From Psammoneis japonica (lineage: Eukaryota): a stretch of 64,000 bases of DNA. Both the position numbers and the translations under genes were made by a program. Shown one piece after another: positions 1 to 64,000 of this stretch. Location: positions 1 through 64,000 of the forward strand of contig QPGO01000137.1 in assembly GCA_008632985.1 (NCBI GenBank). The letters run 5' to 3'. Below the pieces are notes generated by a model. It was not told where the DNA came from. It saw nothing but the letters and a program-made list of their open reading frames with translations, and did not search any database. Numbering within the stretch: position 1 is the stretch's first letter; each line of letters starts with the position of its first letter.

Positions 1-649
1 AAAAACAGAAGGTTTCATGCTTGTGGACACAGTAATTTGCATGAAGTCCCGAAGCCTTCGAAAGTCATTGCATTCTATTTCATGTGCAAAGACCGCTCGC
101 GAATTTGGTCATTTTGAAAGTGGTCAACCCCAAACCCGCTTCATCTCACCCGTCTGTCTCCGGTCGGGGTCAGGGCAGGGGGGGAGACACAGATGGATTG
201 TTCGAACAGCAGCTGTCCAGACACCCCCCACAGAGAGCAGGCCCTGAGTTTCAGGCAATCATCCAGCTTCTGGTGCTTGCAATGTGCAGTGCTGTGTGCA
301 GGAAGCAGCTCCACACAAACTGTGTGGCCACCATGTGCCAGGATTCTTTGTGCGGAGTTGACAACGGCATTGACTCCATTTTGACAGTGACACAAAGAAT
401 CTGCATGAATTTCCAGCATGAATTTGACAGCAACACCACAGATGGAACCATCATCAATGTGCCAATCATTGCATCACTCATCTCAGCACAAAATGACAAC
501 AAACAATGGCGCTCTCAGAATGAAAAAGCAGCTTGTTCTTTGGTGCCACACACACAAAAGCATGAAAAAGTTGTGCCAATTGTTTCCACTCTGGGGAGAT
601 CAAGACTTTTGGCAGCCCACTTTGTTTGATGCATCACCCCCAGGAGCAA

Positions 650-1500
650 AGCTTCAGAGGCAACACAGTGCAACAAGTGTGTCACTCATCATGGCTCGAA
701 TCATCTTGCTTTCTGCTGCACACAGCTGCCGTCTCAGGTTGAATTGGTGCCCAACCTCAGCAACTGTCATTGTTGGGCAAAACCAATTCTCCACTGCAGT
801 CTCTGCCAAAGTCTCAACCCCACACAAACTTTGGGGAACAGACAGGGCCAAACCTGGTTTGTCACAGACAATGTCTCTTGCCATGCCAGTGGTGCCATTG
901 CATGGTCCCACCAATTGAGCAATGATCATGTTGAGCATCACCCATGCTCCAACACAAATGTGCGTGGAGACAAGTTGGACATCTTTTTTCTGTTGGCTGT
1001 GTTTTCAGCTTGTGCCAGAGCAACGGATTTGCAAAGCCTTCACATGTTCTTGTTGTCGAGTTCTTCTGCTTCAGAGTTGGCTGTGAACAGACACAGCATT
1101 CCACCATTTTCAAATCCCAACTGATGCCACTTGTGCAGACCCATGGAGTGTTGTGAGCATGTGTGTTGTACATTGACCCAATCTGATTGCTTGTGCACAG
1201 TCTCCATCACAAAGCAAGATGCTCTGGAAGGTCACAGAACAACCAGACTGACTCTGGATCATCAGGGTCTGCATGATTGTTTTTCATCAGCTTGATTGCC
1301 ATGTTGAACATTTGGCATGGATTGCATCCATTTTAATCATCATTTTTTGTAAATCCAGCTCATGCTCACAAGCAAATCCCTCCAACTGGTGGCAACTGTC
1401 CAGGATCACCAGCTGCTGACACCACAACAACCCTGCCAATTGCAGTCAACATGGCCCAACTCTTTCTGGTGCACAATGGAGAACTTATCAAAACTGGAAA
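650..1500 (-). mobile_element. Degenerate PIF1-family helicase relic (possibly Helitron-derived)
   Basis: Minus-strand fragments AAGDPGQLPPV (cf. PIF1 GDFxQLPPV) and MMLNM..GPCNGTTGMARDIVC (cf. VML..N..GLxNG..G.V.DIVY). Broken frames; boundaries approximate. Confidence 0.55.
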
Positions 1501-1672
1501 GCTTGAGATCTTGAGTTTTGTCTTGAGCTCAACTGATGTTTTTGTTTGCAAAAGGATGACATCATTTGTCAAAAAGAGGTGCGCCCAGTTCTTCTTTGTG
1601 TGAGTGTGTGGTGGATCTGTGCACATTGTCCATTTGCAAAACACACCCTGCATCCATCCAGGAGTCCTGCAC

Positions 1673-1776
1673 AGCATCATTGCTCATTGAAGAACCCACA
1701 TTGTCAGTTGCTGTGCTTCTGTCTAGCATCATTGCTCATTGAAGAACCCACATTGTCAGTTGCTGTGCTTCTGTCT
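1673..1776. repeat. Perfect 52-bp tandem duplication
   Basis: agcatcattgctcattgaagaacccacattgtcagttgctgtgcttctgtct occurs at 1673-1724 and 1725-1776. Confidence 0.95.
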
Positions 1777-2694
1777 CACAGGCAAAAGCTGGATTTTGTC
1801 TTTTGCAGCAGAAAACCAGGGGTGGTTTGTTGTTTGTTGACCTTGTTGCTTCAAAAATGGAGTGTGCTGGCTCCAAGCATGAACAGCATTGTCACTGGAT
1901 GCTGTGGCACTCCACCCCGTGCAGATTCATGTGCTCCACTCCAAGGGCAATGCTTGGTCAATGAGTGCTTGCATGCAATGCTTGACAAAATTGAGATTGC
2001 CAGGAGAACCCAAGACACAGGGAACAAACATTGCAACAGTGTTTGGTTTCTGGTGGGGGTGAATTTTCTTCTTGTGCTTTCTGGACTTGCCAACACAGAA
2101 TCTGGCAGAGCAACTTCTCACAGAGGAGTGAGGTCTCTTGGCCCTGTCTGAAAGGATGCAAAAACTGTTGGGTCTGTCCAGGCCTCTTGCTTTTGAGTTG
2201 CGCAGCATGTGCATCAAAGACTGTCAGCATTGCAGCACCCCTTGTTTAGAAGCTCATGAACTGTGAGATTTCTTTCTAACTGGTGCCATGTCAGATCCTT
2301 GTCTGTTGGGTTGCACTCTCTGGACAGCAACCTCAAGAGCCACTTGACCCAAGATTGGGCTCTTTTGCAATTTCAAGACATGGCTTTCAGATGTTTTGAG
2401 TGGGGTTGAAAGGCTGGAAGCCAGTGGGTGGTTTTTGCTTGTTGCTGGAAGGAAAATTGTTGTCATCAAAAGAGATTGACTTGCCGATGAGCAGCCTGCC
2501 TGGTGTGAAATTCTTGCAAGGAAACAAAGACTCTTTGCTGTCCTGGAAATGAGAGATTGCATTGAATGTCACATTGAAACATCTGTCAAACAGATTTGAA
2601 GCTGACAACAGCTCCAAAGTCAGCTAGATCCAGGAAATCTGGCACTGCTGCATGAAGGAAAGGAGAAGCTGCCTTGGGGAAATGTCATGCGCAC

Positions 2695-2770
2695 GCCGTT
2701 AAAAGCAGAGGCTTGTCGGAACACATAGTTTGTGTCCCTTGCGTTGGAAACATCCCAAGCGGACATGTTG
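2695..2770 (-). pseudogene. Isolated DUF285/BspA-like repeat fragment
   Basis: MSAWDVSNARDTNYVFRQASAFNG resembles the DUF285 unit (WDVSxVTxMxxMFxxAxxFN). Only one unit is present. Confidence 0.5.
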
Positions 2771-3104
2771 GGAAAAAGTCGCGGCACCGTGGAACATCCC
2801 ACTCATGTGCACACCTTTTCTTGTAGCTGTCTTTATTGAGGGCTATGCGAGCGCGGACGGACCCCAGGACTCGTTCAAGCAGCAGATGATCAGTACAAGA
2901 AACAAATAGGAATTACGTATGCTTAGTCAGCACTCGTTCCTACTAGCACTTAAGTCAGTCTTAACCTCCATTCTCCTTCTTCTTCCTGGACTCACTCTAC
3001 AATCAGCTCACTGTAAAAGAGAGACGCACTTTTCGAGCGCAACGACGATTCTGTAAATGGAAAAAAGGGAAAAACTAACTGCTAGATTGTATTTACTGTT
3101 ATGA

Positions 3105-5243
3105 TTAGTTTTCATCCGCGCTTCCATCTAAACTCGACATCGTTGTCAGACTGACCCTGCTCGATATAGCCGATGCACGGCGAACAGTTCGTTCTTTCCT
3201 TGATTCATGTAGCAAGTGTGTCAGATCTGCAACTTTGCGCCGAAGGCGGAACACTTCTCGACGTAAGCGCACAATTTCGTCGCTCGAAGATTCTGTGTTT
3301 TCTCCCTCAGCTCTGCTGAGTGGGCTTTCCCCTGGAACCACCAATGTATCACCAACGACATCAAGCAAAGCCTCTGTGTTGACATTGCAGGGCTCGACCT
3401 CGGAGAAAGAATGGCCGATATGACGTATGATTCTATCTAGTTCCATCGCCGCAACGCAGCGATCCATTCCAGCGAGCATCAGTATATCAATCACAAAGCC
3501 TTCCTCCGCTTTGCTGATTTGACCATCCGCAAGTATGATTGCCATAACGGCTGTAAGGAGAACCGTCCTAAATGTGTCCGGTATTGAGCGGTCACCTTTG
3601 AGCTTTCTTAGTGTGCTCATATCCTTCGGGTTGGACTGGACGACACTCGTGACCTCGTCGAGTTTCTTCTCTTCCAAAGGAGATCGGTACGTCAGCTCAT
3701 AGTTTGCGCGAACGGCGTCCTTCATCTCTTCACACATTCCTCTACTCGATGCACAGGCTGCCTGTACCATAGCATGCAGAAATATATCATGCAATCGGGC
3801 GCACCAAACGTCACCTGCCTGATAGGCCCAAACGAATTGAGAAATTCCAACTTTTTCCTCTTTGGTGCCATTAATTCGGGGATCAATTTTGGCTCCGGTA
3901 TTACCAGAACGAAGCGGCTCGAATAAGTGAACGCCATAGCTTCTAACGAGGCTTTTGCAAAACTCCAGACCACGCACAGAATTTCCTTGCTTGTTCAAAC
4001 GAGGTGAAAATGTGGCGAACCCAAACACATTCGGTACAATGACCATTAGACATCCACTCACACCACTCTTGGCAATCAAGCCGACCTCAACTGCGAACCT
4101 TCCACTTTGGTCATACATTCCACAGGTCATAGTTTCCGCCAGAACATGTCTGACAACGTCTGCTGGAAAAACCTCCTTCGCCGTAATCGGACAAACACCA
4201 CCATTTGCTAGGGTAGCAGCAGCGACAGCCAGTGCTTCCGTCGTCATCTCGATCGAACAACAGCCAAGGTACACGTCGAGCATCTTGAGAATTTCAACGT
4301 CTCGAGGTAGTCCCCTGCGGCCTTTCAAATTGTAAGCAATGGCAAAATTGTTGTACGCCGTTGCCTTCTCCGATTCAAACGTCTCTTGCGAGAATCCAAC
4401 CTCGATATCGTCACCACTAAGATCACTCCATGTCTGACGAATCCTGTCGATACATTGCTCCCACGTCGATTCTGGGAATCGAGAGGCAAAGAGACCGGCT
4501 GCCATGATAGCTCCGGAGTTGACACTCGCATTAAAGGGCGTTTGCGTATCGGCATCAAGATCTTGAGTATTAAACGGGCGTCCCGCAGGTTCAACTCCTA
4601 TCCATTTGTCAACCTCCTCTTCTCCTTCTGCCTTGAGGCAAAGACCATACGTCACGGGCTTGCTCACACTTTGAATCGAAAATGAAGTTTCATAGTCTCC
4701 GATTGAGAATCTTTGTCCATCTACGCTACATATTGAAAGTCCCCATAAGTCAGGATTTGCATCTCTCAGTATAGGAATGTACTGAGCAGTCTCGCCTTCC
4801 TTGTTGTCTTGCACCATGTAGAAATGATAAGTCATATCGGCCGAGAATGACTTAAAATCAGGGACAACTAGCTCCTCAGAGAAAGCCCTGAGAAACATAC
4901 GAGCAAGTGGAGATACAAACTGAACAAACGTGTAGAAATCCAATTGAACCTTGGCTGCCGTCTCTTGGTCTTCGGGAGTAACTGTGTTGGTAACCTCATC
5001 TCTTTCCAGAGAGCTCAGGCGCAAAGCAACGTCCTGGGAAGGTTCGAATCTTTTGTCTCTCCAAAAGACAATGCCTTCTTCACGCAGCAAGTCAATGACA
5101 TTTCCAATCGTTAGAGACTCTGGAGAGACTCCTCTTTCATCCACCACATACTCGTAGATTTCACGCAAAGCTTCGACTCTGGTGTCCACTTCGGCGCTGC
5201 TCTTTCTCAAAAAAGAATCTTTCGCCAGTGGGCGCGTACTCAT
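3105..5243 (-). CDS. GLS: Glutaminase (712 aa) with C-terminal TerB-like helical region and coiled coil
   Basis: Intact ORF with glutaminase motifs AQYIPIL, SIQSVSKP (catalytic SxxK), NASVNSGAI, TCGMYD, AKSGVSG, SPRLN..GNSVRG. Normal TpA content. Confidence 0.95.
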   Translation of the reverse strand: MSTRPLAKDSFLRKSSAEVDTRVEALREIYEYVVDERGVSPESLTIGNVIDLLREEGIVFWRDKRFEPSQDVALRLSSLERDEVTNTVTPEDQETAAKVQLDFYTFVQFVSPLARMFLRAFSEELVVPDFKSFSADMTYHFYMVQDNKEGETAQYIPILRDANPDLWGLSICSVDGQRFSIGDYETSFSIQSVSKPVTYGLCLKAEGEEEVDKWIGVEPAGRPFNTQDLDADTQTPFNASVNSGAIMAAGLFASRFPESTWEQCIDRIRQTWSDLSGDDIEVGFSQETFESEKATAYNNFAIAYNLKGRRGLPRDVEILKMLDVYLGCCSIEMTTEALAVAAATLANGGVCPITAKEVFPADVVRHVLAETMTCGMYDQSGRFAVEVGLIAKSGVSGCLMVIVPNVFGFATFSPRLNKQGNSVRGLEFCKSLVRSYGVHLFEPLRSGNTGAKIDPRINGTKEEKVGISQFVWAYQAGDVWCARLHDIFLHAMVQAACASSRGMCEEMKDAVRANYELTYRSPLEEKKLDEVTSVVQSNPKDMSTLRKLKGDRSIPDTFRTVLLTAVMAIILADGQISKAEEGFVIDILMLAGMDRCVAAMELDRIIRHIGHSFSEVEPCNVNTEALLDVVGDTLVVPGESPLSRAEGENTESSSDEIVRLRREVFRLRRKVADLTHLLHESRKERTVRRASAISSRVSLTTMSSLDGSADEN

Positions 5244-5964
5244 ATTTTTTCGTTCCTGCTGTCTTCTGACTCTACTACCGGTATGCTTTGAAAAATGAAA
5301 TAACTCAAATCTTTGGATCGGCAGCAGTTCACTGATATAACAATGGCAGATATATCCTCCGTGATCACCTTGTCGTCACCGCAAATTGAAAATAATCACC
5401 GCAACATGTCACCATCCTCCTGGCGGTGGTGCGGTGTAAATGACAGACGGAGCGGTGGGGTGAATAGTAATAGTACGGTATGTAGAAGCATGTGAAAGTG
5501 TGTGCGTGAGGCGCGTTGCACCAGCCGGGCGGCGCGGCGCGGCAGGTCCCCAGGTGGCGTGGGAAAGGTTTGGTTCTCTAGATGATGAAGCAGCAAGTTG
5601 AGCATGTAGTTTCGTGGAGCACTGGAGGAGCTGATCAGCAAGGTGTCTGGTGACAGTGAGAGGACTGAGGCTTTGCAAGACCCACCAGTGCAGCACACAA
5701 GGGTGGTGTCACAGTGTGATGTGGGGTGGGCAAGACCAAAGAAACAGGCAGAGAAGAGGCAGGATGGAGAAAGCTGGGCAGTGTGCGCAGATGGGTGTTG
5801 GAAGGAGGAGTTTGACACCCAAACGGTGGCTGGAGCAGGTGGGTGGGGTGACACATGGGGGTTTTCTTTTGTCGGGTGGCTCTCCAAAGAGGATGTGTTG
5901 CGCCAGCCACAAAGCACAAGGGAGTGCTGGGGTGATCAATGGTGATGAAAGGGGTGAGATGCAC

Positions 5965-6230
5965 GGCCTGTTCTAGCTCCAGGTGATCTGCTTTTCATCA
6001 CGCGAGAGGCCGATTTTCTGTGCAGTTTGGCGCAATTAACTCCTTCAACCTTGATCGTTTTGAAAATCGAAAGGTGAGTGTGCACCCGAAAACACATGCA
6101 CCGGCAAAGTGTGCGCTTGCCCTTCGATTTGGCAAAAAACGGATTTGGAAAAAGTCAGTTGCGCCAAATGCACAAATTTCCAAATGATGGGAATCGAACC
6201 CGTGCGGAGCACCTGGAGCTGGAGCAGGCC
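5965..6230. mobile_element. MITE family 2 (GGCCTGTTCCAG termini), copy 1
   Basis: 21-bp TIRs ggcctgttctagctccaggtg / cacctggagctggagcaggcc; flanks gcac/gcat. Inverted homolog at 60614-60875. Confidence 0.9.
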
Positions 6231-6422
6231 GCATGCCAGCGTTGTTGAGTGAAGTGATCACAGCAGTGCTTCATTGCATTTCACACAGGTGCCACAAAAT
6301 TTCTTCTTGGTGCTTCTGTTTGTTGAGTGGTGTGTCCTCAGCAAAAGGGTTTTGAGTGAGAGAGGCCAGGAGAGCTGCGTGGGAGTGGAGAAGGTTTTGA
6401 GACTGTGCTGAGGGAAGAGGCA

Positions 6423-6608
6423 GAATCGCGCTGTAACAAAAAATGTCAAAAGTTGTTGGACGGATCGCTCAATGAGTGTACCGTAAAATGACACAAAATG
6501 TCGAAAAAATCACGTAGAAATCTACGTGCGCGACATACGACGAGACTCAAAAAACTGTCGATGTCACAGTTCAGCAGTACGAGGTCCCACCTAGACCTGG
6601 AACGCGTC
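6423..6608. mobile_element. MITE family 1, truncated copy (one TIR)
   Basis: Near reverse complement of 29081-29267; ends ...cctagacctggaacgcgtc; keeps many TpA. Confidence 0.85.
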
Positions 6609-9600
6609 GCCAATCATCTGGAGAAAATGGCAAAGAGGCCATTGATGCTGACAACATCAGATGGAGTGGCATTTGTGTCCAAGGAGCAAGAGCAGAAGGA
6701 GGGATGATTGTGACAGGGGTCAGCAGCAGTGCATTTGCAGGGGGGTGCAACAAGCAATCATCGCATCTGGCTGGTGTGCAGCCCCAGGTGGGACTGTGTG
6801 CAACATGGGCCCACAGAGTTCCATGCACAAGCTCTGCAGCTCAACAGATTGGCCAATTGATTCATTTGTTTGACACCCAAATAAGTTGCTGAGTTTGTGG
6901 TGCAATTGCACCTCTTGACACTGGCAGTTTTTGAAAACACATCTGCCCTGCACAGCTCTCAAGACATTTGAAATTTGTGCTGCACAAAAAAAGCAAAAAG
7001 TTTCCAAATGGGTGGCCTGATGACTGCACTGCAAAATGACACCAAAGTCACACAGAAAATGCACGTGTGCAACTTGCAAGGCATCTCAAAAACTGTCAAT
7101 GTCATGGCAGCTCAGCAGCGCACCGGGTCCCAGCACCTGGGGCTGGAGCATGCCTGGCAGAAGTTGGAAGGCACAATTTGTAAAGATGGGGTGGAAAAGG
7201 CAAGATGGTTGTGATGACATGTGACAAGTCTTGAAAAGAGAGGTTTCAACTGGGGCAGCAAGGGAGGGATCAGGGGAGCAATGCAGGGCAGGAGGCTGGT
7301 GTGTGCCAAAGTGTTGGAAAATCCAACAAGAAAGCTGTGGTGATCATGTCAGAAAGTGGCCCACCTGCTGCACAGAGACTGGGCATCAAACAATGGGTGG
7401 GGGGGAGCAAAAGGGGGTTGCTGCTGGAGGAAGTGACAAGGCCACACATCATTGAGCAGCAGAAAGAGTGGGCAAGATGGGTGACAAGGAAGGGGGGCAG
7501 CCCTGGCTGTGTGACAGAGCAGCATCCAACCCCGCCCCCCATCAAAGCAGAGGTGGTGCAGGGTGTGGCAGCAAGGTGCAGGGTGGCAGAGGCCAGGAGC
7601 CCCTGCAACAAGGCATTGGAGGAGCATTTTGCAGTTGCTTTGGGTGGCTTGTTGGGGCAGAGAGGACCACAAGATGATGGGAGCAGGGTTGTTGACATTG
7701 AAGCCATGAACACTGTTGCACCAAGGCATGCATCTGTGGACACTGTCATCTCGGACAGAGTTGCCAAGAGTCTGTCACCTTTCCTGCAATTGATTTTGAG
7801 GATTGTCCCTGCTCCAACCAAGGAAGTTGTGTCTTTGTTCAGACTTCTGTCATGCATGGTGGCACCTCACGAGATGGCCGCCGGTCTCACTCGATTCATG
7901 GCAACAAAGACAGGTTGGAATTTGGTTGGGTGCCTCAACTGCCTGCAAGTCCAACAGCAATGAAGTTGGTGTTTGTGCTCATGATGAAGACAAGGCAAGA
8001 TGGTGGAGAACATTTCAAGGTGCAAAGCACCGGAGACAAACTTCACCCCCCGGAGGATGGCTGCATTCCTTTGGATGAGGATGGCACGCTTCATGACATT
8101 GAGGAGGCAACCCTGGACACTGTTGCATGGTGGAGAATGGCAGACAGCCGCACTCTTGGCATGTCAAGTGTGATCAGTCTGCTCCCGCGCCTCTGGGTCT
8201 TGTCGTTGGCGCCGATGAGCTTGTCGGAAAGAACACTGCTGTGATTGATTCTGGCATCAAGGACGACTGTGAAATCTCTGACGAAGAAGGAATGAAGGGA
8301 GCAGGCTGCATTGGCACCCCAGGACGAAAATGAGCAGTTGTCATGTGCAACAAGAAGGACGGAAGCATTGTCGTGGTGCATGCAGCCCAATGAAGATGGC
8401 TTGCACTGGCGCGAGATTGTCCACAACGAGATGGTCTGTGTGTGAAGGAAGTTCGTCACATCAAGGCCGCTGGGGAACTCGCCAATGAAATGCTTGCCAA
8501 TGCAGACAATGATGAAGTCGAAGTCGTCTCATCGTGGGGGCTCTTCATTGCGACTTCTGGTGTCACCAAGACTGAAATTGCTGGTCTCACAGCACTGGCT
8601 TCTTGACAAACAGTCTGCTGCATTTCTCGAAAGTAATGCAAACAATGCAGTCTAGTTGTTCATGTGGATGTGTTGCCTTGATTTCGCAAATGTGACAATT
8701 GGATTCTCTGCGCAATCCTGGGTTCAGTCTAAAACTGAAATGACACAAGCTTGCATGTGCAATGGAGACAAGCTCCATCACTCATTGGAAGCTTGCAGCA
8801 ACTCGATTTTGTTTGTGTTCTGATGTCTCTTCCATGACCAATTAAACCGCATCAACATTGGCAATTCTCTCACACGAAGCAAGTGCAAATGAATTTTGCT
8901 TTCCCGGAGCCAGGCATTGCATGCAGTGTGCAACACACCCAAGAACGACAGTCACAACTGCTGCATCCCTGCCTTGCAAATGAGACAACCCAACTCAAAC
9001 TTGCCATCATCTACAATGGCATGCTGCAGTGATGTGCTGCACTTGGTGCAAATTTTCATGAATGACTTGGACGTCGAATGTGGGCATGCCCAAAACCAAA
9101 TTTTGAAAATTTCGCAAAGATGTCAACAGCATGATTGCGCTGTCATGTTCTTGTTTGCACGCATGTGGTGCCAGCCACAAACAAAACTCCAAAATTTTTA
9201 TTCAGTTGCTCACAAATTTTTGCAACATCATGGTGCAATGCAAAATGACACAACTCAAGGGTGACAATGGCCCGCGCAACTGGCAAGAGGAGATCGGATG
9301 TCAGCGGGCAGTGCTGAGTCCTTTCAAGTGTGGGTCTGCACAGCACTTGCACACAAAGCGTGTTGAGTGCTTTTTGCCATTTTCCCAGGCTTTGGCCCCC
9401 TTTTTTTGGTGTCAACTCTTTTGTTTTACCAGCCAGCTTGAGTCAGCTCTCTCAGCTCTGGTCAGCCAGGGGTCAAGAGCACAGTGAGTTGAGGTGCTGT
9501 GCCAGCGGCACTTGGTGGCAGCAACAGCAGCGCATTGGCGCCAATGCAGTGCCAGCTGCAACACACAGTGCACAGCATGGTGGTTTCTTTTTTAAACTCA

Positions 9601-9699
9601 GGCACACAGCTTTGTGCATGCTTTCCACCATGCTCAGAGCAGTTTGTGTGCCTCCTGAGGTGTGCACAATGCTGCACGCCAACCAAAAACTTCTCTGAC

Positions 9700-11200
9700 C
9701 TTGTTTGTTTTTGATGATGCCACCAGTCTGTTGTGAAATGCCTGTGTCTGTTGTGGCAGTCAGAGACCATGTTGCAGAACAGCAGCTTTGGTTCTGCTGG
9801 GTGGTGGGTTGTGTGGTGGCATCTCTGGGGCACTGCTGGCACTCTGTGGCTTGCTGCAGTGTTTGCTGCAACAGCCAGCCCTTGAAGGTTCAGAGGTCCA
9901 CTGGATTTTCTCACCCTCCTGCTCTGAGCCCAAGTTTCCTTTTCACAACATTCCTGGTGCACATCTTAAGCAGTGGCAGCTGCCAGTGCCTTGGTGCAAT
10001 GCACCAGTGAGTGCCAGTGCTTTTGTGCCTGACAGCACACAGAGCTGACTTCAAGCAGACAATCTGTGAAATCGGCTTTTGAGCAGGAGGCACCAAGACA
10101 CAGCTCTCTCTGGCTTTGTTCATTTCAAAATCCCACAGTTGCTTGCTTTCCCAACTGCCTCATTGTTGCAAACAAAAGCCCTCTTTGCATGTGCTGATCA
10201 CATTGACAGAGTCATTGTGTGTTGCACAAAAGATGATGTTGGCTGGAAAGAGATGTGCACTCTGGCAACTTGTTGTTGTGCTCTGATGCTTTTGGATTGA
10301 GGCACAATTTTCACAGCAACAACAGGTGGCAAAAATTGGGCTGCTTTGCTCTGCTGATCTGCTCTGGTCTTCTTTTTGTGCAAACATTTTCCATCAACCC
10401 CAGTCAGAAGATGATCTCTCTCCAGCATGCCGCGGCTGCTCCCAAAACCACCTCACCCTCCCCCAACTCAAAATCTGATCACCAAAGAGGTTGTTGTGTG
10501 GCATGTTCTTTTTTGTTGGCTCAACAGCAAAGCATCTAAAAATTTGCCCACTCTGGAAATCACCATTGTCTGCAGCTTTTCTGCTGTCACTCACATTGCT
10601 GGTTGCCCCCAGGCCTGGGGAAAAGGCTTGTGTTGACACAAGTGTGCTTGAGGGCAGGTCCTGTGCACATTGTTTGTCAGCTTTGTTTTTCTTTGGTCAC
10701 TCCAGTTTCATCTTTTGCTCATCTGCAAGCCCGTTTCCCTTTTTGCCATGTCTGTCATGACCCCGTGTGGCTTTGCTGCCATGTTGATCCTCATCTCAGG
10801 AGCACGCTTGGTGACATTGTTGACATTGTGAGTCAGGGCATCAAAAACCATGTCACACTTGCAGGCAGGAATGCAGCCAGGCTCATCCCACTTGGGTGCT
10901 TCAGCATTGTTGCACAATTTGTGAATTTGTTTGTTTTGTGGCCAGCGTGTGCAAGTTGTGGCATTTGGCACATCTTTGTCACAGACTGACCCACCCATCC
11001 ATTGGCAGCAGATCAACCAATTGCTTGCTCCTTGCACCAGTCAGTCTGTCACAAGCAACAACCAACAGCACCATCAAAGTGAGCCAGCTCTTTTTGGTGG
11101 TCACCAAGTGCAGTGGTTGTGTCCACACACATTGCCAAGACCCAAAATGTCTTGCCACACACACATGCTGCAGAGTTTTGTAGCTTCAAAGTGAGGGGGG
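9700..11200 (-). mobile_element. piggyBac-like transposase relic
   Basis: TCTRWPQNKQIHKLCNNAEAPKWDEPGCIPACKCDMVFD resembles the piggyBac RF..I...L..N......GYD.LYK segment with Y->C changes. Boundaries approximate. Confidence 0.55.
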
Positions 11201-11815
11201 TTCCTTGGTCCCCCTTCCATGCCAGATTTCTCCACTGTTGAGCAAACAGGCAAAAAAGCAGTTGGAAGAAACAGAGGGAATCTGTGGATCCAGCAGCTCC
11301 CTGCAGAAAGAACTTGAAGATGAGCTTTGTCAATGACTGAACAACACGCAAATTTTGCGGTTCAGAAAGACCTGGCTGGTTTGGCTGGCTGTGCTCCATT
11401 TTGGTTGTGTCTTTTTTTGTGCGTGCTTCTTTGCTTGTGTTGTTTGCTCATGTTGACAATGGCAAAACCTTGCTCTGCTGTGCCCTGCTCAACAAGAAAC
11501 AAGGAAAGTGAACCATCAGTTTTGTGCATGGACATGTTGAAGGGAGCAATTTGTTGAGCTGCCAAAACAAGTTGACAAAGAAATGACATTTGACAGCAAA
11601 GCCTTTGATGCCTTTGTTGATGCATCAAATGCCACTGCTGTGCAAGATTGATGGAAGGAAGACAAAGATTGGTGCTGATGCAGTCACCTGCATTGACACT
11701 TGACTTTGCAACTCTCCATCCTCATGTGAAAAGGGAACATTTTGTTGTGTGCCATCTTGAAATGCAAACTTTGCTTCCCACAAGTGTGCACTTGAATCTG
11801 GAATCAATGTTGGTT

Positions 11816-14480
11816 TCAACATGAAGGCAAGGGCAAAGGGTGTTGCCACCAAAAAGAGGGAGAACACCCATTTGTCATTGCATCTGCCACAAAAGTCACA
11901 GTCACTCCATCAGAAATGTGGCTCTGTCATGACATTTGTGATGGTTGGTTTTCAAAACAAGCTGCTCTGCTTTGAATGACACAACTCAAGCAAAAGAACT
12001 TGGAGCCTTGAATGATTTTCATGCTGGCAGCACCAAAACAACCAGCTGGAAATGGCAGCCAAGCACCCCTTTTGCTGACAAGCTGACATCCCTCCTGCTG
12101 CCACTGCTGTGGTTGCTCATTGCTTGGCACACCTGCATGGACCCAGCACATCTTTCATGTTGTTGAATGGAAAAGGCAAAATGAGTGCTGTCACTGTTCC
12201 CTCCCCCCCCAAATGCAAGCACTGGTGAGACAGCAGGTGGGGCAGCACAGTGTCAGTCTTGAAAATCTTTTTGCCTCTTTTTGATGTGGCCTCACTTTTG
12301 CCATTGGCAACCCATGCACTGTGCAGACCCAACTCACCTGCCAACTTTTTGACAAACAATGAAGAATTTGCAATCCTCTTCTTTTCATGTCAAGAGCTTC
12401 AAAAGAAAGAGGATCACATGCAAAAAAGTTGCTGAAGACAGGACATTTGCAAACACAAGAAATGGAGGCAAGTGTGGCCAAGGTGTTGAAAAGGTTTCAT
12501 GTCTCATGAGCAGAAGTTGCCAAATGCACACATGCAGAAAGTTGGAGATCACATGCCTCCACTCAGTGGCTGGGGCCGCCAGTCTCTTGTTCATCCCAAA
12601 TTTGACACAACACTTGAAGAACAAGGCTGTCAGTGTGCGCTCATTTTTGAATGCCAAAATTGCTCTGATTTGCACTGAATCACAAACAAAAGGAATGCCA
12701 GGCACCACATTCAAAGCACAACAATGATGGCAAAATTGCCAATGTTTCTCAAAGGCACAGTTTTCTGCCATGGGGCAATCACAGCACACTGACTGTCATT
12801 TGACTCATGAGAAGCACAACTCTGAAAAGTGAGCCCCACTGCAGAAAGCCTTTGTTTTGAAAATTTTTGCAGCTTGCAGTCTTTGCCATGGTGAAATGCA
12901 GAAAAAATCACATGCAAAACACAAGTCATTTGGCTGAACTCAATCTTAAAAAATGTTGAGGTCAGTCACTCTCAAACCTGCACAACTTGGAAGCAACAGT
13001 GCATGAATCCCAGCACAGCAGCCTGTGATCCACAAACACAAGCCCACAACCTTTTGTGCACACTCACACAAGCCCCAAATGGAAGGCCTTTTTGAAGTTC
13101 CAAAGGCGGACCCACATGGACAACAGCACTGTGCATTGGACCAAACCACCTCTCGAGACTTGTTGTGTCCATCACAACAACTGCCACAAATGAGTTGCTC
13201 TGATGCAGCCAGGTGTTTTGCACCAAAAAGTGAAAAAACATTCTTGCAAGCTCTGCGTCACAGCACATCATTGCTTCAGCTGGAGCTGCTGCCCACATCT
13301 GTCTGCAGCCAACACACCCAAAGCAGCTTTGTGACATCCTTTGAGCCTCCGCCCTTCTGCCAACAAGGCAGCTTTTTTCAGCATCAACCTGATTTCCTGC
13401 ACAGGTCATTCTGCTTCTTGCACATGACTTCACTCTTGGCTTTTGCAAATGACAGGCTGATCTCTTGGTTGTCTTGCACAGAGCTCTTGCCCTGCTTTCC
13501 TCTGGGCTTCTCCTGCTCTGAGAAAAAAATGCAGAGTGCCCCCTGCCTTTCATCTTTTGCAGCAACCCTGCATGGTTCAGAGCAAGACTGCACCCAACAA
13601 TGTGGCAGTCCTTCCACCAAGAGCTGTTGACCAAAACAAGTGCCAAGATGCAAGCAAACAAACACATTTTTTTGAAGCACAGGAGTGCACTGGGCAGCAC
13701 TCTGCCATTTGTGTCTTGGCACTTTTTGCACTTCAAGCTGCAGCTGAGAAAAGGCACTCTGCCAAATTGCAAGTGACTTGGGTCTGTGCTGGTGCTTGCT
13801 GGTGTTTTGCTCTTTGTTTGAATTTTGCTCTGTTGTCACTCTGCGGCATTGTGTCATTTGCTGCACAGCTCCTCTTCTTGGTCCTCAGCAGCAGCAGTCT
13901 CGGCACCCCTGCTGCTGGCACGACTTTCAAAAACACACATGTGAAGTCTGATGAGTGAGGAGAGCATGTGGACATTGGAAACCTTGGAGAGCACATTGCA
14001 TGCCGAATCTGAGACTTCATTCAAGTTTGGAGCCACACTGCAAGAGGACGAATGATTGCGAAGGACAGCAAGGCGGAATGTCGTTGAAGGTGAATCTAAA
14101 CCAAACATCTGCATTCCTGCATGTCATTGTGATGATGATGCCCTTTCCAATTAAATTGTTCAACAAAATGGCTTTGTGACCAATTCGCGGTGTCGGGTGA
14201 CACTGGCAATGCCGGCTGCCCGTGCTGTGCTGGAGGGCATGCACACGCAATCGCACCTCATCGCCGCTCTTCGAGCAAGTTTGCCAGCACAGTGTTGAGG
14301 CAGTTTATTTGTGGCATGCATGCATTTGCAAAGGGCTGCATCTTGTTGTTGCCAATGAAGCAGCACAGTTGACATGAGCACACATCATCCCACTGCATTG
14401 CTCTTTCGAAAAACATTGTGTCGCGCCAAAGTTGGGCTGTCTGGAGCAAAAAATGCTTTTCTTTTGACATGCAAAACACC
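11816..14480 (+). repeat. Copy 1 of a ~2.6-kb composite duplicated block
   Basis: Collinear with 17717-20360. Both start atgaaggcaagggcaaaggg and share aaatggctttgtgaccaattcgcggtgtcgggtgacactggc. Confidence 0.85.
12570..12971 (-). mobile_element. Degenerate copy of the 24417-24810 element; another copy at ~18463-18862
   Basis: Reverse complement aligns by eye to 24417-24810. The terminus is followed by tcaa where TTAA is expected. Confidence 0.7.
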
Positions 14481-14988
14481 ACCAAAAAAGAGCTTGTGCC
14501 TTTCAAAATCATCTCATGTAACCACATCATCCAAGCCATGGGTCCCCGCATGACACACTCCACATTTGACTTTCAAACGGTGTCACGCAGCCATGCATCC
14601 ATGCATCTTTCAAGAGTGAGCCGCAACTGATTGTCCGTGCCTTTGATTTTTTTCGACAGTGTGCGAATTCGGACCATGAGAAGAATGAGGCAATTTATTT
14701 TGAGGTCTTTGAGCAGAGGTGCGACGCTTTGGTTTCTTTGTCGGTGGCATGATGCAAAGAAACGCTCACGAAGGACGCAACACCATCATTCTGTATCCAT
14801 GAAATGCTCTGTTCGCTTTTAGCATGTTTCTACGTGTGATTTGTACACAAATCTTGCGTGAAGCTCCGATCGTTGCTTCGGGACGAAAATTCGAGCTTCA
14901 TGCGAGAAATCGCGCAATTGGTCGCTGGACACCACTTTCAACTTTTACAACCTGTTCCTTTATTGCCGTCGTTCATCGTGCATTCAGG

Positions 14989-16317
14989 ATGGACGGCAAT
15001 GTGAAATTCAGCTCAGACAAAGAGTTGAAAGAATGGTTGAAAAACAGAGGGGTGGACGAGGACGATGTTGAGACAGCGGCAGCCGCGCTTAAAGGAGTAA
15101 AAGACTCTGACACACTACTTGGTCTCAGCGGTCAGCAGCTGCAACAAGTCGGATTTGATGTTCTCCTTGCGAATAGGTTGAGCAATAAATTCAAACCGCA
15201 GCAACCACCGCGATTAACAGAGTCGACAGTAGCTGCGCTAAACGAATTTGCGGAAGAGCTTGTGGCAAGGAAAAGAACAATTACTCTCTCTAACGCAACG
15301 CAAGGAGTGAAGACCGAATTGATGGACATGCTGAGGTTACCGGAGAAAGGTGCCTCTTGGCCAAACAAGCCTGCAATTCCACAGCGCGTTGATGGATTTG
15401 TGTGGCGTAAGGGCGACGAGCATTCTGATGATAATCGACAGGCGTATATGGATTATCTTAGAGATATGTTGCAGATTCCGGAAAACTACGATTTGGCGGA
15501 TGTGCATCCACACAGGCATCTTCTTTCCGTGGAACTATTTCGAGGTACGACAGAGAGTCGAAAAGTAAGTGGGACTACGGATGTTGCTATTGCGAAATCC
15601 CAGCACGTTATGAATGATGCGGTTCGGAACAACATAGAAACTTTGCTGGAATTGAAAACACCCAAGAACATGAAAGGGAAAGACCACACTCCACAAATGA
15701 TCGTCGAACACATTGCGGCATCTTATTTGAATCTCGACCATGCTGTGGTTTCGGTATTGACAGATCTAAGTACAAAGTGGATCTTTTTTTGGTATGCCGT
15801 TGGGGAGGAGGATGCAAAGATGTCCCTCTTCAGGCTTACCCTCGACGGTGATGGAGCCGCAGCGGATGCGAAGTACCTTCTGGATAGCCTTTATGATAAA
15901 TCAGTTGGAGAGACCCTCCCTGCTACTTTTGCGGAACGCCAACCTCTTCAAGCCGTTCTGAATGACCTCCTCAGCCGAAAGAGAGAGCGAATGGAACTCG
16001 ATGGTGACAATGATCACAACCCCGACAGATATTCGAAACCTTCTTCATCAGGTGGCACGGGACAGCATCCAGGTTCCAATGCTGACTCCTCGTCAGAAAG
16101 GAAGGCTAGCCCCGGACAACAGAGCGACCTACGCAGCAAAGGAGATGGTGGAAGTGCTCCAATGAACGTGGCGAATGCATTGAGTCTGTTTGCTCCTCCA
16201 GCTGACAGAGACGTTGCCAACGAGCTTGATCTGCTAGATATGGTGGGACCAGACGAGCAGTACGAAATTGTTTCGTCATTTGCTTCAAAGCATATCGTCC
16301 CGTATATGAAGGGTTAG
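14989..16317 (+). CDS. Crinkler/CR-type protein: SAM-like N-terminus plus PD-(D/E)xK restriction-endonuclease-like domain
   Basis: Intact ORF; the track starts it at 14824, and ATG 14989 is my preferred start. N-terminal LKEWLKNRGV..LLGLSGQQLQQVG looks SAM-like; core VSGTTDVAI..LLELKT..PQMIVE..VVSVLTDL. Confidence 0.75.
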   Translation: MDGNVKFSSDKELKEWLKNRGVDEDDVETAAAALKGVKDSDTLLGLSGQQLQQVGFDVLLANRLSNKFKPQQPPRLTESTVAALNEFAEELVARKRTITLSNATQGVKTELMDMLRLPEKGASWPNKPAIPQRVDGFVWRKGDEHSDDNRQAYMDYLRDMLQIPENYDLADVHPHRHLLSVELFRGTTESRKVSGTTDVAIAKSQHVMNDAVRNNIETLLELKTPKNMKGKDHTPQMIVEHIAASYLNLDHAVVSVLTDLSTKWIFFWYAVGEEDAKMSLFRLTLDGDGAAADAKYLLDSLYDKSVGETLPATFAERQPLQAVLNDLLSRKRERMELDGDNDHNPDRYSKPSSSGGTGQHPGSNADSSSERKASPGQQSDLRSKGDGGSAPMNVANALSLFAPPADRDVANELDLLDMVGPDEQYEIVSSFASKHIVPYMKG

Positions 16318-17109
16318 AGGCGGGATGCCACTGTTTTAGACGAAACCATGTGCACTACTCGGAAGAACCAGACGAATACTCATACAGGACAAAGCCTTGA
16401 ACCCTCGGTGAAGACCAGGAATGAAATGAGTTCGGTATGAAAGGGTATGGCACTGGGTACCGACGTTTCTCTATGAGGCTCGGTCGTCGGTCGCGCTGGG
16501 ATGTCACGGCTTTGTACCTCAGCGACAAATTACTGTCACAAAATGTGTACGTGAAATTTTTCAGGTTAGGGACACTATACGACTACGCTTTCTTCTATAC
16601 GGTAGTGTCGTTAATAGGCGAGGCTTAATCAAGGGCTTTGTGGTCCACGGCGCGCCTAGAAAAAGATTTCTCCCAGCACTTTCGTGTGCCGGTACCTGGT
16701 AGATAGTTGTACGAAAAAAGTGTGGGAGAAATCACTCTCAGACTTTGGCAAGCAATCCCTTGTCGCTGGCATGCGTGCACGTGTGCACTGTGCACAACAG
16801 ATGGGTGGTGGTGGTGAGGATGACAGTGGCATGGGTCATGCAAGTGGGGTGCCAACAAGGCAGGTTCTTGGAAGATGGGATGGTAAGTTTGGAGTCAAGC
16901 TTGTGTGCATGGCGTGACAGCTGTCCAGCTTGGGCTTTGGTGACGGGGCAAAACTGACACTTTTACAGGCCCCATTGTTGAGCAGAAGGTGTTTTGTGGT
17001 GTGGCAGCAGGTGGTGTTGCGTGTTGGCCAAGCAACTGTCACTCTGGACAATGTGGCTCAGTCGCCCTTCTTGTGCTTCACTTTTGGTGGCACCAAGCCC
17101 CAGCCAATG

Positions 17110-17716
17110 TCTGTGGAATCTTGGCTTTTGCAAATGACAGGCTGCTTTCTTGACCATCTTTTACAGAGCTTTTGCATTGCTCTCCCAACCCTGTGCATGG
17201 TTCAGAGAAAGAGTGCACCCAATGCAACAGCCCCTCCACCAAGCACTGTGAGAAGCACAAACATGGTGTTTTTGGAGTGCTGTGGGAGAGCACAATGATG
17301 GAAGGCATTCCACTGCTTGTCTTTTGGCATTTTTTGCAGCACTTCAAGTCACAGCTGAGAAAAGGCACTCTGCCAAATTGCAAAGTGACTTGGGTCTGTG
17401 CTGGTGCTTGCTTTCTCAGCTCCTCTTCTTGTTGATGCTGCAGCGAGCACACAGAACATTGGCAGCATCAGTCTCAGTGCTGCCCCTGCTGGTGGTGGCA
17501 TGACTTTCAAAAACACACATGCAAGCTCTGAGTGAGGAGAGCATGATGTGGACATTGGAAAATGGGAGAGCACATTGCACGCCAAATCTGAGACTCTGTT
17601 GTTTGTGAGTTTGGAGCCACACAAGACGATGATTGCAAAGGACAGCAAGACAGGCAGAACGTCATTGTCAGGCGAATCTAAAAAATGCACATCTACATTG
17701 CTGTTGTGTTGCTGAA
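17110..17716 (+). repeat. Partial third copy of the duplicated block
   Basis: Shares cagctgagaaaaggcactctgccaaattgc and flanks with ~13430-14120 and ~19310-20030. Confidence 0.8.
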
Positions 17717-20360
17717 ATGAAGGCAAGGGCAAAGGGCATTGCCATCAAAAAGGAAGAAAATCCAGTTGTTGTTGCATCTGCCACAAAAGACATGGTCATC
17801 CCATCAGAAACGCAGCTCTGTCATGACACATTTGTGACAGCTGGTCTTCCAAACAAGCCACCCTCCTCCTTTGAATGACACAACTCAAGCAAAGTGCTTG
17901 GAGGCTTGAAAACATTTTCACACTGGTGGCACCAAAGGAGCAACCAGCCAGAGATTGCAGCCAAGCACTCCTTCAGCTGACAAGCTGACAGCCCTCCTGC
18001 TGCTGCTGTTGCTGCTCATTGTCACACCTGTGTGGACCCAGCACATGTTTCATGTCATGGAGTGGAAAAGGCAAAATGAGTGCTGTCACTGTTCCTCCAA
18101 AAAAAAAATTGCAAGCCTTGGTGAGACAGCAGGTGGAACAGCACAGTGTCAGTGTTGAAAATCTTTTTGCCTCTTTTTGATGTGGCCTCCACTTTTGCCA
18201 TCAGCAACCCATGCACTGTGCAGACCCAACTTGCCCACTGACTTTTTGACAAACACTGAAGAATGCACAGTCCTCTTTTTTTCATGTCAAGAGCTTCAAA
18301 AGCAAGAGGAGCACATGCAAAAGTTGCTGAAGACAGGACATTTGCAAACACAAGAAATTGAGGCAAGTGTGGCCAAGGTGTTGAAAAGGTTTCATGTCTC
18401 ATGAGCAGAAGCTGCTGCCAAATGCACACATGCAGAAAGTCAGAGATCACATGCCTCCACTCAGTGGCCGCCAGTCTCTTGTTCATTCCAAAGTTGACAT
18501 GACACTTGAAGAACAAGGCTGTTTGCATGTGCGCTCAATTTTGAACACCAAAATTGTTCCAATTTGCACTGGATCAAGCAAAAAACAAAAATGACAGGCA
18601 CCATGATCAAAGCACCAAAAAATGATGGCAATCATCATCATTTCTCAAAAATGCAGTTTTCTCCCATGGGGCAATCGCGCCACACTGACAATCATTTGAC
18701 TCATGAGGAGCACAACTCTGAAGTGAGCTCTGATGTGGAACCCTCCATTTTGAAAACTTTTGCACCTTGCAGTCTTCACCACAGTGAAATGAAAAAACAG
18801 CACGCAAAACACAAGTCATTTGGCTGAGTTCAATCTAAAAAAAACATTGAGGTTGGCCACCCTCAAACCTGCACAACTTGGAAACAACAGTTCAAGAAAC
18901 CGCAGCAGCCCACAATCTGCAAACCCAAACCCATGACCTTTTGTGCACATTCACTCAAGCCCCAAATGGGGAGCTTTTTTGAAGTGCCAAAGGCTGATGA
19001 CCCACATGGCCAACAGCGCTGAACATTGGACCAAACCATCTCTTGAGACTTGCACCCATTGCAACAACCGCTGACAATGCACTGTGCTGAGAGCTGGGTG
19101 TTTTGCACCAAAAAGTGAAAAAATGTTCTTGCAAGCTTCTCTGCATCACACCACATCATGACTTCAGCCGGAGCTGCTGCCCATCTGTCTGCAGCCAGTG
19201 CACCCAAAGGAGCTTTGTGACATCCTTCAAGCCTCCACCCTTTTGCTGCTGGTGTGGAACCCAATTTCCTGCACAGGTCATCCTGCTTTCTGCGCTTTAT
19301 TTTTCTCTTGGCTTTTGCAAATGACGTGCTGTTTCTTGACTGTCTTGCACAGAGCTCTTGTCTTGCTTTCCCCTGGACTTCTCCTGGGCTGAGAGAAAAT
19401 TGCAGAGCACCCCCCTCAACTTTCATCGTTTGTGGCAACCCTGCACAGCTTGGAGTGAGAGTGGTGCACCCAGCACAGCAGTCACTTCACCAAGTGCTGT
19501 TGATTAAAACAAGTGCCAAGATGCACGTGAACAAGAAACACAGCTTTTTGGAGCACAGGAGGAGCACGCTGGGAAGTGCTCTGCCCCCTCCCCCCTTGTC
19601 TTGGTGCTTTTTGTGCACTTCAACAAGTCACAGCTGAGAAAAGGCACTCTGCCAAATTGCAAGTGACTTGGGTCCATGCTGGCACTGTTGCTTGCTGGTG
19701 TGCTTTGCTCTTTCTTTGATTGGCACTGTTTTGTCGCTCCGCGGCATTGTGCCATTTGTGCACAGCTTTTCTTTTGTGTGCAGTGTGCGCCAAAACACCA
19801 TCATCAACAGCAGCAGTCTCGGCACCCTTGCTGCTGGCACATCTTTCAAAAACAAAAAACGTGTGAGCTCTGAGCAAGGAGAGCATGCGGACATTGGAAA
19901 ATGGACGTTGCATGCCGAATCTGAGACTCCATTCAATCAAGTTTGCGGCGCATGGAGCCACTCGATTGCGAGGGACAGCAAGACGGAACACCGTTGAAGG
20001 CGTATCTAACAATTTACATCTTCATTGCTCAAAGAAAGAATAAAGATGCCTTTCTTAAATAAATTATTTAACGAAATGGCTTTGTGACCAATTCGCGGTG
20101 TCGGGTGACACTGGCCGCGCCGGCCGCCCGTGCTCACCGTGCTGGAGGCTGGAGTGCGTGCATTCAATCGCGTCTCGAGCAATTTTGCCAGCAGGTTGAG
20201 GCGGTTTGTTAGTTGCGTGCGTGCATTTGCAAAGGGCAGTTACGTTTTTGTTGCCAATGAAGTACGGTAATAATTGAAGTGATACAGCACAACATCGCCT
20301 TGCAGTGCTCTTTCGAAAAGCATTATATATAATAAAGTTAGGCTATCTAAAAACAAAAAA
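17717..20360 (+). repeat. Copy 2 of the duplicated block; its 3' end is the upstream region of the GGCT-like gene
   Basis: Collinear with 11816-14480. The last ~350 bp keep TpA, including TATA-like attatatataataaa near 20322. Confidence 0.85.
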
Positions 20361-20367
20361 CTCTTAC

Positions 20368-21321
20368 ATGACTGTCGACATCATGTCAGACAAGAGTAGG
20401 CGGGGGAATGGAGAAAAAGAAGAAACAGGCGGCTGCGGCATTCTCTACTTTGGGTACGGCGCTCTCGTGAATCCAGTCTCTCGTGCTCGTCGAGGAGTCG
20501 AAACCATCAATGAGCGTCCGGCGATTCTCGATAATTTTCGCCTAACATTTGCTTACGGAGGAGCCGCAAATATTTTGAGAAAAAGAGGATGGTCTGTACA
20601 CGGTGTTCTTATGGAGTGCAAGGCGGAAAAAGACTGGGAGTTATTAAAAGAGTTTGATGCCGGATACGATTGTATTGACGTGGAAGTCTTTCCGTACGAG
20701 TCGGAACAGTCCGTAAAGGCACATATTTTTGTAATGGCACACGATGAAACCGAAAACGCAAAGCTCCCTACAGAGAAACTACCACAGGAGCGATACGTCA
20801 AGGTGATTGCCTCGGGCATGCGACATCACGGCGTGGACATTGATTACATTGATTACTCTATCCTCAATGTGCCCTATATTCCCAATCGTAAGCCGGAAGA
20901 GTACCTTACCTTTCCGCAGCAAAAAGAAGGCAAATTGAAAGCAATGACCTATACGGAATACACAAAGAAGGCACAAAAGAAGGCCTTGTTTCTAATTGGG
21001 AATCGCATCATTATGTTGGGTGATCATGACCCCGAATCTCCCTTTGTGGTTTGGATATCCACTCGCATAGTTGGAAAAGAAGATTGTACCTGGACCATGT
21101 TGCAAACATTATTTGATCCGGATTTACCCACGTGCGAAACAGAAGCCGACATTCAGAAATTGCACAATGACTGGACGGAAAATCAACTCTGCGAAAAGTT
21201 TGAACAGGCCAACCTCTCTGGAACGGTGGTTGCGTTGCTCAAAGAGTCGTCCTTCAAGAAGAAACCATCGTCCGTTGGCCGTCTCAAGGCTTCCTTCCGG
21301 AGACTTACAGTCAAGAAATAG
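20368..21321 (+). CDS. Gamma-glutamylcyclotransferase / AIG2-like family protein
   Basis: LYFGYGAL, RPAILDNFRLTF..GGAANI, VHGVL, PQERYVKVIASG. Start is ATG 20368 or 20383. Confidence 0.8.
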   Translation: MTVDIMSDKSRRGNGEKEETGGCGILYFGYGALVNPVSRARRGVETINERPAILDNFRLTFAYGGAANILRKRGWSVHGVLMECKAEKDWELLKEFDAGYDCIDVEVFPYESEQSVKAHIFVMAHDETENAKLPTEKLPQERYVKVIASGMRHHGVDIDYIDYSILNVPYIPNRKPEEYLTFPQQKEGKLKAMTYTEYTKKAQKKALFLIGNRIIMLGDHDPESPFVVWISTRIVGKEDCTWTMLQTLFDPDLPTCETEADIQKLHNDWTENQLCEKFEQANLSGTVVALLKESSFKKKPSSVGRLKASFRRLTVKK

Positions 21322-21968
21322 CAGAAGTGTGATGGTTTGCCAGTCGCTCCGTTTTTTTTTTAGAATGACTTGTGGTCCTGATGATGATTCTTGAGAGACA
21401 CACAAGTGCTGCAAGGTTTCCTACACCATGACGAAACGGAGCCTGCGAATGCGCGGCATACATCCTATTACCGCCTGCGGCATTCATCGGCTGAAGCTTG
21501 CCATTCGTACGTGTGTGACAGTCTGCTTTGGGTGACACTACGTGTACCTTGTACTATTCTAAAAGGTACACGTTGTTTTTCTGCAGCCTGGCTAACTACC
21601 GCGATTGACAGATTCTTTTTGGTTTTGGAAATGCTCCAGTCGAGCAACGTTATTGGTGCGGATAGACTAGCAGCCAGAGTCGATGAGGCTCATCAAGATC
21701 CCGTTTTAGCGGGAATTTTTACAAATCACGTTACTGTCTGTGTCGCAAGGATCTCTGGGGTGGAAACAAGGTGAATGATTCATGTTTCACAACTCCTTTT
21801 TTTTTTTGCGGGGCCATTTTGCGAGAGACTGATCTTCCTCAACCGCAGAGAAAGAAATGAAGGGTCCATGTACAAATTATATATGATAAGGGACCCGTGT
21901 ACAGTACATAGAGTGTAGTTGAATTAGCAAGAAGATCAGCGATACACTATATCCTTGTTCGTGTAGTA

Positions 21969-22405
21969 CTCTAGTCGTTTGTTTCCGCTCTTTTGTGCAT
22001 GGCCTTCAATGGCGGATCTATTATCGATTATAAATTCTTGTACTAAAATGTGTCCCAACGAGTCGAGCGACAGGCCCATCCATTTTCTTTCCGTCTCCGT
22101 TTCTCATTATTTCTAATCACGAGAAATTAACAATGCCAAACTTACATAGTGAAGTGGAATTAAATGTGTTCTTGTTTGGGCACTCTCTAGTCCTTTGTTT
22201 CCGCCTTCTGTTGTAGGACCTTCGATGGCGGATTTGTTTTCGATTATAACTTCTTTTATGTATCCCAACGAGTTCTCACGGGAAATAACAATACCAAACT
22301 AAGTGTAGTGGAATTAGAAAGATCGGCGTTATCACATTCTTTTATATATGTGTCCCAACGAGTTCTCATTTCTAATCACGGGAAATAACAACACCAAACT
22401 TATTC
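21969..22405. repeat. Degenerate tandem duplications of the Hsp70 3' end and UTR
   Basis: The tcacg(g/a)gaaat..aacaa..ccaaact motif occurs at ~22116, ~22275 and ~22376; tcccaacgagt occurs three times. Confidence 0.8.
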
Positions 22406-24264
22406 TCCAGAGCGTGTCCTCGGTTCTTCATCTCCTCCAGAGTGGCATCCTCGCTATCGAGTTCTAGCCAGTCCATTAATTCTTCAAGTTCCATCATTTT
22501 GTCCTCGTCGTCACAAGCACTGGTGGATTGCGCGGATAGGAGCGCCTCCTCCATGGCTGTCTTGTAGGCTGCCTTTTTGGCGAGTTCCGCATCCTGCGCT
22601 CGGTACCGTTCGGCCTCTGCAATCATTCGATCAATGTCGTCTTCGCTGAGACGACCCTTTTCCGCCTTGATGGTGGCTTGCGCTTGAGCACCCGTGACTT
22701 GGTCCTGTGCGGATACATTCAAGATCCCATTGGCATCCAATGAAAAGGTAACATCGACTTTCGGTTCGCCTGCCGGTGCACGTTGAATACCCGAAATGAC
22801 AAAGGATCCCAGTTTGTTATTTGCGTCAATGGAAGGACGTTCCCCTTCGTATACGACAACATCAATCGATTGCTGATAGTGCTCCACTGTCGTGTAGGTC
22901 CTTGTCTTTTTGCAAGGGATGGGTGTATTTCTCTTGATGAGCGTCGACATGGTTCGTCCCTCCAATTCAATCCCCAACGACAATGGCGTCACGTCCAGGA
23001 GCAACAAGTCTTGACTTTGTTGTTGCATCAAATCTTGTCCACCTCCACTACCACCCGTGGCTAAAATGTGTCCTTGTACGGCAGCACCAATCGAAACCGC
23101 CTCGTCGGGATGCAAGGTCTTTGACAATTGTATGCGTTGATCAAACATGTCGAAAAGAGCCGATTGCAAAAACGGAACACGTGTACTACCACCCACAAGG
23201 ACGACATTGGTGACTTGGTCCATTTCGACTTGAGCATCCACCAAAACAGACTTGACCGTATCCAAACATTTTTGAAAGAGATCGGCGTTGATTTCTTCAA
23301 ACACGGTACGTGATAGCGACACTTCAAAGTCAACATTATTGGGCAACAGTGAGTCAACCTCAATGTCGACGGAAAGACTGGATGATAGAGTTCGTTTGGC
23401 ACTCTCAACCGCTTGCTTCAAACGTGACATGGCACGATTGTCTTGACGCAACGCGTCTACATCGACGGATGGATGCTGCTGCTTGATTTGCTGAAAACAC
23501 CAAGTCATGACGGAATGATCAAAGTCTTCTCCTCCCAAATGCGTATCGCCACCCGTCGCCATGACTTCCAACACGCCCTCATTCATGGTGAGACACGTCA
23601 CATCAAAGGTTCCTCCACCTAAATCAAAAATAATGATATTATTTCCCTTTTCTGATGAAGAAGTGTCATTATGCAATCCATAGGCAAGCGCCGCCGCCGT
23701 GGGTTCGTTAATGACACGTCGTACGTTTAATCCTGCAATTCGCCCCGCATCTTTGGTCGCTTGTCGTTGCTGGTTATTAAAGTGTGCTGGTACCGTAATG
23801 ACGGCATCCTTGATTTTTGTCTTTAGATATCGCTCTGCTTCGTGACGTAATTCACTCAAAATCATGGCACTGATTTGTTCCGGAGACAATTGCTTTGTTT
23901 CGCCACCAAGCCACTGAACGGTAATTAACGGTTCATCGTGTTTGCCTCGCGTCACTGAAAAGGGAAATTGTTTCATCTCTTCTTGTGTTACAGAGTCTGA
24001 AAAGGATCGTCCCAAAATACGTTTCACATCATAGACTGTATTGGTAGCATTCGACGATGCCTGATTCTTGGCGGCGGATCCAACGAGCACTTTTCCACTT
24101 TGAGCACTAAATCCGACCCACGACGGCATGGTCCTGCCAGAAGCGGTTGGAATTACCTCTACCTTTTGACTCGTTTTGTTAAAGCAAGAAACACATGAGT
24201 AGGTTGTACCTAGATCGATACCAATCACAAGACCTGATGGTTCTTGCTCGACATCCGTCATCAT
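22372..24264 (-). CDS. HSP70: Hsp70-family chaperone with short lid and no EEVD
   Basis: GIDLGTTYS, TVPAHFN, INEPTAAALAYG, IFDLGGGTFDV, VLVGGSTRVP, LLLDVTPLSLG. First ATG at 24264. Confidence 0.95.
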   Translation of the reverse strand: MMTDVEQEPSGLVIGIDLGTTYSCVSCFNKTSQKVEVIPTASGRTMPSWVGFSAQSGKVLVGSAAKNQASSNATNTVYDVKRILGRSFSDSVTQEEMKQFPFSVTRGKHDEPLITVQWLGGETKQLSPEQISAMILSELRHEAERYLKTKIKDAVITVPAHFNNQQRQATKDAGRIAGLNVRRVINEPTAAALAYGLHNDTSSSEKGNNIIIFDLGGGTFDVTCLTMNEGVLEVMATGGDTHLGGEDFDHSVMTWCFQQIKQQHPSVDVDALRQDNRAMSRLKQAVESAKRTLSSSLSVDIEVDSLLPNNVDFEVSLSRTVFEEINADLFQKCLDTVKSVLVDAQVEMDQVTNVVLVGGSTRVPFLQSALFDMFDQRIQLSKTLHPDEAVSIGAAVQGHILATGGSGGGQDLMQQQSQDLLLLDVTPLSLGIELEGRTMSTLIKRNTPIPCKKTRTYTTVEHYQQSIDVVVYEGERPSIDANNKLGSFVISGIQRAPAGEPKVDVTFSLDANGILNVSAQDQVTGAQAQATIKAEKGRLSEDDIDRMIAEAERYRAQDAELAKKAAYKTAMEEALLSAQSTSACDDEDKMMELEELMDWLELDSEDATLEEMKNRGHALENKFGVVISRD

Positions 24265-24416
24265 GGCTTTTGTCTTGTTGCAGTGTTGTACCACCCCGTC
24301 GCAAGTGGAGATAGAATACAGTACAGTATGTGTACCGGTAGGGCCCTATGGTTTTGATGTCATGGTGATGTCATGTTCACGTGATGAATTTTTTATATGA
24401 CATGAGTGTCATTTAA

Positions 24417-24810
24417 GGGTGGTCGGTTGCTACTTTTTTTAGCTCGAATTCGGCCGAATAGCTCGTGTTTTGCATGATTTTTCCTGAATTTCACCGTGCT
24501 TCACCGTGGTGAAAACAACAAGCCATAAGTCTGTGACGGAGGTGGTCCGTCTACCAACTCTCATTTATTTTATGCTTGTTGTGCATCAAAGATTGCACAC
24601 ACATGAAAAGTTGGTAGAAGGCAAACTGCGTTTTTGAGAAACATCGATGATTGTCATCATCGTCGTGCTTCGATCGCGGTGCTGATGGTTCTCATTTTCG
24701 TGCATGATCGGGTGTGACTATGAACAATTCTTGCATTCAAAAATGAACACTGTGAAAAACCTCATTCAAGTGCAACGGTGATTTTGGGACAAACGCGGGG
24801 ATGACCCCCC
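24417..24810. mobile_element. Short non-autonomous TTAA-targeting element (Kolobok-like GG termini)
   Basis: ttaa|gggtggtc ... gacccccc|tcaa. Homologs at ~12570-12971 and ~18463-18862. Confidence 0.65.
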
Positions 24811-24814
24811 TCAA

Positions 24815-27240
24815 GGACATCCACGGGGGTGAGGCGAATGGGTTGTGGGTGCCGATTTTCCCGTAGTTCGCCGTGTTATTTGGACCCGTCTCCGAACACC
24901 CCCAAACACTTGTGTGTTCGACAAACCCTTGTCAGGGCTGTTAGACCGCCAGCTGTGTGAGCTGCATGTTCGAAGCTTCAAACGCCACTTGTCGGCCTGT
25001 GTCCTGTTGCTGGGTTGAAGTTGCCGCCAATTTTTGCCAAAATCGCGCTGCTTGTGGTAGATGTGAGCCACAACTTTCCTGCAGACACATCTGCAGTTGA
25101 CAAGCTAAAGATCGCACACAGTCACAACCATCGTTCATGCATTCTGTGATGTCTCAGGAGCTGACAAAGTCAGACCTGTCGCCAGACAGCGGTTTCAACG
25201 CGCATTTCAGGGCGAACGGTGAAAATGCGCTCATCACCCATTTTTCCTTCCCTCGCCGATTCATTTTGTTGCACATTGCACGTCTTCAAGTCTGTTGTGA
25301 TGGCACTCTTTGTCAGTTGAAAATGCAACTCTGCAGCATTGTTGACACCCCTTTGCAACACGCCATTTAGAGAAGACAGGCAAGTCAAATTTTTTCAACT
25401 GTGTCAGTCTGCAGTTCCTCCTTCCCCGCCAAAATCCCCACCCAACTCCTCAACATTGTTTTGCAGTGCAGTCTCTGTCTCGATGGTGAGGTTTGCCCTT
25501 TGCCCCTCTCCATCGTCTCGCCTGAAAAATTCGTCAGTCGATTGTCTTTTGTCTTGCACCGAGTGGCAGCTGATTCTGGCACGACACTCCCGAAGAGCTC
25601 GGGGAGGAATTGGAGAATTCCAAGACGATTGCCACATGGTGTCGGCTCAGGAAATCAGCAGCTGGGCCTGTTGTCAGGAACGATCGCACCGCGATCATCA
25701 AGCCGAGTTTGACACTGAGATTGATGGACTTGGTGCCAATGTGGGCGATTTTAAGTGGCAAGAATGACGATTGGTTTCTCGACAGGCTGAGCTGGAAGCC
25801 GAGCCACACAATTGTAAAAACATGGAAGTTGCCCCATTCAAGACGATTTGATGTTGACAGTCATGCGAGTGTTTTTGCATCAGTGGCAGGACTGGACATG
25901 ACAAAAAGTGAACATGGCATCATGTCTCTTTCAGCAGATGCTGCTGCACTTTGGCGGACCCTGCTTGCAAAGCAACGCTTGGCTGAGACCTCGCTCTCAG
26001 CCATCAGCAACCACTGTTTGCTCTGGGAAATGTGCTTGGGAGCACTGCATCACCAGCCCAAGCACATGACTTGTCACTCTGGGTGTTGTGCAAGATTCAA
26101 CTGCAGCACTTGAGATGATTGCCCACTGCTGCACGTCGGTTGGTTCATGGCCTGCGTGAATGGCAGGATTTGACCTCACAAGCAGTTTAGAAACAACGGA
26201 CCTTCCCAGTTCCCAGCAAAAAATTTCCATTGCATCAACCTGTTAGAAACGTCCATGCCATCAAGATCTCAAGTGCATCTCAAATGTGTGAGACCAATCA
26301 AGTGAACTTACCTGGATCATCGACCCACTGCACTGCATCAGCCCGACGGTGCATTTCTCATTGACCAACAGAGAACAGTGGCTTGAGCTGATTTTGGCTC
26401 GGATGATCCCAACAGAATGCTTCCAATGCCATCACACCAAGTCTCAACAAGTGCGCTAAGACTGCGCTGCATTGCAGAGTCCATGCTGGACTTTTCATCC
26501 ACCCCTGCAGTCAAGCTCATTCGTCCCGGCATCGTGGCATGAATCTCGTCATCAGGAGTGGCACAAATGATTGTTTGTTTTTCTCTCTGGGCTTCCACAG
26601 ATGGAACAATTTTGCACAGCATGACAGTTGGATGCAACAGAGAGCTGAAACATGGGAGACACTGGGAGAGGCAAGTCAAAATGCCATCAACAAGGCCACC
26701 ATCAGATCGATGACAACAAATCGACAAAAAACTCATTCCGACAATCCAGCACAAACCCCACATGGAAATCTACGATGATTTCCACGAAAAAAGGCACAAC
26801 CAAGATTCCTTCCACCATTGTCAACCACATCGACAACGACGACATCAAAGCATCTTGCACTGAAGAAAGTCCAACATGTGACCTCAACAATGCCATGAAT
26901 GACAACACATCTCATTTTTTCCTCAGTGTTGGCAGTTTACATGAAGTGGAACCGGCTGTTGTCGATTCATGGTGACTGCGGTTCTGAGCAACAAATTTTT
27001 TTTGTGCGGTGACAGTGTGCTTTTTCAAAACTTTGAAGATTAAAAAGTTCCTAATTCCAGTTTGATTTGGCACACCCGAGCATTTTTTTCACAGACAAAC
27101 ACGCTCACCGTTCTCGCGCGGAAACCGCTGTGTGGAATTTCATTTGGCGAACGCGCGTGCATTTAGTGCGGTGCATTCGGTTGTCATCCCAAAAAATTTT
27201 GGGTCCGCAAATGTCCGCCCTCACCCCCGTGGATGTGTCC
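24815..27240. mobile_element. 2.4-kb Kolobok-like DNA transposon
   Basis: tcaa|ggacatccacgggggtgagg ... cctcacccccgtggatgtgtcc|ttaa. RR..YY termini with a TTAA site are typical of Kolobok. No recognisable transposase. Confidence 0.7.
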
Positions 27241-27244
27241 TTAA

Positions 27245-28371
27245 CTTCAACCACCAGGGGAGCAAATCTCTGCGGGTGGAGATTTGCTCCACCCCCACTC
27301 CGCGAGCACTGCATGCTGTGCACAACGTTTCAGAGGTGTCGCGAAACTTCCCAGAGACATTGCATTTCTTGAGACATGCCGAACCTTTCAGCACACTTGA
27401 CAGTCGAAACAGGCTGAAAAGGACAGGATTTTTCATGCAGAATTCTGCGTTGTGCACAGTGTGCCATGCACAAGGTTTGAGTCGCTCAAGTTCCAAGTGC
27501 CTCATTTCAGTGGGACACAGATGGCGTTTGTTGACGATGGGTCAATGCTTGTCAGCATGTTCAATGGACAGCCTTTAAAATGGCAGCTTTCTTGTTCCAA
27601 TGACCTTGGAAGTGGAGTCACTTGTTGGTGAGGCCAACGCGCAGCTTTTGTGCGAGAAGTTGCACAAGCATTTTCTGCGTCATTTCTGCGTGAATCGCTG
27701 AATTTCATTGCACGTGCACCACATCAACCGCGCTTCAAGTGGGTCAACAAGAATGTCAAAGGCGTCTGTGACATGTTTGACACAATGAGGTCTTTCCAGA
27801 CACTTCAAAGCAGTTGGTTGATGGGATGACCAAAAGGCGCCAAAAATTGAGTTGGGCATGGCATGCTGCAGCATGCACATGTGCAATTTTTGCGATGATT
27901 TGCAAAAATGTCTGTGCGTGCAGTGGCATGCCATGCACAGCGCAAGCGGGGAATGTGGCGAACATGCAGTGGTGAGAAAATGTCATGTCGTGCACAATCT
28001 GCGTAAAAAGCACACCACGTGCATTTGCTTGTTGGGAGCAAATCTCCACCGGTGGAGATTTGCTCCCATGGGGTGGCATCATTGCTCTGTTTGTGATGGC
28101 AATTCATGACAAACTTCATTGTCAGAGGTTGAGATTTAGTTCCTCTCCATTCACAGGTGCAGCTTGCAAAAAACCCGGTGTTAAAAGTTGACATTGAACT
28201 TTCTAAATTGCAAAAAGGGTGCCTCCAGATTTTCGGCGAATGCGTGTTCCAGAACAAAATCGCACAAACAAAACATTGTGCACATCTGAAATTGCTTCAT
28301 TTGCTGCATTTGTGATGCAAGCGAGCAAATCTCCACCCGTGGAGATTTGCTCAAGTCCGGTGGTTGAAGGG
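27245..28371. mobile_element. Non-autonomous piggyBac-like element
   Basis: ttaa|cttcaaccacc ... ggtggttgaaggg|ttaa, with three gagcaaatctc..gagatttgctc palindromes. Confidence 0.85.
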
Positions 28372-28389
28372 TTAATTTTGCATTTGTGC

Positions 28390-29485
28390 TCCACCTGAGC
28401 ACTGCGATGGGTGTGGATGCAAGTTCACAATGAACCACGCTCTTTGGTGCAAGAAGGGTGACTTGGTCATCTTGCTGCACGATGAAGTCCATGACAACCT
28501 GGGTGACCCATGGGCAAGGCTTGCAAACCTTCCTGCACACGGGACGAACCCCCAATCAACCCCACCGGTCACAGCATGGGAAGCTCAAGCATCCCCACCA
28601 GTTCTCCAGGAAACACTGACTCCAACAAGTCCAAGGATGGCGATCATGGAGACCTTCTCGGCATGTGATTTTGGGATGGAAGGACAGACACAGTGACGGA
28701 CATTCGTGTCCCTCTGACATGGACGCAAAGTCACACCTGTCCAAAACACCAGAAGAAGTTCCAGCAAGCCACGAACGTGAGAAAAAGTGCGGGCACCTCA
28801 AGCCCTGTCTTGAGCAGCACCATCATTTCACGCCCTTTGCAGTGTCATGCGACAGACATCATGGCAAGGAAGCTGAGGCGATGCTCCACAAGATGGCGTC
28901 AAAGCCATCAGACAAATGGCAAAAGCCACACTCTGAAGCACGCAGCTGCATCAATGTGAGAATGAGCATTGCCATGGTCTGGGTGACCCGCCGTTGCCTC
29001 AGGGGATCATGCGTTGCTTCCCGCCCCTCAGATCAGCTCCAGATGACCCCAGCAGGAAGATGGTGCCGGTTTGTCCCCACGACGCGTTCCAGGTCTAGGT
29101 GGGACCTCGTACTACTGAACTGTGACATCGATAGTTTTTTGAATCACGTCGTATGTCGCGCACGTAGATTTCTACGTGATTTTTTCGATATTTTGTGTCA
29201 TTTTACGGTACACTTATTGAGCGATCCGTCCAACAACTTTTGACATTTTTTGTTACAGCGCGATTCTTTAATGTCTTAAGAATCGCGTAGGGCAGGCGCA
29301 TTTGCAAAAACGTCGAGTGGTAAGAGGCATAATTGTACAACAAACTTGGCCGTTTATTTGATGTTGAAGATAAATATATCCATTAATTAAATTCTCGTAC
29401 TACGGAGCTCGCACGTAGAATTCTACGGGCCCAATGTCACACGGAGTCCCACCCAGGGCTGGAACGCGTCCCACACAGATGCTGA
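28390..29485 (+). mobile_element. 5'-truncated CRE-like non-LTR retrotransposon (Zn finger plus restriction-like endonuclease), interrupted by a MITE
   Basis: CDGCG..HALWCKKG..LHDEVHD, DHGDLL..FW..TD..DIRV..DAKS, HFTPFAVSCD..GKEA..KWQKPHS..RMSIA..RCLRGS. Removing the MITE and one TSD restores the end EDGAGLSPHRC*. Confidence 0.8.
29081..29470. mobile_element. MITE family 1, youngest-looking TpA-intact copy
   Basis: TIRs gacgcgttccaggtctaggtgggac / gtcccacccagggctggaacgcgtc; TSD CCAC. Confidence 0.95.
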
Positions 29486-30298
29486 ACGACCCCGATCCAA
29501 TCAACCCCCACCCTTCCAGACAGTGTGCAAAAACCTGCCACCACGCTGAATGCGGTGCCACAATCAATTCAAATGTCATGTGCACAGCCCACGATTTGTG
29601 CACAACAACCACACCCCTCACTCGTGCGACTGCATTGACCGCACAACAACCACTTTTCTGCTTTGTGCCAGCAAAAAACCGAGTTGAGTCCCATTTTTGC
29701 CATGTGTTGAGTGGCCATTTTTTGCCCATCATTGGCCTGAAACTGACCATTTCTTTGCATTTCCTGGCTTTTCATGATCTCTTGGCGAGTTCTTTGATGA
29801 CAGTTGGTTGTGAAATGGGCTTGGGATCAGCTCAATCTAGCTGCAAAAGTTGCGCCTTTTTCATGCAATGACTCAATTCAGTCTCCCTGCACATTTCTGC
29901 GTGTCAAGCACCAGAAAAAATTCAACACACCTTCGAATCAGCAAGCCAGCCGCACGCAGCACAGAGAAGGAGAAGTGATGACATGTGATGTGTGCATGTC
30001 TTGTTGACAAAAAAATTGCATGGGAGTTGTTGAGCCTCATTTTTGCTTCAAAAAGTGCAAGCGACCATGTTCGATGGCAACGGGCAGCCAGAGAAAACTG
30101 AAACACCCAAATCCAAACACATGGTCAGAAGCAGCAGCAGCTGAAGATCATGACAGCAACAAAAATGGTTTGATTGCTTGGTTTTTTCATCATTTTTGTC
30201 GATTGATTCAACACATGTGTTGGATGAGGACTCAGTTCTGTCATGAGGGCTCAGCTCGGTTTTTTGATGGTGCACAAATGCCAGTGGCAACAGCAAAA

Positions 30299-33200
30299 GA
30301 CGGGCTCCAGTCCCAGGTGGGACTTTGTGTGACATTTGGCCCATGGAATTCTGCGTGTGAGCTCCGCAGTTTGCCCGGGTGTGTTCTTCAGACACATTGA
30401 AGAACATGCCCAGCACATTTTCATTCTCACAAATGTTGAAAATAGAAAGCATTTGGTTTCACAAAACAGGGAGCATGAAACAACTTTGTAGAATGTCGCA
30501 CATGGAAATGCACGTGCACCATGCTCGAAGAACGAGTGCAAACGAAAGTAGAATGGTGCATGAAAAGTGGAAATTATGAGATTGAATTTTGCTCTGTGAT
30601 TTTTGGTTTCTCCGAACGAGTTCTCAATGGCCTAAAGCTTCTGCACTGCTTCCACAGACAAAAGGCCTTTCGGAGAATGTGTTCGTGACAACAGATTGTC
30701 CGGATGCGATTGCCATTGACACGCAAGATGTCAACATCGTCAATCGATCGCACTTGCAATTCTCGACATCCGATCAACTCTGTGTGATCGTTCTGTCCTT
30801 TGTGCGCATCCACGACTGTGGTGCGATTGACGTGTGAATGATGTGCAATCACAAACATGTGTGCAACAGTCGCACACTGCATTCACCTCCCTAATTGCAC
30901 ATTGGAGTCATTTGCAAGTAGATTGTTCGACGGACATCGACAGTGTCAATGATGTCTCCACTTTCACTGCATTGTGCCATTGGCAATGACTGTTGTTGTT
31001 TTGCACGGGCAATGTGGGGCCACTCCAATTTCCGAATGTCTTTTGAGAGTGACGTTGTTTGTTTCTCACTTGACATGCACACATGCAGCATTGCGTCGAG
31101 TGTTCTCATTGACGTTCTTGTTGATGTGAACACAAGGACCAATTGTCCTGGAGCAAGTGTTTTTCCTGATGTCGATTGCACTGGCACATGGCATCGTGCC
31201 CAGCACTTAATGTGCGCTCTTGATTGTGGCGTTCACTTGCTTGCTTGTGGATTTCATGTAGTTTGGCGGGCTCACTTTACATGCCACATTGCTCTGCTGC
31301 ACTGCCACGTTTCACAAGTGACAACAAACGATGGTCAAAGATGTTGTGACCATTTCGTCTTGATGATCAATCCTGTGATGGTTATGAATTCCATTGTGGA
31401 TTTTTTTTTGCACTTCAACCATCTATCAGTTGGATTTTAATCGTCATTTGGACATTTCTTTCTGACACACCGGTGTCATTTTGTCGTTCCGAAGGCACTG
31501 GTTTCGTGCACTGAGTGGACAAATGTCCATTTTTCTTTTCTTTTTCTAGATCTTTGGCACATCTCGTGTGTCGACATGATGTGCATTTTAATGTCTTGCC
31601 TCGTACATTGTACAATACAACCGCACGGGTGTTGTGAGATTGTCTTTTGCCAGTGTGAAGTGGATGCGTATAATGCACGCCAATCTGTCACTGTTTTTTC
31701 CTAAATCGTCCTTTAAAAAGGCGATTTTATCCTTGTGACATGAGCATTTTTCGATCTCGCTCGCCTCCACGAAAAGTGTTCGTATGATATGTCGCGTCCG
31801 ACAATTTGGAGGGAATGTCTTTATCCCGTTTTAACGGTAGGACATTGTCGTAGGATTCAATTTTCTATAGTAAGTCGGCTGATCGCGTCTATCGCGACGA
31901 TGTTCGCCTTGCCCTCGTTGTATTCTAATTCGGGACTGAAGTTGTCAACGTATGACTTTGTCCGTTGTGTCTTATGATCCGTATATGTATAAATCTGTTG
32001 GCCAAACAGTATATTTCGGAATTTTATAAGTGTTTTCACTATGGACAGAAGTTCTTTTTTCCGTTGTAACATATAATATTGAAATCCGTGTATGATAACA
32101 ATATAGTTTTTGATTTGATACGCTCCATATTTTCGGAGACTTTTCGTTCCGTACTTGTACTTTTGCCGTTTGACCTTTATTGAGGTGAATTTGGCTAGTA
32201 TTGTACAGGAGATCGTTGAGACTACATGTCTCGATAATAGTAACGTATGACAACGAGATGTCGTAGTGTTCTTTACGTTTTTCTCGTGTTGCGATTGCTT
32301 GAATCGCCTCCATTTTCTTTGTAATCGATTGCATATCGTTACGTATGGAAGTCTTGATAGTTTATTTCAAGTTAAATAGTGAAGGACTTTTGTTGTTAAC
32401 CTTCTAAGCAACTGTTCTAGTCGTTTGAATGCCGTATTAAGCTGTTACTTGTACAGGTGATATTTTGAAGTTACTTTTGTCAGGCACAAACGATCACATA
32501 TAGTCGTTCTGACAACTTCAAACCTGTTATGAGTTCACTCAAGTGTTGTATAAAAATATCTGGGGCTCTATAGATTCTCATTGGAAGTCCATAGTACTCA
32601 TTTTCTCCCCACGGCATGATTTTCGTGTGAGCACGACGTGTGCTTTTTTTTATTTGACATGGTGGCATTCCATGTTTGAATCAAATAGATTACATATATG
32701 AAACGTTCTTGCTTCAATAGTATTTCCTGAATATTGGGTAAAGGATACACCACCTGTATGAACCTTATACTAAGCTTCTGAGTGTCGGATGCGGTCGAAC
32801 TCGACCTGTTTTCTTTAGACAATGAGTCTCAGAGCGACTTGTTCAGAGCAATTTCATTCTTAAGACTTCAATCTTTCATAATAGGTCAAACTCCTTTTGA
32901 TTGGACGCCTCCAAAGACTATGATAGGAGAAGGTTCTCACGCGTCGTGGAATCGCGTCAGATTTTCCACGATGAGATCCACTGATGCTTCCCATGCATTC
33001 GTCTGAGGAACTTTTCAAAACGATTTCAACCTCTTAAGAAGAAGATTGAGTTGGTTGTGTTCATTTGGGTTAGATGCATCGCCGTAGTTGTCACTTGATT
33101 AAGATCGATGGCGTGATGATGTGAGTCGAGGACCATTGGTTCCGTCATTGACTCTATTCACGGCGTCACATTTTTCAATGTGATCGGTTTTCAGCTTGAA

Positions 33201-35330
33201 AACATCGGCATCGAAGAGTGTGTGAACATTCTTCATAAGGTAATTGCTTCTTCCCATTAGATTTCTTCATTTGCACAGTCCAATGTGACTTGTGGGACTG
33301 GACATTAAGTCGCGTCCCATGATCACATCATTTGAACCTGAAGAAAATTTGGTGTTTTCAACATGTGCTGTTTGCATGTCAGCATGCCTTAAATTTCGCA
33401 CAGTGAGAACTGAATTCGGTGTTTGCCATCAGTCGTAAAGAGCTCACCCTTGGTTTCCCAAGTTTTTGGTGGCGGATTCTTGTGTTCTCAACTTTCGCAC
33501 GAATTTGCGCAAAATTGTGGTTGACGATGTTCCGTCATCGATGGGAACACGTAGATGCTTTTTTTTCTCTCCTTTCCCAAGGAAGTGTTCACATAAATGA
33601 TGACTCCTGGACTGGTGTGAATTATTTCTGCCTTTTTTCTAGGCTTCCCAATGTCCAGCAAAGCATGCAATTCGTGAATGGACCAAAATTATTCTTCGGA
33701 TTCAGTCTGGATCATCCGATCAAATTGGCATTTTTCTTCACTGAGGGTGTCAGAATCTGATTCTTTGCCCTCATGCTCTTTTTCTTTGTTCAAGGAACTT
33801 GCTTTGAGCATTTTTTGAACCGCCTGATCAATCATGACGTTCATCTCTTTTTTTGCGAGCGGCATTTTCGTTGTCGCGACGCGACCGCGTGCGATTGCCA
33901 TTTGAACGGCGCATTTTTGGGTCTCTTTCAGAGTCACCCTTGCACTCTTTTGCTAGTTCATTTTTAGAACAGCTTCAATCCGTGACGCAGGCATTCTTTT
34001 TTCAAAGATGAGACCTTGCACTCACTTTGGATTGTTCTGGCACCACATGGGAGACCATTTTTGGAACCAAATTTGGAGCCTTTTTTATTTTGGAACCAAC
34101 TGCGCCATCAGAGCCTGAGTTGATGTGTTTTTTCGTCACGGACGTCATGAACGACCTTTAGATGACTCAAAACTTAATCAGCTCATCAAGGATGAGTTGC
34201 AATGGTTGATTGTTTTGGACAGTAGACTGATGCTGCCATCCTTGCGGTGCGAGTGATGGCTGACAAATCAGCGCTCGGTTTCCCGCTAGATTCGACTTAG
34301 AATCCATCTGAGGGTCGCATGGACTCTCATCATTGACCTCTTGGGTCTAACAGAGGCTTTCTTGCTGTCAAGCAGCTCTGGTTTCTTCAGATCGTCTTGA
34401 AAATGACAACTCTGATTCTGAAGTGCAATTCTTGGAAAGACATGAGACATGAGACTCTTGGGGCACTTTCCAACCGTTCCATCTTGCTCTTGGACTCGAG
34501 GCTCGTTGATTCGGTCTCCAAAAACTCTCCAACAGTCTCTCCTTGCATGCCAGACGCATTTCTCGGACCTGATCGACTCGGAACTTGCACTCTCTGCAAC
34601 CATGACTTGGTGTAGATTTTTTGACAATGCGGTGTGCTTGAGAGCCCTTGATCCTTGGGTGCTTGGAATGGACCGCATTAAAGCGAATCCTCTTGTCTGG
34701 CAGACGAAAAACAGCGTTCCATCTTGAGGTGCTGCTCGGCTTGAGCTTCTTCCGCTCGGAAATCGATTCCAGCAGAACTGATGCGATTCGTTCCTGTTCA
34801 TAGAAGAATTTGCAAAGGCACATTAGTTAAAATTTTCATTTTCCGTGCTTTTTACCTTCTGTGGTGTGCATGCACAATGCACTGTGCTCGAAGAACGAGT
34901 GCAAACGAAAGTAGAATGGTGTGCGAAAAGTGGAAATTATGAGATTAAATTTTGCTCTGTGATTTTTGGTTTCTCCGAACGAGTTCTCAATGGCCTAAAG
35001 CTTCTGTGCTGCTTCTACAGACAAAAGGCCTTTCGGAGAATATGTTCGTGACAACAGATTGTCCGGATACGATTGCCATTGACACGTAAGATGTCAACAT
35101 CGTCAATCGATCGTATTTGCAATTCTCGACATCCGATCAACTCTGTGTGATCGTTCTGTCCTTTGTACGCATCCACGACTGTGGCACGATTGACACACAA
35201 ATAATGTGTAATCATAAATGTGCACATAACAGTCGCGTGCTGCACACGTGCGCGGCATGCAATGCGATCCAAAAAACTGTTGATGTCACAGCTCGGCAGT
35301 GCAAGGTCCCACCCAGAGCTGGAATGCGTC
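30299..35330. mobile_element. MITE family 1 copy split by a Gypsy insertion (halves 30299-30514 and 35245-35330)
   Basis: gacgggctccag... and ...ctggaatgcgtc termini with TSD AAAA. Confidence 0.9.
30515..35244 (-). mobile_element. Ty3/Gypsy LTR retrotransposon with degenerate pol
   Basis: 367-bp LTRs at 30515-30881 and 34878-35244 (TG..CA); TSD CACG; PPT gggaggtgaa next to the left LTR. Minus-strand order: protease (ALLDIG, DVIMGRDL), RT (YPLPNIQEIL, PWG..Y..LPM..PDIF), RNase H (KELLSIVKTL..FRNIL..YTDHK), integrase C-terminus. Confidence 0.92.
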
Positions 35331-36833
35331 AAAATTCTGAGCCATGTTCTCCCTCTAAATCTCGAGTTGCCGAGAGTTGCCAGCTCCGCACCACAGATGG
35401 ACTTTTGCACCAAATTCACGCCACGGAATTTCCCTCAAATGTTTGACATCATCATCAGTTGATGCACGCGTGCTGACACATCACCAAATCAAACCAAACA
35501 AATCCCCCCTCCACCCAACACCAATGCAGGCTGATGCCGACATGCCAAAAAAAGACAAAAACATCAGACACAACTCTCGCCGTTGTTGCATCATTGCCGC
35601 GCCAGTGCAAAAGCTGGAGTCAAAAGCACTGCCACATGAGCCACAGGCCACACCAGCTGTGGTGCCATCACACCACACGCAGTTGGGTTCATGGCGTGCG
35701 GCACCTTAAAAAGCACTGGATGTGTTCCCAGGTGACGCACAAAACAACAATCGATTTTGAATGTGAGTTGTGTGTCTCTCAGTGCGTGCAGCATTTTGAC
35801 ATGAAACACTCAGACGGATTGACTTTCACAGGCTTCTAGAGTGTTAACATTTAAACAGTTTTTTGAGGGTCATTCAAATCCTCATGGAACATGCATCACA
35901 AACTTCCTTCAGTGGACTCAATGCTGATTGTGCGCCAGCAGATTTGCACTGAGATTTCTTTGCAGGTGGAAAACCTGCCAGGTGGCATTGCAGAAAGACA
36001 CACTTGGGTGACATCCAAACAACGGCAACATTTTCGCCGAAAATCATCCGCTGTGTTACGAATCTTTTAACGCAATGAAAAACACAAACAGCGCAATGAC
36101 AACAATGACGTTGCAACACTCACACGAGTCTTGTTGGTGTTGCAAAACATCACATTTGCACAAATCCATGCTTTTGGTGGTGAAAGTTCGATCGCAAGTC
36201 AGGGGCCGTGCAAAAATCGTGCAAATGTCGTTTTTGTGCACGATTTGGTTCATGTGCGGCTGGGACACATCCCCAGGTGAGAAACTTTTGGACACATCAC
36301 AAGGTTTTCCATGTGTTTCCATGTGAGATGCACATTTGTCCCCAAAAATCCATGCAGAAAAATCGAGCTCCAGCATCATGACAGGAAAAACACATTTTTC
36401 CTCTTGTCTTGAACCACAAACCACAAATCGTGCAAAACAAAAATGACACCATGCCGCTGCCATGAACTTGTCCATTTTTGCACCAACGGGTGTTGTGACT
36501 GAGAAGGTGAGAATGCCAAGACAGGTCAATGAGACGACACTCAATGCGACGATGTGGTTGAAAATTTGATCTTTGCCGTTTGTTGTGCCTTGTGGATGGC
36601 CTTTTGACTCATGATGTTTTTGATGCCTCCAGTCGTGGGTCATCTTTCCACCAACCCAAATTCTCCATTGTGTCTGCACTTCCATCAGTCGGAATTTTCT
36701 TGCTGAAGTTCTTTTTGCGCCGCATCCACTCAATTCTCAAGCCGAGTGCTTTGGGGATCACAGGTGGTGCTTTGGGGATCACAGGTGTCACACAGATGTT
36801 GGACCAACCACAGACTGGTTCAGCAGCATTTGT

Positions 36834-37258
36834 GCAGCATGCATGCAGACAAAAGGTCATTTTTGTCATGCCCTTTGTGACATTTAAAGGCTGCAACACG
36901 TCGCCGTGACACATTGACTCTTGTCAGCAGCTGCACATTGCACTCCTCCCCATGTGTCACGCGTCCATGCGGCTCTTTACTGATGTGCACTGACACTGCA
37001 CGGTTTTGGCGGAACAGTGTGGGTGTGCACGAAGGAACACACAGAACTGCACAGAGTTTCACACGTTCGACAGTGATCAACGTTGCTGCAGACAACTCCC
37101 ACTCAGGGTTTCGAACCCCTGGCCTCCTGCCTGATGGTTGCGATGAACCACTCCGCTGTGAATTGATGATGCAGCATGCATGCAGACAAAAGGTCATTTT
37201 TGTCATGCCCTTTGTGACATTTAAAGGCTGTGACATGTCGCCGTGATACATTGACTCT
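36834..37258. repeat. ~87-bp direct repeat pair around a ~250-bp spacer
   Basis: gcagcatgcatgcagacaaaaggtcatttttgtcatgccctttgtgacatttaaaggctg..acattgactct at ~36834 and ~37171. Confidence 0.85.
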
Positions 37259-37581
37259 CATTGGTGGCTGTGTGTTGCATTTGGGTGATTGTTGTGAATG
37301 TGGTCAACCCTGAAGTTTGCACTGGTCCCCAGTGCAAACCCACGGATCAACCTCTGCTTGATGCACTCAGCAGATTCAGTCCAGGCAGCTCACAATTTGG
37401 TCACCAGCACTTTTGTGAAAGTCTGAACACTCGTCATTGCTTGTTGGCAGACACTCTCAGCTTGTGTTCTGCCTGAGGCATTGCCTGGAGTGGACATCCA
37501 GCCGATGCATCAGGAAGGCACTCGGAGCTGCACGGACACGCGAGCTTCAGCTGGTTGGTTCGCCCAATTGGTGCAACTCAA

Positions 37582-37986
37582 CCCTTCAACCACCAGCCTT
37601 GAGCAAATCTCCACAGTTGGAGATTTGCTTGCTTGCATCACAAACACAGCAAATGGAGCAATTTCAGATGTGAGCAATGTTCAATTTGCGCAATTTTGTT
37701 TTGGAGCGCGCATTCACCAAAAATCTGGGGGACCCTTTTTGCAATTTAGAAAGTTCAATGTCGACTTTTAACACCGGTTTTTTTGCAAGCTCCATCTGTG
37801 GACAGAGAGGAGCCAAATCTCACCCTCAAACAATGCAGATTGTGCGAATTGCTGTCACAAACAGAGCATTGACGCCACACCCTCGGAGTTTTGGTTGTGT
37901 CATTGTGGAGGTGCGTGGCATGTCACACATCCTTGAGCAGAGCAAATCTCCACCCGTGGAGATTTGCTTCCCTGGTGGTTGAAGGG
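37582..37986. mobile_element. Non-autonomous piggyBac-like element, short copy
   Basis: tcaa|cccttcaaccacc ... ggtggttgaaggg|ttga. Inverted homolog of part of 27245-28371. Confidence 0.88.
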
Positions 37987-38225
37987 TTGACACATTCTGC
38001 ACTTCCGTTTGGGGATGCCCAGACCAGAGCAACTGTCTGCAGCTCTGATGCCATCAGTGCTTCCCTCTGGCCATGCTCCACACTCTTGACATCAAGTGCT
38101 GCGCCTGACTCCATCAGCTGGACAGCCAGTTCCGCCAGAAGGTTTGTTGTTGATTTTGCACGTGCACCATCTCAGGTCCCACTCCACCCTGTGGCCCTCC
38201 TGAGACCCAAGAGAGTTCTCTGAGC

Positions 38226-39112
38226 TTGCACTCTTTGATGGAGAACGTCCCAGACAACTGGCCCAACTCAACAGCTTCAAGCACGCTGTCGGACATGGCT
38301 GACGACCCCAAGATGTTGGAGGGCCAGCCTCCTGAGGATCAACCTCCGCCAGAGGACAATCCACCCCCTCAGGATCCCAGCGATTCAGATGACGAGGACA
38401 TTCCGGCCTTGGAACATCACCCGGATGATTCAGGTGATGACTCGGATGATGAGAGCCCACCACAGGCAATGACATGATGAATGACAAACGTCGCACACTT
38501 CAGGCCATGGCTGCGATGGCAGCGCGGTGATCCCGAAGATGAAAGTCTGCACGCCCAAGGCTCATCCCAAGATGGGGGGGGAGTTGTCTCCATTGGTTCT
38601 GCTGAGAAAGTGGCTAGGACTGGTGGGAAACCCAAGGCTGATTGGTCCGGACTGGATCCGTCTGCCAATTCCAGCCCAACGTCTCTGAACCAGCATTGGT
38701 CTCACCACATCTCTTCAGCCCAGAAGAGCAAGGCCTGCTGCGTTGCTGGCGTTTGCTCCACGTGTGGTCGTCTGAAACATTCTTTTGGAAAGGAGGACAC
38801 AAAACATCAGCATTCAGGTGGAGCCATCTTTGTTGATCACTCATCCGGTTGCATCAATGTTCAGCATCAAACTCACCTCAATGCCCGTGAGACTCTGAAT
38901 GCCAAGAACGCTTTTGAGGCCCATTGTCGTGATTGTGGCATTGTTTCCTCAAGAGTGTTTGAGTGACAATGGAAAGGCATTCACGTTGGCCAATTTTTGA
39001 GTTCACTTGGAATCTTTTGCTCAAGCATGGAAGTGTGCCGGTGTTGGGGCTCACCACCACAACGGAGTTTGTGAACGTGCAATGCACACTGTCATGTCGA
39101 TTGCAAAGAAGG
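38226..39112 (+). mobile_element. Internally deleted Ty1/Copia (CoDi-like) relic including integrase core
   Basis: GRLKHSFGKE..HSGGAIFVDHSSGCINVQHQTHLNARETL.AK..FE..CRDCG, SDNG, GVGAHHHNGVCERA. Confidence 0.85.
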
Positions 39113-39114
39113 CA

Positions 39115-40097
39115 CAAGCCCCTCCTGCAAAGTCATCACTGAAATGCTTGCTGATGATTGCCGTGCATGCGCAAAGGGTGACATCGTCCATCTCAACCCC
39201 TTTCTGGAGGACACCCACATTCTGTGTGGCTGTCTTGCGCTCATTGGGGTCCTCATCAAGCACCGCAAAAGCACTGGTCAGTTTGGAGGTGTGCATTTCA
39301 AATGACAAGCACCTTTTGTTCTTGCAACGCAGCATCTCGATCGGCGCCTTTGCCAATTGAGTGCATTTTCTGAGCTCTCCCTGGCCATTGCAGTGATCGG
39401 TTCACACCCAGAAGGCACGCTGCCCATCTTCTGTGGAGTTGAAAGACTCAATCCAATCACACCCATCTGCACTGACGAGATGTTTCTTGAGGCAATGGCA
39501 CATGGTCTTGTTGTCTGTCTTGAAGGATGGTCCATTCAAGAGAATGTCAAACATGCACTCCTCGGCGGCATCTGCAAATGCCGCTGGTGCCGCTGAGGGC
39601 CTGACCACATGTTGCAACAGTTCCTGGATGACCCCAAGCCATTGAGATAGAAAGTTGAGCAACGAGTCTTCCATGATCTCAAACTCCTCTGCCTTGAACT
39701 TGGGCAAATCGCTCACTTTTGTGTCTGAGTCATGGCGGTTGGCCTGGGCACACTTTAACTCGCGTGCCTTGACCAGTGCCGCTTGATCAAAATCTGCTGC
39801 TGCAAGAGCATGGCCACACTTCTGACAATCACGAATCCACCAAACGAAAACCTGCAAATTCTTGAGCTGGGTGGCACCTGTCACCACCCTGCCATCCTGC
39901 ATGGCGTGCCTGCCGGCATGACTTGCCAGCTCTTTGACATCCTTGTCACCTTCCATCAGGGCAAGATGTTCCAGGGTGTTGAACCCATCATGGAAGACAA
40001 GACGGGCCCTTGCACCTTGATCGTCAAAGCCGCGCACACCTGTGGGACGGTGTCAAAGTCTTCAGCTGCCGCCAAAGCCACGAGGGCTGCTGCTGGT
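39115..40097 (-). mobile_element. Copia-type gag relic
   Basis: LQHVVRP..GPSFKTDNKTM..LKKHLVSADGCDWI..EDGQRAF..LRCKNKRCLSFEMH resembles a diatom Copia gag with Y->H/C changes. Confidence 0.7.
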
Positions 40098-40101
40098 TGG
40101 G

Positions 40102-40497
40102 GACGGGTTCCAGTCCCAGGTGGGACTTTTTGTGACATTTGGCCCGCAGAATTCTGCGTGCGAGCTCCGTGCCAAAATTGTTGAGCAATGCATGTGTGAA
40201 TGATCGCCAACAGAAAAAGAGGCAATTTTGTGAACGCATCTCCTCCTCCACACTTGAAGTGCATTCTTTACAGCATGCCCGGGTGTGTTCTTCAGACATT
40301 AAAGAACGTGCCCAGTGCATTTTTGTTGTCATAAATGTGGACAACAGAAAGCCTTTGGCTTCGCAAAACAGGCAGTGTGGAACAATTTTTTACAATGGAA
40401 CACGCAGAAATGCACGTGCGAAACATGCGACGGATGACAAAAAACATTTATGTCACAGTTCAGCAGTGCGAGGTCCCACCTGGAGCTGGAGCGCATC
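40102..40497. mobile_element. MITE family 1 copy
   Basis: gacgggttccag ... ctggagcgcatc; TSD TGGG. Confidence 0.92.
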
Positions 40498-41245
40498 TGG
40501 GCTGCTGCAACAGTTCTGTTGATGGATGTGAGGAAAAATGTTGGGTTGTGAGATTTGCGCATGCACACTGGGTTGATCAGGAGACTGAACGCATTCGAGC
40601 GCCATGGCAATGGTGCCATGCAGTCAACCGGTGCTGGGTGGCCAGACCCAGACCTTTTCTTCTCATTGGGAACATGCGTGAGCTTGCTGCCCCACACTGC
40701 ACTGTCCAACACCCATTGAAATGTTGGAAACTGACTGAATCGCAAGTGTGATCCCATTCTGACCGCATCGTCTCATTGTCGACTTCGACAATTTTTGTTC
40801 ACACGTGGCAGGTTTGCACACGCAGGACTCAGGATGTTTTCTGCGGCCAGCTCCCAGGTGGTTCTCAACAACAGCAAACGCATGCGCGCATCGCTTTCGA
40901 AACAGTTCACACGATCGTGATTTCAATGCGCTCGGATGCTCACTCTGAAGCTTGGCTCTGATGAAGCGAACAAATCTGGATGTGGAGCTGTGGAGCCACA
41001 GCGCCCTTACCCTAAAAGATGCGTTATCGCATCGTTCTCTACCGGTACAAGATTATGCTACTCTCTCGTGCGTGGCCCATGCTAGCGTCGTCTGTACGAC
41101 CACCGCATCGGATTTTACTCGGGACGACTCATCAAAGCTGAGGTGCCCTACTGTACAGCCCTACAGCATCGCTGCGCGGCACCAGGCACCACTCTCCAAT
41201 CTCCATCGTGACCATCATAGCGATAGGGTATTTCGGCCCGGCACA

Positions 41246-42873
41246 ATGAGCTCGTTAGACACTGTGAACGTTAAAGAGGAAGCATTCCAAGCGATACGTA
41301 TATCTCCCGTGTATGCCAGTGGAATAGAAGGGGTTGTGGTCGATGGCTCGAGCTTTCGCCACGCCGTTACTTCGTCCTCTGTTGTGAGTATTCTCTACGC
41401 GACGAAGCTATTGGCCGGTATACCAAATCCGGCGGATTATGATTTAGATGGCCTCATTGCACTTGCCATTATGGACTCCAACACTGTTAAACAAAACAGC
41501 AGCAACCGACGGCAAAAGCGAGACCAGTGGAAGTACGCGGAAAGTGAAGACCAATCATACATTTCACTGAACACGCAGGCTCTCAGAAGCGATACAACGA
41601 TCAAATCGGTAGGACTCGAAGCAAGCGACACACATTTCATGATGTTTAAAAGCGGAAACTCGAAGGTCGATTGCTTTCGTTTCCGTTTCACAAACACTAC
41701 CGACTATGCGGTGGATCCCGATGGAAACCCTGCAGAAGTGGACAACGATTTGTTCAACCTCTGTGGGTTGTCGGACTGGGGTGACCTAACGTGTGGTGAC
41801 CTAAAAATTCACGCCCAGCGACTGGAGGTAATCCAGCATGCCCTCAGCTCTGGCGTAATTGATAGTCGGGAAGAAAAACACACCCAAATACTTTTCGAGC
41901 ACTTTCTAGGAGAGCTGGTCAAGTTATTGCCGGGAGGAAACAACTTTCGTGTGGGAAGCGTTGCTGGAATGGAACCGGTCAAGGTTGCGGTGGAAGTTTC
42001 CAACACTTATCTCGCGTCCCAGAATAAACCGACTGTGAATGGAGCGACGGGAAAACAGGTCAATTTGACGGCTGAAGCGACGTGGTAGTTATCGACGTTT
42101 CGTCAAATCCTGACCTCTCAAATAGGAAAGAGAACTTCCTGAACTGTTCCTACAGCATAGAGATGAAAGATGCAGGGAAGCTCAAGAACTCAGCGACAAA
42201 ACCAAAATCACAACTTATCGCGGAATCCTTGGCCAAGCATCTCGAATTGAAGGCTAGACTTAACCCTACTGAAGTTTTCTACTCAGTCTTGTGCGACGGT
42301 TACAGTCTCTGCATTATGCTTCACTTTGCTGAGGATCAGACTGCTTTCCCTTCGCACCGTGAGATTGAACCCGGCCGAATCGTTGTATTGCTTGCTTGGC
42401 TCCATCGATTGGCGACAGACAGAGCAAACCTGACTTCCAGTTCTTTCCGGGACTTGGATCTGATCCAAGTTGGTAACATGATGGAAGAAGAGATTACCGG
42501 CTCCTTGCATAAGAAACGATCGTCGACTGCGGCTGGAGGCTGTGATAGCGGTGGTGGTAAGCAGCGCTCTCGAAAACAACAGGCAATTACAGGCAGCAAG
42601 AGCAGGGATGAACCCTCTAGGAAGAAAGTGGCAGCAGCTGAATCGCCCGATGACGCTTGGTTTTGCCTCGACCTACCTGCGTGTGATCGGATAGAGCGAC
42701 AAGAAGAAAGGGCGCAGCAGCTCTCCATGTTTTCAGCGCTTCGGAACTACCGCAGCTTTAATGATCCATTGCCGGCAACGGAAGCTATAGTAAAATTGAT
42801 GGAACAGAAGAATGGAGGGGCCATACCCCCCTACGAGGAAAGGTTGGCTAGATTAGATGCATCAAAAGCCTAA
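41246..42873 (+). pseudogene. Frameshifted PD-(D/E)xK nuclease-like (Crinkler-type) gene
   Basis: ORFs 40952-42088 and 42082-42873 join if one base is added near 42070-42076, giving LT..SDVVV..SIEMK..PKSQLIAE..YSVLCDG. Normal TpA. May be an assembly indel. Confidence 0.65.
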
Positions 42874-43520
42874 AGTCGTGAGCTACAGTCAGAGTTCAAA
42901 GACGGTCTCAATCGAAATCTCCGGTTCATCTCTGGTCAGGAAGGGGACGTCGAGCTTCTGATCGCAGTTCCGCTGGTGGATAAACGTTGACGGCTCCTTT
43001 TCTTTGTCTACCTCCAGAGACACAACTTCGTGTTGTATTGTATATCAGCGGATAATGACGTTGTCCACATCGGTGGGTTTCACTGGAGACGCTCAGGGTT
43101 ACCGTGGTCCTTTTCTGGACGAAAGAGGGCCTTACCCATTGATTTTACCCCATGAAAGATCTTGCCTTTGAATCCGGCGACAATTTTAGATACAATGGCG
43201 AAGAACGCGGGAGCAAGGAAGAGCTTCTGCTCTCTCCAGGGTCCTGGTCCTCTTCCGCATCGATGCTTTACTCTTTCGCAAATTTGGAGAATTTCACAGC
43301 GGCTGGTGTTCCATGAAAAGTTGTGAAACGAAATCTGGTCTTGTTTCTCTTTTTTGTCCGTGACTCTCTAAAGTATACCAGGGGTCGAAATGCCGAAAGG
43401 AGAAATATTGCATTTGCAGTGAGTCTCTACTTTTGCAGGAGTAGCATTAGTGTTAAATTTGGCAGAATGACGAGGCAAACCAGCAATCATAATTTGGTCC
43501 TCATCCGCCAAACTTTTGGG

Positions 43521-44050
43521 TTACATCTCAATACCAAAGTGCGCAAAGATGTTGTTTACGATGATGAAGTATGCCATCAGCCCACTTACATCAACGAATG
43601 ATGTCATCGCTGGTGCTGAAATGGTCGCTGGGCCCAATCCCGCCGCAACGCAAGCAAAGGGAATAAGCGATCCCATCGTTGCTGCAATGGTGGATGTCAA
43701 CGGGAGAGTACATGATACCACCGCTGCAAACATGCACAGATACCCCATAAAATTGTGAACAATGGGCCCAACCACCTCACCTAGGAAACAGCCCACAGTA
43801 AGCCCACTCAAAGCTTCTTTTGAAATTACTCGAGGAGTATCTCTAAGTGTAATTGTTCCAGATGACATTGCACTCAGGACTGTTCCCCCGTTTGACCCCC
43901 GTAGTTCCGCCGTGTCCTGCCAATAGAAGGACAGAGTAAGCTAGTTCAATTTGACGTGAAAGCGTGTGCTCAAATCCATTCATAATTATTGCAGTCAACG
44001 AAAGCGATACCAAGAAAAGACTTAGCCATCCCACTCTACTTTCTAGACAT
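43521..44050 (-). pseudogene. MgtE/SLC41-type Mg2+ transporter membrane domain, frameshifted
   Basis: RVGWLSLFL..LLAGHGGTTG(G)Q and GSLIPF..GLGPATISAPAMTSFVDV. The frame is lost in G runs at ~43884-43900, and conserved PLL/GGN/DPA residues are altered. Confidence 0.8.
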
Positions 44051-45779
44051 TGCCAAGTGGAAAGTTTTTTGTAGCCGCGAGGTCGGAGGTCGGCTCTGTT
44101 TACTTAGCTTTTAGTCGAAGTATTCGATACTACTGCCACATGCGCGGGGACTTAAAATTAAAACATCGCGTCGCGTGCAAGCGACGAGATGATGACGGGT
44201 AGAGCTGGAAGTCGCCGCAAACCGGGGAAAGTAACACTATCACAAGAACACAGCACACGACATTGAATGTAATTTCAGGCAGAATGGCAAAAAACATTCC
44301 ATGGCAATCACGTTCGTGTGCACAAACAAAACCAATGCAACACTCATGTTTCAATGTCTTGTTCGAAAATGCACTTGTCCATTGTTTGATTGTGAGCTTC
44401 CGTTGAGTCAGTCCGAGTCACAGCCGTTGATGACTTTCCCCATTTTTGCTGTGGCTCGCCATGTGTGTCTGCACTTTGGTCATTCGTGTGTCTGCGGGCC
44501 GCTGCAATGTTCAAGTAAATTTGACGCAAATGACCAAAAGACAGCCAACGGAAACATTCAAAAATTGGACTCAACAAAACCAGACATGAGGGTCAGTGCA
44601 ATCGTCGGCTTTTTTTCGGCACAAAGTCAACAAAACGCCATCTCGTTGTGCCTCAATTGATCATGCTGAACAGTGACATTGGATCTCATCATGTGACGTT
44701 CCACCCCCTCTGCCTTGCCCAGAACATGGCCTCTCCACCTGCTGCTGCAGTGGCCAAGCATCCCAAGAAACATCTCTCCAGTTGTGGTGGCCTTGCTTGT
44801 TTTCTTCAAATCATGACCACAGGTCGTCCTTCATTTTCTTTCCCTTGGACTCTCTGGGCCAGTGCCTCAGCTCCTTGTGTGCAGTTGGGTGGTGTCGAGG
44901 TCATTTGAGGAAGGGTGGTGTGGCGTTGCGACAGATCCCTCTGGTTGACCCACCATTCGCTTGACCCCATCCTCCTGAGGCTCTTCCTTCACCTGCCTCA
45001 GCTGCCGGTGGCTCGGCAGTGCATGAGCCGCCCCTCCCTCCAACAGCCTCACTCATTGAGCTTTGCTTTTGATCTTCAGCATCACATTGCAGACGTCTCA
45101 GCACCATCGACATCCTTGGGCGCTGCCTCAGGTGGAAAATGTGCTCACTGCGAGAGGCACTCTTCAGAGGAGAAGATCCACTTCTCTTGGGTCTGTGGTC
45201 GATTGATGCCAGTGCTGCCCCGCTGCTCACCTCTTCTGCAATGCATTTCCTCTTGCACTTGTCATTGTCTAGATGACTTGGCTGTTCTTGCAGCTGAGCT
45301 GGGGAAAGTGAGCTGCTCGCCCCCTGTTTTTGAAATTGTTCGAGTCGACCCACCCCCAATTTCGCCACTCCTTCCACAGCATTGGCAACCTTTGTTCAAC
45401 ACACTTTTGCCAAATTTTCCCTGACTTGTTCATGTCCACAGAAGCCATTGCATGAACGGAAGTGAGGCCCGTCGTTGGCAGCATTGGCGGGACCAACAGT
45501 TTTTCATGGGGAACTTTTTTTCACACAACTGAGATCAGAGACCCCAGGGTCATCATCTGTTGAATGACAGAAATCTGTCAACAGAGTTTCTGTCACTCAC
45601 AGGAGAGAAACCATCCCACCCGAGTTGTGTTGCACAGACTGAGCCAACCAACAGCCTCGCCGATGCCAAGCCACTGTGCGCATCATTGACACAACCGCAT
45701 TAGAACAATGTAAATCTGGCAGTCATTCATGTCACAAACATGCCATCCAACAAACTGTGGGTGTCTCTTGCCACTTCCA

Positions 45780-47200
45780 AATGACAAAACACCTTTCCGT
45801 TGGTCTCAGACAAGCATCTGCACTGCAGCCAGAACCACGGCCTCCAAAACCACCATCAGCGGCATTGGCATTGCGACCTGCTTCACGACTGCTGCCGCGA
45901 CAGTTGCCGGTTATGACGCTGACACCACTGGTGCCACCACCACCACTGCCATTGTCCAAATGTCCACCACCATGCCATGTCCAACACAAGGGCCACCACC
46001 ACCACCGTCATCCAAGCATCCCCCACCATGTCCCACACTAGAGCCACCACCACGGCTGAAGCATGGCCCCGACCATGGCCACCAATCAGTGGCGTCAACA
46101 TTGCGACCTGGCATTGCGACCTGCTGCATGACTGCCACCGTGATGGCCACCGGTTGCAGTGCCAATGCCACTGCAGTCATTGCCACCACTGCCACTGCCA
46201 TCGCCACCACGGTTTCCAAATGTCCACCACCATGTCTGCCACCACATCCAACACAAGCACCACCACCACGGCCCCAACCATGGCCTCCACTGCCACCATC
46301 AGTGGCGTCGGCATTGCAACCTGCTGCACAACTGCTGCCATGACAGCTGCCGGTTGCAAGGCTGATGCTGCTGCCACCATCACAACCACCGCCATCATTC
46401 AAATGTCCACCACCATGTCCAACACGAGGGCCCCCACCACCGCCTCGACTGCCACCATCAGCAGCATCGGCACTGCAACCTGCCAAATGACGCATCGCGC
46501 ATGTCACCGCCAATGAGGCCTGCTTGGCCTCCCACACCACCAGCACCACCAAGCATGTCACTGCCAGTGCCACCTGCTTGGCCTCCCACACCACCAGCAT
46601 CAAGCACGTCACCGCCAATGTGGCCTGCTTGGTCTCACACCACCGGCCCGGCCTCCCACACCACCAGCATCATCGCCAACACGGTCCCCTGCCACCAATG
46701 CGGCCTGCTCAGCCTGCCACAGCACCATCATCCCTGCTGCTGTCATCCAAATGTCCACCATGACATGCATCGGGAGGGGGGCTGATCACGTGATGGCAAC
46801 TGGTTTCAAGGCTGTCGCTGCCAACCCGATTGCCAATGCTTGCGGCACCATCCACGCCATGTCCGCTGCAGCACCCAACATCATCTCCACCACCCTCTCC
46901 ACCTTCCTTGGCATGTCCAGGATCATTGTTGGGTTGAGGAGTGCCAACAGATGCGGTGCTGCCTGAGTTGTCACCTGCTGCATGACAACTGTCGTGATGG
47001 CTGCCGGCGTCAACACTTGCGGCACCGTCCGCGGCACATCCACTGCGGTGTCCAACATCCTCTCCTTGCGGCACCATCTGCAGCATGTCCACTGCGGTGT
47101 CCAACATCCTCTCCACCAACATGCCTGCCACCACCACATCCACCACCACGGCCACCACATCCACCAAAATGGCCACCATGTCCACCAGTCAGAACCGTCC
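45780..47200. repeat. Degenerate low-complexity (cca/gcc-rich) repeat array
   Basis: caaatgtccacca recurs at ~45957, ~46217, ~46400 and ~46748; nearly TpA-free. Confidence 0.75.
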
Positions 47201-49200
47201 GAGTTGTCACCCACCACAGAAATGCAGCACCATCCTTGGCATGCCTGAGACCATTGTGAACTCAAGGAGTCCAAACACACATCCCCCGTTGGGGCGGCAT
47301 TGTTTGAATCCACAATTGTGATTGCACATGACAAAAAAATTTGCTCTGTCTGCAACAAGAAAAAGGGGAAATTAAATGAGAGAGCAACATGGTTGAGAAA
47401 TCAAAAGGGGCGGGTGACTGCGGTGAATCATCATGGTCAAATTTGGTGCACACTGCATGCCTTGCATTCCAAGGAGATGAAGTGTCAGAGAAAAAAACGA
47501 TGATGTGTCAGGTGCTGGATCAGTTGTGTCAGCATCCTTGATGATGCAGACACTTGACAACATGTGCATCGTTCGGGTGTTCCATGGATGGTTCTGGCTG
47601 CAGCATTCTGCAAAGGCAGGAGGTCCAAAGGGGGCGGTGTGATTGATTGCAGTGAATGCAAGGGTGATGGATTTGTTCTTGCATCGTGGTTTGTGTGGTC
47701 GTGGATTCGTGTGGTTGTAGATTTGCGGTCATGCAACAACATTTTTGTTGTGTCCTTGTCAATGCATGTTGAGTCCCATGGAGGGGCGGTTGACAAGATT
47801 GAGCAAGTCCCGCAGGAACAAATTGGGCAGAAAAATTGATCAGGAATCCTGCGTGAAAAGGATGTGGAAAAATGCATGGGGTTGCCACTTGAGGAAACCA
47901 TGTGAAAAACATTTGGCAATCAAAACAAACACAAAAAAACAAACAGAAAGAACAGCGTGCAGAATGAAAAAGTTTGTGATGCAGGATCATCTGCAATGGT
48001 CACAGGGAGCAAGGATGACCCTGCACACAAAAGTTCAAATGGATGAAGCTTTTTTGTCCTGTCTGCGCATCTGCACAACCCACAGACACACGGAACTGGC
48101 TGCTGTGACTGATTGTGCTTTCCCCCCAAATTCCTGGAAAGCAACATCTTTCCCCGAGTGTGCTTTCCACGGATGTGCTTTCCTCGAACATGTCACACTT
48201 TCCGGAATTCAGAGGAAACTTTCTTGGATCAGAGCCAACAACAACTCCCCTCCACAACCCATCAAGGCAAGAAACAAAAATGCGGTTTCGTTCATCAAGA
48301 TCAGGGCTTGGTCTTGTCAAGATGTTTTGACACGGCATTGACAAGCGCCGTCCGTGCTTTGAAGCAGTGTGCATCATTGCGCCGTGCCAGCTGGATGCGG
48401 TGCTCTGCTTTTTGATGTGCAAAATGCAAAATCTCAAATGGCAGCAAATTTCGACAGATTTGCATGCAGACAGACTTTCCCCATTTTTGCTGAACTTTTG
48501 CTGTTTTTGCTTTTCCCGATTTTACTTTCTCCATTTTTGCTTTCCCCATTTTGAGGCAATCGCAGGACCAGCGCATTGTCAGACAGACCATCATGGCCCA
48601 TTTTTGACACAAATGGAATCTTGCTGATCGGTGGGAGTTGTGCACAAGAGATGTTTGCGCCAATTGCACGGGGACAAACAAAACAGAACCAGGAATCTGT
48701 TGATCTGATTTTTCTGGATTCCGATTCTTGTGACTTTTGGACAAATTGCCGTTCAATGCCAATGACAACATTGACACGTTTGAGCACCAACAGCAAAAGA
48801 CCATGCAACAGACACTTGACAAAGTCATCAATGATGCTCTTTGGAACACAGATGCGTCAAGAAACCCACCTCAACAAACTCCCAATTGTTTGACAATCAA
48901 GTGCATCAAGTGGTGGCACAAAACTAGAGCACTGAATTGGCACGACATTTTGCCATCAAAGGGGTTGCTCAAGACAGGTTTCATGGCTGGATGCACTCCA
49001 TTGATTGATGAACTAAATGTCCACAATGCTCAAAAATTGGAGAACATGTCACTGATGTGACTGTCACTGCAACAATGTTTGAACATGATGTTGCCAATTT
49101 TTGTGATGATGTGTGCAGCGCGCACGAAGCATGCAGTGCAAAAAAATCATGGAGTTGAGTCGCCTTGCCTTCCATCAGTCAGCTCTGCAATTGCTTTGAG

Positions 49201-49553
49201 GAGCATGCGTTGAATGACGAGCTTGTTGCATTGAACAATTGTTTGTGTGCACATTCATTTGGGTGGAAATTGAGGGCAATCATGTTTTTACCAATGGAAA
49301 GGTTTTGCAATTAAAATGTCCCATGCGCATCATTTGATCTTTGTCATGGATGCCAAAGTGAGATTTGTGATTGCCTTGAAGAGCACACATTGAATGACGA
49401 ACTTGTTGTGTGAAACAGTTGTTTGTGCGCATGTTCATTCAGGCAGAAATTGAGGGCAAGCACATTTTTCCCAATGGAAAGGTTTTGCAATCAAAATGTG
49501 CTGTGCACGTCATTTGATCTTCATCATGGATGCCAAAATGAGGTTCGCGATCA
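49201..49553. repeat. ~180-bp diverged tandem duplication
   Basis: Units start gagca..ttgaatgacga at 49201 and 49381; many differences are CA vs TG. Confidence 0.85.
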
Positions 49554-49928
49554 GGTGGGGGACAACATCTGATGCACTTTCCCTTGTTTGCAGTGACTTC
49601 CTGTCCCGCCGGGAATGTGTCATTGGTTGTTGGTTTCTGTTTGGTGATGCAACAGGAATCATTCAAAAATGTCCGCATGGTCATCACAAAATTTGCTGGG
49701 GGAAAAATGTGGAAATTGTGTGGAAATGCACACAATGTCACACCAAAAAGAGATTGGCACTGACAACTCTTGGGCAAGTCAAGTGGACCTGTGATCCATC
49801 TGGGGCATTGGCCTTCGTGGTGTTTGGTCCAATGCCCTGGATCAGTTGAAGGCTTCAATTGGTTTGCAGGGGAGCTGGCACCCAGCTTTTGGTGTTCGTT
49901 TTGGTCTTCTGGAGCACACCCGACATGA

Positions 49929-50230
49929 CCTCAAACTGTCATTTGAGTCATTTTGTTTGACAAAAAGCAAGTGACCGTTGGCCTCCTGACAGTTTGAGAC
50001 AAACCACTTGCGGTTTGAGACAAACCACTTGCGGTTTGAGATGGAACAGTTTTGATGAACCAGTTTGAGACAAAATGGTTTGAGACAAAGTTTGCCTCCA
50101 ACTGCCCAGTGGTTTGAGATGATCCCAAACCAGTTGTTTGAGACAAATGCGTGCTGTGCACCAATGCCAGTTTGAGAGAATGACTGGACAGTTTGAGACA
50201 AACTTTGTCTCAAACTGAGTGGTTTGAGAT
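49929..50230. repeat. Cluster of ~12 GTTTGAGA motifs, direct and inverted
   Basis: For example ggtttgagacaaaccacttgc repeats and the palindrome agtttgagacaaactttgtctcaaact at ~50190-50216. Confidence 0.85.
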
Positions 50231-53200
50231 GAGCTGCAGGGCTCCTTGCTGATCCAATCAAAATCGCACACAGTGTTCATTGTTTTTCACATTGTTTTTG
50301 CAAGCACTCCAATGTTCACGAATGCAAATGACACTTTAACAGAAACATGCAATGTTCATCACTTCCAATGACAAAGTCCGTTGAGATGTGCACGCTCATG
50401 CCAGGCAAGGATGTTGTCATTCCCACAACTGCATCAGAGGCCTCGAGATTGTGACATCTGCACATTTGGCATAAAATGCACATCTGTGTTGTGAACATTT
50501 CTTGTCTGCACATGGCATTTTTCCCATTTGTGTGATCATCAACCAAGTGCTGTTTTTCACATTTGAAAGCTGGTGGCCGCTTTTTGCTTTTTGTGTTGGC
50601 ACCGTTGTCACAACAAGGCACGATCTTTGACAATTTGCCAAACATTGCAATTGCATCTGCTGCCTCTGTCATCATGCAAAGCATGCACTGAATGTTTGTT
50701 CAATCAATGCAATTTTGCCCATTGCTCTGTCTTGTCTTCTCCTTCCCACATCTTTCTGTGCCTTTCCAAGTTCTGCATGGCCGCCACTGCCTTGTTGCTT
50801 TCTTTGCCATCTCCAAATGAAAAAGCCAACATTGCACCTCTTGCTTGTGGGTGCACACCATCAAGAGGAAGATCCTCAATGTTTCCATCCCAACGTGTTG
50901 TGGCATGTCCCTCCTCTCTTCAAGTCATGGTGTTGGCTGATTTTTCTCTTTCTCCCAGCCTGTCCTCTTTTCCTCTGCCTTGTTTGTTTTTGCGCCACCT
51001 GTTGCAGTTGTCTGCACCATCTTTGCTTCCAACTCCTTTTTTTTGTTGTTCCCGTTGCTTTGTTTTGTCTTGCAAATCCATTGTCATGGGATGATTTTGT
51101 GTGTGTGGCTGCCACATGCATGAGAAATCTGCGCTTTCTCCACCATCTGCATGCCATCTGCATCGCTGATTGCCCTTCTCATTGCACCTTTGCGTGTGTC
51201 AGTTGAATCCACCCACACAGCTGTCCAGTGCAAAATTGTGCACATGTGGAAATCCACGGCAATCCCCAGTGTGAATCCCTTTCTCCGAATGAATTTAGAT
51301 GGGATGGTGCATCATGCACGGGGTTCGCATTGTGGTGCATCCACACGCGGGACACACGCACGTGCGGTGATGCACAGCATGCTCACAATCCAATCACGAC
51401 AAGGCTTGCATTGACGGTGCTGTGACTTCAGCTCAGATGCAAGGTGTTGTGCTTTCTCTTTTGTTGCATCAAGATTTGTTTGCTTTGTCAGAGCTGTTGG
51501 CAAAAACGCTGATCAAAATGGTTCAAACGATGTGGGAAGCAGTCCGTTGTGAACGGTTGCTGTTGTGTTGTTTGCATGGAACATGCAGCTGTAGAAAATG
51601 CACTGAACCACATGCAATGCATCAGAAAAATGAGTGGTTGCACACGATTGTGACTTTTGTGTCGCTTGTGTTGACCATGGTGCAGCTTGCAATGGCAACA
51701 CTCGCAAAACAGTCACTGTCCTCACATGTGTGACAGGTGTGAAGGGACTGCGGCACTGGGTGGCATGCCCGATCGTGTGCTGCTCAACAATGTCAAGTGA
51801 CACAGGACTGATCACCCTGATGTCAGGTGGCTGTGGTGGCTGCTTTCAATGATTCCAACACTTGCCTCATCCCTTTTGCCATCAATTGTCTTGGATCACC
51901 TGGCTGCTTTGCTCACAGACTCCTTTTGAGACCTGAGCAAGACAACTCCTCACACCCACCCATCCTGCTGCTCTCATGGGGCTGGTTGTCCTTGGAATGT
52001 TGGTTCATTGTGTGCACAAGCAAGAAGTGATGGAGTTGACTGACAAAAGCATCGGGAGTGCTGGACACATGACCAAGAAGGTGATTGAGGGCACAATCAA
52101 TGATTGTCTCAACTGAATGTTTGGACTGGAGAGATGTGTGCCATTGGCAGTTCATCATGCCAACAAGCACCAAAATGTTGGCAACAATGCAGCACACAGC
52201 ATCAGAGGTGGCACCAACTGGAGGGGATGTGGCAGCAGTGCTTGCTTTCTTTGTCAAAAATGGCATGAAAGAACATGATGGCTTGCCCAGGTTCTTTAGA
52301 TGCCTTGTGGTTAGACTGTCACAAGCACACACAACTGTTCAGATGCCTCTCCTTGAAGACTTGATTTCTTGTGCTCTTCAACAAGGGCAAGGTGTTGGCC
52401 TCCAGAGCATTCAAGTGTTTTTGCAGGTTCTCACTGGCATGATGAGACATTCTCATGAACACCCACATGTGCGCCAAAGGACCACTTGCACAACAGAAGC
52501 ACACATTGCTCAAACCTCCCATTTCCATGTCATGCAGTGGTTGATGTACCAGTGCTTCACAGACACCTGGAGAAATGCAGTTGTCATTTGTTCTCATTTC
52601 ATGGACAGAAAAAACTGCAGTAAGCAATTTTTGTGTGGGTTGAGGCAAAGAAATCACGAGGTGCTTTTTAACAACAAACTGAGGAGCTGCACAATGACTG
52701 TTTCCTGTTTGCAAAGAACACTTTTGTGTTGTCTGCAGGCACAGATTGCCACAGAGCATTCTTGTTTTAACAATGTCCCCACCTCATCATCGGCACACTT
52801 GGCACACATTTCTCAAGAAACAACTTCTGCAGGATCTGTCATCACCAATGAAATCAGCACCTGATGCCGGACTCTTTCTCTTGCACTTTGACACTTTGGG
52901 CAGTTTCCTTGGAATTCTGTGCTTTGTTCCACATCACACATTTTCTTCTTGTTTGGTTCTTGTGCCAAGGATTCCTCTTCATCCATCCTCCCTCCTTATC
53001 CCAAGCTTGGCACCTGAAACAAAGCCACACAAGAATGTTTCACCTCCCACCAAGAATCTTTTCATGCCGCCTGCACCACCATGCCACTGTCATCTCTTCT
53101 GCCGCTTGCTCCCTCCTCCTCAGGATGCCTCTTTCTGCTCCGTCCGTGCCAAGAACAAAAGAACAATGCTTCCCCCAAAATGCTTTGGCTCCTCCCACAA

Positions 53201-53713
53201 CAGCACATCTGTTCTGCTCTCCTGGGCTACTCAGATCCTCAGCCTAAGCCCCGGTGTCACCATTGCCAACCATCTTCCTGGCATTTTCAACACCGAGGTT
53301 GTGCGCAGCCTCCTTTCCTTTGAGTGGTCAGCCAAGCCTTGAAGAAAGAAGCTCTAAAGGTTTTTTGATGCCCCTCCCAAGACTTGACCTCTGCATATAT
53401 CCTGGCCGTTTCCATTTTTGTCGATCGTGGCACTGCAGTTTATCGCTATAGATACAGGGCTTTAGATTAAACTGCACACTCTATTCTGAGCTCATTCGTC
53501 ATGACACTATCCGGCCAGATATCTCTTACAAAGTCTGAAATTGTCAACAAAATTTGCAAAAGGCAGTCATTCCTTGGTATTAATACCCTGAGGGGAACTG
53601 CTAACTCCGAAGCATTTACTGAACGTACCCAAATGGATAATGGATTTCACACAACATTGCGGCTTGTTGCGCGAAAGTCATATATCAAGAAATCCAGTAT
53701 TGTCGTCCTTCCC

Positions 53714-56095
53714 TTAAGAATCCGCGTTGCCTTCGCCCTCTGACACTTCAGCCTTTAAGGTTTCATCAACCAATGGAATGCCACGATGCGTTTTCTCCGA
53801 AGAATCATGAGTCAACAAGCTGTCGTCGACTGACGACAGGGGAGTTTCGTCACGATCGTCGGCACTCAAAACCGGAAGCTTTTGCTCCTCTCTGTGCATC
53901 GACTCTTCCTTTTCCTCCGCCTCTACTGTTTCTTCTTGCTCAGGATCTTCGAAAATCAAAGACGGAAGTGGGCCACTCACTTCTTGAACAACCCAAAAAG
54001 AATCTGGATGGTATCCGTTGTACATGGTCATCAGAGCTTCATTGAATTGGGACTGGAAGTTATTTAGAGGAATATCATTTGGCACGTTCCTAAACGGATT
54101 CTCCAGCTCACGCGACACTTCGTACAGACCAGTAAAGGCAAGGACCGTAAAGAAATTAAGGCATGCACCAAAAACGATGTTGTTAATGTACGAGAGCATC
54201 AGTATTGGAACAAATACCACCATGAGCACGACATATAAGGACGTAATTTGCGCGTGTGGAAACGGGAAAGGAATGTAGGCAATCTTGCGGGCTTGATTGT
54301 ACCTGTCGGAAAGCATTTGTGAAAAGAAAATGAGAGCGATCGATAGAGGTGGAGAGTGTAGAAAGAATGGCGAGTGAGACCTGAAAGCATGTTGATATCC
54401 ATCACTGACAGAACCGAACACGTTATCATACTCACCCAATCATTCCATCACTGGTGTATTGAAACATCCGACTGACTATCGGAGCACCCACGCTACCTAG
54501 CCCTTTCTGCAAATGCTCTCGAGCAATGAATTCTTGTAACCACATGGTACAAAGTGCCACCTTCGCTAAAGGCCCACGAGCAGTTTGAAGCTGGTCAATT
54601 TCAACATCGGAGACTATAACACAGAAAATTAGTTGAGGATGCGCAAAATACACACAGAAAAAACCAACCAACCACGTTGTTTCTAAACTCGAACAAACAA
54701 AACAACATACCTCCCCCCACTACACGAAAAGGCCGAGCGGCGTTGTACAGAGTCCGCGCCCGTGCTGTGCGTGTGTAGCCAAACAGATACCGCAAGACCA
54801 CCAGGCTGCGGTGAGTCGATTCCCACCCCCCACGAATGTCGGCATCGTAATCGTCAGGATCGACATGAGGCCACGGCGCACCTGGTTCAAACTTGGACAA
54901 TGGACTTTCTGCTTGTTCTAGATCATTTCGAAGGGTGGACAGGGCAACTGCAGATAGCAACGATATCAAATGAGCTGCCTCTTGGAGCAACAAGGAAGGG
55001 TCAAATCGCTCGGTCGGAGCCATGCTACGGATAATTGATGTGCCTTTGGATAATTGCAACGCCGTTGAGCGACTCATATCGTCGTCAATTCTTCTGATTC
55101 TGCGCCCAATGTGTTTGAGCGGTCTTCGAATGGGATCACCTACGGTCCTTAGCGGTTTCCGTATCGGCGCATTGATACTCTGTGTTCGTCTTTGCATCGG
55201 AGCATTTATGCTCTTTTTGGGCCCTCGTATTGACAGGGACTCGAGAGACTCGTTTCGGTCCGATGCTTTTGTGACAATGACTTGTTGGGGTCGCTGTTGT
55301 CGCTGTCTTTGTCGTGACAGCAGCCGCATTCCTCCAAAAGATTTCTTTATACGATGCCGTAGTGTTATTCGAACATCATGTCCTTGTACGCTTTCAATTT
55401 CGTCCAGGTGATCTTCTAAATCTTGTCGCGTCATTTCATTCAATCGTTCTCGCTCCCGCTTGACAGAGGTGGCCTGTGGAAATTGCCCAAAGGATGGTGG
55501 TTGCGTGTACCTATCCGACTGCAAATGAAATGCCGCCAGTTCCATACCAACATCTAACCATTTGGAGTGCATTTGATGAACGACAGTCACTGCAAGAGAG
55601 ATAGTATGAACGATTATGCCATGATTGGGAGGTTAAGACACGCAGACGAACGAACGTACGTACGAACGAACGAGAATGTTCTCGCGCTTACCTGCTTCCC
55701 AATACTGCATTAAAAATACGCCATACATCAGATATATTGTGAATTATAGCAAGATAATAACAGATGTGAGTGCCTTTTACTTTCAATTATCAGTGAATTC
55801 CGAGTTTCGAGTTCATTCTCAACTCGGGACAACAAAAGTACGGTTACCTACTCACGCGGTGATAAGAAAAGGAGGTTTTGAACGTCAATAGAAAGGTAAA
55901 GGAAGCAATCAGTGCACCCATCGGATAGGGGTGGTCGAATATTCTACTCTCGTCGTTATGCAGGTCGAAGAAGTGGAAAAAGATGATGAAAAACACCGTT
56001 GCGATCACGGCGGGACCTGTAGCCTTGAATAAAGCTGACCCATGCAGCCTCAATAGAACTTGAAAGCCAAACGCGCCTCCTCGATACTTTATCAT
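53714..56095 (-). CDS. Bestrophin-like (UPF0187) anion channel; exons 56095-55856, 55704-55692, 55589-54711, 54613-54436, 54302-53714
   Basis: All introns are GT-AG and phase-compatible. Spliced motifs FLLTFKTSFSYHRYWEA, GYNQARKIAYIPFPFPHAQ, ELENPF..PNDIPL. Confidence 0.9.
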
Positions 56096-56284
56096 TGCTG
56101 CTATAGAATGGATCGTACACTCTGCAGGTACAACGATCGTATCGGTATGCGAAATGACGAGTAGGAAGCGCTGTCATTCGCCATTCGCCATTTTCGAATG
56201 TGCAAACCCGTCTCAAATACCCAAGTAGACAGATCGACAGACGGTTTTAGTACATGTTCTACGGGCGGCAGACCTGTTGCCCAC

Positions 56285-56358
56285 CAGAGGTGCATAAATC
56301 GTCTGTTGTCGTTCGCACACGCGCATTCGGGCGACAACAGACGATTTATGCACCTCTG
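56285..56358. mobile_element. 74-bp hAT-type micro-MITE
   Basis: Perfect 27-bp TIRs starting CAG (cagaggtgcataaatcgtctgttgtcg), 20-nt loop, 8-bp TSD TTGCCCAC. Confidence 0.9.
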
Positions 56359-56765
56359 TTGCCCACTCTGGCTTCCAAAAAGACGTCCCCCATGGAAGGG
56401 CAGACTGAAGAGCACGAAGTGAAAATCAAGACAAGTTGCTTGTTGTTGCCTCCTTTTTGTGCTGTCTCCCCAATGGTGCAATTTGTGTCTCAAACACCGC
56501 CTCGTCAACTGCGTTGAATTAGATTTGCTGCTTTTTGACAAACCCTTGCCAAAATGTCCAGACAAATGTGTGTGAACAGTTCAAGACACAAGAGCAAGTT
56601 GTGCGATGATGATGCTCCCTGGAGCATCAAATTCTTCACCTGATTCGAACGTAAAAATCATTTGCAATCCCAAACACTTGGGATTCCTGCCTTGCAACAG
56701 AATTGAAGTGCCTCTTTTGGACTTGCTGTCTTGCATTTTTTGTGACCTTTCACATTTTTTTGGCA

Positions 56766-57163
56766 GACGCGCTCCAGCTCCAGGTGGGACCTCGCGCTGC
56801 TGTGCTGTGACATCAAGAGTTTTTTGGATCGCGTGGCATGTCGTGCACGCAGATTTCTGCGTGTGACATTCTATGAAATTGTTTCATGCTCCCCATTTTG
56901 TGAAGCCAAAGGCTTTCCATTTTCAATGTTTGCGAGAATGAAAATGCTCTGGGTGTGTTCTTTGGTGTCTGAAGAATGCACCCGGGCAAACTGTCAATGA
57001 TGTGCTTCAAGTGTGGAGGAGGAGATGCGTCAGCAAAATTGCCTCTTTTTCTGTTGGCAATGATTCATGTTTTCATTGCTTGATGAATTTGCTGTGGAGC
57101 TTGCACGCAGAATTCTGGGGGCCCAGTGTCACACGGAGTTCCCACCCAGGACTGGAGCCCCTT
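56766..57163. mobile_element. MITE family 1 copy
   Basis: gacgcgctccag ... ctggagcccctt; TSD GGCA. Confidence 0.88.
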
Positions 57164-58160
57164 GGCAGCGGGGGTCACAGCCCCTGCCGCACTCCCGTGC
57201 TCTGTGTTTGGACTTCTGTTGTTGTGACCATTTTGTTGCATGTTCAGACTCATGTGTCACTTTTCTTCTTGGGGTTTCTGTGTGTGCTCAAAGAACTCTT
57301 TGCTTGGTGTGAAGGTGTGTGGCCCAATGTTGTTGGCCTTGAACACCGTGACTTGCTTGTTTGACTTCTTGTCCAGCAGTCGGAGCTCGTCCACTGCTCT
57401 GTCATGGTGTGTCACACAGTGTTTCCATTTGACATCTTGTGGACTGAGGATGTTTGCAATCACATTCTGCAACCCAAGCTTCACGTCACCCCATCCTGGC
57501 ACAGTGCAGTCTTTGTCCAGAGCATCCACTCCTGTGTTGGTGGAAAGGTCTGTCTGTGGACCTTTTTGCTGGGCGCACAACCTGTGCCAACTTCTGGCCA
57601 GCTGCCATGCCAAGGGTGGAGCCATTGCTGTCATCTCATCTGACTCAATGATCTTGCTGCTCTGGCTGATGCTCATCTCTTGGGTCTTGCTTGTCAGTTG
57701 CAACCCATGCTGTGCTTTGCCTCAAGAGCAGTCTTTGGGTGCACATCATTGCCTGGACTGCAGTTTCTCACAAAACTTTTCTTCTTGAGACTCTTGCAGC
57801 AATGATTGTTGCTGTTCTCAATGATCAGATCTCATGTGCAGATTTCTTGAGTTCCTTTTTGCCACTTGCACCCAAATTGGCGTGTTCCTTGGAATTCTTG
57901 ATGAGTCCGTCCAGCAGTTTGTTTCCCAATCCTTTGCTTCTTGAATTGCAATGGACAGTTGTTCAGTGACTCAAGCTCCTGTTGTTTCACTTCAAGCACG
58001 CTCTTCAGAGCCTTGGCCAATGTGTGGAATGAGCACTGACCTCTCACAGAGTCACACGCAAGGGACTGAATCAGCTTCAACAGCCTGATGAGATCATCCT
58101 CATGTTGTCAAAATCTGGGTCTGCCTCAACTCGCTGCCTCATTGGTTTTGTGCTGTGATC

Positions 58161-58549
58161 GACGGGTTCCAGTCCTGGGTGGGACTTTTTGTGACATTTG
58201 CCCCGTAGAATTCTGCGTGCGAGCTCTGCAGTTCGTACTTTGGTCAATGGATGTGTTTGTCTTCGACACAAAACAAACGGCCAAGTTTGCAGTGCATGTG
58301 TCTCTGCATGCACTCGAGGTTTTGGACAGTGCGCCTGCCCCACGCCATTCTCAAGACACTCAAGAATGGCGTAGAAGGAAAAAATGTTAAAAGTTGTTGA
58401 ATGGATCGCCTGACAATTGCACCATAAAATGATGCAAAATTTCGCCAAAATCACGCAGAAATGTGCGTGCGCGACATGCGACGCGATTCAAAAAACTGTC
58501 GATGTCACAGTTCATTGGTGCGAGGTCCCACCTAGACCTGGAACGCGTC
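58161..58549. mobile_element. MITE family 1 copy
   Basis: gacgggttccag ... ctggaacgcgtc; TSD GATC. Confidence 0.93.
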
Positions 58550-58599
58550 GATCATCAAGGATCATGGCAAATGCCTTGTTCTTGTTCTCTTTGAGCTCT

Positions 58600-60610
58600 C
58601 TCATCTTGCCATGGTGGTCTCTGAGTTCTTTTTTGTGCTTTTGTGCTCATGTTCTTTGTTCTCTCACTTGCGACCTGGATCTTCTTCCTTGGCTCTCAAG
58701 GTTTTAAGCGAAGGTTTCTCCATCGAAAAGTCTTGATGCTTCATGTCCTCAAGCAAACAAGCCAGGTGTTTACCTTGGTTGCATTCCTTCTGCATGTGTC
58801 ACACATGCTTTGTTTTCACATCTTCGAACATTGTGTTGTGAGAGTTGCTTTTCATTGACCATGGATGAAACTTCATGTCAGGGATGCAGCAGCTCTCTGG
58901 CTGTCAAACGTCTTCATCTTGGAGCCAGAAGACTTCTTGCAACTCTTGTTGCCACTGCCAATGCCACACTTTTGGTCTTGGCCTTTCTTGTGCAAACTGC
59001 TTGATCCTCTGCTGCTCATTTTTGCAGGCTGCCAACTGTCTCTTTGGGAATGTGGACTTGGGCTGATGAGCAGATCTGATCTTGCTTGTGACTCCACAGA
59101 GTGAATGTTGAACCAATGAGTTTGTGGTGGCAAACAGGAATCTTGTGAAGCTTCCTTTGCACTCACTGTGCTTGTCCTCTGGTTTGCCCAGAAGATTGCT
59201 CAATGCAAACTTTGTTTGACGCCTCTGGGCAGTTGTTCGACGCTTCTCAGCGCCGATGCTGACAGATGTCATGCCAGATGATTCACTCTAAAGAGCAAGA
59301 ACATTGTTTTGAGAACAACAGTTTGATGACAAGAGAAATGCAGTCATCCACTTGTTGGCATCAGGAGCCAAACATCTTGTTGCTTCAGTTGATCGTGGGC
59401 TCTTTGACGCCCACATTCAGCGTGCTCCAACACTTGTCGTTCGATTGTTTGCCAAAATGACGCGAGAGAATTTTCTTGATTTTTGCAATGTCCCACTCAA
59501 GAGACAGCTCAAACAGCAACACTGTTGAATCAATCACATTGGGGTTGGTTTTTGGTGTCAGCTCTGGGTCCCAATTCATTGCTTTTGGCACCTGATGCAC
59601 TGTGTTTTGCATCACATCAAAATTGCTAAATTGTGCTGCTTGAGTTGCATGGTCCGCTTCATTTTGTGAACTTTGTCCTTCATTTTCTTGATCAAGCCAG
59701 AAGACACATTTGCTGCAAAGTCTTGTTGACAAGCACCCCATGTGGTTGAAGGGAATGTCCCCTGCCAGCCAGGCTTGCCATCAGATCTGCTGTGGTGGGT
59801 GGAGGTGATGAGCAAAAAAAAGAAGTGTGCAAAATTTTGGCAACCTTTGAGAGGGCTGCAGCACAGCAACAATGGCCAGTTGGCCCAGCTCTCACCGTTG
59901 AAGTGTCGACTCCCATTTTTTGGGCATGAGGAATTTGTTTCTGGGGTCAGGCCAATCCCAGCTGAGCTTGATTTTCATTTTAAAAAGCCGAAACAGCTCA
60001 AAAAGCTTGGACTCACCCGGGCGACCATCCACATTTTTTTCAAGGCTTTTCTCACCCGGAAAACCTCCCCACATTTTTTCAAGGTCGCCAGCTTTGAAAA
60101 AGATTGCTTGGCTTTTTCAAGCTTTGGAAGGGCTTGAAATTTGCCACATCACATGTGGGCCACAGCGCATTGCTGCGACTGCAGACACGGAGGGAACGCA
60201 GCAGCAACACACGCTGCTGTTGTCGATGTTGCGTTTGGCCGCTCTGGTTGATTTCAAAGGTGCTTGCAGTCTTCACATGGCATTTTTGTTGGGTCGCCTG
60301 AGGCTCTGTCTTTGTCATTGACTCGCGCGGCTGAAATCAAGCTGCATCGGTCCCAATGACCACCAGTCTGGTTCTCAAATCAAGCTGTCATCACTGTGAC
60401 ATCTTCCAGCTCATTGTGCCTGACTTTCCCAGTGCTTTTTTGTCAAATCCTGTTGCGCGCCAATTCCCTGGCATGTGTCTGTGCATTGAAGCTGCTGGTG
60501 CTTGCTTTGGAGCAGCCATGATGGTTCTTCCTTGCCAAGATTGACAAGAAAGTTAGAGGCTTCAAGTTCGACAAACAACAAAGTTTGTGTGCGGTGTGCA
60601 TTGAAGGAAA
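58600..60610 (-). mobile_element. Possible Kolobok/Mutator-like transposase relic
   Basis: KNHHGCSKA (~60510-60535) resembles the NxxGSSxxME motif, followed by SDDS. Very degenerate. Confidence 0.3.
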
Positions 60611-60613
60611 ACA

Positions 60614-60875
60614 GGCCTGTTCCAGCTCCAGGTGCTCCGCGCGGGTTCGATTCCCATCATTTTTGGAAATTTGTGCATTTGGTGCAATTGACTTTTTCCA
60701 AATCCGTTTTTTGCCAAATCGAAGGGCAAGTGCACACTTTGCATGTGTTTTCGGGTGTACACTCACCTTTCGATTTTCGAAACGATCAAAATTGAAGGAG
60801 TTGATTGCGCCAAACTGCACAGAAAATCGGCCTCTCGCGCGATGAAAAGCAGATCACCTGGAGCTGGAACAGGCC
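60614..60875. mobile_element. MITE family 2, copy 2
   Basis: Perfect TIRs ggcctgttccagctccaggtg; TSD AACA. Confidence 0.93.
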
Positions 60876-60992
60876 AACAAGATGAAAGAAGTGCCAAGGT
60901 CAGACATTTTTGTGCTGCAGTTCTGCTCTTGCCACCTCTGGCCAGCATGTCCTTGCTGCACAAAAATCAAATGATTCAGTGCAGTGCAAGCC

Positions 60993-61384
60993 GACGCGCT
61001 CCAGGTCCAGGTGGGACCTCGCACTGCTGAACTGTGACATCCACAGTTTTTTGAATCGCGTCGCATGTCGCGCACGCACATTTCTACGTGATTTTGGCAA
61101 AATTTTGCATCATTTTATGGCACAATTGTCAGGCGATCCATTGAACAACTTTTAACATTTTTTTCTTCTACGCCATTCTCGAGTGTCTTGAGAACGGCGC
61201 AGGGCAGGCGCGTTGTCCAAAACTTCGAGTGCGAACAGAGACACATGTGCCACAAACTTGGCTGTTTGTTTTGTGTTGAAGACAAACACGTCCATCAACC
61301 AGAGCATGAACTGCAGAGCTCGCACGCAGAATTCTGCGGGGCAAATGTCACAAAAAGTCCCACCTGCTGGGACTGGAGCCCGTC
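60993..61384. mobile_element. MITE family 1 copy
   Basis: gacgcgctccaggtccaggtggg ... ctggagcccgtc; TSD AGCC. Confidence 0.93.
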
Positions 61385-64000
61385 AGCCAGCAGAAAGCAG
61401 AGAGCCAAGAGGAGGCTGTGGAGAATGCCAACACGGCCACTCAACAATCTTGACAGGGGGTTTCCAGATGTGTGCAGTGAACACAAGGTCAACAAAAGGA
61501 ACACAGCATGCAAAACAAGTTGTGGTGTGTGAAGTGCTCTCACATTTTGTTCCATTTTGCGAGCTGCTTTGAAAAAGACCACAAGTCATCAAGCTGTGGA
61601 TTGCATCAAAGAAGACTTGCAGTTGAAAAATTAAATTCTGGAGCAGAGTCAAGAACAACAGCCACAACAGCCCCTGAACCATCACATCGACTTGGAGCAA
61701 AAAGGAGCTGCTCATTGCAGCAGCGCAGCGCACATGCATGAGGCTGGCCTGTTCACGCTGAATGTTTCAGTTTGCGCTTCGTGCCTCATTGCAGTGAAGA
61801 GCGCTTGTGATGTGTGAAAGGTGCACGACTTTGGCTTTTTTTTCAAATGCAGTTGGGTCGCATGGCAGCCAAAATTGAAAAAGAGTTGCCAAATTTCTGT
61901 TTCAAATGAAAATGGAAAATGAAGCTTGGCTGGGGTTGGCCTCTCAGACTGAGAAATTTCCTGTTGTAAAAAAAAACAAACAAGGGAACGACAAACATTT
62001 TAGTCCAATTGGTCCATCAGGTTGTGAACTGTTCATTTGGTTGTCTTTGTCACTGCCGCTGTGGCACCAAATCAAATGTGCTGCCACAACTTGAAAAACA
62101 AACAAATTCGATGAACATTCTCAGTCAAGACATTGCGCACTGAACCTCACGCAGATTTCTGCGTGATCATCACAGTGCGTTTTCTGCGCTGGTTGCAATG
62201 GCCATCTGCGGTTGTTTTTGACAACTTCTTTTGATTTGACAACTGTGCAAGTGGCGCTGATTGAACATGCCAAGCAGATGTGACATGTGATGCAAATGAC
62301 ACAGTGAAATGTTGTGCAGATCTTCCCAAAACAGAGCTGTTGCATTTTTGCTCTTCTGTTGAATCACACAAAGTCATTGCACAAGGCAGGCAAACAAGAT
62401 GATTGTGGCACGCCAGCTGTCCTGTGTGCTGATTGAAGTGCGGTGGATTTAACACGCTTGTTTTTGTTTCATTCGCCTGAAGCTCAAGAGGTCAAATTGG
62501 CCTGAGAAGCATGTGCACAAGCTTGACAGTGAATGAAATCACTGCGCAAGTCTAAAATTTTTGTTCTGATCAAAACAGAAATGACGCCAGTGCACTGGTC
62601 AGAGCATTCCTGTTCAAATGGTGTCACTTTTGTTGTCACAAGTTGGAACTTGGCACTTCTGTGCACCGCCATTGTCATGTTGCATGTCATTTGGTCAGCA
62701 ACAACTTCCACATTTTCATGTCTGTCGATGCATGTTTTGTGTTTGTTGTTTGTGGTTTGTCACAGAGATTGCAAAAGCATGGGCTCAAGCTCAAGAAATG
62801 AGCTGGTGTGAAGGGCCACCACGTGAACCCCATTTTGCAAATGTGGGTTGGCCTGCTCATCTTTTTGCTGTCTTTTCTGCGTGTGTTTGAGTGAAGGGAG
62901 AGGTGTTTCTTTGCCATGATGACTGCACCGGCAGCTGAGTTGTCTGAAGAATGTGATGATTTCAAAGAATGTGATGATGTTGTGAATTGCAACTCTAGAT
63001 GCAATGTTGCCAATTGCAATGGCAGTTGAAAAAAATGATGCCGCTGCAAATCGCAATTGCCACAAAACAGGTTGTTCCATTCTGAAGTGGCGTCCACCTT
63101 GTTGCATGACTTCACGGCAGATTGTGCAACACACGAGCATCAACAGATTCAAGGAGGGAATGATGTGAGCCATGCACCAACAAATCCATCCGGAGTGGCT
63201 CAATTTGAACACGGTGAAAAACACTTGAAGGGTCACGAAAATCCACAATCTGATGGACAGATGACAGACCAAATGTTCGCCAAAAAGGTCACAAATCGGC
63301 ATGCATGAAATTGTCCTGAGTCATGCACGCCAAACATTTCTCTGTTGAGGCGACACACCAGCCTGTTTCTTGAACTTGAGCCTGTGACAAAAGGAGGTGC
63401 CATGCAATTGGCTGAAAGACAAACAATTTTTGACCAGCTGGGCTGGAAAAGTTTGTTGTTCATTTGTTTGTTTTTTTTGCAATGGAAGGTCTCAGGAGTT
63501 TCGTTTCTGGGTGCACCTCCGGGTTCCCCACCAAATTTCTGCCATCATTTTCAAAGACCGTGCCGTGGCCATTCACATGGTCAAGGCATGATTTGGGCAG
63601 CTGACAGAGCAACAACGGCACTGCTGCAGAAAACATTGCATCAATGCAACATCAGAGTGAACTCACGGGCATTGCTGGCTCTGACAAGGTGAGCTGGTGA
63701 ACAGATGATCTGTCTTTTGATGTCGCTGTGTGTGTGTTCTCCTGAAGGTGCTCCTGGCTCCAGTGTCTGGGACTGTCGAGGAGAAAGAAGACACCCAAAT
63801 GCCTTCACGTCACTTGGATGGTGTGATTGATTCAAATCTTGTTGGGTTCAGATGCTCCTTGCATGTGCATGACCGGTCCTTGCTTGAACCAGATGGTGCT
63901 GTGAAAAAGCAGATTTCCGTGCCTTCTCCAAGGCATGAATCGACATCATGCACACAACATGTGGCCACCCGACAAAATGCCATCCATCCAAACAGGCTTC

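Follow-up and report, generated by a model that had tools for sequence, protein, structure and literature searches.

The old non-genic DNA of the window, by which we mean the whole 64,000-nt stretch analyzed here, is nearly free of TpA, and comparisons of repeat copies reveal that the dinucleotide was lost by A-to-G changes on one strand or the other. Very probably this is the outcome of a DNA-level hypermutation that acts in place and specifically at TpA, changing T:A into C:G in the silent, CpG-decaying non-genic DNA of a diatom-like stramenopile while genes are exempt. A targeted A on the top strand would give TpG, and one on the bottom strand CpA. The signature, its direction, its sequence context, its regional confinement and the fact that it does not depend on CpG decay can be read directly from composition and from the copies, and from these we infer both the targeting by chromatin and the kind of enzyme at work. 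The overall explanation that we favor on balance combines this TpA hypermutation with an adenine deaminase recruited to silent chromatin.

Over the full 64,000 nt the observed/expected ratios (O/E) are 0.23 for TA, 1.56 for TG, 1.57 for CA and 0.60 for CG, and 36 of the 64 one-kb bins have a TA O/E below 0.10; bins as low as this numbered 2 of 637 in a control made up of a convenience set of 80 mostly bacterial metagenome loci. The TpA depletion in the window is confirmed as real and extreme. As a first-pass annotation of this DNA had pointed out, TpA is close to absent early in the window, where a TA at 76 is followed by the next at 1169 and nine occur up to 2600. Segmentation assigned about 42 of the 64 kb to TA-poor blocks, with a TA O/E of 0.05-0.11, a CG O/E of 0.17-0.65 and TG and CA each at 1.6-1.9 (Table 1). 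Relative to the TA-normal islands, TA-poor DNA has lost 37.8 TA and 32.8 CG per 1000 dinucleotides and gained 76.8 CA+TG; TA and CG are both self-complementary YpR steps, and therefore their joint loss is balanced by the gain of TG/CA. AA, AT and the other A-containing steps are not depleted in TA-poor DNA, the depletion among them being restricted to TpA. All these composition results describe one 64-kb window of one genome. A GC-rich, internally repeated stretch lies at 45800-46650, within the TA-poor block 44351-53150.

The depletion is regionally confined, with sharp block borders and spared gene islands. The five islands of normal TpA named in the annotation were recovered by the segmentation; each contains genes and has a TA O/E of 0.51-0.69 (about 0.6) and a CG O/E of about 1.0. 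Within them TA O/E stands at 0.66 across codon junctions, 0.58 for codon positions 2-3 and 0.65 over the 5.95 kb of island DNA outside ORFs. Since TA is normal also at synonymous and non-coding positions, the genes appear to be exempt from the process rather than held by selection, and the process would spare a few hundred bases around each of them as well. The depleted compartment is all of the non-genic DNA here, every non-genic block being affected. Four smaller non-genic patches that the annotation had missed are TA-normal or intermediate (6251-6650, 28901-29550, 31351-33400 and 34601-35350), and all four overlap recognizable repeat copies.

Table 1. TA-poor blocks, TA-normal islands and repeat copies in the window.
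Feature	Position	Strand	Remarks
TA-poor non-genic block	1-2700		TA O/E 0.05, CG 0.17, TG 1.78, CA 1.88
TA-normal island, glutaminase gene	2820-5500 (segmentation 2551-5650)	-	ORF 3105-5243
TA-poor block	5501-14650 (segmentation to 14800)		TA O/E 0.05-0.08, CG 0.24-0.57; interrupted by MITE fragment 6422-6609
Partial MITE copy	6422-6609	-	97% identity to 29080-29267
Paralogous segment A of 2.7-kb duplication	11821-14417	+	79% identity to 17717-20324
TA-normal island, unknown 497-aa ORF	14651-16850	+	ORF 14824-16317
TA-poor block including paralogous segment B (17717-20324)	16851-19800 (segmentation 16701-19950)		
TA-normal island, GGACT-like ORF and HSP70	19801-24700		GGACT-like 20305-21321 (+); HSP70 22372-24294 (-)
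TA-poor block	24701-28900		TA O/E 0.10, CG 0.64; segmentation 24551-31300, broken at 28901-29550
Full-length MITE copy, about 391 bp	29080-29470	+	terminal inverted repeat begins GACGCGTTCCAG; TA normal, surrounded by TA-poor DNA
5' LTR, degenerate Ty3/gypsy-like element	30508-30831	+	of 19 TAs inferred as ancestral, 16 converted; 21 CpGs intact
LTR element interior	31351-33400	-	TA O/E 0.65 (normal), GC 0.40
3' LTR, same Ty3/gypsy-like element	34870-35194	+	of 19 TAs inferred as ancestral, 6 converted; 20 CpGs intact
TA-poor block including mutated MITE-related copy 40105-40499	35351-40800 (segmentation 35201-40950)		TA O/E 0.07
TA-normal island, unknown ORFs and MgtE fragment	40801-44350		ORFs 40952-42088, 42082-42873 (+); MgtE 43524-43940 (-)
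TA-poor block	44351-53150 (segmentation 44201-53300)		TA O/E 0.05, CG 0.41; holds GC-rich stretch
TA-normal island, bestrophin-like ORF and second ORF	53151-56400	-	bestrophin-like 53714-54439; ORF 54601-55590
TA-poor block with mutated MITE copies	56401-64000 (segmentation 56251-64000)		copies at 56764-57160, 58147-58550, 60992-61396

Three kinds of comparison (LTR against LTR, MITE copy against copy, and copy against the family majority) agree on A-to-G change at TpA on either strand, as the annotation had proposed. The two LTRs of the Ty3/gypsy-like element, whose interior holds an ORF (31860-32366, minus strand) matching RT-RNaseH-integrase polyproteins, are separated by 20 difference events, 16 of which set TA against TG/CA or TG against CA; two are CG-type, two are other transitions and none is a transversion. 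At 10 sites the 3' LTR has TA where the 5' LTR has TG/CA, the reverse occurs at none, and the other six TA-type events are TG versus CA. Because the LTRs of one element are identical when inserted and these now differ almost only by TA conversions, the change came after insertion and on DNA. Conversions amount to about 0.86 per TA per copy, whereas other changes come to 0.0064 per base; per dinucleotide this is a ratio near 135, estimated indirectly from this one LTR pair with its 19 TA sites per LTR. The MITE family gives the same polarity: TA in the 29080-29470 copy stands against TG/CA in the copies at 58147-58550 and 60992-61396 at 21 and 20 sites, respectively, with one site each in reverse, while 19-23 CpGs are common to them. 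In the MITE 87% of TA was lost versus 19% of CG, in a small set of about 23 TA sites per copy. The fragment at 6422-6609 has TG/CA where the 29080 copy has TA at four of their six differences, and at four of the seven listed sites its TG/CA stands against the TA of most family reads. The ancestral TA persists in the majority of the MITE family and in its younger copies. MITEs and the LTR element would thus insert TA-rich and then be converted step by step, by a process running some two orders of magnitude above other substitutions in rate and ahead of CpG decay; the near absence of TA from old non-genic DNA would follow from this progressive conversion of TA-rich newcomers. The two segments of the old 2.7-kb duplication are TA-poor alike: CA versus TG makes up 47 of their 105 adjacent double differences (the next commonest type accounts for 5), although in a pair of this age these could trace back to ancestral CG as well as to TA, and 89 other transitions and 135 transversions have accumulated as well.

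The annotation had described the process as targeted at repeats and the affected DNA as derived from transposable elements (TEs), a view that is borne out in part. MITE copies and the LTR element are converted. The youngest and most recognizable repeats are the least mutated and still TA-rich. Most of the depleted DNA assembles as unique sequence, its summed word depth in a separate DNA run (60-91 in 17 TA-poor bins) being the same as in gene bins; of the 141 ORFs of at least 110 aa that were scanned, none gave a TE domain within TA-poor DNA, and only 23% of that DNA has a paralogue inside the window.

Relative to the islands, mostly coding DNA that serves here as the baseline for ancestral composition, residual TA density is 0 for ATAT, 0.004 for ATAC, 0.025 for GTAC, 0.22 for CTAG and 0.36 for TTAA, and among trinucleotide gains in TA-poor DNA TGC (+15.3) compares with CAC (+10.9) and TGA (+5.8) with CAA (+11.9). 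A 3' pyrimidine follows the targeted A in 14 of 16 informative polarized events (p = 0.004), counted after leaving out three of the six comparisons, which have common ancestry. The targeted A therefore favors a 3' pyrimidine (TAY), T first and then C, with 3' G disfavored. TG and CA are not clustered by strand (runs ratio 0.993, z = -0.66); the two strands are converted independently, site by site. Our leading guess for the enzyme, a tentative one with somewhat less than an even chance of being right, is a nucleic-acid adenine deaminase (TadA/ADAT2-like or another protein of the deaminase fold) that would be recruited to silent chromatin and turn A into inosine in DNA, which would be copied as G. 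TadA, ADAT2 and the TadA-derived base editors convert A to inosine with U or T directly 5' of the target, like the T-A-Y found here, and the native TadA substrate, U33-A34-C35 (U-A-C), resembles this context; the natural enzymes, however, work on tRNA, and at the 3' position T is preferred here, followed by C, rather than C first. The TadA-like deaminase suggested in the annotation is a reasonable candidate.

The same process could instead be driven by a modified base at the self-complementary TpA, an alternative that we judge unlikely. A dioxygenase of the TET/JBP type might produce 5-hydroxymethyl- or 5-formyluracil that mispairs with G, or a symmetric adenine modification might yield a G-like base. 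Strand-independent, unclustered changes are the decay pattern of a symmetrically marked palindromic dinucleotide, as with 5mC at CpG, and TA loss and CpG decay do fall in the same blocks. In dinoflagellates 5hmU replaces T preferentially at TpA and TpC, and 5-formyluracil leads to T-to-C transitions. Nevertheless, we know of no modified base at TpA in diatoms, and the 3'-pyrimidine preference is most simply described relative to the adenine, though for thymine it can be recast as R-T-A.

Compared with base modification or deamination, the other mechanism raised in the annotation, error-prone repair or translesion synthesis by a polymerase of the pol-eta type recruited to silent chromatin, is very improbable. 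The WA signature of pol-eta covers TA and yields A-to-G changes, but it does not fit here because AA is not depleted: AA/TT stands at 166.9 per 1000 in TA-poor DNA versus 159.7 in islands, and AG/CT, at 115.8 versus 117.5, is not enriched. The LTR pair, with its events concentrated at TA and free of transversions, also argues against it. We give slightly less credit still to selection against TA in non-genic DNA, whether to avoid a TA-cutting nuclease, stop codons or cryptic TATA and poly(A) signals. In principle a near-zero TA O/E might mark a banned word, but young insertions in the same DNA are TA-rich and lose TA gradually, and TA is retained precisely in functional DNA (genes, promoters and UTRs). 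Moreover, the corresponding changes in the chlorarachniophyte Bigelowiella natans arose as de novo mutations in mutation-accumulation lines, according to passages of a recent preprint (Mettrop et al., 2026, bioRxiv 10.64898/2026.01.13.699255).

An artefact, in which long-read basecalling turns a modified base in TpA (and 5mC in CpG) into G or C and the error stays in the assembly, seems highly improbable. Long-read basecallers do make transition-type miscalls at methylated motifs, TA and CG are missing from the same regions, and the platform of the separate DNA run (X1) is unrecorded. Its contigs, 1.0-3.6 kb long and built from 31-letter words at a summed depth of about 60-90x, cover each of the 30 bins in 1-20000 and show 0-4 differences apiece, and in the TA-poor blocks they agree with the window, which speaks against the basecalling artefact that the annotation had named as a refutation: contigs 108-1702 and 1747-2782 differ from the window at one position each, and contigs 6582-8595, 8597-12197 and 12487-13770 at four, two and none. 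Word contigs at 60-90x with so few differences require accurate reads, and since a separate run reproduces the TpA-free DNA a basecalling artefact is unlikely. From a further run (X2), contig 3082-5375 matches the glutaminase island without a difference and contig 14958-16526 lies in the island of the 497-aa ORF. Eleven fixed single-copy differences in 20 kb, one of them TG in the window versus TA in X1, suggest that the X1 data are distinct from those behind the assembly, although the organism or the sample may be the same. Also against an artefact, the 2.7-kb paralogues differ by many ordinary substitutions besides TG versus CA, and TA-rich MITE copies stand within TA-poor DNA.

Hardly credible is ADAR-like A-to-I editing of transcribed repeats that are then reverse-transcribed and reinserted: retroelements are present, but the LTRs diverged after insertion, MITEs of the DNA-transposon type and DNA assembling as unique sequence are converted too, strand-coordinated clusters are missing, and ADARs favor a 3' G, whereas 3' G is disfavored here. 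The 5' U that ADARs favor (Mettrop et al., 2026) would fit. ADAR and APOBEC hyper-editing resembles what we describe in being a deaminase-driven hypermutation of mobile elements, the deaminase here being putative, and differs in acting on RNA or single-stranded intermediates and in leaving strand-coordinated clusters.

The annotation was right that the process is unlike CpG decay and opposite to fungal RIP, as in young copies CpGs are intact while TA is largely converted, and TA is ancestral. RIP in ascomycete fungi is also a transition hypermutation in place that degrades repeats and mobile DNA and leaves a dinucleotide footprint, but it changes C to T mainly at CpA, creating TpA and AT-rich DNA, whereas the process here destroys TpA and raises G+C; RIP also acts on repeated DNA, whereas most of the depleted DNA here assembles as unique. 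We rejected it because TA is the ancestral state and RIP cannot produce TG versus CA double differences. Decay of 5mC at CpG likewise turns a self-complementary YpR step into TG/CA on each strand independently in silent DNA, and is present in the TA-poor blocks as a second process, with a CG O/E of 0.04-0.65. It cannot remove TpA, and as sole cause it was rejected: it does not account for the 37.8 TA lost per 1000, and TA conversion precedes CpG loss.

The annotation's statement that no such system had been described is outdated, since passages of the preprint report a TpA-only A/T-to-G/C hypermutation in B. natans, found by mutation accumulation: in two hypermutable viral regions the A-to-G and T-to-C mutations (20 of 20 SNMs, and 210 of 211) all lie at TpA, and the suspicion falls on an adenine deaminase, with an ADAT2-like protein put forward as candidate (Mettrop et al., 2026). 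By comparison with these passages, the signature in the window is the same as the one measured there. Changes in the LTR pair are nearly all A-to-G/T-to-C and fall at TpA, as they do in the MITE copies, and the process in the window is regionally confined; the preprint passages describe exclusively such changes at TpA, likewise confined to regions, and as the long-term footprint TpA depletion and CpA+TpG enrichment in clusters, some of which, in B. natans, carry TE domains. The differences, as far as the passages go, concern hosts, targets and extent. B. natans belongs to the Rhizaria, whereas the nearest named homologues here are from diatoms. Its targets are two viral inserts and 124 clusters, with TpA depleted only 1.8-fold in the NCLDV region, as against a 10-20-fold depletion here over about two thirds of the window, every non-genic block included. 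The CpG decay, 3'-pyrimidine preference and site-independent strand choice seen here were not found in the available text passages of the preprint. The conversion of TpA to TG/CA is a rare signature that, as the preprint passages indicate, has lately been observed in action in an unrelated alga, B. natans. If targeted erasure of TpA outside genes holds, it may represent an overlooked kind of genome defence.

TpA is depleted in the window, with 1021 occurrences, roughly a quarter of the number expected from base composition, and the window-wide observed/expected (O/E) ratios are 0.23 for TA, 1.56 for TG, 1.57 for CA and 0.60 for CG. When we segmented the window by a 300-base sliding count, the deficit proved uneven: TA-poor blocks totaling about 42 kb have O/E ratios of 0.05–0.11 for TA, 0.17–0.65 for CG and 1.6–1.9 for each of TG and CA, whereas TA stands at 0.51–0.69 and CG at about 1.0 in five islands, every one of which carries genes. 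The islands lie where a first-pass annotation, made from the sequence alone, had placed them, and the TpA desert that it described near the start is equally present, a TA at position 76 being followed by the next at 1169, with nine TAs within the first 2.6 kb. TA O/E falls below 0.10 in 36 of the 64 one-kb bins of the window, against 2 of 637 in a control of convenience consisting of 80 mostly bacterial metagenome loci. These had been collected by a profile search with a 17-sequence glutaminase alignment (33–50% identity, mostly bacterial-looking); none of the 80 was usable as a diatom relative, and they served as composition control only. Relative to the islands, TA-poor DNA has, per 1000 dinucleotides, 37.8 fewer TA, 32.8 fewer CG and 76.8 more CA plus TG, so that the gain in TG and CA is the loss of both self-complementary pyrimidine–purine steps. 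Four non-genic patches are TA-normal or intermediate and all of them coincide with recognizable repeat copies. Young insertions start with TA and then lose it. TAA and TAG are almost missing from the TA-poor blocks, and DNA with so few stop codons abounds in spurious long ORFs that often overlap across the two strands, and gene finders would over-predict there; ORFs of at least 150 aa number 46 in the window.

Features of the window and their positions
Feature	Positions	Strand	Remark
Gene islands	2551–5650; 14651–16850; 19801–24700; 40801–44350; 53151–56400		TA-normal
Glutaminase ORF	3105–5243	minus	322 bits
497-aa ORF	14824–16317	plus	no assigned function
HSP70 ORF	within island 19801–24700		644 bits
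GGACT-like ORF	20305–21321	plus	
ORF, 378 aa	40952–42088	plus	no Pfam match
ORF, 263 aa	42082–42873	plus	no Pfam match; adjoins the preceding ORF
MgtE fragment	same island as ORFs 40952–42873		Pfam match
Bestrophin-like ORF	within island 53151–56400		
Non-genic patches	6251–6650; 28901–29550; 31351–33400; 34601–35350		TA-normal or intermediate
MITE copies	6422–6609 (partial); 29080–29470; 40105–40499; 56764–57160; 58147–58550; 60992–61396		
MITE fragment	35247–35330		
Direct repeats (putative LTRs)	30508–30831; 34870–35194		
ORF between the direct repeats	31860–32366	minus	
Direct duplication, 2.7 kb	11821–14417; 17717–20324		
Third, partial copy	17316–17682		3′ part of the duplication
52-bp unit, duplicated	1673–1776		in TA-poor DNA
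GC-rich repeated region	45700–46700		
54-bp tandem array	46492–46644		

Because the closest named homologs of the glutaminase and the HSP70 are those of diatoms, the source organism is a diatom or a close relative, without a near-identical protein in the database. The glutaminase is nearest to Epithemia (55% identity) and Nitzschia (50%), with unnamed sequences reaching 70%, and the named full-length HSP70 matches of at least 60% identity are nearly all diatoms (Cyclotella, Thalassiosira, Mediolabrus, Corethron, Attheya, and Skeletonema, 64–66%), with a match at 61% in Parmales. Pooled over eight ORFs (3406 codons), TA O/E is 0.66 where codons meet and 0.58 at codon positions 2–3; the 5.95 kb of non-ORF island DNA has 0.65. 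Since TA is normal in all three, the islands owe their TA to exemption from the process and not to rescue by protein selection. The 378-aa and 263-aa ORFs share 7 bases, read in different frames, and a single gene interrupted by a short intron or a frameshift may underlie both. A contig of sequencing run X2 over the 497-aa ORF starts at 14958, within the ORF, so the true start codon may lie downstream of 14824. Neither an Rfam scan of the window at the gathering threshold nor a tRNA scan gave a match.

The TA-poor sequence recurs in a DNA run, X1, which contains 95% of the sampled words of 6501–16500. Its contigs, assembled from words of 31 letters (summed depth about 60–90), span all 30 bins of 1–20000, TA-free stretches included, with 0–4 differences per contig of 1.0–3.6 kb. 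As contigs of 31-letter words need accurate reads, the TA-poor sequence is unlikely to stem from miscalls of a modified base in long reads, and the basecalling or polishing artifact that the first-pass annotation wished to see checked finds no support in these contigs, from a run whose platform is unrecorded and whose organism or sample may be that of the assembly. At 11 positions in single-copy DNA of 1–20000, X1 uniformly has another letter (five are CpG transitions and one is TG in the window against TA in X1), which suggests that X1 and the window do not rest on identical data. Depth, which is not a copy number, is 60–91 in 17 TA-poor bins against 59.5–78 in the gene bins, and the TA-poor DNA assembles as unique sequence. 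Within 1–20000, X2 contigs lie on both gene islands and none over the TA-poor blocks, an absence of cover that is not proof of silence.

The direct repeats of the table (94% identical, 4.36 kb apart) flank an ORF that matches 17 RT-RNaseH-integrase polyproteins at 44–53% identity over about 65 residues, and we take the whole to be a degenerate LTR element of Ty3/gypsy-like type, the two LTRs of which would have been identical at insertion. A scan of 38 of its 52 ORFs of at least 45 aa (those of at least 50 aa) yielded only an RNase H Pfam match just below threshold (24.0 bits, cut-off 24.8). Between the LTRs there are 20 difference events, ten with TA in the 3′ LTR where the 5′ LTR has TG or CA, and none with the opposite; six are TG versus CA, two are of CG type, two are other transitions, and there is no transversion. 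A TG-versus-CA difference needs one hit in each copy of an ancestral TA; CG is an alternative source, but the CGs are intact in the LTRs (21 and 20 CpGs retained). In total, 22 of 38 TA sites were converted (Poisson-corrected, about 0.86 per site per copy), against four other changes on about 311 other bases per copy, a ratio near 135 per dinucleotide. Conversion was unequal, at 16 of 19 sites versus 6 of 19 (Fisher p = 0.0025), and the central 2 kb of the element is TA-normal (O/E 0.65, GC 0.40) while its ends are not, so the process is patchy at the kilobase scale.

Copies of a MITE family, about 391 bp long with terminal inverted repeats that begin GACGCGTTCCAG, were compared in the same way. 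In X1 the family reaches a summed depth of about 75,000, where single-copy DNA has about 65; its copies may therefore number on the order of a thousand, though depth is not a copy number. The copy at 29080–29470 is TA-normal, and its TAs are TG or CA at 20 sites in the copy at 60992 and at 21 in that at 58550, with one reverse in each, while 19–23 CpGs are common to the copies. TA loss amounts to 87% and CG loss to 19%, so TA conversion is faster than CpG decay. In the partial copy, the window has TG or CA at four of the seven listed variant sites where most of the family read depth is TA. These LTR and MITE comparisons, copy against copy and copy against family majority, bear out the earlier claim of A-to-G change at TpA on both strands. 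Contigs of a third run, X3, are confined within 1–20000 to this partial copy (6422–6608), with absent cover elsewhere not being proof of silence; they are only 34–154 nt long, and X3 may be a small-RNA library, hinting at small RNAs from the MITE.

The 2.7-kb direct duplication is old, its copies being 79% identical and 5.9 kb apart. CA versus TG accounts for 47 of its 105 adjacent double differences, every other type for at most five. Other transitions number 89 and transversions 135, and in this pair the CA-versus-TG differences could equally have arisen from an ancestral CG. Pooling the 15 of 44 intra-window alignments with at least 150 columns gave 102 TG–CA, 42 TA–TG, 43 TA–CA and 97 CG-type differences, with 179 other transitions and 281 transversions. 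Both copies of the duplication run up to a plus-strand gene, one stopping at 14417, shortly before the 497-aa ORF, and the other at 20324, at the start of the GGACT-like ORF; the two genes are unrelated. The tandem duplication of the 52-bp unit is perfect and therefore recent. The GC-rich region (0.60) is internally repeated, with units of about 160–240 bp besides the 54-bp array, and several frames are open on each strand; either a repetitive gene rich in Thr/Pro/Ala could lie here, or the region is simply TA-free DNA with few stops. We ran a Pfam scan on 141 of the 157 stop-to-stop ORFs of at least 110 aa (the 16 omitted lie in gene islands, and most had already been scanned start to stop). 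Real matches were limited to MgtE, which lies in an island, and to RT_RNaseH in the TA-normal interior of the LTR element, a further five (E 0.0027–0.0085) falling under curated cut-offs. The view that the process is repeat-targeted thus stands only in part: LTR-element and MITE copies were converted, but most TA-poor DNA is unique in the assembly and carries no TE domain among the 141 ORFs.

Residual TA density in TA-poor DNA relative to the islands, a mostly coding and in that respect weak baseline, varies with the flanking bases: ATAT 0 (0 against 49), ATAC 0.004, GTAC 0.025, ATAG 0.025, ATAA 0.058, CTAC 0.076, GTAA 0.13, CTAA 0.19, CTAG 0.22, and TTAA 0.36. An additive model in which the rate of each adenine is set by its own 3′ neighbor (T > C >> G > A) fits reasonably. 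Trinucleotide gains, which share the weakness of a mostly coding baseline, concur (TGC +15.3 versus CAC +10.9; TGT +10.1 versus CAT +6.8; TGA +5.8 versus CAA +11.9). Independently of that baseline, a pyrimidine lies 3′ of the hit A in 14 of 16 informative polarized events from three comparisons (p = 0.004), three more having been omitted because they have ancestry in common with those used. The order of TG and CA along TA-poor DNA is random (runs ratio 0.993, z = −0.66), while other reverse-complement dinucleotide pairs cluster mildly. The runs analysis found no strand-coordinated clustering of hits in TA-poor DNA, and there is no strand-coordinated processivity.

Very probably, then, this DNA was hypermutated in place, at the DNA level, by T:A-to-C:G change at TpA. 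The hypermutated DNA is the non-genic DNA that is also losing CpG, and CpG loss is the usual mark of cytosine methylation. We tentatively propose that the chemistry could be that of a DNA adenine deaminase which, recruited to silent chromatin, would convert A to G at TpA; the A-to-G change, the obligatory 5′ T and the 3′ pyrimidine favor it. TadA/ADAT enzymes act on U33-A34, matched here by the obligatory 5′ T, and their native context is U-A-C, to which the 3′ pyrimidine is similar. The main rival, which we consider unlikely, is a base modification at palindromic TpA whose decay, like that of 5mC at CpG, would strike the two strands independently; this agrees well with the random choice of strand. 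Selection against TA is unlikely, since TA persists precisely in functional DNA. Transcription-coupled repair of a TpA lesion does not suffice as sole cause, because the islands are spared on both strands together with several hundred bases of flank beyond the X2 contigs, and RNA editing followed by reverse transcription is contradicted by the LTR comparison, the MITE conversion and the absence of strand clusters. Mutagenesis by pol-eta at WA was rejected because AA, AT and other A/T steps are not depleted, and GC-biased gene conversion because only TA was lost and no other A/T-containing step; CpG decay is unable to remove TA, and RIP is excluded by the direction of change.

A full-text literature search returned one matching description, a 2026 preprint on Bigelowiella natans that overtakes the first-pass annotation's remark that no such system had been described, and none linking TpA depletion to diatoms. 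According to its text, the mutation rate of two integrated viral regions in B. natans mutation-accumulation lines is about 1000-fold that of the rest, with 20 of 20 and 210 of 211 changes being A-to-G or T-to-C, all of these on TpA, and an ADAT2-like deaminase is proposed as candidate (Mettrop et al., bioRxiv 10.64898/2026.01.13.699255). The TpA signature described there is common to the window. However, B. natans is a chlorarachniophyte and the window comes from a diatom-like stramenopile, in which every non-genic block is 10–20-fold depleted in TpA, compared with 1.8-fold in the reported NCLDV region. To the text of the preprint, whose figures or supplements may hold trinucleotide context, the window adds the kilobase patchiness, the rate ratio, the 3′ context and the random strand choice. 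Iyer et al., 2011 (PMC3239186) list deaminases, restricted to stramenopiles, in fusion with SAM and tudor domains; for the enzyme these are a lead only. A wider view can be put forward, which we regard as a long shot: in diatom silent chromatin and, in view of Bigelowiella, perhaps across the SAR group, TpA would be a marked dinucleotide like CpG, the second of its kind, whose decay would have rewritten most of the non-genic genome, as an ancient and widespread eukaryotic genome-defense or heterochromatin system that has escaped notice. Both strands would be enzymatically marked, or open to a chromatin-recruited deaminase, and decay would be faster than that of 5mC, erasing transposons until they are unrecognizable.

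The window places a barely described kind of hypermutation in a second major lineage, at saturation. Erasure of one dinucleotide from all silent DNA is a rare mutational process, and it is peculiar neither to one alga nor to viral inserts. For base editing, a natural enzyme that turns A into G in the double-stranded DNA of chromatin would be of interest. With two lineages, phylogenetic profiling can look for deaminase-fold or base-modifying genes found in both and missing from footprint-free genomes, and the process has new testable properties in its T-A-Y context, its strand-independent hits, its exclusion from transcription units and its coincidence with CpG decay. For this organism, the erasure of TpA has left most of the non-genic DNA here without recognizable transposon remnants.

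Follow-up and report, generated by a model that had tools for sequence, protein, structure and literature searches.

Residual TpA steps in TA-depleted DNA of Psammoneis japonica, a probable footprint of neighbour-dependent TpA hypermutation

The analysed stretch of Psammoneis japonica contig QPGO01000137.1 (64,000 bp, hereafter the window) was split into 10 TA-depleted and 9 TA-normal segments by an HMM on TA density. The segment borders are sharp. Normal DNA amounts to 18,544 bp and consists of genes and their flanks. Depleted DNA amounts to 45,456 bp with a TA observed/expected ratio (O/E) of 0.035-0.17 and a TG/CA O/E of about 1.9; about 95% of TA steps have been removed over 71% of the window. 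The CG O/E of the depleted blocks is variable (0.15-0.80). The blocks discussed here are:

1..2620, TA-depleted block, TA O/E 0.049
2621..5607, TA-normal block with a glutaminase gene at 3105-5243 (minus strand)
6593..14792, TA-depleted block, the largest within 8600-28400; 19 TA in 8.2 kb (9 YTAR, 10 mixed, 0 RTAY; classes defined below), TA O/E 0.035, CG O/E 0.23
14793..16710, TA-normal block around an ORF without Pfam family at 14824-16317
16711..19995, TA-depleted block, 8 TA, TA O/E 0.037; low-copy by contig depth; the second unit of a local duplication of 2.7 kb
19996..24615, TA-normal block, TA O/E 0.605, CG O/E 1.07; GGACT-like gene at 20305-21321 (plus strand) and HSP70 gene at 22372-24294 (minus strand)
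24616..29094, TA-depleted block of repeats, 25 TA, TA O/E 0.087, CG O/E 0.65
31546..33258, TA-normal AT-rich island, TA O/E 0.735; RT_RNaseH fragment at 31857-32366 (minus strand)
35228..41007, TA-depleted block, TA O/E 0.059
44271..53223, TA-depleted block, TA O/E 0.041
56348..64000, TA-depleted block with three mutated MITE copies, TA O/E 0.049

The TA-erasing process spares genes together with their synonymous sites and flanking DNA. Within the genes of the window, TA has an O/E of 0.58 across codon positions 2-3 and of 0.66 across positions 3-1, the use of CTA, GTA, ATA and TTA codons is normal, and the non-ORF DNA inside normal blocks (8.4 kb) has a TA O/E of 0.71. A homologous sequence of 330 bp is depleted at 14090-14417 and normal at the gene-adjacent 19996-20324. 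These four observations indicate that genes are shielded, not merely selected. When the ORFs of the window were compared with Pfam, none of the 84 ORFs of depleted DNA had a credible match. Among the depleted targets are a MITE family and further repeats, and part of the depleted DNA is low-copy, as concluded for 19001-19567 from a contig depth of 70 vs 55 for genes. The most repeated elements are TA-normal, and the island at 31546..33258 is probably a young retroelement piece that is still unmutated.

The direction of change can be read from the following repeat copies:

6422..6634, minus strand, second unmutated MITE copy, truncated, 97% identical to 29080-29267
29080..29478, plus strand, unmutated full-length MITE-like element, TA-rich (28 TA); terminal inverted repeats, target-site duplication of 4 bp; the ancestral reference in alignments
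30508..30881, plus strand, more heavily mutated repeat copy, 3 TA, all 22 CG kept; pairs with 34870-35244
34870..35244, plus strand, partly mutated repeat copy, 14 TA; pairs with 30508-30881
40090..40501, minus strand, mutated MITE copy, second subfamily
56764..57160, plus strand, mutated MITE copy, second subfamily
58153..58571, minus strand, mutated MITE copy, 6 TA left
60992..61393, plus strand, mutated MITE copy, 4 of 28 TA and 25 of 31 CG left

Sites that are TA in the two unmutated MITE copies are CA or TG in five or more mutated ones, and copies differ in what a shared ancestral site became, CA in one, TG in another. The copies at 58153 and 60992, for example, differ in route at several sites, one GTAC having become TG in the former and CA in the latter. 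The 4-bp target duplications differ in all five full-length MITE copies, which are therefore separate insertions; conversion of TA to TG or CA took place in each copy individually, once it had been inserted. The copies at 34870 and 30508 differ at 36 positions, always by a transition at an inferred TA site (CG 22 vs 22, TA 14 vs 3), and of the ten sites discordant for TG versus CA, eight are in RTAY context. Repeat-copy comparison found A-to-G at 61 of 168 A that follow T, and at 19/273, 21/213 and 6/179 of those that follow A, C and G, the latter values being inflated by the TG/CA discordant sites. Comparisons of normal with mutated copies, related copies included, gave 67 T>C and 62 A>G vs 31 C>T and 43 G>A. 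The two strands are hit separately, one at a time: a CG outcome was seen in 2 of 97 site-by-copy observations. The products are symmetric between strands (TG 5007 vs CA 4890), and like products are not clustered (0.503 vs 0.5).

The 167 TA left in depleted DNA were classed according to whether TAY occurs on neither strand (YTAR), on one (mixed) or on both (RTAY). They comprise 90 YTAR (54%), 72 mixed and 5 RTAY sites (3%), as compared with shares of 19%, 49% and 32% in normal non-ORF DNA (chi2 94.5, p 3e-21). The number of YTAR sites expected is 37 from the flanks of TG/CA sites, 42 from base composition and 50 from a first-order Markov model, and the maximum reached in 20,000 draws with flanks taken from TG/CA sites is 61. 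The YTAR share is 54-58% after TA within 100, 200 or 400 bp of a segment boundary are dropped, and the pattern is not carried by repeats, since the 167 survivor contexts of 30 nt yield just 8 similar pairs. A sequence-only reading of this DNA had described the survivors within 8600-28400 as mostly YTAR. The depleted parts of that interval indeed hold 28 YTAR sites among 50, with 22 one-TAY and no RTAY sites (against normal non-ORF shares, binomial p 7e-9 for YTAR and probability 5e-9 for zero RTAY), and the excess outlasts correction for base composition (90 vs 42 over all depleted DNA), the check on which that reading had made its claim depend. All 12 of its examples are TA in the tetramer it named, 0-2 nt from where it had placed them (CTAG at 8653; CTAA at 8730, 10537, 14097, 17679, 18836 and 26457; TTAA at 8843, 9967, 12947, 25752 and 28182); the list is selective, so that "mostly" means 56%. 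The preference is, as it had said, not absolute: the CTAG of the MITE became CCAG in three copies and CTGG in one, and two TTAA sites turned into TTGA.

The ratio of depleted to normal frequency is 0.02 for TAT, 0.05 for TAC, 0.11 for TAG and 0.17 for TAA, and a log-linear fit gives per-strand survival factors at the +1 position of 1 for A, 0.61 for G, 0.32 for C and 0.17 for T (LRT 156, 3 df). At +2, after fitting +1, the factors are 1 for A and about 0.36 for C, G and T (LRT 76.7, 3 df), A raising survival about 2.8-fold in every +1 context. This protection by A at +2 is about as strong as the +1 effect; the survivors are therefore mainly TARA, and it is TARA, rather than TAR as such, that resists. 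The top survivor hexamer, TCTAAA/TTTAGA, is TARA on both strands. The +2 effect is visible in survivors only, a hexamer mass-balance test of it having come out as predicted for the YTAR class (1.66 vs 0.97 per kb) and opposite for the RTAY class (1.86 vs 2.46). Measured against the window's normal DNA, a baseline that is gene-associated and may differ from the true ancestor, the loss is at least 77% in every context, with about 77% of the YTAR class lost. The YTAR share, from summed per-segment counts, is about 55% in mildly depleted blocks (32/58 TA) vs about 53% in strongly depleted ones (58/109), and a class mix that is about the same at both grades fits an equilibrium between creation and decay better than simple exponential decay.

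Route choice was scored at mixed sites by aligning repeat copies to unmutated ones. Of 40 site-by-copy cases, 34 had the change on the TAY strand (34:6), raw counts that include related copies; the ratio is 28:6 (28/34) when identical flanks are demanded and 15:6 (15/21, p 0.08) once identical outcomes per site are collapsed. CpG decay shows no such Y/R flank bias of route (20:26). At 24575-24780, where other genomic copies have TA at 12 of the 14 shown sites at which the local copy has CA or TG, seven mixed sites read from those copies give three for and four against the TAY route. In the mass balance, the product gain is 26.3 per kb for YTGY+RCAR vs 12.4 per kb for YCAY+RTGR. Together these gains come to 38.8, which agrees with the mixed TA loss (20.9) plus the mixed CG loss (18.5), and since the CG-derived changes are unbiased, about 17:3 is left for the TA-derived ones, implying a bias of about 5:1. 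Which route is taken depends on the 3' neighbour of the A: conversion is about 3-5 times faster for TAY than for TAR, TAT at least as fast as TAC, TAC faster than TAG, and TAG faster than TAA. Survivors, route choice and mass balance thus all favour TAY as the preferred target, as had been proposed from the sequence, but that rule was incomplete, since an A at +2 also protects.

The residual TpA probably records the kinetics of a T:A-to-C:G hypermutation specific to TpA, which is near saturation outside genes and their immediate flanks. The putative agent would be an enzyme acting on DNA in silent chromatin, which would turn the A of 5'-TpA into a C-pairing base, most likely by deamination to hypoxanthine, on a single strand each time; its pocket would recognise the T on the 5' side and two bases on the 3' side. 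Chemistry directed at a thymine of the other strand, with R-T-A as the target, would leave the same footprint, indistinguishable here.

Less likely, attack is context-blind and the bias comes from repair, the TpA lesion being removed better before a purine, or before AA or GA. A sequence footprint does not separate formation from repair, the +2 dependence could be the footprint of a glycosylase or an endonuclease as well as of a deaminase, and no data speak directly against this combination. It needs the same TpA-specific lesion, however, and is therefore a variant of the main explanation and not a replacement for it. Alternatively, the residual TA could be new arrivals, made in YTAR or TARA by background mutation while the hypermutator itself has no context preference. 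The constancy of the survivor class mix across depletion grades is as expected at equilibrium, and three clear TA exist only in a mutated copy (TTAA vs TTGA or TCAA, TTAT vs TTGT). We nevertheless consider this very unlikely: the TG and CA precursors are commonest in contexts that yield mixed and RTAY sites (the P1 and P3 classes), opposite to what is observed, and route choice at ancestral TA and the mass balance give the bias without survivors.

It is hardly plausible that the TA loss is a reading artefact, with TpA modification in silent chromatin miscalled by the sequencing platform and the bias stemming from the modifying enzyme or the base-caller. Separately built contigs of run X1 (word depth about 55) match 19001-19653, 27770-28036 and 35305-35594 with 1-3 differences, although the public runs that contain the stretch all come from one sample, with the library type not on record, and this check is therefore not independent. 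The same type of mutation was measured with Illumina data in Bigelowiella natans, according to the main text of Mettrop et al. (2026, bioRxiv 10.64898/2026.01.13.699255). Repeat copies are also separated by many indels and transversions, and a symmetric miscall predicts TA, TG, CA and CG calls side by side, whereas conversion is 95% clean and CG is rare. Least credible is that selection retains TA words such as NNTAAA-type signals or binding sites in mutated DNA: frequent survivor hexamers include ATTAAA, TGTAAA, CATAAA and AATAAA, which look like variants of the polyadenylation signal, but survivors lie on both strands, in unrelated flanks, throughout 45 kb outside genes, TCTAAA, the most frequent word, is no signal of the polyadenylation type, and route choice at lost sites is left unexplained.

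In Neurospora and other fungi, RIP needs duplication and changes C to T mainly at CpA, which creates TpA. Like RIP, the TpA hypermutation is dinucleotide-directed, mutates repeats in place, spares genes and leaves a strong dinucleotide skew. Fungal RIP itself is rejected, the direction being reversed here, with TA lost and CA/TG gained. Unlike the duplication-dependent RIP, low-copy DNA is depleted and highly repeated young copies are not, although ancient repeats diverged beyond 80% could be missed. Decay of CpG through 5-methylcytosine deamination affects these blocks too and has the same TG/CA products, but TA erasure is much faster: CpG decay is slower and more variable here, copies that lost 11/14 or 24/28 TA having kept 22/22 or 25/31 CG, and its route is unbiased.

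TadA and ADAT2-ADAT3 act on tRNA A34 after U33, on RNA substrates, and their A-to-I change reads as A-to-G; the TadA word is UACG, and most eukaryotic ADAT substrates carry a purine at +1. The process described here is like TadA, ADAT and ADAR in that A reads as G and a 5' U/T neighbour is favoured, and unlike them, whose substrates are RNA, in that it acts on DNA. The likeness to the UAC context of TadA drawn by the sequence-only reading is not supported, and a UAC(G) word of TadA/ADAT type does not fit the data: TAT is more depleted than TAC (0.02 vs 0.05), and TACG is not special (share ratio 0.52, with 0.32 for TACC and 0.48 for TACT). The 5' U/T preference of ADAR is quoted by Mettrop et al. 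(2026, bioRxiv 10.64898/2026.01.13.699255), and amphioxus ADAT2, the one ADAT2 whose context on DNA has been measured, favours GAA when adenine is the target, as described in PMC10354150. The Pfam scan of ORFs in the window showed no gene with the CDA fold (HxE...PCxxC).

A TpA-to-TpG/CpA hypermutation is itself known from B. natans. The main text of the preprint describes it as de novo in mutation accumulation, in 11 of 15 lines, with 231 de novo hypermutations on record, and proposes an adenine deaminase; the targets are integrated giant-virus and virophage DNA, with TpA merely halved (Rho 0.45 in the NCLDV region) (Mettrop et al., 2026). As there, TpA becomes TpG or CpA, almost only by T:A to C:G; the changes found here are A-to-G/T-to-C, at TpA only and regionally confined, with low TpA, high CpA+TpG and, probably, silent or foreign DNA as the target. 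Unlike in B. natans, where the process was measured de novo, it is deduced here from sequence alone; the host is a diatom-like stramenopile, and the process is saturating, the loss extending to MITEs and low-copy intergenic DNA. The words "trinucleotide", "context" and "flanking" are absent from the main text on B. natans, and the neighbour rule goes beyond that text.

The neighbour rule is a testable enzyme signature instead of a compositional oddity. The TA erasure shows the reach of such a process, with genes shielded down to synonymous sites; non-genic DNA thereby loses most of its TAA/TAG stops, its TATA-like words and the transposon target sites that contain TA. Adenine editing of DNA in nature would matter in practice to base editing, since current adenine base editors use a laboratory-evolved TadA. 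Tentatively, and with more doubt than confidence, one may envisage an old SAR-wide genome defence common to diatom-like algae and chlorarachniophytes, in which a DNA enzyme, either an adenine deaminase or a modifier of the other strand's thymine, would rewrite the A of TpA to a base that pairs like G in all silent DNA, with the footprint T-A-Y-(not A); here it would be saturated, the whole non-genic genome having been remodelled. An enzyme of this kind would be the first DNA adenine editor from nature for which a sequence rule is defined. Should the order TAT > TAC > TAG > TAA and the resistance of TARA recur in B. natans, one enzyme family would lie behind the defence of two distant algal groups.

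TA is strongly depleted in the window as a whole (observed/expected ratio, O/E, 0.235), with TG and CA raised to about 1.57. A two-state HMM on TA density assigns 45,456 bp, in ten segments, to a depleted state (TA O/E 0.035-0.17, CG O/E 0.15-0.80) and 18,544 bp, in nine segments, to a normal state (TA O/E 0.46-0.91, CG O/E near or above 1). Genes together with a few hundred bases on either side form the large normal segments, and young repeat copies form the small ones. The protein-coding features are as follows:

3105-5243, - strand: glutaminase ORF, intron-free, with a Pfam match
14824-16317, + strand: ORF without a Pfam family, in TA-normal DNA
20305-21321, + strand: GGACT-like protein ORF, intron-free, with a Pfam match
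22372-24294, - strand: HSP70 ORF, intron-free, with a Pfam match
40952-42873, + strand: ORF without a Pfam family, in TA-normal DNA
43521-43940, - strand: MgtE fragment
53714-54439, - strand: bestrophin-like ORF
54601-55590, - strand: ORF without a Pfam family, in TA-normal DNA

The best named relatives of the glutaminase, HSP70 and GGACT-like proteins are diatom proteins (48-66% identity; best other matches about 70%). The feature at 40952-42873 comprises two ORFs, 40952-42088 and 42082-42873, that overlap by a few bases and resemble a single frame interrupted by a frameshift or by a short intron. No tRNA genes were found in the window. Three public sequencing runs contain the stretch, all from one sample and none listed as RNA. 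Contigs of one of them, X3, match the gene-sized pieces 20355-21824 and 22354-24362 with 0-1 differences, and none cover the neighboring depleted DNA at 19.0-20.1 kb. They look like transcript-derived material, the kind of run being a guess.

Within genes, TA has an O/E of 0.58 where it occupies codon positions 2-3 and 0.66 where it spans two codons, the codons CTA, GTA, ATA and TTA are used at ordinary frequencies, and the 8.4 kb of non-ORF DNA inside the normal segments has a TA O/E of 0.71. Since synonymous and non-ORF TA are both ordinary there, the genes are shielded from TA erasure rather than merely rescued by selection. Position, not sequence, sets the fate of one duplicated piece: the same 330 bp are depleted at 14090-14417 and normal in the duplicate at 19996-20324, just upstream of a gene. 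These pieces end a local 2.7-kb duplication of 78% identity (11821-14417 and 17717-20324, with a third partial copy at 17119-17703), with depletion in both copies apart from the final 330 bp of the second, which adjoin the gene. Depleted DNA also holds a tandem repeat of 180 bp (49177-49551; two units about 80% alike). In a search of the depleted DNA for transposable element proteins from which Tyr-to-Cys/His changes might be read, none of 84 ORFs of at least 130 aa had a credible Pfam match.

The underlying process is mutation of TA to TG or CA. Its direction can be read from a family of MITE-like elements (about 400 bp) that have terminal inverted repeats and whose 4-bp target duplications vary from copy to copy. 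Alignment gives two TA-rich and at least five depleted copies among the following:

6422-6634: MITE-like copy, TA-rich
29080-29478: MITE-like copy, TA-rich
30299-30524: MITE-like copy
35247-35330: MITE-like copy
40090-40501: MITE-like copy
56764-57160: MITE-like copy
58153-58571: MITE-like copy
60992-61393: MITE-like copy

TA in the TA-rich copies corresponds to CA or TG in the depleted ones, and different copies may show CA and TG at one and the same ancestral site. All five full-length copies have distinct target duplications and are therefore separate insertions that were altered in place. Repeat comparison shows A-to-G at 61 of 168 A that follow T, versus 6-21 of 179-273 A after the other bases. 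The double-hit outcome, CG, accounts for 2 of 97 site-by-copy outcomes; the strands are therefore hit singly, the first hit abolishing the target for the second. Between 34870-35244 and 30508-30881, all 36 differences are transitions; each copy has 22 CG, TA numbers 14 in one and 3 in the other, and TG is paired with CA at ten sites. TA is lost far faster than CpG. Contigs from one public run, probably of the source sample, match depleted stretches with 1-3 differences, and other genomic copies carry TA at 12 of 14 listed places within 24575-24780 where the window has CA or TG. For run X1, 1,401 differing places were classified by kind of change, and 1,151 of them are transitions (1,452 places over the three runs).

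At 24-36 kb, a large part of the depleted DNA matches very many run contigs, with a summed word depth, which is not a copy number, of 300 to 106,000 versus 55 over genes. The depleted stretch at 19.0-19.6 kb lies near single depth. The elements of highest abundance are TA-normal, which fits young copies that the process has yet to reach and speaks against one triggered strictly by repeats. The unmutated MITE-like copy reaches a summed contig depth of about 106,000, against 55 over genes. An AT-rich, TA-normal island of high contig depth at 31546-33258 contains an RT_RNaseH fragment (31857-32366, - strand; E 4e-5, just below the Pfam cut-off), and is probably a young retroelement piece so far spared TA erasure.

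The TA sites that persist are not a random sample. A TA site can have TAY, that is TA followed by C or T, on neither strand (YTAR), on one (mixed) or on both (RTAY). The sequence-only reading held that surviving TA in depleted DNA is mostly YTAR, and the full counts bear this out: the 167 residual sites comprise 90 YTAR, 72 mixed and 5 RTAY, and the 50 in the depleted parts of 8600-28400 comprise 28 YTAR, 22 with one TAY and no RTAY. The twelve sites it had named are all correct within 2 nt, and only YTAR sites were on its list. Normal DNA has 19% YTAR, 49% mixed and 32% RTAY, alike in ORFs and outside, and the survivors differ from non-ORF normal DNA with a chi2 of 94.5. The 90 YTAR sites compare with 37 +/- 5 expected from the flanks of TG/CA sites (maximum 61 in 20,000 draws) and 50 expected under a first-order Markov model. 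The excess is independent of where segment borders lie, repeated contexts do not cause it (8 similar pairs among the 167), and CpG decay beside a TA cannot shift its class, because flank transitions preserve the purine/pyrimidine class.

Survivors alone are compatible with unequal decay or unequal creation of TA, and two tests bypass them. Ancestral YTAY and RTAR sites have TAY on one strand only, so that a hit on the TAY strand predicts one of the two products. In alignments the predicted product occurs in 34 of 40 site-by-copy cases, or 15 of 21 when identical outcomes per site are collapsed (binomial p 0.08, not significant alone), and across within-window repeat pairs, which partly overlap, in 28 of 34 cases with identical flanks required. 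Mixed sites read from other genomic copies go against a TAY preference, at 3:4 (n=7). The second test is a mass balance. The predicted products (YTGY plus RCAR) are in excess by 26.3 per kb in depleted over normal DNA and the alternative ones (YCAY plus RTGR) by 12.4 per kb, a total gain of 38.8 that agrees with the combined losses of TA (20.9) and CG (18.5) in mixed contexts. CG sites caught changing have no route bias (20:26), and after an even split of their contribution the TA share of the balance is about 17:3. The depleted/normal ratios of the classes (YTAR 0.234, mixed 0.071, RTAY 0.008) agree with a model in which the strands are independent and the rates differ about threefold. The proposed preference for TAY is thus supported as a several-fold difference in rate, seen in route choice, mass balance and survivors; it is incomplete, and the next base also matters.

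The rule is in fact wider than TAY. By the first base 3' of TA (+1), depleted/normal ratios are 0.02 for TAT, 0.05 for TAC, 0.11 for TAG and 0.17 for TAA. At +2, A is found in 54% of survivors versus 29% in normal DNA; among survivors, TAAA and TAGA are over-represented 3.7- and 2.7-fold, and TAGG, TAGT and TAGC are depleted as much as TACN. A log-linear fit over both strands gives highly significant survival factors at +1 (A 1, G 0.61, C 0.32, T 0.17) and +2 (A 1, C/G/T about 0.36), and the commonest survivor, TCTAAA/TTTAGA (17 sites), is TARA on both strands. The +2 effect rests on survivors, as hexamer mass balance is too noisy for a route-choice check.

Neither an overall strand bias (TG 5007, CA 4890) nor a clustering of like products was found. 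The only clear strand asymmetry in depleted DNA lies at 45771-47270 (CA 239 versus TG 135), a tandemly repetitive, GC-rich stretch (up to 60%) containing several long overlapping ORFs without Pfam match. Former TATATA runs (24596-24600, 35194-35199) are CACACA in one copy and GTGTG in another, a possible sign of repeated hits to the same strand within a short patch; the cases are too few for a claim of processivity.

The likeness to the tRNA deaminase TadA proposed from the sequence is not borne out: the depletion of TAT equals or exceeds that of TAC, and TACG does not stand out. A 5' T preference fits adenosine deaminases in general, and the remaining context does not point to TadA. The single ADAT2 with a measured DNA context is described as preferring GAA for adenine (PMC10354150). 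Judged from its pattern, the footprint would be equally compatible with adenine deamination on one strand or a thymine-directed change on the other, and likewise with biased attack or biased repair.

Related loci were sought among metagenome contigs. The glutaminase as a single query gave no matches, and an alignment of 17 glutaminases found 80 loci at 33-50% identity, whose lowest-TA windows are GC-rich (64-75% GC) and probably bacterial. None reaches the TG/CA O/E of about 1.9 found here (at most 1.46), a result uninformative for other diatoms. Literature searches found no paper combining TpA, TpG, CpA and diatom, and nothing for diatoms on RIP, TpA depletion or a DNA adenine deaminase.

The kind of process is already known from the TpA hypermutation of Bigelowiella natans. 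According to the text of a preprint on mutation accumulation in that organism, an integrated giant virus and a virophage together acquired 231 single-nucleotide mutations, of which 230 were A-to-G or T-to-C; these AT-to-GC changes all fell on TpA, and the rate there was about 1000 times the background, in 11 of 15 lines; clusters of low TpA with high CpA+TpG occur elsewhere in the genome, and an ADAT2-like deaminase was proposed as the agent (bioRxiv 10.64898/2026.01.13.699255). In Psammoneis japonica, by contrast, the lineage is different, the process is saturated, it extends to essentially all non-genic DNA, and it follows a neighbor rule; the preprint's main text gives none, the words "trinucleotide", "context" and "flanking" being absent from it. 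The B. natans mutation list may contain the same neighbor bias, unnoticed.

Follow-up and report, generated by a model that had tools for sequence, protein, structure and literature searches.

Directional loss of TpA in the LTR pair of a single retrotransposon insertion and in the surrounding non-genic DNA

We found that the two long terminal repeats (LTRs) of a degenerate retrotransposon differ almost exclusively by transitions that destroy TpA, and that the same loss of TpA extends through the non-genic DNA of the window, the 64-kb stretch of DNA analysed here, to which every result beyond the element refers. The reading that we favour, with a probability of roughly 0.8, is a single insertion followed by regionally targeted mutation of TpA to CpA or TpG, together with slower CpG decay, in non-genic DNA, with genes spared. 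In the proposed course of events, an older small transposon would have received a minus-strand LTR retrotransposon in a single event that duplicated 4 bp of target (CACG). Once the element was in place, A:T to G:C transitions would have struck 5'-TA-3' at its A, in one strand or the other. Together with slower CpG decay, this process would have turned some 90% of the TA and some 60% of the CG in the window's non-genic DNA into CA or TG, and it would have spared genes and a few hundred bases of their flanks, codon-boundary and third positions included.

The element is a degenerate, putatively Ty3/gypsy-like LTR retrotransposon on the minus strand. Its LTRs are two direct copies of 367 nt that start with TGCAC and end with CTGCA. 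The left copy (30515..30881, minus strand), which is the 3' LTR in element orientation and has TG...CA termini, is heavily eroded with 3 TA left, while the right copy (34878..35244, minus strand), the 5' LTR, is less eroded and has 14 TA left. The internal region (30882..34877, minus strand) is degenerate, without a long ORF and with 40-60 stops per minus frame. A remnant ORF at 31860..32366 on the minus strand has an RT-RNase H-like match (Pfam PF17917, E 4.4e-5) that, at 24.0 bits, lies just under the cut-off of 24.8, and the other 17 minus-strand ORF pieces gave no relevant domain match. A polypurine-tract-like stretch (30882..30895, minus strand) adjoins the 3' LTR, with purines at 10 of the 11 LTR-adjacent bases on the minus strand; no tRNA primer-binding site was recognisable beside the right LTR, possibly because it is eroded.

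The element lies inside an older small transposon, a copy of a ~400-bp inverted-repeat element (family X), which it splits into a left half at 30299..30514 and a right half at 35245..35330, both on the minus strand. The same 4 bp, CACG, are found on the left (30511..30514) and on the right (35245..35248) of the element. Aligning the two halves with copies of the host repeat that have no interruption places the split within the target GAAATG-CACG-TGCG, and in two other copies the host repeat is unbroken across this site. The duplicated CACG and the continuity of the interrupted repeat indicate a single insertion, so that the LTRs were identical at the start and their differences arose in DNA after integration.

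Pairwise alignment of the LTRs is gapless, with 35 of 367 positions unlike (90.5% identity). All 35 differences are transitions, with no transversions or indels, an outcome with a chance probability of ~7e-7 if two thirds of changes are assumed to be transitions. Pyrimidine-purine (YpR) steps, which make up 200 of the 367 positions, hold 34 of the differences. A preliminary description of this DNA had noted about 11 TpA steps of the right LTR that read CA or TG in the left; the number is exactly 11 (six CA/TA and five TG/TA, left/right), the reverse case does not occur (sign-test p ~0.001), and every example string that it quoted is present in its place. The sites at which it had seen CA opposite TG amount to 10 steps, five in each direction, and of the few other differences that it had mentioned one lies outside YpR steps (C at 30753, T at 35116). 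Steps constant between the LTRs comprise 20 CA, 33 TG, 20 CG, and 3 TA. The 20 intact CpGs agree with its statement that most CpGs survive in both LTRs, but among the three CpG-variable steps two are gains (A>G after C, at LTR columns 317 and 359) and only one, at 30561, is a loss.

The direction of change, with TA as the older state, was correctly given in that description, although the LTR pair does not record it by itself and has to be read together with outgroup copies and with the window's composition. Since the LTRs of one insertion began identical, the occurrence of TA, CA, and TG at one step requires a TA ancestor. For other copies of the LTR family, contigs at least 80% like the eroded copy were required, so depth shares are biased against TA-rich copies. 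Among the differences listed (40 of 643), a TA-compatible letter is present in other copies at all 11 of the CA/TG-versus-TA sites, with depth shares of 74, 92, 52, 30, 37, 59, 52, 51, 23, 11, and 43%, that is, at least half of the depth at six sites and a minority at five. The same holds for at least 8 of the 10 CA-versus-TG steps, the other two having no entry among the differences listed. A family consensus with CA/TG at these sites, which would have reversed the direction, is not seen at six of the 11, and TA is taken as the older state because they carry TA-compatible letters at both kinds of site.

Further comparisons point the same way. Relative to the eroded left LTR, G>A or C>T makes up 26 of the 27 differences listed inside the LTR, and one contig common to X2 and X3 is 24-25 letters off the left LTR, with a weak base in place of a strong one in all 22 differences listed. 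When the LTR differences were polarised with other family copies, 34 of the 35 were of the A>G/T>C type: 23 inferred changes of this type and one CpG loss fall in the left LTR and 11 in the right. The base 5' of these 34 inferred events is T in 31, C in two (creating CpG), and A in one. In the left LTR neither strand is favoured, with 11 A>G and 12 T>C. Family X provides an internal outgroup in an uneroded copy (29080..29478, plus strand), a TA-normal island with 28 TA per 500 bp amid TA-free DNA. All 13 variable columns of the family carry TA in this copy, and TA, CA, and TG are all present in six columns.

The TpA process is regional, with TA-normal gene islands set against TA-free non-genic DNA. 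TA-depleted non-genic DNA amounts to 44.3 kb, or 69% of the window, and has observed/expected (o/e) ratios of 0.058 for TA, 0.41 for CG, and 1.75 for CA/TG, as compared to 0.60, 1.04, and 1.16 in the 19.7 kb of gene islands. For example, the depleted domain at 35288..40883 has ratios of 0.06, 0.53, and 1.71; further domains of this kind lie at 1-2707, 5666-6392, 6635-14890, 16827-19869, 24753-28989, 44332-53249, and 56419-64000. The spared island at 19870..24640, with GGACT-like and Hsp70 ORFs, has o/e ratios of ~0.6 for TA and ~1.07 for CG, and further islands lie at 2708-5665, 14899-16826, 40884-44331, and 53250-56418. The Hsp70 of the window is 64-71% identical to diatom proteins. Island borders are sharp to within tens of bases, and intronless genes keep TA in every codon phase at an o/e of 0.5-0.7, with 0.53-0.98 at phase 3-1 across the eight gene-island ORFs.

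The depleted DNA has almost the same density of YpR steps as the islands (246.7 versus 241.3 per kb), with TA lower by 38.4, CG lower by 33.6, and CA+TG higher by 77.5 per kb. GC content is hardly altered (48.4 versus 46.5%), and TAA and TAG together fall to 2.5 per kb versus 17.8. Other repeat pairs are also rich in CA-versus-TG steps, such as a 12-kb/18-kb duplicate with 31. Microsatellites were considered as a source of the CA/TG excess and rejected, as none of the eight tandem arrays in the window is (CA)n. Rfam and tRNA scans of the 64-kb window gave no match.

CpG decay explains one of the 35 LTR differences. As estimated from the LTR pair, the per-step rate of TA loss is ~70 times that of CpG and roughly a hundred times the rate at other sites, which supports the earlier ranking of TpA loss far above CpG loss. 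The accompanying warning on LTR-divergence dating is also well founded: the age of the LTRs is inflated about 8-fold (K2P 0.106 versus 0.013), and dating here is off by this factor unless TA steps are masked.

Erosion is uneven inside the element. About 90% of TA is lost from the left LTR and about 55-60% from the right, and little from the element centre (31390..33300), where TA is ordinary (o/e 0.68, with 1.21 for CG). The core bins (31715-32914) have a TA/(TA+CA+TG) fraction of 0.29-0.46, as compared to 0.07-0.20 in the bins at the edge of the centre (31315-31714 and 32915-33314), and 0.00-0.14 in the remaining interior (30915-31314 and 33315-34714). A simple process with a constant rate does not account for this pattern.

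The changes are not coordinated by strand. Clusters of the single-strand deaminase type were not found, with 13 of 26 neighbouring CA/TG steps at most 10 bp apart being concordant (permutation p 0.62), and a local CA-versus-TG skew of the kind expected from transcription- or replication-coupled bias is absent from 40 of 43 one-kb bins, which are balanced; the three bins skewed at p<0.01 all have skewed base composition. As for sequence context, residual TA in depleted DNA is favoured in TTAA (4.45x) and also in CTAA and CTAG, and ATAT is absent (0 versus 49). Losses in the right LTR struck 8 of 12 TA flanked by purine and pyrimidine (purine-TA-pyrimidine) as compared to 2 of 12 other TA (p 0.036), while family X shows no such preference (12 of 15 versus 32 of 42, p 1.0). 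The preference for purine-TA-pyrimidine is thus present in two tests and absent in the third.

On our reading, the process may be enzymatic and aimed at foreign or silenced DNA, in line with what has been proposed for Bigelowiella natans; adenine would probably be deaminated to hypoxanthine, which base-pairs like G. A possible, if unlikely, alternative is that TpA carries a base modification in silent chromatin and that the mutations are its passive by-product, with no dedicated mutator or defence, much as CpG decays after methylation; oxidised thymine mispairing with G and deaminated N6-methyladenine are examples. TpA is self-complementary like CpG, the two strands are hit equally without strand runs, CA and TG are balanced in nearly all bins, and the depleted compartment loses CpG as well, all of which such a by-product would account for. 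However, TA is lost at an estimated rate above that of known passive decay, within 1 kb of sequence in a single element this rate varies strongly, and the mutations of B. natans, as its preprint describes them, came in bursts and in some lines only (10.64898/2026.01.13.699255). The sequence itself does not separate mutagenic modification of T or A from enzymatic deamination.

The 11:0 asymmetry and the uneroded centre could also mean that the LTRs were unlike from the start, in a recombinant between elements, or that the right LTR and the centre were patched by gene conversion from younger copies. Donors are very numerous (5284 family contigs were aligned), and unequal TA retention would follow. 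We nevertheless consider this improbable, since the identical CACG on the two sides speaks against recombination between elements and the lack of transversions and indels between the LTRs is unusual for patches from diverged copies; in any case, it would alter the unevenness only and not the direction or nature of the process.

A reversed, RIP-like direction, in which CpA/TpG was original and C-to-T changes made the TA steps of the right LTR, is very improbable. The LTR pair taken alone is symmetric, so that C>T or G>A changes in the right LTR could account for all 11 single differences, and at five of these sites, among the differences listed, most of the contig depth belongs to the CA/TG letter. 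However, the 10 CA-versus-TG steps of one insertion would need T>C and A>G changes too, and other copies carry TA at most of these steps. Such a process should also enrich TA, yet TA is nearly gone from non-genic DNA, and it is the uneroded family X copy that carries TA in every variable column.

It is just as hard to credit that bases were miscalled at modified TA sites during sequencing or assembly, even though the runs containing the stretch all come from one sample, possibly the assembly's own source. Run X1 contains 60% of the sampled 31-letter words of a 10-kb stretch, 903 aligned contigs are at least 99% alike, eroded and TA-rich copies occur side by side in the same run, and TA is normal in the genes of this contig; by our reasoning, bases miscalled at random in a palindromic step should also yield CG, yet CG is depleted. 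Least tenable is ADAR-like A-to-I editing of retrotransposon RNA before reverse transcription, which would be suggested by the A>G changes with a 5' U preference, an ADAR signature that the B. natans preprint also mentions (10.64898/2026.01.13.699255), as LTRs copied from the same template ends cannot differ by pre-integration edits and the target duplication is intact, edits should be confined to one strand but both are struck here, and family X DNA transposon copies and general non-genic DNA are eroded likewise.

The preferred reading, TpA mutation after integration, has practical consequences. TA-free DNA has almost no TAA or TAG, and as a result 14 of the 22 window ORFs of at least 200 aa are long, tyrosine-free, and spurious, which affects gene prediction. 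The window also holds a natural substrate series, from the uneroded copy through the half-eroded LTR to the saturated LTR, that could help in the search for the sequence preference of the putative enzyme and for the chromatin border behind which genes are protected. We regard as evenly balanced the broader proposition that a stramenopile alga, probably a diatom, has a chromatin-targeted DNA editor that converts nearly every non-genic or mobile TpA to CpA/TpG and leaves transcription units untouched. If true, this editor would mirror fungal RIP in the A:T-to-G:C direction. With the rhizarian B. natans also taken into account, TpA editing would then be widespread across SAR as a genome defence or as a TpA-based epigenetic mark, and the activity of the editor could be timed from LTR pairs and young transposon copies as built-in clocks.

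Searches for further instances covered the literature and metagenomes. The B. natans preprint was the only literature report of the same signature that we found, with none for diatoms. A degenerate 32-nt pattern for other LTR copies gave no match in metagenome contigs. None of 80 metagenome loci of Hsp70 relatives has a 1-kb window with TA o/e <0.2 and CA/TG >1.4, which says little because these relatives are distant (33-63% identity to the query, many of them short or from unrelated organisms).

Among known systems, the decay of 5-methylcytosine at CpG resembles the process here in turning a palindromic dinucleotide into CA/TG on either strand; it also acts in this DNA, as the CG depletion indicates, at the ~70-fold lower rate per step estimated above. 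ADAR hyper-editing and APOBEC editing of animal retroelements leave deaminase-type transition clusters that are strand-specific and arise before integration, and ADAR favours a 5' U. Here, by contrast, the changes follow integration and fall on both strands equally, with no strand runs. Fungal RIP, in Neurospora and others, shares with our case a post-integration, transition-only, dinucleotide-specific hypermutation of repeats at the DNA level that spares genes, and both distort the dinucleotide indices used for their detection, as far as the cited sources describe RIP (PMC2621366, PMC7296669). However, RIP changes C to T mostly at CpA, makes TpA and AT-rich DNA, and creates stop codons, whereas the process here changes A to G at TpA, destroys TpA, and removes TAA and TAG. 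We therefore rejected fungal RIP as a class for this case, as its C>T changes at CpA and TpA excess are not found, the direction being reversed and TA o/e 0.058.

The closest likeness is with B. natans, for which TpA-to-CpA/TpG hypermutation has already been described in a 2026 preprint; measured against the text of that preprint, the instance here is the second and far more extreme. Of the 302 new mutations in its mutation-accumulation lines, 231 were located in two integrated viral regions, 230 of these 231 were A>G or T>C, all 230 on TpA, and TpA-poor sequences were enriched in reverse-transcriptase and transposase domains (Mettrop et al., 10.64898/2026.01.13.699255). As reported there, both cases consist of nearly nothing but A>G/T>C changes at TpA to TpG/CpA, are regional, hit foreign or repeat DNA and not ordinary genes, and leave TpA depletion and CpA/TpG gain as a lasting footprint. 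The process was caught as new mutations in B. natans, while here it is read from sequence comparison. Its targets there are integrated viral DNA, and here an LTR retroelement, small inverted-repeat transposons, and all non-genic DNA. Erosion is near saturation here, over 69% of one 64-kb window at a TA o/e of 0.06, as compared to a Rho of 0.45 in the hypermutable virus region of B. natans, for which 124 small clusters were found genome-wide. LTR pairs and dating, used here, do not figure in the main text of the preprint (10.64898/2026.01.13.699255). B. natans is a chlorarachniophyte, and the host here is probably a diatom, judging by its Hsp70; a case in a different branch of the eukaryotic supergroup suggests that the TpA process is not a curiosity of one alga.

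The direct repeats at 30515-30881 and 34878-35244 (367 nt each, aligned without gaps) both begin with TG and finish with CA, and CACG stands just before the left and just after the right one. In the alignment, two copies of the surrounding repeat are uninterrupted and carry CACG only once at this site; the element therefore inserted a single time and duplicated 4 bp of its target. A purine-rich stretch on the minus strand adjoins the left repeat, a minus-strand ORF (31860-32366) has an RT-RNase H-like match (E 4.4e-5; 24.0 bits against the Pfam cut-off of 24.8), and the interior holds 40-60 stop codons in each minus frame; Pfam gave no other protein-family signal there. Taken together, these features identify a degenerate LTR retroelement on the minus strand, possibly Ty3/gypsy-like, whose left repeat is the 3' LTR and whose right repeat is the 5' LTR. 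As reverse transcription leaves both LTRs of one insertion identical upon integration, the differences between them arose afterwards, in chromosomal DNA.

The LTRs differ at 35 of 367 positions (90.5% identity). All 35 mismatches are transitions (p about 7e-7 if the transition bias is 2:1), and 34 fall within pyrimidine-purine (YpR) steps, a context that covers 200 of the 367 positions. Six steps read CA on the left and TA on the right and five read TG/TA, and TA is never confined to the left LTR (11:0; sign test, p about 0.001). A further ten oppose CA and TG (five in each orientation), and CpG is involved in three. Steps that are constant between the LTRs comprise 20 CA, 33 TG, 20 CG and 3 TA. 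Classified by context, the alignment thus bears out the preliminary description, which had reported TA in the right LTR facing CA or TG in the left, further sites with CA against TG, and example strings that are all present.

We sampled other copies of the element from sequencing runs; three, all of one sample, contain the stretch. From run X1, 5284 contigs mapped onto 30200-34877 with a likeness of at least 80%. The element family is highly repeated, as summed contig depth, about 74,000 in the LTR and about 10,000 across the interior, far exceeds that of single contigs (about 30-70). Transitions account for 544 of the 643 differences from this copy. Among the 40 differences listed, 27 lie within the LTR, of which 26 read as G>A or C>T against the left LTR, and all 11 sites with CA or TG on the left and TA on the right are included. 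The TA-compatible letter makes up the following share of other-copy depth at these sites: 30584 (74%), 30653 (92%), 30679 (52%), 30706 (30%), 30724 (37%), 30751 (59%), 30804 (52%), 30840 (51%), 30846 (23%), 30852 (11%) and 30864 (43%). TA is thus found at all 11 sites, as the majority at six and the minority at five, in a sample where TA-rich copies are under-represented because the mapping required similarity to this eroded copy and depth falls about 30-fold across the most eroded 50 nt.

At least eight of the ten CA-versus-TG steps also show the TA-compatible letter among the differences listed, namely 30559 (82%), 30823 (35%), 30834 (14%), 30836 (72%), 30856 (22%), 30861 (10%), 30863 (16%) and 30875 (57%); those at 30520 and 30644 are absent from that list. 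Five more steps (30555, 30681, 30714, 30843 and 30845) have TG or CA common to both LTRs and TA in other copies, as expected if both LTRs at times lost the same TA alike. One contig present in both small runs of the same sample (X2 and X3) has 24-25 mismatches to the left LTR, and the 22 listed are all weak-for-strong. These results support TA as the ancestral state at the variable steps, because a step that shows TA, CA and TG can be reached from TA by one change per lineage, and an ancestor with CA or TG would require T>C and A>G changes.

We polarised differences to the weak base, except at 30561, where C is the letter of the other copies. On this basis, 34 A>G-type changes occurred, 23 in the left LTR (11 plus-strand and 12 minus-strand) and 11 in the right; the left LTR also carries one CpG>TpG. 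The changed A follows T in 31 of the 34, C in two and A in one. The two events after C created new CpGs (columns 317 and 359), so that two of the three CpG-variable steps are gains rather than losses; most CpGs survive, as the preliminary description stated. Visible ancestral TA steps were lost at 21/24 in the left LTR and 10/24 in the right, against 1/21 ancestral CpGs, in one LTR. TpA has therefore been lost faster than CpG, as first proposed, by an estimated factor of roughly 70 per step in this element. Allowing for about 10 invisible same-outcome losses, we estimate TA loss at about 90% on the left and about 55-60% on the right.

The expected inflation of LTR-divergence dating is also seen: the Kimura distance is 0.106 over all sites and 0.0127 (4 differences in 319 positions) once inferred TA steps are removed, and three of those four are A>G-type changes adjoining TA steps. 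LTR dating would exaggerate age at least 8-fold.

CA-versus-TG steps recur in other repeats of the window, the 12-kb/18-kb duplicate having 31 and five others 6-20. A block of ~2 kb (12000-14250, 17085-19100, 19270-20160) exists in two to three copies at a spacing of ~5.9 kb with 69-84% identity; it lies in TA-free DNA upstream of two genes, and half its transitions fall within CA-versus-TG steps. A MITE-like family of roughly 400 bp, with inverted ends of about 25 nt and at least two subfamilies, is represented at 29080-29478, 58153-58550, 60992-61364, 40100-40497, 56766-57156 and 6422-6609 and by a copy split by the LTR element. In 13 of its columns CA and TG occur together, the third state being TA in six, CG in four and none in three. 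The uneroded copy at 29080-29478 has TA at 13/13 variable TA columns. As it keeps 28 TA per 500 bp although the DNA around it is TA-free, it probably inserted very recently. From these comparisons, both TA and CG drain to CA/TG, TA faster.

Window-wide observed/expected ratios are 0.23 for TA, 0.60 for CG and 1.56 for CA/TG. Segmentation assigned 44.3 kb (69%) to a TA-depleted compartment (TA 0.058, CG 0.41, CA/TG 1.75) and 19.7 kb to a TA-normal one (0.60, 1.04 and 1.16), with nearly equal GC (48.4% and 46.5%) and similar YpR density (246.7 and 241.3 per kb). Per kb, depleted DNA has 77.5 more CA+TG, 38.4 fewer TA and 33.6 fewer CG, a surplus that equals the joint deficit. Most TA-normal segments consist of intronless ORFs plus a few hundred flanking bases (glutaminase, a GGACT-like protein, Hsp70, a bestrophin-like protein and unnamed ORFs); the non-gene ones are a young transposon copy, the LTR element centre, a partial copy of the MITE-like family (6393-6634, 242 bp) and the right LTR with its inner flank (34739-35287). 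The islands have abrupt edges, as where TA is absent from 40500 to 41007 and then occurs about once per 10 bases. Genes retain TA in every codon phase (0.3-1.0; 0.53-0.98 over codon boundaries), so the process itself spares them and selection alone does not account for the retained TA.

Two long plus-strand ORFs of one island, 40949-42088 and 42076-42873, overlap by 13 bases in different frames; neither has a Pfam match, and they may be a single gene with a frameshift or short intron. Of 22 ORFs of at least 200 aa, 14 lie within TA-free DNA with 0-1 tyrosine each (1537-2151, 7235-7963, 12972-13835, 36056-36736, 45714-46669, 47721-48341, 52085-53342 and others). TAA plus TAG number 2.5 per kb there versus 17.8 in gene islands, and these ORFs, which could mislead gene callers, are probably spurious and due to the depletion of two stop codons.

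The process is post-integration, DNA-level, TpA-specific and regionally confined. Both strands are struck equally, with CA and TG balanced in 40 of 43 one-kb bins; three are skewed at p<0.01, two from 45332-47331 and one, at 56419, towards TG. The region 45332-47331 is C-rich (35-38% C) with internal 27-54-nt repeats and CA over TG at 152:84 and 154:93. No strand-coordinated runs were seen, neighbours within 10 bp being concordant in 13/26 cases. An enzyme or mark is presumably targeted to silent or foreign DNA, and the simplest chemistry would be adenine deamination to hypoxanthine. As TpA is palindromic, a mutagenic modification of its T or its A would leave the same sequence. Within the element, TA/(TA+CA+TG) is uneven: 0.02-0.08 in the left 1 kb, 0.29-0.46 in its core (31715-32914), 0.00-0.14 across 33315-34714 and 0.10-0.22 for the right LTR. 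This pattern fits neither a constant rate nor simple inward spreading. Pre-integration RNA editing is rejected, since the LTR differences arose after integration.

The element centre (31390-33300) has a gene-like TA observed/expected ratio of 0.68 between eroded kilobases of the same element on both sides. Possible causes are protection, a patchy occurrence of events and conversion from a young copy. Residual TA steps in depleted segments differ in flanks from those of gene islands (TTAA 4.45-fold, CTAA 2.4-fold and CTAG 2.1-fold over; ATAC 0.1-fold; ATAT 0 versus 49), which could reflect enzyme preference or the origin of new TA steps, and other tests disagree.

Within this one 64-kb window, the LTR spectrum is real and its interpretation as TpA erosion is supported, and the pair offers a neat internal clock of the process. 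A full-text literature search returned one matching report, a 2026 preprint on Bigelowiella natans (10.64898/2026.01.13.699255). In that work, two integrated viral regions received 231 of the 302 new mutations seen in mutation-accumulation lines, with 230 of these being A>G/T>C, all at TpA, at rates about 6e-7 and in some lines only; genome-wide, 124 clusters of TpA-poor, CpA+TpG-rich windows were found, and an ADAT2-like deaminase was proposed (10.64898/2026.01.13.699255). The signature is the same as here. Unlike the B. natans case as described there, erosion here is near saturation across all the non-genic DNA examined, a retroelement and small DNA transposons are among its targets, and the host Hsp70, a single gene, is nearest to diatom proteins (64-71% identity). 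Fungal RIP has the reverse chemistry and creates stop codons, whereas the process here removes them. Our results reveal a new, extreme instance of a process only just described.
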